Positions 1 through 64,000 of a stretch of 64,000 bases of DNA are shown here, piece by piece. The notes under the pieces were generated by a model, which saw nothing but the letters and a program-made list of their open reading frames with translations, was not told the DNA's origin and made no database searches. The position numbers were made by a program, and so were the translations under genes. How positions within the stretch are numbered: the stretch's first letter is position 1; each line of letters starts with the position of its first letter. This stretch comes from Antedon mediterranea (lineage: Eukaryota; Animalia; Echinodermata): the NCBI RefSeq assembly GCF_964355755.1, contig NC_092670.1, forward strand, positions 29,934,388 through 29,998,387. Direction: 5' to 3'.

Positions 1-677
1 ATGCATAGTGATACCGGACCGACAGACAAACAGACCGACAGACAGACAGACCGACAGACAGACGGACCGACCGACATAGTGAACTATACTGACCGAAATT
101 ACTGAACATGTTTAAAAATGTTGAAATGTTTAAAAACATTTATATTTTTTTTAATTTACACGTGCGTAGCCTGTCACTTTTGACGTGCTCGTATAACGTA
201 ATTTCGAGTTGGAAAGTAAGTCAAGAAAACAGAAATCGGGCAAGAAGAGTGCGCAATAACATTTAACGCGCAGTGCGCGCGCAAAAATCTGCGCACTCAT
301 GGCAATTTTGTAAACGCTTAAAATTGCCTGAAACGTACTCTTATTTCATCGAAAATAAATTTTGAAAATTTTAAGCGCGCTTACGCATGCGTTACATGCG
401 CTACGCACGTAATTGTATTGCCATATGATGATTTATGCCCTGAAATTTATGAGTACCAAATTTTATTTAATTGTGATTCATGGTTGTTAAGATATGATTA
501 CAAACGTGATTTCGTTAAATCGTGCGTAGACCGCGTAATTTTTTATTGCGCACCGTGAAAACATAACCACATCGATTCCTGGCCATAAGGAATATTCTGT
601 GAAAAATTGACTTAGCTAGATTAAACTGATATCAAGATAAGGTCATAAAGCGATAAAACGCATAGTGATACCGGACC

Positions 678-708
<31 letters not shown>

Positions 709-808
709 CGACAGACAGACAGACCGACAGACAGACCGACAGACAGACAAACAGACAGACCGACCGAACGACATAGTGAACTATAGAGTCGCTTCCACGC
801 GACTAAAA
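1..808 (-). mobile_element. HINE/DINE-1-like non-autonomous Helentron-type element (cut by window start)
   Basis: Reverse complement of the copies at 52841-53557 and 62123-62977. Has (CAGA/CCGA)n tracts and the terminal AGTCGC...CACGCGACTAAAA hairpin/subTIR. Confidence 0.75.
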
Positions 809-859
809 CTATAACAGTTAATTCGCAACGTTCTATAGAGGGCAGCGTTTGAGACAAGA

Positions 860-1590
860 ATTGTTGAGTTTCTCGACGTTTCGATCAATATGATTTGATC
901 GTCCTCAGGAGTAAGAATGCAGAAAGTTCAGGAAATTTGGAATATAAGTGGAAAAGGGTGGGACTGGTGTGAAAGCCAGAAACAATAGCAAGTTCACAGA
1001 GTGGGATGTATTGAAACTAGCTATAGAAGAGCATTGTTTCTCATGAACAATAGTGAATGGAAACTAGCTATAGCAGAGCATTGTTTCTGATAGGTTCTAA
1101 AAGCAAAGTGATACATGCTAAAAAGAATAGCATTGTCTCCAAGCTGGGTGTGGACTGGCCAAATATAGACCATGTGTCTAGACAGGATTGTGAAATGTAC
1201 ACTGGCCAGAAACTATGGCATTGTTTACTGTCGATGAAGATTCTTTTTGAATAAAGATAGCCAAATGTCACTGATCACATATCTTGATAAACAGTGTTGT
1301 GTTGTGTTTAGATGTCAATAGGTTCCCTGGTTCGTCTGGAATGCCAACAAGGAACGGAAGCAATTAGTTCAGCATCTTTCCAATTAACTCGGTGTTGTTG
1401 TTTGTGAGAATTTATAATTATTGATGATTTGTCTTGCTCTTCTGTCATGGCCTTGATATTCTTTGAGCCTGGTTTGAAGGTCACGTCCAGTTTCCACAAT
1501 GCATACCTTTCCACATTCACATGGTATACAGTACACACTGGCTGTGTTTAGATGGGTTGTCCTTGTGTGTTTGAAGACACTGTGACAATT
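860..1590 (-). mobile_element. Degenerate Penelope-like retroelement fragment (GIY-YIG C-terminus and 3' end)
   Basis: Minus-strand ORF 1308-1538 ends HKQQHRVNWKDAELIASVPCWHSRRTREPIDI, resembling the H..H.I.W...R..RE.I.I tail of PLE GIY-YIG. The minus strand near 875-910 reads CTGAGGA...CGAAACGTCG, typical of PLE termini/hammerhead-like motifs. Confidence 0.5.
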
Positions 1591-1607
1591 GTTTTTCTAA
1601 CCTGCAG

Positions 1608-4600
1608 ATTCCTCTATGGTAATAACATTTCCAACATTACGTATAAAACATTGGAAACCAAAGACACAACATTGGAATACATGTGAGATTTTTGTTCTTT
1701 GATACTTTTTTAGCCTAGATAATATAAATACTCGATGATACGTACTTTCAATTTCATTTTAATCACAGTTTAATGATTCAAAGCAAGAAATTAAAATAAC
1801 GAATACAGTTAATATTTTCCCCCAGATATCTATTTGACAATCCAATAAAAGAGATCGGAGAAAATGCTCTATCACATATGAAAGAAAATGGAACAGTGTA
1901 TGTACATTCGTATATTATTATATTTAGTTTTTAAGTCATAACAATTTACAAAAGATAATGATAATTTCAATATCACCACAATTGAACCGTCATCATCATC
2001 CTCGGTATATTTATCAATTTTATTATCATCAATGATCGTCGCAACATTCTCATCAGCATCACCATTACACCATTACAATGTGTTAACAACGTGTTAACTA
2101 TGCATTAATCATGTTATTTTTATTTAGATATCTCAACTGTTGTGGACTGAAATCGATTCCTTCAAACATCGGGAAATTTATTAACATGTAAGTACACTTA
2201 AAATAAAAGATTTGATGTATTGATTTTATTTATATTTTTATGTTACCTTTATTTTTTTATATGTACAAGGTAAGGAGAAAGCTACTGATATCTGGCTATA
2301 TAATATAACAAATATCACCTTTTATATAAGATTTGAAAAAAATGATATTCTTCGCTTCGTGAAAAAGGTAGTCTTTCGAGAAAAATATGATTCCCTCGTG
2401 GATGTCAAATCTGATATTTCACCTCTAAGCAGGTAATATCTGTATAGTACTATACACACAGCCGATTCTGCTACTGTCAAGAGGTATCTATCTATAATAT
2501 ATGTACAGGATTTCTGCAAACAGCAACGTATATAACTTACTTTAGTTTTATAGATAGATACCTCTTGACAGTAGCAGAATCGGGTCCTACACAGAGTAGA
2601 TATAATTGAATCAATATAATTGCATGTTGGGTAGAATTACAAACTAATTGTTTTTTCCTAGTGTTTGTGTTACAGAAGGTACAGAAATCGAAATAAATGG
2701 AATTGAAGAGGAGTTGTTTCGTTATATTGGTAGAGAAATTGGTTTGACATGTAATTCCACGACGAGTAAATGCAGTCCGTGTAAGGAAGGGACATACAGT
2801 TTGTATGATAACACCAAATGTGGAAAATGCCCACCAGGTATGGTGCAATATTTATAAAATATAATAATCTCTCTAATTTAGTTATGGCAGTAAATAGTAA
2901 TAATTAATAGTAAAAGTATATAACAATAAAACAACTACAGGTACTTATAAATGAAAAAAAAATTACAGGTGGTTTCTATCAAGATAAACGAGGAGTAAAT
3001 GAAAAGGGTGGTTACAAAGAATCCTGTCAACGATGTCCTGTTGGAAGTTTTTCAAATAATGCAGGAGCTGCGTCTATTGCCGGTTGTCAGACTTGTCCAT
3101 CAGGAACCAAAACCAATAATATTGCCAATCTAAATGCATGTTATTGCCTTGACAATTTCCATCGAACTGATCGATTTGGGCCATGCATGCCCTGCTCGGA
3201 GGGTATTAACTGTGAAGGAGGATATCAAAATCTAACAAAAGGTTACTGGTGGTCGTGGAACTTTAATGGTGACTGTAAAGTAGGCAAAGAACAAAATAAA
3301 AACAATTGTTTATTGGCTTACACAACATTTGTAACTAAATTAAAAAACGACATGTTTCCTATTACCAACCCAAATCAACTGAAAGATGCTGTATACAAAG
3401 GTCCGTTACCAAAAGTATATGCTTGTCCACTAGGCAAAAAAAGTTGTAATATTGGACTAAAATTTAATGACACTTGTGTCGAAGGGTACACTGGTTGGCT
3501 TTGTGCTTCATGTGCAAATGGACATTATGAGCTCTTTAACGAATGTCACAAATGTAAAGGGACTGCTGTAACTGTAATTATATTTGTTGGTGTTGCCTTA
3601 GCAATAATTGGAATGATTTTACTTATATGGAGAATGCAGGAAAGAAATGCGGATCAAAGACAAACCAGCCTAGATTCATTTGTTACCTATTTAAAAATTT
3701 CTATTAATTTTTATCAGGTCTTAGGTATACTATCAGAAGTAACCGAAATTCATTGGCCTAAAAACTTTGAATATGCTGGCAAAATACTTCAATATTTTGA
3801 CGTCATTAGATATATTAGTATGTTAAGTCCAAGATGTTTACACGACTCTTGGAATGCGTATTCCTCCCTTCATATTGCCATGGCTACACCACTAGTCATA
3901 CTGTTAACTATGTCTACCATTTACTTCATTTGCTACATCTGGAATAAGTGTCATGGAGCGATAACTGAGAGTTGCATACGTGATAGATGTATTGTTATAT
4001 CCATGTTGCTCCTTTACCTTACATACGCAAATACATGTGCTGATATATTAGCAGTGGGGCCATGGTCAATTCGTGTATTTAACGTCACAGCAGACGGAAA
4101 GGTCAATAAAACAGTACTAACGTCAGACTACTCAATTGATATGGACCAACATGGTGGATCTACATATCAAACTAACAAAACACTTGTTTACGTTGCTTTA
4201 ATATACATCATTGGTTTTCCATTGGCCATAGTTTTTATGATATACTATAAAAATGTACGTTTTGATCAACATGAAGAAAATCAGAGGAAAGGGTGGATGA
4301 TTGGAGTAAGGTTCTTTTGTGGACAATACAAGCAAACATTTTGGTTTTGGGAATCTTTTGAGCTGTACAACAAGGCTCTGTTGGCACTCATTGCCAACTT
4401 AAAAGATGACGTGTCCTCAAGTTTGTCTTACTCTCTATTTTTTACTGTCATATTTATTGTATTGCATTTGTACCTTCAACCAATGAAAGAGAAGTCAGAG
4501 CAGAGATTCCAATTGTTGACTCTTGTCTTTATCGTTGTCAATCTATCTATTGGGGCGATCGTAAACTTGGATCAGAATTTTAATGAAGATGACGTAATTG

Positions 4601-4928
4601 ATTTACTTCACAAGATAACTCCCGTTATCCTAATTATGCTGAACGTGTCTATCATGCTGGTGGTAACAGGTAAGATATCAATTTTATAATTTTTAAATAC
4701 TGACTGTGTAAATATTGGCATATTAAACCACCATATTTTGTCAACAGCTTTATGAAAAATTGTAGTGTGTAATTAAATTTAAATTAATTTTTCTTATTCT
4801 TAGGTGATTTTTTAAAGAAACTCAATAATAACTGCTGTCGCCGAGAGAGTGGTAGGGGTGTATTGCTTCTTCAAATCGACGATGACCCGGACGAATCACA
4901 GTTTGAAGAAAATAATATTATAATTTAG
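1608..4928 (+). CDS. Paralog A (3' portion): LRR + cysteine-rich + ~9-TM membrane receptor-like protein
   Basis: GT-AG exons: 1608-1682 (FLYGNNISNITYKTLETKDTTLEY), 1826-1897 (YLFDNPIKEIGENALSHM), 2128-2187 (YLNCCGLKSIPSNIG), 2662-2837 (VCV...CSPCKEGTY...CGKCPPG), 2969-4669 (Cys-rich repeats + TM domain; contains ORF 3187-4689), 4804-4928 (acidic tail, TAG). Frame is continuous across junctions; 5' exons lie upstream of the window. Confidence 0.85.
2462..2583. mobile_element. Small MITE-like inverted repeat in an intron of A
   Basis: 36-bp perfect inverted repeat CCGATTCTGCTACTGTCAAGAGGTATCTATCTATAA (2462-2497 vs 2548-2583). Related fragments near 17271-17320 and 39680-39710. Confidence 0.65.
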
Positions 4929-6699
4929 CTTCATTAACATTATCGTATATATTTAAATAAATATAATGTATAACATAATGTATAGTATACTGTACGTTAA
5001 TCTATTCTATTTAAAACTAGATGATAACAGAAATAGAGAATATTTGTTTACATGTAAGTGTTACATTTGTTATAACTAACTAACATTTACATATTTAAGT
5101 TGAATAACATTTTCTTAGAATTATTCTAGAATGGAAAGTGTCTAGAACGCTTATATTACCATTGAAATTAATGTTATGAAATATAAAAATGTAGAATATC
5201 GATAAGTAATCACAGTTGAAATTAAAATGTTATTGTAAACAAGAATATCAATAAATGTAAAAATGAGAAAAACAAAAAAATGTTGATATAAATGGTAACA
5301 ATTATTATATACAATAATATAATGTTATTGGGTATGTGAACTATTCCGCCATGCCACACGGAGGATGTTGAAGAATTTGAACAATGCTATGGAAGCTCCA
5401 ACAGTTTATTGGTTAGGACGTGTGCGTAGCCAGCAGAATGTTGGGCGGCGGCTTTCTCCAATTCTCATATTATTTCCTCATCTTTATCGTTTAAAAATTA
5501 AATAATAATCTTTACAACAATTCCAAATTTGAATAATACCATGAAATCCTGCCTTGCATACAAGATTTTATTGAAATAATAATAATTATGATGACATTAA
5601 TGATTTTATTTTTAAATGAAATAATGTTTCAAATATATAAAAAATAGGTTTGTATTAGTAAGAGCTGTACTGTACTAATATACTGTTTGTTTAAAATATG
5701 CATACAGTTACTAGGGTACTAGGACTACATACAATTTTTATATAAATACTTTATCTAAAAATAATGTTGTTCTCTTACTCTTTGCCACCCATAAATGCAG
5801 GAAGAGCCACTTAAAAAAGTGTTTGCTTACGCTGTTGGTAATCCTGTCGGCCTTTGTGGAGAGGCGGAGAGGAATATCCTTCTATCTATTTTAGGTACTC
5901 TAATTATATATTTTTAAACACAATGGCAAAATAAATAAAATTAAAATTAAATGATTTGCCTTATTTTTTCAAATGAGTAGGTTTAAGTTTTAATTAAATA
6001 ATTTGCATATTTAAGTCTTTATTTTGTTACGTTTATAAAACCTTTTTTTTCAAGAGCATGCAGTAATGCAGCTGAAGGTTGTAGTCAAACCGAAACATCT
6101 TTCTATTAAAGCTTTCGTTACTTTAAAAACATGTGTTGCTTTTCTTGATTTCTGTGTAAATTTACGTGCCTTTAGTTCAGTTTAGTTCCAGTAATTTACC
6201 GTTATGTTTTCCAGGAAATATGTATATATTTACGTTCATTAAGAGCGAAAATAGCTGTTTTTCCACTAGACGAATAATTTATTCGCGCAAATCGAAAGCG
6301 TCAGCTTATACGCATGCGTATTTATGCTCCCATCTTCTAAATTCCTCTCTGCGACGAATTCTAGTTCATTAAGTCTCAGCTTCAGTGAGATTGGTAGTTC
6401 GAATTGTTTCTATTTTTTGCGGAGCTAAAAATTGCGCACCCAATCAAAGGTCAGGAAATGAGCTTTGTACACCCATACGAAGCGAAACGCTGAGTAGACA
6501 CGGGATGAACATGAAAATCACAACATTCGCTCTGTTAGTGGAAAGGAAAGCGCGATTTTATTCATGCGAAACGACGTTGGATTTGCGGGAACAAATTAGC
6601 CTAGTACTCTAGTAGCTAGATCAACTTTCGTATGCACTTTGAGGTCCAGAGAATTTGACTTCAGAAATTGGTTTAGGATGGTCAGACAATCATTATTGG

Positions 6700-7260
6700 C
6701 TTGGTTACACATTTTGAAAATGTGGCGAAAGGTCAAAAAGTCAGGGTGAAAGTTATCAAACTAAACACCAATAGGTCCTTAAATCTCGACAACCACTGGT
6801 CACAGCGGGGTAATTTTGATCTCAAATTGATCAGAAGGTATACATTTATATTTAGTCTAATGGGACATTTTAGTCAAAAATGACCGAAAATGCCATTTCT
6901 GACCTTTGACCCACACCCCAGGGCATGTATGTATCTCCGTAAATACTGATCGTAGACACTTGAATTTGGTCTTAAATTGTTTGAAATAAACATTTTGTTA
7001 TTTGTTGCACATTTTTAAAAATGTTACAAAAGGTCAAAGGGTCTGGGTCAAGGGTTATATGAACAAATATAAATAGCAAGTCAATTTTGGTCTCAAAATG
7101 TTCAGAAGGCATGCTTTCATATTTAATCTAATGGGACATTTTAGTCAAACATTATCAGAAATGCCATTTCTGACCTTTGACCCAAATATCATGGCATCTT
7201 CATATCTTTGTAAGTACTGGTCGTAGAAACTTAAATTTGGTATAAAATTGAACGAATTTA
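6700..7260. repeat. Diverged tandem duplication, ~270-bp period
   Basis: AAAGGTCAAA...TCTAATGGGACATTTTAGTCAAA...AAATGCCATTTCTGACCTTTGACCC occurs twice (near 6860-6912 and 7126-7183). Confidence 0.6.
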
Positions 7261-8310
7261 ACAAAATAAAAATTGTTGTTGTTGTTTCAAATCTTAACTC
7301 AATAGGCCTACACGCATTTATTAGTTAATCAGCTGTTTCATCTTGTTTAAAAAAGTTAATTTAATTGTGTCACTAGTAAGAATAGAACACAATCTTATTC
7401 TCAATTATGTTTACACAACACATATTTAAAAGGGGCTTGGGTTGTTGTGTGCAAAGATACTGTGTGTATGGCTTATGTCTTCATCACTAAAAACAAATTA
7501 AACAATTATGACACATCTTACCGAAATGGATTGTTCGGGACCTCAGCATCATCATGGTTGATAACGAAATTGTAAACAAAATAGGGTGGCTGGCTCTGAA
7601 AAGAGCCAGGGTATGTTGTGTACAAAAATAGGTCTGATTTACATACACCGCAGACAACTAGTAAACATTGATGTCGGACTTCAGCTCCGCAGTGGTGTGT
7701 GATTTCGATGATCGTTTCCACAAATTCCTTTTTTAAAATCACATGCGAATCGAAAAGGGGAAACAATTAGGGGCTAGGTGGGACAGCAGGACACAATATC
7801 AAAAAGCTTCCGGGTGTAAATAATTTCGTAAACTTGGTGTTATGCTTAATTACTTACTATTTCCAAAAAAATCGGTAATTAAAAATCTTATTTTCTAACA
7901 AATAGTATAAAAATGGTTTTATAATATTTATGACGAAATTGATTAAATTAATTCAAAGTGTAGTTATAAAAGTTGCAAATGTCGCGAAAGTTGAACGAGA
8001 TTCAACCACTCGCGCGGCGTCACGCTCAGGCACATATCGCCGTCTGACAATATTGAGGGCGCTTGACTTTTTCTATTTATTTTACATTGGTTGAAACAGC
8101 TGTGTGTTGTTTTAGGCTTGTGTAGGCTTGCCTGTGATAGTAGAAGTCGGTTTGGCTTGGATTTTAGGGGTCTAGTTATTGAGACCACGGCGCACGGTAG
8201 ATTTAATACTGTGTGGGCTTGGCAGGTAATTTATTACTGGTGCCTTAATTATCGTCATATTGGTTATTATTTTAACCTGTGTTTTTGTTTGTTTGTTTCA
8301 AAAAGAAACT

Positions 8311-11300
8311 ATGTCAGAAAGTGATTTTGACGAGGAATTTTTGGATAGCATGTCCATTGAGGTGGTAGCTCAGCTATCAGAGGAGCGTTTGCAACTCCTA
8401 GGTACTAGGGTTGGAGCATCTATAAATGATTCCATGAATAAATATGACTTGATAAATGTGATTGGAAGTCATGTTGGTTTAATTACTCATGAATCCGTAA
8501 AAAACTGCGGGGAATGAGGTCGAGTTGGCTAGAATCGAGTTGGAAGGTGAAAAATTAATTTTTGAAAGAAGAAAATAAGAGATTCTAGAGATGCAAACTC
8601 AAAGAGAGATGGAAAAAGAAAAACATGAATTTGAGTTAAGGAAATTAGAATTAGTTAACCAAATGGGTCTACACCTAATGATTCAGAGATTACTCAGAAT
8701 ATTAAATGGGTTCCCAAGTTTAATGAGGATGAGGTAGAGACGTATTTTTTAGCTTTTGAGAAAATTGCTAATAGATTAAAGTGGCCTGCTAGACACTGGA
8801 CTGTGTTGTTACAAACTGCTCTTGTGGGTAAAGCCCAAGAGGTATTTTCTGCATTGGCTGAAGATCAATGTGAGAACTATGATGCGGTCAAAACTGCTGT
8901 TTTGTCAGCTTATGAGTTAGTTCCAGAGGCGTATCGTCAGAAATTTAGGAACTTAGGTAAACCTTATGATCAAACGTTTACAGAATTTGCACGTAAGAAG
9001 CAGATTCTTTTTGATAGATGGTGTAGTTCGGAAGGAGTAAAGGGTGAATTTGGAAAGCTTCGTGAGCTTATGTTAGTTGAGGAGTTTAAATCTTGTTTCC
9101 CTACTGAAGTTCGTACACATCTAGAGGAGCAGAAAGTGGATAATTTAATGAAAGCGGCTTCTGTTGCCGATAATTATGTGCTCACGCACAAGGTGATGAA
9201 TACCAAATCGGTTTCAAAATCTGTTGATGATTCTAAGGTCCAAAGTCAGAAAACTACAGTTAATAGTAGTAGTAAATTTGTCAGAACTTGTTTTGTTTTT
9301 ACTGCAAGAAAAAGGGTCATATAAAGGCAGATTGCTGGCTGTTTCAAAGCAAAGCTAAAGGGGATAATAAGAAACCCCAATCACTTCCAAACACGTTGGT
9401 TAATACAGTCCCGTTGAAAGTAACAGCGAGTCATGACGTTGATGAAAGTGAGAAGTTGATCCAATCTTCAGGTCCAGAAAAAGTGCGAAAGCTATTTAAG
9501 CATTTCCTCTCTACTGGTTCTGTAGCATTGATCAACGATGTGAATCTGAGTAAAGTTCGTGTCTTAAGAGACACAGGGGCATCACAATCCCTGATATTAG
9601 AATCTGCATTGTCATTTTCGGACGAGTCTTCTGCTGGAGCAAGTGTGCTCATCCAAGGTGTTGAATGGGGTTGAAAGGAAGTCCCACTTCATGTAATTCG
9701 GATTGAAACAGATATTGTAAGCGGAGATTTTGTTGTTGGTGTTGTTCCGAGTCTTCCAGTATGGGGTGTCACACTCCTTTTGGGGAATGATTTGGCCGGA
9801 GAAAGAGTGACAGTAGAACCGGTTGTGTGCAAGAGTCCTGTTGAAGACGAAAGCACGGTGTATTTAGAGAAAGAATTATCACATGTGTTTCCATCATGTG
9901 CGGTGACGCGATCTATGGCAAATAAAACCATAGATGAGGATGAGAGTATTGACTTATGTGATAGGTTTTACGGAGAAATTACAGATCGCGTTTCCCAAGA
10001 GGCTGTCTGCTCAGGTCCCGAGTCACACACTGCCCAGGCTGAACAACAGCACCCAAAAGTGTGTGATTTCGGTCCGACAGTTCTCAATCGGTCCAGGTTA
10101 GTGGAAGAGCAGAGTAAAGATCCTGATTTGGTGTCATTTGGTCAGCAAGCTCTTTCTGTAGAGGAAATGTCTATTGTTCCTGTTTGTTATTTTATAAAGG
10201 ATGGCATAGGTAAGTGGAGGCCACCAGATATTCCAAGTAGTGAAGTTTGGAATGAGATTCACCAGATAGTTATTACTAGGGGATACCGTCAGGATATTAT
10301 TGGTATTGCGCATGATGATCCTCTTTCAGGTAATTTAGGTGTCAATAAAACGGTAGACAAAATTCTCAGGCATTTCTTTTGGCCAGGTCTTAGAAAAGAT
10401 GGGTCTAACTATTGTAAATCCTGTCATGCGTGTCAGGTAGTGGGGAAGCCTAATCAAAAGGTTCCAGTAGCCCCACTTAAGCCTATTCCTACATTCGGTG
10501 AACCATTTTCAAGAGTTATTGTTGATTGTGTGGGACCATTACCACGTACTAAAAATGGAAATGAGTATCTATTAACAATAATGTGTGCATCAAGTAGGTT
10601 TCCAGAAGCGATTCCTCTTAGGCGTATTACAGCTAAGAATGTTGTTAAAGCATTGGTAAAATTTTTTACATGGGTAGGATTGCCTAAAACTGTTCAGTCC
10701 GATCAAGAATCAAACTTCATGTCAAAGATATTTAAACAAGTTTTAGAGCAGTTAGGTGTTGTCCATATAAGTTCAAGTGCTTACCATCCACAGTCTCAAG
10801 GGGCACTTGAGAGATTTCATCAGACACTTAAGAATATGATTAAAACCTATTGTTTTCAATGTGAAAAGGAATAGGATGAGGGAGTTCCCTTAATGTTATT
10901 TGCTGTTCGTGAAACAGTTCAAGAATCCTTAGGGTTTAGCCCATTTGAGTTGGTGTATGGTCATTCGGTCCGAGGCCCTCTTAAAATAGTCAAAGAAAGC
11001 CTGTTAGGGAATGCAGAAGAGTCTGTATCGATACTAGATTATGTGTTTGAATTTCGTGATCGATTAAATCGTGCTCGTGAGATGGCTAGAAAGAATCTTG
11101 TGAAGGCTCAGGGTAAAATGAAGAGATTGTTTGATAGGAAATCAGAAAATAGAAGCTTTAATTCAGGTGATGAAGTTTTAGTTATGTTGCCTCTTCCCAG
11201 TCAACCATTATCTGCAGGATTTGCTGGTCCTTACAAAGTATTAGAAAGAGTAGGAGAAGTTGACTATGTGTTAGATACTCCAGACAGGCGTAACAAGAAG

Positions 11301-12850
11301 CGACTGTGTCATATAAAAATGTTGAAACCATACACAGCGAGAAATAATAGTGATACCTGTACGTCAACACCAGTTACGTTTGTTGTTGAAGAGAATTCTG
11401 AAGAGTTTAGGGATCCTGATACATGTGTTAAGTTCAGTAATTCAGATGTCCTTGCAAACATTGAAGAGAAAGTTGGTCATTTATCTGGTGATCGTAAGGT
11501 TGAAATTGTTAGTTTGATATTTGGAAATCTGCAGTTGTTTTCGGATGTTCCAGGTCGAACGAACTTAGTGGAGCATGACGTTAAGACAGCTGATTGTTCA
11601 CCAATAAAACAAAATCCATATAGAGCAAATCCGTTCAAGATGAAGATATTACAAAATGAGATTGATTACATGATTAAGAATGATACCATCGAGCCTAGTT
11701 GCAGTGCTTGGAGTTCTCCATGTATATTAGTTCCGAAGCCAGATAAATCGTATCGTTTTTGTACTGATTATCGGAAGGTTGATGCCAAATCTACTACAGA
11801 TTCATATCCCATACCGAGGATAGATGACTGTATTGATCGTGTGGGTAGTGCTAAGTTTGTCAGTAAATTTTATCTTTTAAAGGGTTACTGGCAAATTCCT
11901 TTAACCGAGCGAAAGAAGTGTCAGCTTTTGTAACTCCCATGGGTCTTTATCAGTATAAAGTCATGCCTTTCGGTTTAAAGAATGCACCAGTCCCGTTCCA
12001 GAGATTGGTTAATGGTATAATTTCAGGGTTGGAGGGCTGTGAAGCTTATATAGATGATTTGGTTGTTTATAGTGATACATGGGATGTTCATGTGCAGAGA
12101 ATTAAGGCAATGTTTGACAGGTTGGCAGCTGCAAAGTTGACAGTAAATTTGGTGAAAAGCGAGTTTTCCTGTGCAGAAATTGTGTTCTTAGGTCATAAAG
12201 TTGGTTGCGGAAAAGTGAAACCATTAAGTGCTAAGATTAAGGCAGTCTGTGATTTCCCAGTTCCAAGGAGTAAGCAGGAGATAATGCGGTTCCTGGGAAT
12301 GGCTGAGTTTTATCGACGTTTTTGCAGAAGTTTCTCAACGCTTGTAGCTCCATTAACGAATCTGCTGAAAAAGAATGCGAACTTTGTGTGGTTGGAGGAA
12401 TGCAATAATGCGTTCATTAAAATTAAAGCGATGTTATCAAATGAACCGGTGTTGATGGCTCCACAATTTGATAAATAGTTTTCGTTGATGATTGATGCCA
12501 GTGATGTTGGTTCTGGTGCTGTGTTGGCGCAAACAGACGAGAATGGTGTTGATAAGCCTGTGTGTTTCTACTCGAGAAAATTCAATCAGCATGAGAAACG
12601 TTATTCTACTGTTGAGAAAGAGACATTAGCTTTGATGTCAGCGTTAAAGCACTTTGAAGTGTATCTTGGATCTACTCCGTTTCCAATTGTAGTTTGGACT
12701 GACCACAACCCATTAACGTTCTTGGTAAGAATGAAGGACAAAAATCAACGCCTGTTGAGATGGAGTTTAGAAGTTCAAGAAATGAATCTGGAAATTCATC
12801 ATATCAGAGGAAAAGACAATGTTGTAGCTGACGCTTTGTCAAGAGTTTAG
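8311..12850 (+). mobile_element. Gmr1-like Ty3/Gypsy LTR retrotransposon, degenerate (gag-PR-INT-RT-RNaseH)
   Basis: Gag LVGKAQEVF...YDAVKTAVLSAYELVPEAYRQKFR; CCHC knuckle CFYCKKKGHIKADC; protease LRDTGA; integrase CKSCHAC + DCVGP/SDQESNF/ERFH (9780-10874); RT WSSP...YIDD (about 11550-12478); RNase H DASDVG...EKE...TDH (12485-12850). Multiple stops and frameshifts. Confidence 0.93.
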
Positions 12851-13100
12851 ATAAAACATGCATGAAATGATTTTAAAAGTTTTATTGATTTTAAAAGTGT
12901 TTATTTAATTATAATATGTTAGTTGTGATAGACTGATGCATTAATGGCATACACGGATTTAAAGTAATTAGAACTTGTGAAAATTTAAAGAAGCAGTTGA
13001 AGTAAATTCATATCAACGACCTGTTAAAATAACTACTGTATAAGAAAGGATTTAAAATGTTATAGTAAACAGTTATAAGTTTAATCATATCAAACTTTCT

Positions 13101-13460
13101 TTAAGTGGGGGTGTGTGATGAGTTTGTCACACGGAAGTGAGCCCTCTAGAGTAAAAGAGGGGGAGATGAATAAAGATGGACGACAACTACAACGTGTTTT
13201 GTTCTTATTGTTGGTTTCAGCCTAACGAGCGAGCCCGTAACAGTAGTTGTACTAAGATGACATCGGGTATGAAGCGTCTCACATACACACAGAGCCAAAA
13301 TTGGATCTTGGACTTGCACAGTGTATGGACTCTAACCTTACGGTTTTCATTAAATATACCATTTCATGCTATCATTCTAAATAACTAATTTTCTACCTAT
13401 TGCATTCCTCTTTTTTCATTCCATCCATCTTATCTTGGTGAAAAGGGAGGATACTACATT
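13101..13460 (+). repeat. Putative polypurine tract and 3' LTR of the Gypsy element
   Basis: TTAAGTGGGGGTG(TG) followed by TGTGATG... about 250 bp after the pol stop; ATTAAA inside. The right end is uncertain and no matching 5' LTR was seen. Confidence 0.4.
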
Positions 13461-15100
13461 TTCCTCCTCTGAGTTTATAGCCTCTCTACTCGAACACAAA
13501 TAAGAACACAAATAAGATAGTTTAACAAGAAAATTCTAATCATGTATTTTACCGCCATTTTTCATTTCTACATTTTAATTAACATCGTATCTAAAATTTT
13601 AAATGAGAAAATATATGGTTAATACTGAATTCTGGCATCTTATTATGTAAATATACCTGTATTTTAACTACTTTAAACACTTACTTTTAATTGTCACAAA
13701 TGTACTTATATGTATATAATATATTCATCAATGAGAATTTAAATAAACGTGAGAAGAACTCACACAAGACAAACAAATAAAATATACATAGGGAGTCTAT
13801 TTATCTGTATGTTTTAGAACCAATTGCTTAGACCTTCAATGGTCTTTAATTACAAAAGGCTTATAGTGTTATTTAGTGACTTAGCCTATGATGGTCCGAC
13901 ACATTTCATAGCCGGAAATCTTGATTTCCTCCTGGTCTATTTGGGTAACATATTAAGTTCAAATATCAGCTAAATTTATTATTAATATTTTTTTAACTAC
14001 TACTTGGGTGGGTGAGGGCATGTGGCGCAGTGTGTTGGACAATGTGTTGGACTACTGATCGTGTGTTTTATTAAAAAGAAATTACTGGGATAATAATGTT
14101 CACCGCTTAGAGGTTTCACAACATTAGGGGCTATATAAATCCAGGATATTATTATTAGGCCTACTTAATGACCTAAAAAGAAATTCAATGTTTTCGTAAA
14201 ACTAAAAATTATTACTTATTATAATTATTAAAAAAAAATATTGAGAACAAACTCACTGCTCGTTTTATCTCTGTACTAAACCATACTATTCTCAAATTAA
14301 AAATGACAAATACAGCCAAACTGATGATGATTTGTTTGTTTGTTTTTTTAGATTTGTATCGCATAATCATATACATGTCATTGAACCTTTCACTTTTGTA
14401 AACTGCACCGAACTGTCAGAGCAGTAGGTTTTCTTAAAAATACAATAACTCATTGACTAATTGATTTAGTAGATCAACATAACTTAATTTGATGAGATAA
14501 ATGTTTAAGATAATATGTTCCCTGATCACTATACATGTTAGAAAGTGCATGCAAAAAATGAGACCACAAATTAAACTTAGCCCCCTCCTATGTCCTAGTC
14601 AGGTTTAAAATTACTATGACTGAATGTAATACTCAACATATATTTCTATCACTTTTTGATTTTCAGGGATATTAGATTTAATAAAGAACACCAAGAGCTT
14701 ATTGAAAATACATTTGCATTTAAATCAAGTTTTTCCGTTAAATTGTAAGTAAAAAGAATAATATGGCATCTCGTTTTTTTGTTAGGTTGTGAGTAACTCT
14801 AAAATATAAGGGTATTATAATGATATAGACCACACATACTTATCTAACAATATCTACATTTTATTCCTTGGAAATTTAAAATATACGGTAATGCCATTGA
14901 TTTAGAATATTTTACATATATAATACATTTTGCAAAACATAATTCTGCATCATTACGCAAATGAAAACAATGATATCTATTTTTATGACCTAATTTATAC
15001 TCATCTTTGAATAGGATTATTGGATATAACGTCCAAGTAATATCAACTGAAACATTTAAAAATGTATCAGATGGAAGCTACCTGTGAGTAAATATTTATG

Positions 15101-15285
15101 CTAGATTGTAGTCGGTAGGTGTGTATGTGTGTTAGATTGTAGTGGATTGGTGTGTATGTGTCGTGCTATAGATTGTATTGGGTTGGTGTGTATGTGTGTA
15201 GTGTTAGATTTTAGTGTGTGGGTTGGTGTGTATGTTTGTCGTGTTAGATTGTAGTGGGTTGGTATGTATGTGTGTCGTGTCGCTA
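15101..15285. repeat. GT-rich minisatellite (~33-bp unit)
   Basis: About 5 degenerate copies of TAGATTGTAGTGGGTTGGTGTGTATGTGTGTCGTG. Confidence 0.8.
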
Positions 15286-17599
15286 TATTAATTAAATTAA
15301 TATTACAGTGAAATCATTGCGTTTGGAATTTTAGATATTTTTTGGAGATATTCATAAACTTCATGTTTAATGTCGTTTTATGATCTAATATTGTATTTAA
15401 TAACAAGTTAAGAAGCATACCATCAAGGGCTTTCCAAGGCGGAAACATAGAAGAGATGTAAGTTTTGTATATATTATCTTTTTCTGTTTTCAATAACGGA
15501 AAATTGCATAACATTTGAATGGATTGAATTAAAAGTGTTACCATCAAATAGCCAAAAATAATTAGTAGAACTTTTATTACTTTTGTACAGTATGTATTTT
15601 GTTTCTGTTTCATTTATTATTTTTGCACGAACGATCACAGATCACTTTGACGTTAACATACTAAGATATATATAAATATAAATTCACCACCAAATTGCCT
15701 ACCAGCAAGGATGCTCTAAAATCTTCCCAGACACTATATATTTGCATTTCGATTTACACTATAAGTATGACTGAATGTCACGATTAATATGTATCATATT
15801 TACTCATCAAGTCAATCGAGTCTAATCTAAGTTGTTAAGCACCTTATATTTAAGACTAGTTTTCATACATTAAAAAAATGGCATTGGCCATTTTGATCAA
15901 CAGCCTATTGCCAGTTCATCAATTATTTGCCGATGCTTTTTTCACTGTATGGGGCGCTTCCAATATACTGCATATATCATAATTATATATCTCAACAATT
16001 CGCTTACACCAGACACTCAATTATACATTTTGCTCTAAAGACAAGTTTCATCAAATGACTTATTGTCCAGAAGTACCATTTTAAACCTTTTAACCGTGAC
16101 CTTTCCCGCCATTTTCCGACAAACGTTTTCATTAGAGAAAACATAAACAGCCTAGAAATTGTAGTGCTACCATGTTGTTTGTTTCAAATGACGTCCCACC
16201 ATTTGATGGGTTAATTAGAAAATGTGTTTTCAGTTTCAAAAATCACGTGAACGCAAGTAGTAATTCTTTGATCATAGCCATTAATCGCCACGTTCTTAAT
16301 GTGTCAGCAATGCATATCCAGTAGAATGCCTTGTTGCATTGACTTCATATTTATATATTTTGTCTGTTATTCTGTACAATCTCAATTCTTTTTTTATCTG
16401 TACATTGAGTTCTTAGATTAAGCTTTTTTTGCTATGGCTATATCGTGGTATCCATGGATTCCGAAATAAAAAGATGAATGCACGAATACCCATCAAAAGC
16501 AAAAAAAAATATTTGCAGGTTAACGACAACGATATCAAGATGAAACTATACTTTTTGTCAAAGCATATGATATCATTGAGTTGTGTAGTAAACCAACGAA
16601 TCAAAATCCATCTGATTGATGAATATAATTATTTCTTTCAGTAATCTTTCAGATAACGATATAACCTTTATACACAAGGACGCATTTATTGCATTGGATA
16701 GTATTTTAGTTCTGTGAGTATCTATCTCTTTTTAAATAACTTTAATTTTTTTGCTTAATATACTTGTTTAAACTAAATATATAATACATTGATAATATAC
16801 TATTTTGTTATTGTTTAGTTAAAAATGGACTCATACTGGTGGTTATGTACCTACTAATTAGGCAACCCAACCTTTACCTACTCCTACACCTTCCACATTG
16901 TAGAGATGTACACATAAATATTAAACTGTTAAACATATTGGAAATACTGTGTTGACATACCACAATAGCATTGTTTATAAACTGCATGCAGGTTCATTTG
17001 CTCAAACTATGTTAATCAGTTTATCTTACGTATCATACAATTATAATTTTTGAAGATTGCTTGGTTATAACAGACTGACTGAAATACCAATCTTATATGG
17101 TATCATGAGATACGATGGTACATTGTGAGTTTAATGTTGTTTTATTAATAGCCTTTATTGTAGAATTGATTTAATAGAAGTACGTGTCATCAAAACAAAA
17201 CATCTAATCATACATATACAGTAATCAAATTCTTGTGTTAGAGTCCTAATATCAGGATAGGCTACATTCACCCGATTCTGTAGCTGTTAGTACACTCAAC
17301 GTGGACAGAATCGGGTGCTACATTTTGTGTTATTTTCTAATAATTATTGTTTAATTGCTAGCTCATGGAAAAAGGTGCAGTTATTCTTATTCCCAAATCT
17401 AAAGAATGTAAATTTATACACAATGACCTCGGACCTATCTCTCTTACTAGCTTGAGTATTCGAATAATTTGTAGTTAAATGGGTGGTTGAATATATTACA
17501 GGTAAGTTAATTTTTCCCGACAATTTAAAGTAGAAACAAATTTTCAACCTCTCATTACCCTATAAACATGATTGACACGGTCCTTTACTTGAATGTGGA

Positions 17600-18230
17600 G
17601 GAACATAATGTTAACCTTTGCGGAATTGATTTTACAAAAGCTTTCGACCTTATCAATAACTCGATTCTTATTAAATAATAATAATTAAACATCGGGGTGA
17701 GGTCCAATCATCTACAATTTCCTCACTGATCGTACCATAATACCATATATAGCCAGTGCTTGTTGTTCTTTATGTGTGGTGCAACAAAAATAATTTGATT
17801 TCAAGCTTTCTAAATTCCACGTGATGTCCCTTAATTTCCTCAAACCTGCCTTTTTTTTACTAAATGGAACAGAACTTGATATGGTGAACCACATGAAACT
17901 TCTCGGCGGTGGCACCATATCCACCTAATTTGAAATGGGATCTCAAAACTGATGAGATAATCTTTCAGTCATCCGGAAGATTGTTTACCTTGTAAAAGTC
18001 AATAATGACCTTATTACTGTTTATGTCTCTTATATTAGGCCATCTTAGAATAAGCTTGTCATATGGTATGGTGCTATTACAAAGAAAATTGCCAGTATGT
18101 TCAATAATATTAAGAGTTGCATACATTATTTATGACAATGCCCTAATTTCCACCGGGTAACCCTCACTCGTGGCAAGAAGAGACTCTCTTGTTTTGTCAT
18201 TTGGTAAAGAGTTTAATAAAAGTTGGGAAA
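17600..18230 (+). mobile_element. Highly degenerate CR1/L2-like non-LTR retrotransposon RT remnant
   Basis: IDFTKAFDLIN at about 17626 (DFxKAFD RT motif) and a YIRP.LE-like motif near 18030. Many stops and frameshifts. Confidence 0.55.
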
Positions 18231-21200
18231 CTTTCTATATATATATATATATAACACCACATGCATAGAACACATGCTATTTATACTGAAAATGTATTAA
18301 TTAATTTAAAACGATAAAATGAGGAAATCTGTGAGAATGAGAAAAGGTCGCCCCAACCGAGATATATATAATATATACATTTAAAAATGTACTGTAATTC
18401 ATTTTCACCTGGATTCATTTAAAACATTTAATATAGGCCTAATAATTTAAAAAGAAATGTAAAAATTAATTGTATATACTGTTTCATTTCATGTATTTTT
18501 GTATGAATGTTAACTTTCTTTTAAACTTGCAAAATTCTATGTGTTTTGAAGTATTTGCTAACATAGGTTTTCAGCCATTAATAAGTGCTGCCTTGTGTAT
18601 GTTTTTTAAATAAATATACTGAAATAAATAAATAAATTTACTTTAGATCCACATGTATATACATCAATCATGCCGAATTGGCACTGACGTAAAGAAAACA
18701 GATAACAACAATAACCCTCACACCATATCAATTTTAAATTAGAAATGATTACTTATTTGAATAACATTTTTTTTCATCAGAACAAAAATGATAATAGCAG
18801 TATTATTTTCTAACCAACATATTGATGAGTAACTGGTTACTATACTATTTAAAATAGTAAATATTATATTATGTTAATTATGTTTTAGAGATTTAAGCTG
18901 GAACAATCTGTCATCTTTAGAAGGCCATCAATTACCATCAGTTACAAATTTACTCATCAACAAAAATCAAATTCAACGCATCTCAAAAACCGCCTTTGCC
19001 AATATGACATCTCTTAAATCTTTGTAAGTACCCAACAAAAATAAATCCAGGGATAACAATGTTTGTTTCAACTATCTATATTCTACTCTTGTTTTAGACT
19101 GTATGTTGCATGTGTTCAAATTGAATGCTCCAAAGTTGAGTTTTCATCAAACCATATCTTTTATATTAATCTATATATATTAGAATGTTCTTTGCCGGTC
19201 TCCATTGAGATCCAGCCACTGATACCCACAGCCTTGTCATTTTTCAGTAATTTACCTTTGGATTTATATATACTTATATATATATATAAAAGTAAAATGT
19301 ACTTATTTAGTGGCTATAAAAACAACTTTCAACTTTGTTTCCAACTTTATAGGTTTTACATCGTATGAGAGGGTTTTTTCAAAATGGCCGCCTATATCAT
19401 ATCTTAACCGCTTACTCCAGAAACTCAATGATCTCAAATCGTTTATAATACATATTTATTAATGACACGTTTCATCAAATGATTACAAGAAATACCATTT
19501 CACATTTAATTATGTGGCTATGATGATGTAACAAAAATTGTTCTGCCATTGTACATTTGTATGATGTCATGAGATTTACGAGATCTAATATTATGGAAGT
19601 AGACCAAATAAAGACATAGAGATATATTTTTTTAGATTTCTTGTACGCAACTACATAACATTTATCGAAGAAGGGGCGTTCAGTCAAACTAACCTTTTCT
19701 ATTTGCAAGTTATTTTATATTTTCTTTATTATGTTTTGTAACCCTGTACAACTGTACTCTTGCGTATACTCAATAATCATGATGATTATTTTTAATTTAA
19801 CATATTAGAGATGTTTCACAACCTAAATATATCTATTTTTCTAAGTTAGTAATTTAAAAATCTTTTTTGCATGGCAACGAATGTTGAGGGCTCCCCTTCC
19901 TGCAATGTGTAACTCCGTGGGATGTGTCAGAAAAAAGATAAATTTTCATGAATTCCAAGATTGTTCGTTTAAATAACATAATTCAATGTATTGTTCCATC
20001 CTTGCATGCGTCAGTCAATCAAAGAGCGTTTTAATTCTTAATAACCAATCACAGTCAAGGATTCACAAACTCGTGGTAGAAATTTTAGCAACCAAACACT
20101 TTAATAAAACCAATTTCAATTAATTGGATTTAAAGATATTCCTAAAGTTGTTACAATGGTAGCTGATTTATTACCCAAATGACGTGATTCAGTTTAGCGG
20201 TTTGTTTACAAAAGCGCAGTAAAGAATGTCGATTTAATTAATTGCAAAATACACCTACGACGCTGCGCCGTTATCCTAGACATTATTATTGTCGCTAGAA
20301 TTCAAACGTTTAATTCATTTTTCATGATTTTAACTTTGTAGATTCATTTATGGTAATGGAATTACAAAGATCAACAATCAATCATTAACAACCAAAAACA
20401 CGACACTGGAATACACGTGAGAATTATTTTAATTGCATTAAGAGTCTAAAAGCTAAAATATAGTAATTGATAATAAGTGTATGTAGTTTAATACTTATTA
20501 TTGTTTGAGCAATTCTTTTAAACAACAGCTTGCAAAGATAGGCTATCTTGAGGTATTGAGTATTTTGTTGCCTTGGTTTTACTTTGTAATAAAAAAAAAA
20601 AATAATAAATAAATATTCGTTTATTCAGATTTTGTTGTAAATACATAGCTAATGTTTTACCACCATTTCTAATTTTTCTTCAGATATTTATTTGACAATC
20701 CGTTAGAAGATATCGGTGAAAATGCTTTATCACATATGGCAGAAAAGGGAACCATGTATGCCTGTCAAAATACTAATTATATTTTGCTACTCAGAGACTG
20801 CGGCAATTAACAAACTCATAGAATAATAAATAAAGACGCATACAACATAGGTTCTTGCTTAAATAGTTTAATTAGTAAATGAACATTTACCCATGTAAAA
20901 CTGCACATAAAAGTCATAAGCAAATATAACAGAGAGGATGCTTGATCAAAGAGGTCGAAAACCCGCCCTCTCCGTTCTCAAAATAGAATTGTGTTCCCAA
21001 CCCAATTCTTGATTATCGTATTATAATCAAAGTCTTTACGATCACAATGATATTAGAACAGTATATAATATTGTCATTTCATATACTAGACTTACCATGA
21101 ACCCTATATATCATCGTATTTGTTGTTAGTGTATGTTGATATCATTCGTTTTTATCTCTATAATCAACTTTAATTTGTTTTCTAGATATCTTAGCTGTGG

Positions 21201-24200
21201 TGATCTTCGATCGTTTCCTTCAAACATTAAACAAAATATTAACATGTAAATACTGATTTATAATTGTACATAAATCAACACATTGCTTTTATTTCCATTT
21301 ATTGTTTTCATAATTACGTTTAACAATGGATAACATTATTATTTGTGTGACATTGGCGAGATTTATGTTCATTTTACAAATACAAGTTTCTGTTATGGAA
21401 CAGACGCCTGTATTTCACTGATATACGTTATTTCAATACTCATAGAGGACTTGTAACACATTTATTATTTTAATGTCATTATACAATTTTCAAATAACAC
21501 TTTTTTCAGTATTTGTGTTAAAGAAGGTACAATAATTGATATGCAGCTTGACAAAGTATCGTTTAAATATGTTGCCACCGAAATTGGTTTGGCATGTAAT
21601 GCCTCAACGGGCCAAAATGTGAAAAATGCCCACCAGGTAACACCTACTTTTTTACTTTTGTGGGATCTTCCCACATTTATTCTATCGTAAAAAAAATCAT
21701 ACCGGATCATAGACATTGTAGTCATTCCAGAAAACCCACCCCCCCCCCCTCCCTCCGCACGCAACCCAACATTTAGGTCTTGCTAAATACACACTAAATG
21801 CCGAGAGTGTAAACATTTTAATTTTACCACCACGTTAAGTGTATATACAAAAAAGGCTGATCTTGTTGCATTGACTTGTTTATAGGTGGCTTCTATCAAG
21901 ATCTACGAGGAGTTATTGAAATGGGTGGTTTTAGAGAATCCTGTTAGCAATGTCCGATTGGAAGTTTCTTGAATCATGCACGAGCGACATATATTGCCGA
22001 TTGCAAGACGTGTCCATCTGGGACTAAAACCAATACATATGCCAATCTAACTGCTTGTTATTACCTTGACAATTTCCATCGTTCCACGTAATCTTTATTG
22101 TATTACATTTGTTCCTTGAACCAATGAAGAAGAAATCCGAGCAGAGATTTCAACAGTTGACATTAACCTTTATAGTTGTTAATGTATCGATTGGGGCGAT
22201 TGTAAACTTGGACCAGACTGGCAATGGAGATAATGTCATCGAATTACTTCACAAGATTACTCCTATCATTCTACTCATGCTGAACGTTTCCATCATGCTT
22301 GTCGTAGTCGGTAATATATTGTATCATACTTAAATTATGTAAGTAAGCAGAGAGAATGATGCACTGTTGAGTTTATTAATCTTGAATAATTTGTAACTTG
22401 ACTACCACAAGTTACGATGTTGGTTTTTATGACTTTACACGTAGTCTGACAAATAACAAATTACATGAAAGACTATGAAGTGTAAAACCGTTGTCTGCAA
22501 AAAAAAAAAACAACATTTCATCTGCAGAGAGCGGAAGCCGTAAACGTAGTCTTGTTTTACGAGTAAAAGCATGTGTGTGAAGGGCTCACTTGAAACAATG
22601 AAAAGTAATTTGGCCAACTGCAAATTGTCGTTGTCGCTTACGTAAATTTGACTGGATTTTATATTATTCAGCTATCAGAATTACACATACATATCAATGC
22701 AATACTGATATTATTTTATTTGTCCATAGTAATATAAATACATTTGAAACTGGCATGAAATATAAAAAAAAAGATATACTACACAAATTCAGAAGATTAG
22801 CAACAAAACAAAATAATATACATTAAAAGCTAGGTTATGTATAATACATACAGATTAAAAGATTTTATCATAAAATCATTAAAACTATTAAAAATACAAT
22901 ATTAAAAAGTAAGAATTGCACAATTTTACGTTAACACTACAGTTTCCTATCTTTTTTGCCGTGAGTTATCAAATGTATGACGTTGGCTATAAAGGCGTAA
23001 CGGGATCGGTTTGTTCTTGTCTTAGGGATGTAATGCCAAATGAAGTGACATTGCCAAATGAGGTTCGCGTGGTCTGTATCGCACAAGGCTAGGTCACTTA
23101 ATTTGGCAGCACGTTTCTGGCGAGCTAATCGTTAAATATTGATATTATTATTTCCAAATAAACACAAACTGAAAATTATTACCTGAGTATTTCTAACCTA
23201 ATAATCTTTGCTCATTGTATGAAATTAAACCATTATAACTGCAACATACGACGAAAATTTACGATTTTAGTGTAAAAAAACGAAGGCACTGTCATCTTTA
23301 AATATAGAAAACACGACATGCATGATGGGAAGCCTACCGACCCCTTTCTAAACAGCTGGAAAAGCAGACTCGTTTTAGCGCCAAAGGGAAGTGTCTGAAG
23401 TCACGTCTGCATGTATGCGGACATGGTCTGGGACAATTTGCCTTTGGCGCTAAAACGTTGAGTGTTTGAGTTATGGGACGCCATTTCTGCATTTTTTCCT
23501 AGTAATATTTTGATTTTAAGTTCCTTTCGTCGGTACATTATTCACGTTATTATTTTGTTCGTTTTTATGAATTTCTATGTTTATGTTTTCAAATTAAAAT
23601 GATTTTTCGTTGAATATGAATGTATCCCGTTATTCTATTGATTATTATATATATTTTTTTGTTTAACATTGCTTACTATACATGCAGTTTTCTAACCTTT
23701 TAGTTTCATTTTAAATCATTTCCCGGTGTTTTTATGTATTATGTTATTTATGTTTTTTATTTATAAGTTCTTTAAGAATATGATTTACATGATCACGTTT
23801 TTGTCACTTATTATACCTAATATAACATTATATTTACTTTGATGTCTGAAACATTAAAACATAAATTCGCAATAATGGCGAACCTAAGTCGCAAATTGTT
23901 AGTTAGATATTCGTTATAATGTCATCATCTCATTTGTTACACGTGTGTGTGTGACTTATAATAAATAAATAAGGGATGGTAGGCCTAAAGGTAGTCGAGG
24001 GGAAATTCATCAAATTGTTTCATCAAAACAATAACTCATAAGGTTGGAAATATTTAGAACATAAATAGATAATGGAACCAAATTTTGCAATAAAGATGAG
24101 ATATTGCGTTGTTCTCTTTTGTTATCAATCTTTTTGTAACGTACCGTAATAGAAGGTAAATAAATATTGGTACCTAATTAATTCAGCATTTTCATCAAGT

Positions 24201-24287
24201 TTTAACAATCTTCGATGTCGGAAACATTCCCAATAATAGAGACTAATTTTGCAATATGTTAGATATTTTATTCAGCTGGTACTTTTT

Positions 24288-25258
24288 TTTTTTTTTATTT
24301 TTTTATTTCATCATATAATACATTACAAAGGAAAAACATAATCAAATAAAAAATTAAAATTAAAAGCAACAAACAAAAACAACAAAGATATCCATCTAAC
24401 AAATTAAATAAAGGTTCATAAAAATTATTCTACTCTCTAACCATTTCATATTAGATTTATAAATTCTTCTAATTTTATCCATTTTCTATTAAAAATACTG
24501 TCCTCGAAATTCTGATGATAAATACATTTTTCTGTTTCATAAAACCTTTTTAACTCGTTCATTTTCATTTTGATAGTTGGCTTACATTTAACTAGTTTAC
24601 ATTTATAAATAAATGATTTTACAATTAGAATAATTGCATTAATGGCTTTTAAATTAAAAAACTGATGCGCATCTTGGTATCCGAAAATTATGCTCTCTTT
24701 ACTAAAAATAAATTGCACTCCAGTTTTTGCTGAAATTTTTTCCTGGAGGAGGTTCCATATCCTTTTTACTATTGGACAATTACAGAACAAGTGCTGAATG
24801 GTTTCAATTTTATCATCTCTAAATGAGCACATTGAAGTTTCTTTTATATTCACTTTAAATAATTGTTCATTTGTTGCAATTATTCTATTTACAATTTTAT
24901 ATTGAAAATATATTAAAACAATATTCATTGTACAAGTATGTGGAGCTAGGTAGACTGTTTTCCATTGTTCGCTATTGAATACAAATTTATTTTCTGCCCA
25001 TTTCTTTTGTGCTTTCCATGATTTAAACATTGAGTTATTTAAAACATCATAAAAAATACGACATCCCTTCCTTTGTTGAAAGAGTACTTTTATATGAAAT
25101 GGAATATCTGGCAAAACTGTTTTTTTAATTTCACATATCATTAAATTGTTAAATTTTTCCCTAAGAAGCCTTTTTTAATCCTATTAATTTTATATAATTT
25201 ATCTTAATACCATATGTATCTTCGACTTCTTCTAAATTGCCCATTGCTGTTAAACAAA
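24288..25258 (-). mobile_element. 5'-truncated L1/Tx1-like LINE (zf-RVT C-terminus and poly-A tail)
   Basis: ORF 24446-25141 has FQYKIVNRIIATN...CSF...ETIQHLFCNC...W (zf-RVT-like). Poly-T on the + strand at 24283-24308. Flanked by a 173-bp direct repeat. Confidence 0.85.
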
Positions 25259-25439
25259 TCTTTTGTTATCAATCTTTTTGTAACGTACCGTAATAGAAGG
25301 TAAATAAATAATGGTACCTAATTAATTCAGCATTTTCATCAAGTTTTAACAATCTTCGATGTCGGAAACATTCCCAATAATAGAGACTAATTTTGCAATA
25401 TGTTAGATATTTTATTCAGCTGGTACTTTTTACCTTGAT

Positions 25440-26390
25440 GTCGGAAACATTTAAACATAAATTCGCAATAATGGATCATAAAATTGTGCAATGAAGTCGT
25501 GTCATCTTGTTCATATGATTTGGGAAAAAACTTTGGATGGGATATGGGGTGAGCGAAATTCTAAGAAAGCTAAATACATGATACTTATTTAGAAAAAGCA
25601 CGTGAATTCGCAAATAATTGAACCTAATTTTGCAATGAAGTCGTCATCTCATTTTGTTCATATCGATGTGAGAACAAGTTTGGATGGGAATGTGGTGAGC
25701 GAAATTCTAAGCAAGCTAAATACATGATACTAGTTATTTTAATGTTGGGAACACAACGTAAATTCGCAAATAATTGAACGTAATTTTTTCAAGAAAGTCG
25801 TCATCGCGTTTGTTCATATTACGATGTGGGAAAAAACTTTGGATGGGAATGGGGCGGTGAGCGAAATTCTAAGCAAGTATTACTTCGAAGTCGGGAACAA
25901 CCTTAAATTCGCAATAATGCAATGGAACCTAATTTTGCAATGAAGTCGTCATCTCATTTTGTTCATATCGATGTGAGAACAAGTTTGGATGGGAATGTGG
26001 TGAGCGAAATTCTAAGCAAGCTAAATACATGATACTAGTTATTTTAAGGTTGGGAACACAACGTAAATTCGCAAATAATTGAACGTAATTTTTTCAAGAA
26101 AGTCGTCATCGCGTTTGTTCATATTACGATGTGGGAAAAAACTTTGGATGGGAATGGGGCGGTGAGCGAAATTCTAAGCAAGTATTACTTCGAAGTCGGG
26201 AACAACCTTAAATTCGCAATAATGCAATGGAACCTAATTTTGCAATGAAGTCGGTCACCTTGTTTGTTCATACGATGTTGGAAACACGTTTGGAGGGGTG
26301 GACGAAATTCTATAGGAAGCTAAATACAGTTAGTTTTGACGTCGGGAATATTATAATTTATACTTAAATGGAACCTAATTTTGTAATGGA
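25440..26390. repeat. Satellite-like tandem array, ~150-bp monomer with a 305-bp higher-order dimer
   Basis: AACCTAATTTTGCAATGAAGTCG recurs at 25621, 25926 and 26231. TTTGGATGGGA...GTGAGCGAAATTCTAAG recurs about every 150 bp. Confidence 0.85.
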
Positions 26391-29300
26391 GATTGCATGC
26401 GTTATTTTCATCTCCGGTTGTTCATTCCATCAATTCATACGTCGTACTTAAAGTGTAACATGCATGCACTGTTATACTTTGTGGGGTGATGAGAGTGGGA
26501 TGCTACTGTAATCAAGTTAATATATTATTTATTGATATACAGTAATTTAATTAGCTATATCGATGGAATAGTTATTACACGCCTATATTTACACATTTTT
26601 GCAGCCTTCACTATTTATAGAATAAATCAGCATTAAATAAGCCAGTGGATAAATCTTTATTGAATTCATTTGAAAGCAATATGCTATATAACATTGAATG
26701 TGCAACTATAACAATAAAGAAACAAGTATAGAAAAATGGGTAGCTTTAAGAAATACTATTATGCTAATATAGTTTCTAATTTGCTACGATTATCAGAAAA
26801 GGAATTCACTGTGATACGAGTTACAGGTGGTACTGATCTGATTTTATTTCGTTTCATCTTGTATATAAATACATATTGTATAATCCGGGTTGTAAAATGA
26901 AAACAAACAAATGAAAATCTCACAAATTCTTTATGTGTAAAATATTTTAAACGAGATATAGATGGTAATGATGATCATTGTCAAGTGTATAAAAAAATAT
27001 AAGAACATTAATGAAAATAGGAGGTAATACGGAATTCATAAATGTAAAAATGTTACTGATGAATTGTAACGACACTTTGAGAATTAACAAATGTGTTAAA
27101 TAATATGATTTTATGTAATGACATAAGATAATATGAATGTGAATAAAAGTGGTGTAGCGCCACAAAAGAGAGAAAAAAAGCTATCGATGGAATGGTTGGT
27201 ACGAAATCCATGATAATTTAGCTAATTATCTGAAATAAATTCGACGGGAACCTGATTTCACAAGGGACCTCTTATATGAGTTTATGAGGATTCCGTTTAT
27301 ATAGAGGAAATCTCAATATCAGTTCTAGAATTAACCTAAACAGTTCTTTTCTAATGAAGAATCTGGGAAATTTACAATCAAGCAACAACACCACATTCTA
27401 CGTGAATTCTGCTGTACGTGAACTAGCCTTACTACCGCCTGATTATGGTATATAGGCCTACAGTATTAGCTTCAGAATAAATGACGACGCATTCTACAGA
27501 TATTTAAAAAAATGAAAATATTAAATTGGCTTCGTCGAGATGTTGTACCTTGATAGACAGAGCCCCAAGCAGACAGCCCACATTACAGATAATCTGCTCT
27601 GCAGCACAATACAACTGTACATGCGGTGATTCAACTAAAAGCAGTAAAAAGATTTTGGCACACAAGGCGTATCATATCATTTGCGGACCATGACTGAAGC
27701 ACTTCCGCTTCGATCTATTCGACGAAAATAAAAAAAGGATAACTATTTTCTGCTTTATACTGTACTTAATTTAATGTAATGGTGATCTAATAACAGGCGT
27801 AACAACACATAATACATATTGTAGTTTAATACTGACTTAAATATTATTGTTTTATATAAACTGTATTCTAAAAAATGACAATAGAACTTAATTTTGCAAT
27901 AGTACCTAATTTGGCGCCTTAGACGCCAAATTAAGTGCGGTACCTCATTTGGTAGTGGTACCTCATTTGGCGTGACAAGGGACACAGAGCCTACCACTTC
28001 GGGATTGAATAAACTGATCTTTAGGGGGATGACTGACATCACCTATTATACGCAAAGCAGCCTGTAATGATCTATCATTATATAATTCATCCAGGTAGAT
28101 TGGCATATCGCCTATAAGATTACCAGCTCTTTTCACAATTTGATTTAGCCCTTAATTGTATCTTATCTTAAATAAATTACCATAGTTACAAATCAGACAG
28201 TAAAATAATACACTTATATAAATGTGCACAATTAAAAGTGTGTACATATGTGTACACAATTCAAAACTATGATAGGATTTGCCCAATTGTTTTCATTTAA
28301 AAACTTTAATCAATAATTTTAATTGAATAGGGCTAAACATTTTATTCAAATATATAAATTAATTAATTGGGTAACAGATTCATAAAAATCATATAACGAA
28401 ATAAAACTAGATTTTACAGTAATTGGACTTTAACAATTCTGAATAATAATAAAAAACTCATTTAAAGTTTCCATTGCATATGAATTGAGGACCGATTAAC
28501 ATTTACATTATATACTTTTAAAATTAAGCTTTATTGCGACTAGTGTAATCAAGTTGTTGTAATTGCCGCTAAAACAAAATCTAATATTTGAAATATATAT
28601 TTGATATAATATAAATACACTAGATACAATTGATTTTTGAAATTAGGAATGGGGGTCAATATGTGTTGGGAATAACTGTAAAAAGTAAATATGAGCAATG
28701 TTAAATCCAATAATGTTTTATATTTTTTAGTTGTTTTTTTGCAGAAACTTAAAACGAACTGTTTTCGCCATAATGAACCGGTAAGACTCCCTGAAATCAA
28801 TAATGAGGATCCGGAAGAAGATATATTATATTGGTAAAAATACAATGGAAATGTTATCTTTTTTATTAATTAATTATGCTTGCTTTTACTGTCATGTTAA
28901 TATATACCATATATATAGTAAAACAGCGTTTCTTTTGAAAGTGGGACAAGTAGTAGAAAAAAAATACAATTTAGCAATAATAACAATTTTACATTTTGAA
29001 AGGTTTTCGAGGGGTATTTTTGGAAAAAGGGAATAAACGTATAATTATATTTAATAGTTTGCATTATTTTGATTATTAGTATTGGTACTTACATTTTATG
29101 AAGTTAGTCTAAATATAATGAATAAAGTGTGGGAATATTTGGTAAATTAGTTCAATCTTCAAATCTTATGGTGAAACGCGTTATTTATCGAATGACTAAA
29201 CACGTTTCATAATTCTCAGTGAGGTACCTAAAGAAAATAAATAGTTGTTAAAGTGTGTTGCTCACACGAATGAGGAAGAGATATCATTTTATTATTTGCT

Positions 29301-29973
29301 TTAACCCCTGTATATTTAATATTGCTTCATATTAGTACGTTGTATAACATATTTGATTTGTTGGTTTTTTGTCAATAGTATGTTACAGTAGTAGAAATAA
29401 CGTAATCTTTCTTTGGTTGTATTTTTTGTTAGTTTTTAATAGTACAATTGTTTTCCCTAGGCAATGTATTGTATGGTACAGGATATAGAATAAATGTAAA
29501 TAAAATGTCAGGAAAGGTTTATTCATGAATTTTATAATTGTACAGCTATACTAAAACATTATCAAAAACTGAAGAAAACTATTGCATTAGGTAAACTTTT
29601 GGTATCATTTAAGCAAATTATTAACCACACCACAAAATAAGAAGACATTTTTACAGCTACCGAAGACACCATGCACTTTTTCTTCTTTTCTTTTCAAATA
29701 TAAACAGATCAATTATATGCAACGTAATGATCCTTTATAGTAGATCATTTTCTCAATAGTAATATAAAAGAAAATATAATCATCAACACATATTTCACAT
29801 TTATGTTGCTAATTCATTTTATTAAATTTACTAAAATTCTTTTAAATATTGTTATCGCCGGGTTTATACCAAACATTTTCTAATTATCGATTAAACATTT
29901 CTTAGTTTCCAAGCACTTTCATTATTCCAAATTCTATATACCGTCACAAAAGGCAGAACCTAGCTTTGTCATT

Positions 29974-30162
29974 GGGAATTCCCCACTCGGCCTCCCATCT
30001 AAATCAGTGTATTTCAAACTGAAGTTCACACATATCTATAAAACATTTAGCCATCTGGAAAACTACAATACAATATTAATTGTTCGGTGATAAAAAGAAT
30101 TTTATGAGGAAATAGTATCCTAAATACGGGTCTTCTTTTGTGTCTCCACATAGGGAATTCCC
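29974..30162. promoter_or_regulatory. Two perfect palindromic kappaB-like sites (GGGAATTCCC) upstream of gene C
   Basis: GGGAATTCCC at 29974-29983 and 30153-30162, each heading a diverged ~180-bp duplicated unit. A weaker GGGAAATTAC lies at 30726. Confidence 0.5.
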
Positions 30163-30908
30163 TCAGCCTCCCATATAAATCAATATATTTAAATATGAAG
30201 TTCACGCATAGACATAACCGTTAACCAATAAAAACAATATAATATTATACTACTGGTTCGGTATGACGATTTTTGACAAATATTATAGGAGGAAAAAGTA
30301 CAGTTTTTAATAGTGGGTATCAATTGGGCTGGAAAAACAAGCATACTTACTATCCACTTAATTACACAATAAGGTGTACGTGATTGATCTAGTTCCGACG
30401 ACAATAACTACAACATCTTACATGACTATGTGTAGATGCTTTGTAATGACTCAATAACATGAACGTACGATTTAATATTTACTATTAAAAAGCTAATGTA
30501 TTCTGTTTACAGTCCATCATTATTTGTACTTTTTATACATGATACCTGTATTTAGAATGTCAGAGAATATCATTCATTATCATAACTTCTGTAACGTCAA
30601 AGAAAAACGCAAGAAGACAGAATTAAGAACACAACATTTCTTCATTGAATCGTTTTTAAACATTAAAAAAGCAACTTAAAATAAGTGGTTCGGTTTGCTG
30701 TTTATACATAATACGGGTTTGATTCGGGAAATTACCTCATAATTACTCACTAACCATGGCCTATTATTATGAATCGGTGTATTATTTTAATATTTACATA
30801 ATATCAACATTTGAAGAAGATTCGTTTTAATTGTGTTATTTACAATAATGATTGACCTGAAAAATGTTTCTGAATACAAACTAGGTTTCCTTATAACATG
30901 GGCCTTGA

Positions 30909-30915
30909 TATAAAT
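30909..30915 (+). promoter_or_regulatory. Putative TATA box of gene C
   Basis: TATAAAT about 70 bp before the ATG at 30982. An analogous TATAAA precedes gene D. Weak evidence in AT-rich DNA. Confidence 0.3.
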
Positions 30916-30981
30916 ACAACCTTAACTATAGTCAAGACGGCCACATAGACCGAATTGCACTGGAATTAACTCCCTGTAGTC

Positions 30982-33900
30982 ATGGTTAAAATGATGTCTC
31001 ATAAGTACTTGGTAATTGTAATATTTTATTTATGGGTTGATTCTACAATTTGCGTTGAAGTTGCATGTGAACTTAGTAATGATACCAGTTTAAAAGCAGT
31101 TTGCGAATGTACAGCAAGAACAGTGAATTGTAGAAACCGTGGACTCCGTGAATGGCCAGTTGGAATTCCAGTAAATACACGTTATCTGTAAGTTTGTACA
31201 TTGTGTTTGTAAACTTATTATTCTGCTTGTTCACTGTGTAAGTGTTTATTTATTTATTTATTATTAAAAAGATAATACATGACAGTTTATGATGAAGCAT
31301 AAGTGTCTTACTTATCGAAACAATAGATACGCTGATCAACAAAACAGATCAAATCAGTAGTCTTTGTTTTCATTGTGTGTCGATTCCATAATTCATTATG
31401 ACCTGCTTGCCCGATGAACAATTTATGAAACATAGCATAAGAACATTATAACAGCACATACTTGACATTAGCATAGTGTAGGTATTTGTTGATTTACTTT
31501 CCGACGGATGAATGAATTGACGGGAGAAATGGGATTAGAAAGTCACCCGGAATTATACACATACAAACACATGGTACCGTTTTGGTTCTGTAGTGTGCCG
31601 TTTAGAAATAATATGAGTGATGTACCACCATGCCAACAAAGCAAAAACATTATAACATGAACCTAATTATATTTCATCTTTTTTGTGTCATCACCGATAT
31701 GGTTTTTTTTTTGTGGAATTATAATAATAGCAATATAATACATTACTTAAAATGAGAAAAGCAGAGAGTGTATTACTCTCTGTCATTAATTTTTTATTTT
31801 ATAGTTACATGAATGATAATAACTTGAGAACAATTGATGACGATACGTTGTTAGAGTTACGGAATCTTTTAATTATGTAAGTTTTAAATAACAGTATCTT
31901 AGCAAATATGTTTGACATGCATATTTGCAGGTTAAACTAAATATTATAACCTTCTTTAGAAGGAAAAGAGAAAATGTAGAAAATAAGCGACAAAACAATA
32001 ATTGTGGTAATTGATTAATGATTAGTATTACGTTAACGTTTCAAACCATGTTTATATCGACAGAGAAATTAATAACAATTCACTTACAAGATTACCAACA
32101 TTTCCGAAGTCAATCGGTAGCGTGTAAGTAGTATATTTTTAAAAGATAAATTAGCAATAAGTGTTCATGTTAAAATATCCAAAGTCAATAGGCCTATATG
32201 CATATTATTGTTATTTTGTTTTTAGTTATGCCTACTAGTGTTATTTTTTCAACATTAATATTCAATAAGTTACGTGACAGTATTTTAGTATTTAGTATCA
32301 AACTAAATCTGTAGTTTAATAGTGGCTTGAATATATCATAATATTATCATCGTGAAATTGTACTGTTCGCATGTCTTTATATTATCGTAATTGCTACGAT
32401 ATCGTAGCATGATTATATTTTACTAGAGGGTAAGCTCGTTTCACTCGCCCCCACCCTTCCAGTAAGTGTAGACGATGGTTCTCGGAATGATAAAGACTCT
32501 TAGAAAGACGTTCTGGCTGGACGTTTCGGTCGGTGTTACCATTATTGAAATGCTTGATATTCGTAAAACTAAACCTACTCTGTTTCATAGTGTCTTATAA
32601 TTATGATTAAAGTCTAGTCTTTATAGGGGGGAGACGGAGGAGACGGAGTTCATTTGAGGGAGGTGCTTATTCGAGGGATACGTTTCATTTTTTGGTTTTA
32701 ATAATATGGTAACATTTACAATCCAATAAAATCCTCTAATAGAAATGAAAAGTGGTAAAAAAGAATAACAAATGCAGGGTAAATTGTAGATAACATTCCG
32801 ATGAATTCTACTACAATAATAGTATAATTGTGTTATAAATATAATACAATATTGGGGGGATGTCGATTATAATCTAAGTGATGTTTTATAAGTTGTTGGG
32901 CGTTTATTCAAATAAATGCCATCCTAATTGGTATAATTAATACATTATTTAGATCTTTTGAAACTAACTAACGTTTCGGCCTAAAAGGGAAGACGTTTTA
33001 GACAGCTAGAAACATAGGCAGAAGTGTCCCAGGCTCCTAACGGGACACAAATAGCCCACAGTTATTCCTGCCAGAGCTTACTCAACAAAACTCGATTTAA
33101 AAAAAAGGTCTTATCATCATTTATCCCGATGTAATTTTATATACACAATATACTCCTATGATTTAAGAATATATTTAATTTGATCTTTATTAATTTGCAG
33201 TATAATTTTTATTTTGTAACTACTGTACCTTCACATGCGTGTTCGAAAAAGAATGGCTATCACCACCAACGGCCAACTTAGTTAAAACCAGCATGACTCA
33301 CCGTGAACCGGGAAATTTTGTTTAAAAACCCTAAGATAATCGTAATAGTATGTTATCAAATCATGGAATGTGGGTTGATTGAGAATCGAAAAACATGTAC
33401 CTACTATTTTCTTTTTCCGTTCATCAATTCTCAACCAGTCATTTTAAAATTTGAACAATAGGTACTTTAAACATTATATTTTCATATTATTTGTGTCTTT
33501 GATTTAAAATATTGCATCAACCCTGTTGTTTTCATTGCCTTTTAATTGGGCAACAAATCTAATTGTCAATCACCTCAGGTTGTCACAGAAACTCCAATCA
33601 AAAAGCATCATACTTTTAGATCTCCAAAAATGGGCGGTCATAAACTGCAAATAAGGATTTCCCTCATCAAGTTCATGAGGTGGCCAGTTGTAGAGGGTGT
33701 TAGTAATCTGGTTGAAATTATTTATTATTCATTGAATAATTGATATTTCTGCTAATTTTCAACAGCATTTGAAAGAAGACATGTGTACCTTTCCAACAAT
33801 GTATTATCTGCCAACAAATATTAATCTACTAATTAAAAATGGAATTTAAAATTGGTCTATTTTGAACTTTAATGTGCTGTGTGTGTGACCTCAACCTGTA

Positions 33901-36900
33901 GGCATGCATCTGAATACCCTTTAGAGACAACGTGACTTCACGGCGGTACAAATTAGAAATTCTTCCGCAGTCTGTTGATTCGCGTCAACCAATCAAAGGG
34001 CGATAATTCAAAATCGTTCAATCGTGAGCCCTCATAGACTCTCTTTTCCCATATGTTTTGTTGGGTCCAGCAGCTGGGACCTATACATTATAGTCGAGTT
34101 TAAAATTTCTTAAAACTGTTGGCCTTAGAACTATAGCTACCGCAATGATAAAGCTTCTTAATGAGTATGTCCTCTCGGGACATAGCTGGCTAAAGCCACG
34201 TCGCGAACAAATATCAGTATCAGTAGAACTGCAACACATCAATTATATTCAATAGCATCATTCGGTAGTGTGCAGAGTAGGTGTTTTACTGATATTTTTT
34301 GTGTACTCACGTACACTATTTAAGGTATGTCAGAACAATAACAGAAACGACAACGCGTGTTCGTTGTCAATTTTCCACATTCGGTCTTTTATTCTCAAGC
34401 AACACTATCTTGAAATAATTTCATTTGGAATAATTACTTCACCTCAGTGTTTTTTAGGGCGCTGATCGAGTTTTTATGCGACATTGATTGACGCTGGTTC
34501 CCCACGCGATTTACAGAATTGTGCCCTTACGTAAAGTTATGTACTGTATAGATGACATCTATGATACCATCATATTCATAACACCTCTTTCTTTCTGTTT
34601 GAATACATTGAGCGATATGTGTAAGACTACGGTAATAGCATTTAGGATTAACATTGGAACAAATCTAAGTGTATTGCTACACGTGATAATTGATTAATGC
34701 AGTAGGCCTAAATTCAAAATGCAACATTTTTAATTCGTCAGGTATGCAAAACACAACTTGCTGACAGACATATCGACAGCTTTTAATAATCTTCCAAGAC
34801 TTCATACCATGTAAGTTACAATTATCAATGATTTCTTTTTATTGATTGTATCTAATAAAAAGTAAAATAAAAGAACCACATTAAACGTGTTTTGTCGTCA
34901 TCATCATAGCTGTTAATATTGCTATTATTATCATCACCATACACACCCAATACACCTCAGTACATACACAATCAATTATTAACATATTCATTGTCCATAA
35001 TACAACAGAATCAAACACAATCGCACTAGCATTCAAATTGTTCATATATACTATAGAAAATGAAAGTATGTTTATATGATTTATACAGATGTTTTCTTGT
35101 TTGTTTAATGCGTCATATCAATGCATCCTATTTTAAACGTTGGAAATTATTAATTATTATTATTATTAATTACATGATCAAGTTTTCTTTAATCCTAAGT
35201 ACCTTTACATATATTTCGTTTATTTTGTATTACCAAGATATTATGATGCCTGATATCAAGATCATTAATTTTGTTATTTATAAAAATGTTTAATTATTAT
35301 AATCATCGTACATTACACTAATTCAAACTATTAAATTATTCCTTCATAGAGACATTCAAAATAACAATATCATAGAATTAAGCAATACTACGTTTAATGG
35401 TTCACCATTCATAACGACCTTGTAAGTATAACTTCGATAGAAATGTTATTTATAACTGAATTACTACTGTTGCATTAATTTCCACCACCACTGCAGAACT
35501 GAACTTCAGTACCAAAAATTACAACAAATGACCGATCAGTTGCCCACAACTAAAACAAATCATTTATTTTTTTAGTGACATTTCATATAACCATTTACAT
35601 AGCATTGAAGCTTTCACTTTTGCAAGCCTCCAAAATACGTCATTAATTCTGTAAGTTTTTTTTGTACAATTTTATGTTTTAAATAAACTGTTAGTAGATG
35701 TTTGTATTCGGAGTTATTATGATACAAGCGCATAATGTTAAGATACCGCTAATGACCGTTATTTGTAAACATGGTTATTCTTTTCATAATGATGTTTTAA
35801 ATTATTTCTTATATTTTCCATAATATTACGAATAATTTTCTCTACTTTATTTATTATTTCATTACATTTGGAAACATAATTTAATCTAAAATCTAATTTA
35901 AATTTAAAAATAAACAGTACCGCAACTCACCGAATGATAAAGCGCAATGTCTTGTAACGTTTCCGTTACATTATACAAAGAATGTGGATAGGTATAATAC
36001 TGCAGTTATCATGATGACAAAGGAATCATTCTATGTATGACTCTTATTTAGTTTTAACAAAGCAACATATCACAATTACTTGGTATTTTCCATATTGTAC
36101 TCAAACTAATTGTATTTTATACATGAAAAAAGAAACACACAGCTACACTGTGTTAGGCAATGGTCCACACCACACCAAAGAAGTTAACCAATATAAACGA
36201 CAGAGCAAATCAATCATTTTTCTAATCCTATGACGCGCGCATTATAAAACCTTTAGAATAATATATATATAATAGACATATATGTAATCTTGCTGTAAGA
36301 ACACTGGATGTATTTTCATAGTCAATATAATTAGGATGTTAGGTAAATATTCAACTTTATTAGTCGCGTGCAACCAACTCTACAGCTCACTATGTCGGTC
36401 GGTCGGTCGGTTGGTCGGTCGGTTGGTCGGTAAACACACGTGGCCTTGTCTTGATATCAGTTTCATCTATCTAAGTCAATTTTCAGATTATATTCCTTAT
36501 GGCCAGGACTCGATGTGATTATGTTTTTCACGGTGTGCAATCCAAAATTACGCAGTCTACGCAAGATTTAACAAAATCACGTTTGTAATCATATCTTCAC
36601 AAGCATGAATCACAATTAAATAAAAATTGGTACTCATAAATTTCAGGTCATATTTCATCATTTGGCAATACAATTACGTGCGTGGCGCATATAACGCATG
36701 CGTACGCGCACTTAAAATTTTCAACATTTATTTTCGATGAAATTAGAGTACGTTTCAGTCAATTTTAAGCGTTTAACAAACTGCAATGAGTGCGCAGATT
36801 TTGGCACGCGCCCTGCACGTTTAACGTTAATACGCACTCTTTTTGCCCGATTTAATAATTTCATCATATTTGATTCACTTTCCAACTCGAAATTACGTTA

Positions 36901-39900
36901 TACGAGCACGTCAACATTGACAGGCTACGCACGTGTAAATAAAAAAAAATATAAATGTTTGGTTGGTCGGTAAGCACTAACTTGAGCACGCGACTGCAGC
37001 CATGTATATGGCCTTGTTGTATATAAACCCACACAACTTAAAGTGTAATCTCTCAATACGGGTTAACTGAGATTCAAAAGCAGATGAAAAAATAACAGAA
37101 CAATACTCAATATTAGAATCAACTATAGGAACGATATAAACAAATAATAGCACTGGAGCTAGATATGTCTATACAATGTCTCCAAATGAATTCAAGCATT
37201 TTATTTCCCTTAAAGATAATGTAGTAAATGTGTTTACAAAATGTAAGTTTAATATCGATATAAATTCCTAGGTCATGGTGAACTAACACTTTGTCTAAAA
37301 TAATTGCGTTGATCCTATAAGAGAAACACTTGTGTTCCAGTTTAAAGAAACAGACATTGATTTACACTTGGAGATATTGAAAGACAAGCCCCAGTGCTGA
37401 CTCTCCATGCAAGAACAATACCAAGGTCCTCCTTGGCATCATTATCAGAGCCTACAACACGATGGAGCTTCAGGTCATCTAAAGATTCGATTGCCATAAA
37501 CTATTTTCAAAATTGAGATCAAATAACCGGATGTGGTCGGCCTATTTGATTCAGTTTCAAACCTAATTATATACACATTTAACCCACGGCTCCGATCTAT
37601 GATTTAGGAACAAAGATGTTATAAACTTAAGTTTAAAGTTGTGTAATTTCTGAAGATATTCTGTCGGTCGAAATTCCTGTGTTTGTAAATATGTTCAAAC
37701 TTTCAATTTGTATATATTATATATGTATCTCTTATAATAGTGAATAATTTTAGCTTCTCCTATCAGTCTACTGCATATTCATCATAACAGAGTATTTTTT
37801 TCATCAGTACAGTATTTATTATATTTTTTTGATATTTTAGGTCTATTAATTTTAACCCACAACTCAAAGAGCTTTGTGAAAATTCATTTGCTTTGACAAC
37901 AATGTTTAGTGTTACAATGTAAGTAGAGAAGATTACACTACTGTTGTTGAAGTAAACAATATACACTTACTTATAAACAAAATTACAACCAAATACACCG
38001 TTTACCAACGTCACAACATTACACTCACAAAAACAAAATAATACACCCACAACAATATTGTCGATTTTGTTTTTTTAAGTAGGCTTATAAACACCACATA
38101 AGACTATCATTCAAATATATGAGCAATCTAAATAATTCCAACATTTTATGTGTGCCCAAAGTTTTCGGAAAAAGCAAAATATAAACGTACTGTATCTGTG
38201 ATTGAGGTACCTGTTTATATCTTCTTTTTCAATAGAGTGATTGCATACAACCATAATCTTGTAAACCTTTCTAGTGGAACTTTCAAAAACTTGTCAACTG
38301 GAAGCTTCATGTGGGTAAAATTATCAATCTATGACGATAGTTATGATTATTATGATGTTGCTTATGGTAATTGTAAGGATGAGTAAAATATGAGAGGATT
38401 AAGTAAATTAACACTAATTAAGCCGATTCTTTAATCATCTTGTTTCTACGTGAATATGGTTATCAAATGAAGAGTTTCTAATTCATTTTTTAGGCTTACG
38501 AAAAGTAAGAATATACAAATGTTTTGGATTTTTTGACTGCACAATTTAAATTTGAGAGGTTGCAGTAGGGTTTTGAGCTTAGCTTGACATTTTAGTGATC
38601 CGTACCATAATTGTTTCTTTGAATATATTAGACATTTACACAGAAATGGTTTGCGAAGCATACCATCAAAAGCTTTTCAAGGCGGAAACATTAGCTATAT
38701 GTAAGTATTGTTTACTAAAAACAAAATTAAATACAATTTCTACTGTAACTTGTAATGAAACTTACTGACTTATAATTATATAAATATTCTCTTAAAGTGT
38801 CTAAATAAATTATAAAAATACACATATCAAACAGACACAAAATCAGGGAAAACGATGGTAAACATAACTACATTAGACCATGTAACTCAACCGCTGTTTT
38901 TTTCAAACCTATTTGCATAACTCGAACACACGACGAATGCACAACACACTCCTGCTCTGTTTTCCAGAAAACTTGAAGACAACCAAATTCGATTTATACA
39001 TAAGGACGCCTTTATTGCATTGGACAATATTGAAGAACTGTAAGTACAGTGATGTATATTAAAATCGATGTTGTCATGACATTGACACAAATACTATCAA
39101 TCTGCACTTTTGGGCCGCCCCTGTTTTTAAAACTTTGTTATGCAAAGAATTGATATAGTTTGTATTATTATTGTGCGCTGCCATTATTGCAAGATATTAA
39201 AACATATTGCAGGGCTGGTGTTTGTTCAGAAATAGTTGACATGTTAGACCCACTCCCCTCGTTGCTGAGGATATGGATTTAAACGATTTGTTGTTGTTTT
39301 TAAATAATAATAAGAGGCCTTGTTTTAATTTTTTCCACTTATCTAAATGTTTTAAATTTCTAATCATAGTCTTATTTTGTTGTTGTATTAATACTTTAAC
39401 TTTATAAAGACGACTAGCTTATAACAATCTTACGGAAATACCAATCTTACCCGCTAACAGCAAGTTTAGACTACTGTGAGTATTTTTTTTAATGTACAGT
39501 ACTCAACTTGCGTCACTGATAGCGCGAAACAAGAGATAATACCAAATAAATAACCTGTAGCTTTGTCTAAAACCGATGTTCAAACGCTGTTTGTATTTAC
39601 TCAATATAGCGCCCTGTATAATATATGTATGTTAAAAGTACAGCATTTATGCAGACAGCATACACTTTATATAGTTATACAGATACATACCTCTTGACAG
39701 AATCAGAATCTTTAATATTTACACCATTTTTATTTCTAAAATTAAGAATTTGTGTTTTTGTCTCTGAATTTGTGACTTCTTGTAAGAGTTAAAAAGCGTT
39801 ACTCGCATAGATAATATAATTATTCCTATTTATAATATTAATGTCATTACTATTGCTATTGTTATTACTATTGCCTATTATTATTATTATTAGTGTTAGT

Positions 39901-42900
39901 GTTAGTATTATTATTATTATTATTAATTTAATCATTATCAAATTTCCAAAATGTTTAATTATTGGAATATGGTGTATGTTTTTTTCTGGTCTTGTTTAGT
40001 GCTGTATTTGATATTTTCTTCTTTAGTGATTTGAGCTGGAACTATATCACATCATTAGAAGGTTGTCAACTTCCTTCAGTTGGGAACATGTTAATGAACA
40101 AAAATAATATTCAACGTGTCTAAAAAAATGTATTTGCCAATATTTCATCGCTTGAAATGTTGTAAGTATAAACTAGCATGGAATTTAATGATGCCATATC
40201 ATCGGTTCTTAATTATTATCAGTGTCAGTGTCAATGTCAATGTAATTGTTATTGTCGTCGTTGTTGTCATCATTTCCGTTGACATTGTCGTCGTCGTTGT
40301 CGTTATTATTACTTTTCTTTAGCTATTTGAAAAAGAGTATGGATTAGAATTACCTTTTAAGTAAAAGTGCAATTTATGAAAGATGCATACATTTGTTTCG
40401 AAATGTGTACCGAGTTATTTAATGAGCCCGGATATATTGCATCCTCGTTGATCAGTTCAGTGGAGTAATCAAACAAATATGTGTATATTTTTTTAGGATG
40501 CTTGTAGGCAACAACATTACTGTTATCGAAGAAGGAGCATTTAGTGGAACGAATCTTCGCTTTCTGTAAGTTTGTATTTAGCATTTCTTATCCCAAATCA
40601 TTATCAGTCTGTTATTCATTGACTGCTGGTGAGCACTTCGTAAACATAGATTTATATATAAAGATTGTCATAGGGAATTAAATGCATTGTGTTTATACCA
40701 ATTGTGGGTTAGGGTTAGCACTAAGCTTGATTATGTTGCAAATGTATCTTATATAGACCTTTGGTCACGCTAATTTCAGTGAATTCGAATTTCTTACGAT
40801 TGCGTCGTTTTTACATTGGAAATTGAAAATCGACAGGAAAGCGATTGTAAAAAAGCTAAATGTCAAAACGACGTAGAGCAAGTAGAAATCATCGTAGTAC
40901 AGGTATTTGACAGAAACTCGGTGACTAAAATTCCATTTGTTATTCGACGGTTTGACAGTACGATGCAATTTTACAACATTACGATTACGCTCACGAAATT
41001 TGACTTCAAGTCAACTTTCTTAATCGTAAACCCAATTATCGTAAAACCAGCCAATTAGAGACGGGGATTATGCGACGTTGACAAGCATCCACAGCTTCCA
41101 AAGGTGAAATACAGTACAAAGGGGCAATCCGAAGGTGCTGTGGGAATTGTTGAAAACGAATAAGTAAAAATATAGCACAATGAGGTGACACAAAAGCTCT
41201 GACAACTATAACAAAATTGCCACTTGTCACTTCTTATATAAACATAGTAAAAATATGATCGAATCTATATATACATTTACGTAAGGGCAAAATTCGGTAA
41301 ATCGCGCGTTACTTTTAGAATTTTTATTCGATGGTATAATATAAAGTTGGTTCGTACGTTCGGCACTGATTTGAACCTAAAGGCTGGTTTCCTGTCGACG
41401 TAAGAAGTCGAATTTTGCAACGATTCTTGCGTTTCATACGTTTCTTACGTCTCTTACGAAAGTTGAGAAAAAATTGACGTCGTTGACGTTAGTCAAGATC
41501 GTGTCGGGCCGCAGAGAAACATCTGTAGTTATGCTGCTCCCGAAAGTTGAAATTTTGGCTGTGAAACACACGTCGTATGCTTACGTCGATTTTAGTGTTG
41601 TTACGAAAGTTGAAATTTTTTTCTTACGTCGGTCGGATTTATGACGTATTTGAAACAACATCTCTGATTGGTGTTTCTTAGAGCGGGTTTTATCATTTTT
41701 CGCGCAAAATGTTGAATGTTGTTATTGTAGCCTACCTGTCAGTGCAGCACACCAACATGTTATTTTCAGTAGATAAGCAAGGTCCTAGTATTAGTAAAAT
41801 ACTTAATTAATACTGTATGGTACCGTACTAATAGGAATTGATTTGACCAAATAATCAAACTAGCCTAGGCTAGTAGGCCTATGTATTATTTGTATGAATC
41901 AAAATATGAATTAATTATCCTGGCCCTCTAGGCCTAGCCTTAAATAGTTTTCAAAATTAAAAAAAGGCAAATCATTTCGAGATTCCTATTATTATTAGAC
42001 CTACCTAGGCCCTAGACTAGGCATTGGCCTATTGGCCTATAAGCATATATAATCGAGCATGAGATAGTACTACCGCAGTAAGATACCCATTATTTACAGG
42101 CCTAATCTATATATAAATTTACGTAAGGGCAAAATTCGGTAAATCGCGCTTTACTTCTAGAATTTTTACTCGATGGTATATAAAGTTGGTTCGTACTTTC
42201 GGTACTGATTTTAACCACCTGATGTAACCCTGTTTACTAATTAAATTAAGTTAGATAATTAGTTATTGACGATTAAAACGAATTTAGGTTCAACGATTTG
42301 CCCCAAATAGGGGTGTTTTCCGATCGTGGTATACACTGTCTAATAATGGATGTCCATCTTGAAAAATACCCGCCACAAAAATGCGAGGAGGCTTCGCATT
42401 TTCCTATCTCCTCCTACGATAATTGTTTTTAATAGCTGAAAACCGGTTGAACAGCTAGAGTACAGCATCATAATGTTGAAGACAGGCCGATTTTCTTTAA
42501 AAAATACTATTTTGATTTAATATACGATTATACAAATGTATTGATTTGCGATGAATGGAACATCCCAATCTCTCAGTCTGCCAGAGTTTGGTTTAACACA
42601 AGTAGGTAAATCTATGAGCCCTTGGTTTAACACATACGGTAGGTAAATATATGGGCCCTTTGAGAATAAACTTGAACAATACTGTAAATACCTATTATAA
42701 TTACCTATTTTTGGTCCTCATTTGAATCGAACATTTCTTACTGTGAATGTTCGTACTGTTAGATGTAATATAAAAATATATACAAATAAACTTATTACTG
42801 AGATTGTGGATAGGCTCTACTGTTAGATATATAAACACATTATTATATACAAATAAACTATACTGACATTTCCTTCTCAACGTTTGTATTAATTAATAAT

Positions 42901-45900
42901 TACCAAAAATATAAACGTCGTAGTGGTGTATCGTGACTATATTTCAATCGATTATGACAATGACAGTTTTAACAAAGTATTAAATCGCAAATGTTTTACT
43001 GTATTTAGAGGTATATTATTTATAGGCCTATAAAACATGAAAAAAATATTTCGTTACTGAGTGCATAAAGAATATATTTAAAAATTGTTACATCTAATGT
43101 TACATCTCCCTGGTTACATACAAAACACAAATTGGGTTTCTTTAAATGAGTCCAAATCAAAAATTTGGACTCATTTTGTGATAAGTTTTTCCTTCGGAAG
43201 TAATTCCCAGGGTGCTAATTTTAGTTGACTACATAAATCATAGTCCTGCGGTACGTACATTTGAAATCGCCAGTTTTGCTACTCTGAAATTACTATGTAT
43301 TCGAGAACCATCTAGTAAGAATAAATTTAACAAAACAATATAAATTATACAAAATCAAGCAAACAATTTTTTGTTAAAGTTACATATTAATATTATATTG
43401 CTTACAGGGGCTTTCTATATCTTATCTTGTTGCAAATGTTCATTTTCGCGACGTTTCTACCGATGCTGATTGTTTATTGCACGTCCATAAATAAGAGTAT
43501 TATATTTTGATATGAGTTGTAAACTCCCTGATTAGAACATGATTAGGCTAAAATTATAGTAGTAAATACATACAAATGTTATTGTCCGGCTTTATTTCAC
43601 TATAAGGACATACACATTACGTAATAACTCTTGTCGCTCATTGGTTGCTTGTTACGATTGCGCTTACGTCTCTTGCGAAAGTTGACTTCAAGTCAACTTT
43701 CGTAAGAGACGTAAGAAACGTGACGCAAGGGCTTTCATTCAAGCGTAAGATAAAAAATCCCGGTTTCCTGTAAAATCGGAAGAAAACGTCGTAACGCAAC
43801 AATTGTTAGGTCATCGGTTTCCTGTAAAATCGTTTGTCGTTACCATTTTTCTTACGTTGCGTCGATTTTATAAATTTTCGATCGTAATCGGTTTCCTGTA
43901 AAATCCGCATTTCTTACGACAAATCGACGTAGTCGCAACAAAAGTGATGTTCTTACGTCGACAGGAAACCAGCCTTAATTAAGTTGAGTTAGATATTAGT
44001 TATTGACTATCAAAACGATTTGAGGTTTTAACGATTTGCCACAAAAAGGTGTGTTTTCCGATCGTGTTATACACTGTCTAATGGATGCCGATGCTGAAAA
44101 ATATCCGCACACAATAATACGAGGATGCTTCGCATTTACCTATCTTCTTCTACGATAATTGTTTTTAATAGCTGAAAACAGCTCCAGTACAGCATCGTAA
44201 TATTGAAGACAAACCGATTATCTTTAACAAATACTATTTTGATAGATCTATAGAAATTAAACAGGCGATTTCAAATGTACGTACCACAGGACAATAATAC
44301 ATGTCGTTTACAGGAACTATAATATACACGGTGATTTATGTAGTCAACCAAAATTAGCACGCTGGGAATTTCTTCCGAAAGAGAAAGTCACAACATGAGT
44401 CAAATTTAAATAAACCCATGTTTTGTATGTAACATTAGGGTCGAGGGATGGAGAAAAGGATGGATGGAAAGAGGAACACTTTTTAAAATATTCATTATCC
44501 ATTCAGTAATGAAATAATTGTTTTCATGTTTTACAAATAAATACCACTAAACACAGTGTCACAAAATAAGTCCAAATGTTTTAGTCAAATTTAGACAAAT
44601 AGTCGATTGAAATAGTAAAGTACGTACATTGAAAGATACAGCACTACGACGTTTATATTTTTGTAATAACAGTTTTAATTAATACAAACGTTGAGAAGCA
44701 ACTGTCAGTAATAAAGGTGTTTATATAATGTAAAACAGTTTGTAAAAACACCTCTATTCGGGACAAATCGTAAATTCGCTTTAATCGTCAATAAATATTT
44801 GTCTAACTCAACTTAATTAGTAGGCCTAATGGTTTTCAAGTGTTTCTTAGAGCCAATTTATGCTTAAAATTGGTTCCTGCACACCAAAGTTGTTCTGCGT
44901 TAGGGCATGTGATTCTTCGTACTGTAGGCCGATCCTAATTGATTTAGTATCTTAGAGCCAGTTCATACGGTACTTAGTTATTTACACGGGTAAGTTGGTT
45001 CCTACACACCAAAGATTGCGGTAACTGTTCTCAAGAATGCAACTAACTCGGATAAATAACTATAATGATTAAACCGGCCCATATAAGGTTATGTGATACA
45101 GCGGTTTTGGTAAAAGCATTGAGAAAAAGGTTACGCGCGATTTACTGAAATTACCTAATACGAATATAAATAAAACTCAAAATATGTCCTATAAAAAAAA
45201 TTGTAAAAATGAACACAAAGCAAATGAATAGAGTCAAACACGACGTAATCTGTAGCCAAATATAATTGCCATCATGACAATTTTAAAATTAAAAATAAAC
45301 TCTAGACTTGAATATTGTCTGTATTGCATGATATTGGCCTGCCAATCATGTCTCATTATTTAATATGATGGAGTGGTATCTTCATATTTATAAAATTCGC
45401 ATCAAACATGGATTGTTTTCTTACAACAACGTCTTGCAATTACGGAATACTATAATATATATTTGTTGTATACTATTACTGATACATCTACTGGTATTAT
45501 TAGCATTATATATTTTAACTGATCAATTGAAACATTAAGTTGAGGGGGAGGTTGGTGATGTGGGTGGTGGTTGAACTGCAATAATAAAGTTCATTGTACA
45601 GGTATAGACGGCGACTGAAAACGCTAGCTCATTATCTGTTTAAAATACCTAGATCCGACCTCTGCAGTCACAGATTTAAACTAGAGGGTACTCCGAGAGT
45701 ACAAACCTCCGCCTACTGTAAAATTCCCCTACATAAAATTTTCCCGGAAAAAATATATATATTTTTAAAATTTTTTGTTTGTTTAAAGTGTAAATAGGCT
45801 AACTTCACACTACAAAGTTGTGGATGAGAGTTTGGTGTAATGGTTAAGTATCCAGCCTCTCACAGATGAGATCGCTGGTTCAAATTCCATTGAGGGCATT

Positions 45901-48900
45901 TTTTTTTATTATTATTTTTTTATTTCTTTTTTTGTTTTGATTTTTGTGAACATTGATCTTTGACCCTGACCCTTCAAAATTTAACCACAATTATATGATG
46001 AGTCATTGATCACTGTGGCTAAGTTTGGTGAGATTTCAATAAAAACTGTGGTCTCTAGGCAGTAAAATAATTTGTTGTTAGTTGTGACCTTGACTTATGA
46101 CCTTTTCCCCTCAAATTCGAACTCGTCCGAGCTTTTGAGGCATATATCACACACACATACAGGGGTGAAAACATAACCTCCTTGGCGGAGGTAACAATCG
46201 AATTGAATTTCTGTTTTGAGTGTACTTGTCTTTGTGTTATTACGCCTGCGGGAATAGACGCTTGTAGAAGAAAGATTGGAATGTTTCATTCACCGCAAGT
46301 CAATTAATTGTATAAACTTATATATTAAATCTATCAAAATAGTATTTTTGAAAGAAAATCGGCGTGTCTTCAATATTATGATGCTGTACTCGAGCTGTTC
46401 AACCGGTTTTCAGCTATTAAAAACAATTATCGTAGGAGGAGATAGGTAAACGCAAAGCATCCTCGTATTATTGTGTGCTGGTATTTTTCAAGATGGACAT
46501 CCATTAGACCGTGTTTACCACGATCGGAAAACACCCCTATTTGAGGCAAATCGTTGAACCTTAATTCGTTTTAATTGTCAATAACGAATTATCTAACTCA
46601 ATTTAATTAGTAAACAGGTGGTTTAGTACCGAAAGTACAAACCAACTTTATATACCATCGAGTAAACATTTAGAAGTAACGCGCGATTTCCCGAATATTA
46701 CGTACATTTATATATAGATTAATAATTTCAAAATATAAACGTGTGGTGTATCGTTACATGTACTTTAATATTTCAATCGACTATGACAGTGACAGTTTCA
46801 ACAAAGTATTAACTTGCAAATGTTTTACTTTGTTTATGGGTATATTATTTATTAAACATAAAACAAATATTGCGTTACGGATAGAGAATATATTTAAAGT
46901 TGGTTGGTAAACTGATCGGAACGCCTAATCGTAAGAAAACGTCGCAATCGTAAGCGGAACCAGATTTAACGTTGACTTTAATTACCAACCCAGGGTCAAA
47001 TGTCAGATACCATGATTTCTAAGGACAGAAAACTTCTCTCCTAAAGACTTGTTATAAGACTTAGCTGTTGCATATAAGCATCTCGTATGCATGTGTTGTA
47101 TTTGATTATTTAGAGAGATGTCGCTTTATTATAGCCACTAGCGGCTTTATGGCCGGCTATCTTTGATTAATTGTTGTTATATTGTTTTGCAGATTCCTTT
47201 ATGGCAATGAAATAGAAAAAATTACAAATGGGATGTTTAAAACTGAAAATACAACGCTAGAATACATGTAAGATGTGTTACCGTTACAAAATAACTTTCA
47301 ACTTTTAAATAAATCCTAAAAAGAACTTTAAAGAAATAACTAATCTGTAAGTATACATTGACCAAGAAAAATCACCGTTTTGTTCCCTCAGATATCTATT
47401 TGACAATAACTTAAAACAGATCGAAACAAGTTCTCTCTCCTCCCTGGCAGAAAACGGAACAATGTACGGTAACATGGATGGTTTTTTTTGTTCCAATAAA
47501 ACAATTGTAATGGTCAACAATGTGATTAAATATTAAAGTGTAATCTTAATGCTGGTTATCAGTCGACGTAAGATTAAGAGTTTTCAACACGTCTAAAGTT
47601 TTGTACGATTCTTACGTCTCTTTTGCAAAGTTGAAAAAAAATATGACGTCAATGGCGTTTGTCAAGTTCGTGTCGGTCCGCTCGCAAACTGCTGTAGATA
47701 TGCCTCTCCCGAAAGTTAACATTCTGAATTTAAAATTCATGATGCGCGTTTACGACGATTTTAGTGTTGTTACGAAAGTTGAAATTTCATAAAAACATTC
47801 AACTATTCATGACCATTTGAAGCATCGCCTCTGATTGGTGTTTCTTTATCGAGTGGGTTTTCTTATATTTGTATTTCAAATAGTATAAAAGGTACCTATT
47901 GCGTATCCCCATGCACACGACTGTACTAAAGATGCGATGAATGTGATATAATTACAAATATTAAAAAATAATTAAAATGATTGAAGAATACTGTAAATGA
48001 AAATACCAAAGTTTATACTGTTTTAAAAGGAGTTTTTCTAATCAATATCTGCATAATTATCATAGCGGATATTTTGATTTTAGCGAATTAATTTGCATTC
48101 AATTCAACAACTGTAAACTTCAAGAATCAAGGCTCAAATAACATAGCATTGATTAAATAAGCTCAAATGAACTGCATGCTGAAAAATAATGACGTCATAC
48201 ACATTATGCCATATAAATCCATGTATCTCATTGTTTTGTTTTTACGATAGCGCTTCCGTCTCTTACGAAAGTTGACTTCAAGTCAAGAAACGTAAGGAAC
48301 GTGAAGCACGGGCGTTTATTGAAACGTAAGGTCAAAACATCCTGGTTTCATGTAAAATCGGCAAAAATCGTCGAAACACATACAATTTTCTTACATTGCG
48401 TCAAAAACCAACTTTCTTATGATAAGTCGACGTGATCGTACCAAAACTGTAACGTCGACAGGAAATAATGTCTGTGAAGTTGGTTACTAGTTCCTTATTC
48501 AAATTCAATTAAATGGACAGTCACAAATATTAAAAAAAACAGATTTTAATACGTAATAACTGTCCAATTGAGTTGTTATTACATCAACATGTTAACCTAA
48601 TCTACCATTTTCCAACCTAGTTCCGCGAAATGTTTTGCATCTACGCCCTCTTCGGCGAAAAAGTAACTGGCTTTATAACACTTGACCTACTTAATTTTGT
48701 CACTATATTTTTGTATGGATCGATGACACTTGACCTACTTTACGATTTTCAAAATAAAAAAAAACAACTTTAAAAACGTATTGGTTTCAAAATGATTTTC
48801 AAGTTAAAGTAGGCCTACTAGTAAAATTATTGATTTATTGATAATTCTGACGTTTCTTAATACATTCTTGATTTGCAACCCAAGTTCCGCGAACTTTTGT

Positions 48901-51900
48901 GCATCTACGCCCTCTACGGCGAATAAGTAACTGGCTTTTACGAACGATATCCATACCAAAATATTGTGAAAAAATGAAGTAGGTCAAGTGTTATAACGTT
49001 TTTACATTTTTTAGGTTAATGTCATTTAAGCAGTTATAACATAATATATGACGTCACAACGACCTTATGACGTCATAGGTACGTCATATGATAATTAAAT
49101 TATCCTACACATTTATAACTACTCGTAATGCACTTACAGTATGTGGTCTATAAGTAAAACCGTTAAGGAGATAATATACAAGACTTCAAAATGGTAAGTG
49201 GCGGCCATTTAACCCACTTCCCGATGTCCGATGTTGGTAAACATTGGATATGATGTTAATTTGGACAATATCAACGAGGCAAAACAAAAAGAAATTCTGT
49301 TGCAATTTGTTGTAGGTGCAACCATACTTTTACTGGACTATGGTAAAATACTATTTTAACTTGCTATGTTAAAGATATAATTGTCCCCCTAAAAAATAAT
49401 TTTTTGTTGTTGAATATGCCATTTTAATATAACATAATAGTTATTCACTATGACCAAAAACTTGATCCAAAAAAAAAACCATTTTCCACCAAAAAAATGT
49501 AATTTAAAGCAAAATATACCTAAATTGTCTGGAAGACAATGGTTTTTGGTTGAAATTAACCATTTCTTTTGTCTTTTTATAAGTGAAATAATTATTTTTG
49601 ATGATTTTTTTTTATACAGAAGTGAATAACTTTATTAAAACTGTGAAATTTCCTATTCAAAATCTGATTATATTAATCTTTATTTTTTCATGTTTTTTTG
49701 GGGACAATACATCTTTAATTAAAAGTCAAGTTATAAGCCAAAATACGTTTAAAATGATGGCGGCCATCTTGGATTTCAACATGGCGGCTGGAATAAAATA
49801 TTTACAACTTTAATAACAATTATTATTTGGAATCTTCACTATCACAAACATAGGTATAGACACCATTTTTAACTTGCTACGTCACTTAAAAGTAAAGTTA
49901 TAAGCCAAAATAAGTCTGAAATGGCGGCCATTTTGTTTTTCACGTTTTAAGGGTGAAGATCTAAAAATTGAGCAGGGTAAACACATGTTTTTTTACTTTT
50001 AACAAAAAATGTCTACAGCATTTCATTTTTCTCAAATCTGGACGGACTAGTCTATAATTGAATTTGAATAAGGAACTCGGAACTAGTAACCAACTTAACA
50101 TACATCATGAAATCAGCCTTTAATCTTCATTAACAACTATTGTTAGCCTTATTAATGTACGATCATGTTATACAGTGTATAAAATAACGCAAGGACGTAC
50201 TTTAATCAGACTCAGATCAAACGTTTCATATCTTTTGCCGACCAAACCCATAATGTTACAAAATAAGGTGGCATCCAACATGTACGCCAACTAAAAACAC
50301 ATCACATGCATCTACTTTTAAAACGTCGTAGTCAACTGGCAAGCTAATCGTCGCCCAGGGACTGCGGTTTGGGTTCAATTTGGCTCGTGATTAGTTGTGA
50401 TTTAAATGACCTATCAACCAATTTTTAAATCAAGAACTCTTAATTTTCTGTCGTCCGATTTTGATGAAATTAACAACATAACTAATTTTGACTACCAATT
50501 TACAATACCCTCTAACATTCATCATTGTCTTATTTAGATATCTTAACTGTGGTGAACTTCGATCCATTCCTACTAATATTGGCAAACCTATTAACAAGTA
50601 TGTACCATTTATATAGTTACAAACAAAAATAAGTGAACATGTAACTAATTATACAATGTAAATAGACCACCAGCTGTCTTGAATTTGACTGAGATTGTTT
50701 AATATTTGTATATATATATATAATTACTGTTTTTGCCTGATTTGTGTGTATATATATATATATATATATAAATCATACTGTAAATTATAGAAACAGTGCT
50801 CATATTCGGAACATGATCTCATAATCGCGTCGAGCATAACTCATTGGCGAAAGTTCCGTATTTTTTAGTTGTATGAAAAAATGTCTCTGGCGGGATTCGA
50901 ACCTGCAACCTCTCGCTTACAGGGCGAGTTTCATACCCATTAGACCACAGAGCCATGTGTGGTATTATCACAGATTTTCACCCACCAGATACATTCTCTC
51001 ATACAACAAACGCCCTTTACACACAGTGCTACGCAACATCATTGATTTACATATACACAATATTATTTAAAAAAGCCGTTGCGAATTAAAGTTGGAATTT
51101 ATTCTGACTTGTTAAACCTCCACTGATTGTGAGGGCGTTTGTTGTATGAGAGAATGTATCTGGTGGGTGAAAATCTGATTATGTTGATATATGACCAAGA
51201 TTCAATAATCAATATTATTGCTGCAGGGTCCTATTATGGGAACACAACATGAGAGGGGTAAAAAATGTATTTAATAATGTGAAAAGTCACACGGATAAAA
51301 GTTGTTGGACATCGTTCACATACAATGTTAAAATATAAATGACAGCAAATCTATCTTGAAAGTTGGCCAAGACAGAGCCCCGAGTGAACACTCAAAAATA
51401 TTGTTATTCATGTTAAGAGCCAAACGGCTAATTCATTTTGCATTGTAACTGTTACACGTTGGGATGGCATGCACACAAATATTATTGGCTGCAATTTTAT
51501 CCTTTAAGTTGTCCCAGACAGTAGCCCAAAAATGCCCGTTGAGTCCTACAAGATTAATCATATGAAGGGCCACGGCCAATTCCTTTTTGATTGGAACTGT
51601 TACGTCTTGTCATATACGAAAATACTCATGACAGCAACTTTATTTTGTAAGTTGGCCCGGAAAGTAGCCCAAAAATGCCCGTTGGGCCCTACAAGAGAGT
51701 TACACTGATATTCCCCTTGAAATATACGAACGTATTCACGAAAGCACCTTTATCCTGTAAGTTTCCCCAGACACTAGCTCAAAATTTTCGGATAACATTG
51801 CATTGAAACCATTACAGTACACCATTTCTCTCTAGGATTTAATCATTTGAAGAGTTACAGGGATAGGATAAACTTTTATGATCGCAAAACCTACCTCACA

Positions 51901-54900
51901 CCAACCCGCCCGTCTAATTTAAGCTTTTTCAAAATAAAAAAAACAACTTTAAAAACGTATTCAAAATTCAAAATGATTTTCACGTTAGTAGGCCTACTAG
52001 TAAAATTATTGATTTATTGATAATTCCGTTTCAAGTTAACACCTATTTTAAAAATTCTATACAAATACAATATTTGGTACGGTACATTACAACAAAAACT
52101 ACTTTTCCTACCAAAATTTCAATTACAGGTATAGCATAGTATAGGTTAAAACTGTAATATTACTGCTTGGTTTCACAATCTATTATTTGTAATGTGTGTA
52201 GGCTGTTTCTATTCATTTACGTTTTTTTTTTATTGTAAAATCTTTCTGTTATTACATAATTCTGTACTATAAGGCCAAATAATAACATAGGCTACAGTAT
52301 AAATAATTAAGGTTAGGCGAAAACACTTATGTCTTAATTATCACTAATCATCATCGTCCTCATATACACTCTCAGTGTCACCACTCTATGGCTGGCTATC
52401 ATAGTAAATATCGTCTATTTCACTATCTTTTGGAATATCTGTATCTGAATCATACGACTACGTTACTTTATTCGTTTTCGTTCCTTCAAACCAACCAGCC
52501 ACATAATGACCATCGCCATCGTCAAGACATCCAAAATTCAGCGGATGCAGATGTTTTGTTGGTTATGGGGTGTTTGTTAGCCTTCATATCCACCCTAGAT
52601 ATATACTTTTCCCGTAAAATATGTTGATCAAGTGTTTTGCTGCATGATTGTAAAGATGACCAGTTATTTTCTTTCCCTGGACATTCCTCTTCTTACCCTT
52701 TGTCATGTTATTAATTTAATAATGTTACCTTACCTCATTTATGCCATGTAACTGTTTGAACTGGAATATGTATGCAGTGATTTATTTTATCAAATACTTC
52801 ATCACTACCAAGTAATCTTAACGCACAATAAGTTTTGATATTTTTAGTCGCGTGGACGCGACTCTATAGTTCACTATGTCGGTCGGTTGGTCGGTCTGTC
52901 TGTCTGTCTGTCTGTCGGTCTGTCTGTCTGTCTGTCTGTCGGTCCGGTATCACTATGCGTTTTATCGCTTTCTGACCTTATCTTGATATCAGTTTAATCT
53001 AGCTAAGTAATATTTTCACAGAATATTCCTTATGGCCAGGTGGTTATGTTTTCACGGTGCGCAATAAAAAATTACGCGGTCTACGCACGATTTAACGAAA
53101 TCACGTTTGTAATCATATCTTAACAACCATGAATCACAATTAAATAAAATTTGGTACTCATAAATTGCAGGGCATAAATCATCATATGGCAATACAATTA
53201 CGTGCGTAGCGCATGTAACGCATGCGTACGCGCGCTTAAAATTTTCAAAAAATGTTATTTCGCACTCTTTTGGCCCGATTTCTGTTTTCTTGACTTACTT
53301 TTCAACTCGAAATTACGTTATACGAGCACGTCAAAAGTGACAGGCTACGCACGTGTAAATTAAAAAAATATAAATGTTTTTAAACATTTCAACATTTTTA
53401 AACATGTTCAGTAATTTCGGTCAGTATAGTTCACTATGTCGGTCGGTCTGTCTGTCGGTCTGTCGGTCTGTCGGTCTGTCTTTCGGTCTGTCGGTCTGTC
53501 TGTCGGTCCGGTATCACTATGCATTGTGCACGCGACTTAATGGCTGTTGGCCTTGTTTTTCTAAATAGGTGAATAGCATTGACTTTACTTTTCTTTAAAA
53601 AGCAGACTTGAAATCGCATATCGTTGTCGTGGTATATTTGTAACGTTGATGATTAGCTTTCGACTGTTAGCTGAACCGTAATCCATTCCAATATTCGACG
53701 TTTCTGGCATTCTATGGGAGAAACCTGCCGGTACAACAAGTCTGTGTCAGATGAGCACCGTACAACAATTTTCCCTCCAATAACGTCAAAAGTGTGTCTG
53801 CTCCTTCATGGCAGTTTTAAGTTCGGCAGGCTTCAAGTTTAACCACCAAATTACGATTTATTGTGATACATTTACCACCATGTGAAACAAATAGGTCTTG
53901 TCACCTATTATTGGACCATAGTGATCATTCTGGACATCGTTTATAAGAAACTGTGCCAGATCTTCCTTACAATTTTCTCTAATTTTATCTAATAGATCTA
54001 TTACTTTCTGTTGTTGAACTGTTCTATTGTTAATTTAATTTAATTCTTTAATATTTTGATATCTTTGATATATGGTTCTATATATTTTTCCAAGAGCAGG
54101 TGAAGATAATTTTCACTGACGAAACATACCAATCATTGTATCTACAACACTTTTCCCATAGACACATAGACTTCCTTTAAACACAGCCATACTCTGTTTA
54201 AGTGAGACTCAAACCAACGACGGAATGCACTCTCTGAGATGGCTCTTTGTGTGATTAAATCTTGTAGGCATTATTTGGCTATTGTCTAGACCAACTTACA
54301 AGATAATGTTGTTGTCATGAGTATTTTCGTTTTTTCCCCCAAAGCGTAACAGTTTCAATAGAAAGGGAATTGCCAGTGAAGCCATTCGTGTGATTAACGC
54401 TTGTAGGGTCTAACGAGATTTGTTTGGCTACTGTCTGGGACTAATGTCTGGACTTAGGCTACAAGATAAAGTTGCTGTTATGAGTATTTTGTATTTCTCA
54501 AGGCGTAGCAGTTCCGATAAAAAGGAAATTGGCCGTGTGGTTTTCGTGTGATTAAATCACATGTTCGATATTCATTAAGTCAATATGGATCATGATGGTG
54601 ATGTTTATATACCCACAACTAATTTTTTTTTTGCTAGTGTTTGTGTTACAAAAGATTCAGAGATCGATATAAATATTGGAATGTTATTGAAGTTTATCGC
54701 TAGAGGAACTGGATTGTCATGTAATCCCACAACCGAAAAGTGCAGTCCTTGTAAGGAAGGGACATACAAGATATGTAATAAGTATAAGTATAAATGTCAT
54801 ATGTGTCCTCCAGGTAACTTACAAGTGTAAATTATTCTTTGTTTATTTCATTTCTTCAAATATTTAACAATAACGAAAAAATTATAGACGTAAACAAATT

Positions 54901-57521
54901 TGTTTCGTTGTTTATGGCTTTTTTCAAATGAAAATTGGTAAAATTATGAATAATCTTAAAATAAAATGTATTTTATTGTATTTTTTTTATTGTAATTTTT
55001 ATTAATTAACAACATTATATGAGTCTGTCTAAGTTTTCAAATGAGTAATTGTTTTGACAGTATGCCTAATTGATCTTATAATTCTTTTTTATTTTACGGT
55101 TTGAATAATTCCTAGTCTAGTTCCTATCGATCTTCATACAGACATCTGTATCTTAAACTCATATGTTGTTGAATAACTGCATTGTAACCATAGATCGGGA
55201 TCGAATATGAACAAATTAAATAAATTGAAATTTGACCTTCCTATGATTCATTAATTTCTAAACGTATTGTTTATCTAAAGCTTGGTTCTCACTAGGACGC
55301 AACGCAAGGACGTAGACGTAACGTGAGTGAGTTGACCAATCATAAGCGATGGATTATGCGAACTGTCGCTTGTCGTTGGTCAACACGCTTGCATTGCGTT
55401 TACGTCCTTGCGTTGCGTCCTAGTGAGAACCAAGCTTAAGTGAATGATATGATATTTATTATTATATGTATTATAAAAAAATACAATAAATAACATATCA
55501 ATGACAATATGAATTACCTAATTACTTTTGTATGTGTATTGTATCATATTATTTTGAAACTTATTTCGTGGAGTTGTTCGGTTTAATATTGATTTCTTAC
55601 AGGCGGCTTCTATCAAGATCGAAGAGGAGTTATTGAAAGGCATAATTACACAGAAACATGTAAAGCATGTCCTATTGGAAGTTTCTCTAATCATGCAGGA
55701 GCAGCGTCTATTGCGGATTGTCATTCGTGTCCATCTGGAACCAATACCAGTAAAAATGCTAGTCTAAATGCTTGTTACTGTCTCGAAAATTTTCATCGAA
55801 CTGATCGATATGGACCGTGCATAGCTTGCCCAAAGGGTGTTACCTGTAAAGGAGGGTATTTGAATTTAACACAGGGTTACTGGTGGTCTTGGGATTTTTC
55901 CGGTAATTGTGGAGTAGACGATGATTGTTTATCGGCTTACAAAACATTTATAATTAATTTGCAAAACGACAATTTCCCTATTGACGATCCAAATAAACTA
56001 AAAGACCATACATATAAAGGTCCAATACCACAAATACATATGTGTCCACTAGGAAATAAGAGTTGTAACATTGGATTAGAATTAAATGACACTTGTGCCA
56101 AAGGGTACACTGGTTGGCTTTGTGCGGCATGTTCAAAAGGATACTATCAGTTATTTAACGCATGTCATAAATGTCAGGAGCCTGTTGTGACTGCAATCAT
56201 ATTTATTGGTATTATGTTGGTAATAGTTGGAGTCATTTACCTTGTTTGGGGAATTCAACTAAGGAATACAGGTCAGCGACAATCCAAACTTGATTCATTT
56301 GTGGTATATTTGAAAATTGCTATTAATTTCTATCAAGTTTTGGGTATATTATCAGAAGTAACCGAAATTCATTGGCCTAAAAACTTTGAGTTTGCTGGTA
56401 CAATCCTTGAGTATTTTGACGTTATAAAATACATTAGTATGTTAAGCCCGAGATGCTTACTCGGATCTTGGAATGTATATTCTTCACTTCACATGGCTAT
56501 GGCCACACCACTAGTCATAGTGATAGCTATGTTTACCATTTACTGTATGTGTAATATCTGGTACAACTGTCATGGAGTAATGACTAAGCGCAGGATTATT
56601 GACAAATGCATCGTTATATCAATGTTGCTTTTTTACCTTACGTATGCGAATATGTGTGCCCACGTCATGGCGGTGGGGCCATGGTCAATTCGTTCATTTA
56701 TAGTTACAGAAGACGGTATAGTCAGTAAAGCAGTACTAACATCAGACTATTCGATTGATCTGGATGCAAATAATGGATCTACGTATCAAACTAACAAAAT
56801 ACTTGTTTACGTTGCGTTGATATACATCATTGGCTTTCCATTGACAGTAGTTCTTATGCTATACTGGAAACGTTATAATCAGCCTGTAGACAACCACGAT
56901 AAAGGGTGGATGATTGATGTGAATTTTTTTTGTGGACAATACAAGAACAGATATTGGTTTTGGGAATCATTTGAATTGTATAATAAGGCTCTACTGGCAC
57001 TCATTGCAAATCTGAGAGACGACGTGTCCTCAAGCATGTCATACTCTCTGTTTTTTACTGTCATCTTGATTGTATTGCATTTGTACCTTCAACCAATGAA
57101 AGAGAAGTCAGAGCAGAGATTCCAATTATTGACACTTGTTTTTATCGTTGTCAATCTATCCATTGGGGCAATCGTAAATCTAGATCAGAATTTTAATGAA
57201 GATGCCGTCATTGGTTTGCTTCACAAGATCACCCCTGTCATTCTAATTATGTTGAATGTGTCTATCATGCTGGTCGTAATTGGTAAGATATTAATTATAA
57301 AATGCTCAAATACTGACATATGTAAATATAGGCATATCAAACCGCCAGATTCGGTAAACTGCTTTATGAAAAGTAGGCCTACATTTATTTTTTTTCTCAT
57401 TTTAGTTGATTTTTTAAAGAAACTTAAAACAGACTGCTGTCGCCGAGAGAGGGGTGTACTGCTTCTTCGAATTGATGATGACCCGGAGGAATCACATATT
57501 GAGGAAAATAATATTATATAG
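30982..57521 (+). CDS. Paralog C: complete 18-exon LRR + cysteine-rich + ~9-TM receptor-like gene (~1072 aa) with one in-frame TAA
   Basis: Exons 30982-31187 (signal peptide + LRRNT CECTARTVNCRNRGLREWPVGIP), 31805-31876, 32064-32123, 34742-34810, 35350-35421, 35576-35650, 38236-38310, 38632-38700, 38968-39039, 39410-39475, 40027-40161 (TAA at 40121), 40497-40565, 47193-47267, 47392-47463, 50538-50597, 54638-54813, 55603-57282, 57406-57521. All GT-AG; total 3219 nt, divisible by 3. Confidence 0.85.
36358..37018 (+). mobile_element. Diverged HINE-like element (same core, different termini)
   Basis: 5' TAGTCGCGTG, (GGTC/GGTT)n tract, core shared with 62123-62977, 3' CACGCGACT + GCCATGTATATGGC hairpin + CTTGTT. 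Confidence 0.7.
41381..43975. mobile_element. PIF/Harbinger-like non-autonomous DNA transposon
   Basis: 26-bp perfect TIR AGGCTGGTTTCCTGTCGACGTAAGAA (41381-41406 vs 43950-43975) with TAA on both sides. Confidence 0.85.
42107..43315 (+). mobile_element. Non-autonomous Helitron-like element nested in the Harbinger element
   Basis: Begins A|TCTATATATA and ends CTAG|T near 43312-43316. Partial inverted copies at about 44230-44720 and 46316-46718. Confidence 0.55.
45679..46195 (-). mobile_element. Second HINE-type family element containing a tRNA-like segment
   Basis: Minus strand starts GTTACCTCCGCCAAGGAGGTTATGTTTT and ends GGCGGAGGTTTGTACTCTCGGAGTACCCTCTAGTT (subTIR + hairpin). A/B-box-like TGGTGTAATGG...GGTTCAAATTCC at about 45832-45888. 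Confidence 0.7.
47548..50122. mobile_element. Diverged Harbinger-like relative with a TIR element inserted in its right terminus
   Basis: 47548-48465 parallels the ends of 41381-43975. Its right TIR is split (GTCGACAGGAAAT ... CATGAAATCAGCCTTTAA) by 48467-50105, which has ~45-bp imperfect TIRs (AAGTTGGTTACTAGTTCC...TTATTCAAATTCAATTA) and an apparent 8-bp TSD CAGGAAAT/CATGAAAT. Confidence 0.6.
50882..50954 (-). pseudogene. tRNA-Thr(TGT)-like pseudogene / SINE head
   Basis: Minus strand GGCTCTG TG GTCTAATGG...CTCGC CCTGTAA GCGAG AGGTT GCAGG TTCGAAT CCCGC CAGAGAC. A and B boxes and the anticodon stem are intact; acceptor, D and T stems are mismatched. Confidence 0.55.
50971..51177. repeat. 46-bp perfect inverted repeat (MITE-like)
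   Basis: CAGATTTTCACCCACCAGATACATTCTCTCATACAACAAACGCCCT at 50971-51016, inverted at 51132-51177. Confidence 0.8.
52841..53557 (+). mobile_element. HINE/DINE-1-like element with internal deletion
   Basis: 5' TTTTTAGTCGCGTGGACGCGACT hairpin, two (GTCY)n tracts, 3' CACGCGACT subTIR...GGCCTTGTT. Lacks about 110 bp of the core near 53260. Confidence 0.8.
55279..55436. mobile_element. Harbinger/Tourist-like MITE (158 bp)
   Basis: TIR AGCTTGGTTCTCACTAGGACGCAACGCAAGGACGTA, near-palindromic throughout, TAA on both sides. Confidence 0.88.
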
Positions 57522-60087
57522 TTTCAGTGATATCGCTTTTTTTTGTATAGTATACGTTAATAGATTTTTTTTAAACTTAACGGTAAGTTGTGGTAGTAGT
57601 GAAGTATGCTGTATTGCGATGTTATAAATTTGGTTATGTAATGTTGATTTTTAATTTAAATTAATACATTGTTATTGTAAATAGAGGATAAAAATAATGT
57701 TAAGTAAATCCTTTGTATTCATGTTTAGTAATTCAGAAACCAAACGTACTAAATGAATGTTAATGTTTACTAATGGTATGATACTAAACGTTAAAATTAT
57801 GATATGAAACATTGAATGAATAAAGTGGTGTGGTAAATAAAAGAAGAAGATAAAAAACAATGTTTATTTTTAAAGATAGTGATGAATAAGGAATTATATA
57901 CATTTTATTTTTGAAAAGTTTTATTTTTTATATTGATACGTTTATTTATTTATTTTTTAAAGTTAGTTTAAATTAAATAATTTTCTAGAGTATAATCATC
58001 TGATAAATTATTATGGAGTGAAACATGTCAACTGATTGAGATTAGATTGTTTATTATTGTATTACCATTTAAGTGAAATGTTATGGTGGTCTTTTAAAGT
58101 AAGTAACTGTAAATTGACAAACCAACTTGTTAATTACAGTTTAATACATGTTATTGTATATCAATAAAAAATAATTTTTAAAACAAAATGTAGTTAGAAT
58201 ATGTGGTAAACAAATTATGTACAATATAATTTCATTGGATATGTATAAATAAATATGCATATAGACATATTAATATACATGAATAGGTGATATAATACTG
58301 TATAGACAATATGAAACAATATTGATTATAATAATATTATTATTATTCAATGGAACCAATCCGCGAAAGACAAACAAATAGAACTATCTATATAGACAAA
58401 TAATTAGATTAGAGAATATACATTAGTAAATAAAGACCATTGGTAAATGAAAAAATAATGAAAAGAAGACATAATGTTTTAAATTATAGCTGTATTGTAA
58501 TACAATTAATAAGAATTGATTCCAGTAATCACTAAACACCACCATTAGAGAATCATACCGTATTGTTCAAGGGTAAACACATTATAAGAGTTTTATATTG
58601 AATTGAATTATTGAAATATTTTATATATACTGAGCGACCTCTTCAGTCAAAGACTGGTCTCCCTGAGATCAGTGGATGTGATGTACTGGTACACCGAGGG
58701 TAACCATCTACTCGTATCGAAAGATGTACCATGTTCTTTAAAGTACACGATGAGCTAGATGTTTATTATAGTCCTTATCAGAGAAGATAAACGATACAAA
58801 CACATTTCTTATAACAATTTGCAATATTCGGCGACAATATTGCTTACGAGATAATGACCTAGTAGACAGTTAAGTTTCTTTGTGTTATATTTGTATAAAA
58901 TAATCATTTCTACAAACCGTTTTCAATAGTTATTTTTATAGTTAGTGTAAATAATGTTCATGTTATGAGTCAATTATGGACATGCCTGTTTTGGCATAAG
59001 AACGAATGTTTAAATAGTATGATAATTGTTTTTTCCTGATAAACGTTAACATTATTTAAAAAAATATTGTCTATACAAGACTTATTTTATTCTGTACTTT
59101 AGATTAACAAATTATAATTAACATTTACATATTATTGCATTCTCATTATAAAAGTGTTTAGGGTGTATTATTATATCTATTTTCTATTTAATTAGTTTGT
59201 AGTATGACTAAAACTTATAATATTACTACGTTTACCACTGAAAATAATGTTTGTTGAAAGTGTGTTTTTAACTAATTTTACATTTGGTATTTAAGTTAGG
59301 ATATACGTACCTTAGATAATTTCTACGTATGGTTGTCAATTTTCAATCGGTAAATTGATGAACTTTGGCAATCGAAACCTCATATATATGTTTTTTTTTT
59401 CGTATTTAAATGAAGAAATTAATTTGTATTGATTAGATATTATATTGCTGTGTTTAGAAAAGAAATAAAAAAGATGACCCTGGAAAGTTTGTTTAAAATA
59501 TTTGTATGTACCTTGTAGCCATGAAGAAATAAATTCGATATGTATTTCGCGTTATGGAACAAGCGACTATAATAAAGAGCACACTCAAAATAGTATAAAA
59601 AAACACGAAACCCATCCTCTTTTGCTTCCATCATGTCTGACAGCTTGTGACTGCAATTAAGAATCGCAAGTATAGGTATTTATTTAAAATTGGTATATTC
59701 TACATTCTATATACTCTACACAGGTAATACACAATTAAAATATAACAAACAACCGTACTTTTCTTTCTTTCTTTTCTTCGTACTTACCCCTATTATACAT
59801 GTTGTATTCATGCAAGTAGTACATCAATACTTTTTAAAACCCTAAACAATTTAAATAGTTCGAATAACTTTCATTGAAAATGAACAAACACCAGTACCTT
59901 CCTTTATTAAACAAGTGAGGTTTATCTGACAGACAATACAGTCAGGTGTTATTATTGTAACCGTATTGGTTTTAGTAAAGCTCCTATAAAAAAGGCACTA
60001 TTTGATAACTTAGGTTACCGTGATAAAGAACCACCTTACACTGATATGGCATACTGTCGCGTTATTTACTCTGCACCGACTTTCAAA

Positions 60088-61847
60088 ATGTTGTTTTATA
60101 ATTTCTTGGTAATTTTCCCGTTGTGTTTATTGGTGGTGGATTCAACGATTTATGTTGATAAAGTTGCTTGCAGTACCAATACCAGTGTGAAAGCAGTTTG
60201 TGAATGTACAGCAAGAACAGTGAATTGTGCAAACCTAGGACTTACCGAATGGCCAGTTGGAATTCCAAAAAACACGCTGGTTCTGTAAGTCCTTCTTCTC
60301 CTTTTAATCTCAACAGACCACTAGAAGTGCGAATTCCTTAATAAGAATTTAACTCACCTAATAAATATTATAGTTTTTGGAAATGTTAGAATGTAAAAAT
60401 ATAATCAAATCGAGTATAATACCCCACTTATATATAATCTAGTTGGGGTTATACATTACGCTTTTGGCTTATTTTGTGTTTTAGTTACAAGTTGTTTGTA
60501 ACATTATAATTCATTTATAGCGACATGAGCAATAACAACCTTGAGAAGATTGAAGAAGATGAACTGCTAGAAATACAGGGACTTCTTACAATGTAAGGTT
60601 TTAAACTATGTTAAATAAAATACTGAATGTTGAAATTGAAAATAATTTTGGTTTGGAAAATTTACTATTTTATTTAAAGATCAATAGAATGCCAGTCAAA
60701 TGAAAATAATTCCTTATTAAGCAAATAAAAGTCAAGTATGCCATTCCAATTGGGTTTGGCCACGGGCAGTTTATAGACGTCACACACTCAAACACTCACC
60801 AGCCTCCTATTCTTAAAAAGTTGAACATGAAATATGACCATTTTTATTTTTTATTTTATGTCTTTAGGCAATGTGGCAAAGGATTACCAATAGTAAATGT
60901 ATCACTGTCCTATCAGAGAGGTGGTAACCCCCCTGATACAGGGGCTATTTTGTGAACCAGTTCACCGGTGTATCTCCCTATCCATCTCGAATACTGAGTT
61001 CTTTAAAGTGTACACATGTTATAACTGTGTACACTGGACCTAAGGTTTATAGTCCTTTTCTGAGAAGACTTGTTCCTCCACCAGAGCGAGTCGGCCTCAA
61101 ACCCTTGTCGATGTTGTTGGCTGTTTAGGTACAGTAAACGGCTCCCCTGCCTTAACCGCTCGGCCATTTGACTATGGAAACCATTACATTTTTTTCCATG
61201 TAGTACAGTAAAACCAATATTGAACAACATTAACATATATTTATATTACGGTGTAAAGTAACTAAACATTCAAGGCATTGCTAATAGAATAATAAAAAAT
61301 CAATAAATCAAAAAGTAACAATTAGTAAACAAAGCCTACGATTATTAGGACCGCATTAAGTCTCCATAATATCTGTGCCGGGTTCTATGAAAATGTATGA
61401 TTGCACAGTTATTTTTTATTACACACGAAATGTAACTGTTTACCTTTTCTAAACTGTACTTTTTTTTTATTTGAAAAAAGATGAATAAGATGTTTTTTTT
61501 TTTTAATATTGTTTTTGACCTAAGTTGTAGGTCTGGTCAGTGTAGGTCTTGATTTTGAAAATTAAAATCAAGCGAGCTTTTGCCCTTTTGCTCTACGCGG
61601 GGTTTCCGTCCTCGTTCAGCTCGCATTAGGACACCTGAGTTACCATTTGACAGATGTACAATGTCAGTAGCTGACTGGTGGGATTGGTTATTAGAAGCAA
61701 CAAAGAACCAATATACTGATATAAAATTCTTTTTCCATTTAGAAGTTTAAACAATAATATACTGTATTCTTATTGCTTCAATTTCAGAAACTTTAGTCAC
61801 AATTTACTTACTAGATTACCAGCGTTTCCGCATAAAATCATCAAAAT
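60088..61847 (+). CDS. Paralog D (5' portion): signal peptide + LRRNT + first LRRs
   Basis: Exons 60088 (or 60046)-60284 (MLFYNFLVIFPLCLLVVDS...CECTARTVNCANLGLTEWPVGIP), 60521-60592 (DMSNNNLEKIEEDELLEIQGLLT), 61788-61847 (NFSHNLLTRLPAFP). Exons 2-3 match C in size (72, 60 nt) and phase; the gene presumably continues past the window. Confidence 0.85.
60860..61175 (-). mobile_element. tRNA-derived SINE
   Basis: Minus-strand head TGGCCGAGCGGTTAAGGC with a degenerate B box. Body segment (TTCTTTAAAGT...TTATAGTCCTT.TC.GAGAAGA) is shared with about 58730-58790. Confidence 0.55.
61556..61659 (-). pseudogene. 28S rRNA fragment (~100 bp) in intron 2 of gene D
   Basis: Minus strand GTACATCTGTCAAATGGTAACTCAGGTGTCCTAATGCGAGCT...AAGGGCAAAAGCTCGCTTGATTTTAATTTTCA matches the conserved eukaryotic LSU segment as recalled (CTGTCAAACGGTAACGCAGGTGTCCTAAGGCGAGCTC...GGGCAAAAGCTCGCTTGATCTTGATTTTCAG). 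Confidence 0.85.
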
Positions 61848-62122
61848 GTAAGTTTATGGTATTATGGTTTTATTATATTCGATTCGAGTGACAGACTTAT
61901 TTAAGATGTATTGTCCCAAAACAAACAAAAAATAAACATGAATTAAATAGGTCCTGTTTAGCAATAATTAGATGAGGCCTTAAAATCCTTTGACAAAAAT
62001 AAACTAAAATAATGATTTTGCCTAAATAGACAATTATGCTTTTGATCTAATCAAATCCATTGATTTACAGTACAGATAATATAATAATAATAGATAAATA
62101 CAAATTTGACTCCAATACAATA

Positions 62123-62977
62123 TTTTTAGTCGCGTGGAAGCGACTCTATAGTTCACTATGTCGGTCGGTCTGTCTGTCTGTCTGTCTGTCGGTCTGTCTG
62201 TCGGTCTGTCTGTCTGTCTGTCTGTCGGTCCGGTATCACTATGCGTTTTATCGCTTTCTGACCTTATCTTGATATCAGTTTAATCTAGCTAGGTCAATTT
62301 TTCACAGTATATTCCTTATGGCCAGGAATCAATGTGGTTATGTTTTCACGGTGCGCAATAAAAAATTACGCGGTCTACGCACGATTTAACGAAATAACGT
62401 TTGTAATCATATCTTCACAACCATGAATCACAATTAAATAAAATTTGGTACTCATAAATTTCAGGGCATAAATCATCATATGGCAATACAATTACGTGCG
62501 TAGCGCATGTAACGCATGCGTACGCGCGCTTAACATTTTCAAAATTTATTTTCGATGAAATAAGAGTACATTTCAGGCAATTTTAAGCGTTTACAAAATT
62601 GCCATGAGTGCGCATATTTTTGCGCGCGCACTGCGCGTTAAATGTTGTTGCGCACTCTTTTTGCCCGATTTCTGTTTTCTTGACTTACTTTTCAACTTGA
62701 AATTACGTTATACGAGCACGTCGAAAGTGACAGGCTACGCACGTGTAAATTTAAAAAAAATAAATGTTTTTAAACATTTCAACATTTTTAAACATGTTCA
62801 GTAATTTCGGTCAGTATAGTTCACTATGTCGGTCGGTCGGTCTCTCTTGTCTATCTGTCTGTCGGTCTGTCGGTCTGTCTGTCGGTCTGTCGGTCTGTCT
62901 GTCGGTCTGTCGGTCTGTCTGTCGGTCCGGTATCACTATGCATTGTAGCACGCGACTTAATGGCTGTTGGCCTTGTT
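62123..62977 (+). mobile_element. Full-length HINE/DINE-1-like element
   Basis: Same termini and (GTCY)n tracts as 52841-53557; nearly identical to the reverse complement of 1-808. Confidence 0.8.
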
Positions 62978-63099
62978 CACCGACATTGACATAATTATCA
63001 TATTCACCAAATATTTTTTTAGACTCGTCGCAAATCAAATAATCTTTTCAAATATTTTTTTTATGGAACGCCTCCTCTGCCTTCAGTTCACATTCGTCA

Positions 63100-63878
63100 T
63101 GCAGTATATAAATCACCATGCAGTGAACATCAATCGTCATTCAGTGCACATCAATCATCGTGCTGTACATACCAATCATCATGCAGTGCACACCAATCAT
63201 CATGCAGTACACACCGATCATCATGCAGTGCATACCAATCATCATGCAGTATATACCAATCATTATGCAGTTCACGCACACTAATTGTCATGCAGTACAC
63301 CAATCAACATTCAGTACATACAAATCATCATGCAGTACACACCAATAATCATGTAGTGCACACCAATCATCATGCAGTACACACCAATCATCATGCAGTG
63401 CACTCACACTAATTATCATGCAGTACACACCAATAATCATGCAGTGCACACCAATCATCATGCAGTACACACCAATCATCATGCAGTGCACACCAATCAT
63501 CATGCAGTACACACCAATCATCATGTAGTGCACACCAATCATCATGCAGTACACACCAATCATCATGTAGTGCACACCAATCATCATGCAGTACACACCA
63601 ATCATCATGCAGTGCACGCACACTAATTATCATGCAGTACACACCAATCACCATGCAGTACATACCAATCATCATGTAGTACACACCGATCATCATGCAG
63701 TGCACGCACACTAATTATCATGCAGCACACACCAATCACCATGCAGTACAAACCGATCATCATGCAATGCACGTACACTAATTATCATGCAGTACACACC
63801 AATCATCATGCAGTACATACCAATCATCATGTAGTTACACATCAATCATCATGTAGTACACACCAATCATGTAGTACA
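63100..63878. repeat. 21-bp minisatellite
   Basis: More than 30 copies of CATCATGCAGTACACACCAAT, with periodic GCACACTAATT variants. Confidence 0.95.
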
Positions 63879-64000
63879 TTGCGCTATGGAGATACAAAAA
63901 AGAAAGCGAAAAGCTAAATCAAAACGATAAAGTAAAACAGTCAGAACAGTTCAGGCAACACTAGCCCTTCAACAGTGCAAGTGAAAGTACTTGAACAAAG

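Follow-up and report, generated by a model that had tools for sequence, protein, structure and literature searches.

We found that a 64-kb stretch of Antedon mediterranea DNA (the window) carries four paralogous loci, all on the + strand, in a tandem array at 1608-61847. The gene structures, the splicing of LRR exons, the domain order, the breadth of the family, its selection pattern and the broken copies were established. We propose, with evenly poised confidence, that these tandem paralogs represent the animal LRR branch of a nine-helix eukaryotic family, itself likely to include the CRMPs and the Pkd2/FLC proteins, and that they are likely surface sensors in which binding of a ligand by the LRRs would lead to calcium entry or exocytosis. 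The features of the array are as follows.

1608..4928, + strand: gene A, exons 14-19 (last LRRs, Cys stalk, DUF7630, nine-helix unit, acidic tail)
14352..22310, + strand: gene B, pseudogene, exons 6-18
28731..28837, + strand: probable last exon of gene B (acidic tail), 6.4 kb 3' of exon 18
30982-57521, + strand: gene C, whole (19 exons, 1098 codons)
30982..31187, + strand: gene C exon 1, signal peptide and LRRNT
31805..50597, + strand: gene C exons 2-16, 16 LRR-like units
40121..40123, + strand: premature in-frame TAA at codon 337 of gene C, Ser (TCA) in other contigs
54638..54813, + strand: gene C exon 17, start of the Cys-rich stalk
55603..57282, + strand: gene C exon 18, Ephrin_rec_like repeats, DUF7630 neck and nine predicted membrane helices
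57406..57521, + strand: gene C exon 19, short acidic tail, predicted cytoplasmic
60088..61847, + strand: gene D, exons 1-3 (signal peptide, LRRNT, two LRRs)

The earlier note on this DNA had described four same-strand paralogs. All four loci were recovered, and the full architecture is found within the window in gene C only. Gene A is represented by its 3' half, its 5' part lying outside the window; its six exons are all open with AG/GT ends, and its membrane exon is 93% identical to Antedon mediterranea P0002. Gene B is a pseudogene, and the remainder of gene D is presumably located past the window end. In gene C all 18 introns are GT-AG. Its LRR exons, of identical phase throughout exons 2-16, encode one unit per exon of 60-78 nt, with two units in exon 12.

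The domain order is signal peptide, LRRNT, about 16 LRRs, Ephrin_rec_like Cys stalk, DUF7630 neck, nine predicted helices and a short acidic tail. This bears out the composition read in the earlier note (about 15 LRRs, CxxCPxG repeats, about nine hydrophobic segments): gene C has 16 LRR-like units, 15 of them with a regular strand pattern, four CxxCPxG motifs and nine helices. The LRRNT match was obtained on the gene D exon paralogous to gene C exon 1. Ephrin_rec_like (PF07699) scored 25.1 bits against a cut-off of 23.1, and DUF7630 (PF24633) 31.4 bits against 27, which confirmed the place of the neck after the Ephrin_rec_like repeats and directly before the nine-helix unit. The structural model of gene C (pLDDT 80, pTM 0.81, built from 66 sequences) has nine long helices C-terminal to the neck, with the N-terminus predicted outside and the tail inside. 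The tail is short and carries no signalling domain. Polar residues are conserved within helices 2, 6, 8 and 9, and charged and polar residues inside helices are conserved across 149 relatives. A Cys pair and an Arg kept by most of the family are missing from its crinoid members, whose function may therefore have drifted.

The membrane unit is very probably kin to that of the CRMPs, which have nine helices, an N-terminus outside and a cytosolic tail, and are required for rhoptry and mucocyst exocytosis (PMC9670195; PMC9815656). Its motifs match the cores of Toxoplasma and Plasmodium CRMPs in the same order, as judged by eye and unscored, on sequences ending at about 400 residues (PMC9815656 S2 Table). 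CRMPs of Toxoplasma, Plasmodium and Tetrahymena further share with the window proteins the signal peptide, a variable head, a Cys-rich ephrin-receptor-like or EGF-like stalk followed by nine membrane helices (predicted here), a cytosolic tail and, again by eye, neck and membrane motifs in a common order. However, the CRMP head is a host-binding MAR or Kringle domain, whereas the window proteins carry an LRR solenoid; we therefore consider the family a relative of the CRMPs rather than CRMPs proper. The window proteins also differ by their length of about 1100 aa and by belonging to an animal multigene family that is arrayed in tandem and includes dead copies; Toxoplasma, by contrast, has two CRMP genes, both essential. 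CRMPs have been termed apicomplexan-specific, though Dictyostelium homologs were noted (PMC9815656). Against the proposed reading, CRMPs are not known to be channels.

With good confidence, if somewhat less, the membrane unit can also be related to PF06011, as the earlier note had suggested in calling it FLC-like. Seven of 43 wider relatives matched PF06011 at E<=0.1, all under the curated cut-off (best E 1.3e-6, spanning profile positions 268-408, i.e. the helix 6-9 region), and 36 gave no match; a more distant relative, P0201, scored above the cut-off (33.8 vs 28.5 bits). None of the 22 window proteins and other crinoid members matched PF06011, and the Pfam search of these 22 gave no match to the ML-like TRP_N domain (PF14558). 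As the curated cut-off is not reached by the window proteins and their close relatives, they are best described as distant relatives of FLC/Pkd2 and not as members. Fission-yeast Pkd2 has nine predicted helices as well (10.1101/2022.08.11.503631), and it is reported to have passed calcium in stretched vesicles (PMC9727806). Fungal FLC and Pkd2 proteins (PF06011 'TRP' plus PF14558) differ from the window proteins, which have a large LRR/Cys ectodomain. The best structural match in a viral library was a PF06011-type protein named 'Transient receptor potential ion channel' (E 6.9e-5, TM 0.42); among viral contigs, none of 186 pattern matches was confirmed.

Searches of solved structures gave no close counterpart. 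A PDB sequence search returned three matches (best E 0.085), and Foldseek against the PDB returned none at E<=0.001 with either model. VIA-align on the good model reached at best Z 7.6, none being at or above 8, and all matches were partial helical bundles, which does not by itself prove a new fold; a best Z of 9.0 on the first model was disregarded, that model being poor (pLDDT 52). As to canonical six-helix TRP channels (S1-S6 fold with pore loop), the sole TRP entry in the Foldseek list was TRPV3 (E 0.89, TM 0.14) and the model has nine helices; absence from these search lists excludes no family.

The eukaryotic chassis is very large (14,198 representatives). Protist proteins (Anaeramoeba, Mantamonas and others) share the Ephrin_rec_like repeats, the DUF7630 neck and the nine-helix unit, but have DUF7948, HYR or beta-helix heads and longer stalks, and fall apart from the animal LRR members in a quick IQ-TREE. 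In this tree, LRR-bearing relatives form one animal clade of crinoids, sea cucumbers, a starfish, corals and Nematostella, with lineage-specific expansions. A grouping of Anaeramoeba P0008 with crinoids, seen with FastTree, was taken as a long-branch effect because the quick IQ-TREE did not recover it. The LRR-bearing family appears to be an old animal clade rather than a local one. Cnidarian relatives have CUB, Ig, MAM and SRCR domains in addition to LRRs. No description of this animal LRR-bearing family was found in the literature searched, and it is likely an overlooked animal receptor family. The earlier note was right to speak of an expanded, undescribed family, and had overlooked both the age and width of the clade and the CRMPs as its closer characterised kin.

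Purifying selection on helices 6-9 is very strong, with dN/dS 0.03 (0.01-0.08) at dS 0.73, against 0.31-0.46 for helices 1-5 and the LRRs. Gene conversion as the source of helix 6-9 identity was rejected, since dS there is 0.73. The putative binding face of the LRRs diverges fastest: concave-face positions were less conserved than the remaining non-scaffold positions, and the signal was weak. There, pN was about equal to pS and not above it, 50 of the 70 codon pairs compared involved pseudogene B, and three comparisons that are not independent of one another gave Fisher p values of 0.075, 0.041 and 0.007, so a relaxation of constraint at exposed residues fits too.

We suggest that an outside ligand, probably non-self, would be bound by the variable face of the LRRs, that the conserved membrane unit would turn binding into calcium entry or regulated exocytosis, and that copies are born and lost in tandem (birth-and-death evolution), like those of other recognition repertoires. 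A role as sensor is fairly probable. For a non-self or microbial nature of the ligand the chances look balanced, and calcium or exocytosis as the output is a proposal we would accept or reject with equal readiness. It is rather unlikely that, kinship being unchanged, the ligands are instead self or environmental cues, as in cell-cell or gamete recognition, settlement or feeding. In favour of such cues, contact with a host cell elicits a response from CRMPs, as does a secretion trigger from those of ciliates (PMC9670195). The genes are also not tied to immune cells here. Tandem expansion and null alleles are typical of chemosensory families as well. Against such cues stand the LRR, SRCR, Ig and CUB heads and the fast-changing concave faces, which are typical of invertebrate immune repertoires.

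A sensor with a switch or pore was also weighed against a nine-helix unit that is a dimerising scaffold or escort, anchoring the LRR stalk and trafficking its protein partners through the secretory pathway. The membrane units of CRMPA and CRMPB are predicted to bring the two together, and a partial escort role is allowed by the authors (PMC9815656); the short tail would suit such a function, and the extreme conservation of helices 6-9 could mark a protein interface. However, the charged and polar residues kept inside the helices, and the reported passage of calcium by reconstituted Pkd2 (PMC9727806), make this scaffold unlikely.

More tentatively, as a possibility we find doubtful, a ligand-gated CRMP/Pkd2-type unit directly firing calcium entry and granule discharge would make these proteins a third class of animal LRR receptors besides TLRs and LRR-GPCRs, one predating the cnidarian-bilaterian split, with independent expansions in crinoids, sea cucumbers and cnidarians, and at present hidden behind the labels 'LGR4' or 'uncharacterized'. 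If true, this class would correspond in animals to the sensor by which rhoptries and mucocysts are fired. The findings point to a class of receptors, so far uncharacterised, that echinoderms and cnidarians possess, reef corals and farmed sea cucumbers among them. Immune surveys that rely on domains would overlook this class, as it lacks TIR, kinase and 7tm domains and in some cases bears the label LGR4. The family would connect animals with the invasion sensors of the CRMP type and with the Pkd2/FLC proteins of fungi, by way of a fold that has no solved match in these searches, and its invariant helix 6-9 core and short gene product offer a tractable system for the channel question.

Two of the four copies are damaged on this haplotype, B as a pseudogene and C by its stop, both overlooked in the earlier note. 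Gene B is called a pseudogene because exons 1-5 were looked for and not found, an acceptor is lost (AA at 15387-15388), exon 17 (the Cys exon) has a frameshift, a TAG lies at 21945-21947 and the membrane exon has a deletion of about 1.28 kb; the donor after 19704 is GC. A search for LTRs around a Gypsy-type element gave none. In gene C, the base at the stop site is C in contigs of runs X1, X2 and X5 and A in those of X3 and X4; X2-X5 are DNA contigs of one sample, and X1, from a separate study, is presumed, not recorded, to be RNA and includes intronic contigs too. An assembly error is unlikely because X3 and X4 contigs also carry the stop. It is likely a segregating null allele, since other contigs read Ser there.

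One spliced X1 contig contains the LRR-exon joints 39475>40027 and 40161>40497 and carries Ser at codon 337. The earlier note had made its case depend on transcripts joining LRR exons to the membrane exon: joints between LRR exons were seen, and none of the joints listed for RNA of this species connects the LRR part to the membrane part. The exon 17-18 joint of gene C is absent from the 15 joints listed, which is uninformative either way. This absence and the two broken copies are what could be said for a decaying, functionless cluster, or for models wrongly joining LRR genes to a separate membrane gene; both are most improbable given the spliced contig with the Ser codon, the strong purifying selection, the identical fusion of LRRs and membrane unit in RefSeq models of several echinoderms and corals, and a 1136-aa protein with the same fusion encoded on 3.7-3.9-kb Logan contigs.

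The window proteins are neither LGRs nor TLRs, as the earlier note had claimed. LGRs and TLRs similarly have an extracellular LRRNT and LRR solenoid, and have undergone tandem expansion in echinoderms; but they bear a rhodopsin 7TM domain or, on a single-pass protein, a TIR, and the window proteins have none of these. The features of Toll-like receptors (a single membrane helix and a cytoplasmic TIR) are absent. A divergent LGR-like or adhesion-like G-protein-coupled receptor with two additional helices, which the GenBank label 'Leucine-rich repeat-containing G-protein coupled receptor 4' of two sea-cucumber relatives and the PANTHER call of CRMPa as GPCR-like (PMC9670195) might suggest, is highly improbable: nine helices are predicted, no 7tm, TIR or kinase family is among the 23 Pfam families matched by 22 members, no 7tm family is among 25 of the 35 families listed for 43 further relatives, and the GPCR entries of the Foldseek list have E of at least 0.45, a query TM-score of at most 0.19 and an rmsd of at least 18.9. 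A 7tm_1 or 7tm_2 membrane region, which the earlier note had regarded as evidence to the contrary, was not found. Its statement that DRY, NPxxY, TIR and kinase are absent held for the last three. Gene C has neither NPxxY nor DPxxY and no DRY after helix 3; its single DRY sits in the extracellular stalk.

The tandem array of LRR/nine-helix genes is real; its function we infer. Self-comparison of the window and tblastn with five homologs placed four loci, A to D, on one strand, with no strong match on the minus strand. Gene C extends from 30982 to 57521 in 19 exons (1098 codons), has GT-AG borders in all 18 introns, and aligns end to end with P0002, a protein of Antedon mediterranea, at 65% identity. 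Its exons 2-16 measure 60-78 nt, keep the same phase throughout and encode a single LRR each, except exon 12 (135 nt, two LRRs). The composite architecture proposed in the earlier note was therefore correct, but it is found whole in one copy only, C, which itself contains a stop codon (TAA at codon 337). Gene A has six open exons in the window (14-19); those upstream of 14 are not in it, which would agree with the intron of 6.6 kb that C has at the corresponding position. Gene B is a pseudogene without detectable exons 1-5 in the window: one acceptor reads AA, the frame is shifted, a TAG stands at 21945 and the membrane exon has lost ~1.28 kb; gene D enters the window with exons 1-3. The open exon of C at 55593-57518 is 72-74% identical to Antedon mediterranea proteins (51% for one of them), 51% to Anneissia japonica, 28% to Apostichopus and 22% to one Anaeramoeba protein, and its counterpart in gene A (2914-4686) is 93% identical to P0002, which suggests a feather star near Antedon as the source of the window. 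The last intron of C (57283-57405, 123 nt) is in frame and stop-free, so that its retention would add 41 residues to the cytoplasmic tail; the same intron of gene A contains a stop.

Contigs matching the locus came from five sequencing runs, none with RNA on record: X1, and X2-X5, which derive from one sample of a different study. A 1274-nt contig of X1 contains two GT-AG joints, 39475 to 40027 and 40161 to 40497, and its loose ends coincide with where exon 10 stops and exon 14 begins. Its remaining parts span 857 and 147 nt; exons 1-10 add up to 848 nt and exons 14-15 to 147 nt, and the other exon joins are deduced from these lengths. At position 40122 this contig has a C, giving a Ser codon. 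Within the single sample, C is found in X2 and X5 and A in X3 and X4, and depth in X2 is about half that of the adjacent collapsed contig (12.5 versus 21.6). The simplest reading is that the stop of gene C is a heterozygous nonsense allele; the Ser/stop difference might also come from a near-identical paralog located elsewhere. The exon 17-18 joint of C is not among the splice joints listed. Indirect support for fusion of the LRRs to the membrane unit comes from the RefSeq models of several species. It comes also from a relative of 1136 aa, encoded on Logan contigs of 3.7-3.9 kb, that combines seven LRR motifs with the membrane unit.

Pfam searches with 22 members returned LRR families, Ephrin_rec_like and DUF7630 (21/22), and 7tm, TIR, kinase and PF06011 (the Pkd2/FLC family) were absent from the 23 families matched. 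A structure model built on 22 sequences was poor (pLDDT 52); with 66 sequences pLDDT rose to 80 and pTM was 0.81. In this second model nine long helices follow the neck, a beta hairpin separating the fourth from the fifth. The signal peptide and the nine passes together predict that the N-terminus faces outward and that the acidic tail of ~35 residues lies inside. PDB sequence search and structure comparisons gave no match to a solved structure. In a viral library, the sole match at E<=0.001 was a Megaviridae protein that bears the name 'Transient receptor potential ion channel' (E 6.9e-5, TM 0.42), followed by two unnamed Megaviridae proteins. From these three matches to the predicted fold (BFVD A0A5J6VHI1, A0A5J6VI06 and A0A5J6VLW6), giant viruses may carry the nine-helix module.

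Of 43 non-crinoid relatives, 7 match PF06011 at E<=0.1 (top score 28.0 bits, cut-off 28.5), as do 3 of 10 more distant proteins at E<=0.01, one of which exceeds the cut-off; these matches fall mainly in the second half of the profile, corresponding to helices 6-9. Membrane cores of cysteine repeat modular proteins (CRMPs) from S2 Table of PMC9815656, truncated at about 400 residues, were compared by eye, unscored. In these cores, the neck pattern LCxxCxxGY...CxxCP appeared common to CRMPs and the LRR family, followed in the same order by K-I (helix 2), a Cys in a loop, (L/F)FxY (helix 4), a hairpin flanked by Cys, IGxP (helix 5) and, where helix 6 begins, the aromatic-rich W(Y/F)WE...RK. The matched motifs rank among the most conserved positions across 149 relatives. 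According to PMC9670195 and PMC9815656, CRMPs have nine helices with the N-terminus outside; rhoptry or mucocyst discharge requires them, and a contact-sensing role is proposed. Nine helices are predicted for Pkd2 (bioRxiv 10.1101/2022.08.11.503631), which passed calcium upon membrane stretch (PMC9727806), and FLC proteins, which carry PF06011, influence calcium homeostasis (PMC9600462). A Cys pair conserved in the family (132/144 and 136/145) is lost in crinoid members, where it would flank the helix 4-5 hairpin (gene C exon 18, 56688-56762); crinoid helix 6 has Asn for a conserved Arg, Asn-Lys versus Arg-Lys (gene C about 56983).

The chassis is known in pieces: CRMPs, Pkd2/FLC and DUF7630. 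In the literature searched, outside subscription journals and bioRxiv supplements, 'DUF7630' does not occur, and no description of the animal LRR/nine-helix family was found in what were mostly titles and abstract openings. Anneissia members carry the NCBI label 'putative leucine-rich repeat-containing protein DDB_G0281931', which hints at an LRR relative in Dictyostelium.

A profile of the neck and membrane unit from six sequences retrieved 14,198 representatives at E<=0.001, 5,232 at 1e-10 and 182 at 1e-30. Among the best 150 of the 14,198, 54 reached 900 aa or more, of which 44 had at least four LRR motifs. The named members with LRRs are from Antedon, Anneissia, Apostichopus, Holothuria, Acanthaster, Oculina, Acropora and Nematostella, some with additional CUB and Ig, or MAM and SRCR domains; a Montipora member is a candidate for the same list. 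As leads only, the commonest recorded taxa in ESM Atlas clusters were sponges, cnidarians, green algae, haptophytes and ciliates, and PF06011 was on 11-15% of members in some clusters. A quick midpoint-rooted tree of 50 hand-picked rows, preferring named and full-length proteins, put LRR proteins, 30 of them named and from animals and 9 unnamed, on a single branch (SH-aLRT 99), with separate expansions in crinoids (100) and sea cucumbers (88). GenBank labels four Holothuria leucospilota members (P0028, P0130, P0031, P0106) 'LGR4' or 'IGFBP acid labile subunit' despite their nine-helix unit, likely a misannotation. P0004, from Anneissia japonica, has two copies, identical to the letter, of the segment that covers Cys stalk and neck, probably an assembly or annotation duplication.

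Between A and C, dN/dS (Nei-Gojobori, bootstrap) was 0.03 (0.01-0.08) over the 109 codons of helices 6-9, 0.31 in helices 1-5, 0.41 in the stalk part of exon 18, 0.56 in exon 17 and 0.33 in three LRR exons; further LRR comparisons gave 0.43-0.46. Against three close Antedon paralogs, identity was 26/73, 29/73 and 27/63 on the concave LRR face, versus 99/205, 110/203 and 114/181 at other non-scaffold LRR positions (Fisher p 0.075, 0.041 and 0.007, non-independent comparisons). Concave codons within the window gave pN 0.376 and pS 0.377 over 70 pairs, 50 of them involving pseudogene B. This divergence fits ligand diversification, short of showing positive selection.

We infer that the family proteins act as sensors. 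A ligand from outside would bind to the variable LRR face. Through the stalk and neck, rich in disulfides, strain or a change of conformation would reach the membrane unit, where helices 6-9, nearly invariant and with polar residues buried in them, would produce the output. As there is no cytoplasmic signalling domain, this output would most likely be entry of calcium, on the model of Pkd2, or, on that of CRMPs, coupling to a partner in exocytosis. Non-self is the favoured ligand class, given the birth and death of tandem copies, the likely null allele and head domains of immune type; chemosensory, adhesion or escort roles are possible alternatives.

Other elements in the window are the following.
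17-812, 36360-36960, 52838-53557 and 62120-62977: high-copy non-coding element of ~800 bp
830-1607, minus strand: degenerate reading frame
8230-12850, plus strand: frameshifted retrotransposon of Ty3/Gypsy type, located between genes A and B; its gag domain is SCAN-like
24449-25174, minus strand: LINE remnant (zf-RVT), within the last intron of pseudogene B
25482-26328: 305-bp tandem repeat adjoining the LINE remnant, in the same intron
63111-63870: 21-bp minisatellite, about 35 copies

In the Gypsy-type element, integrase precedes RT and RNase H, an order that we take to be that of the Gmr1 lineage; LTRs were looked for around it and not found. The degenerate frame presumably resembles the GIY-YIG endonuclease of Penelope-like elements. 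Copies of the ~800-bp element are 87-94% identical and have GACA/GTCT microsatellite tracts close to each end.
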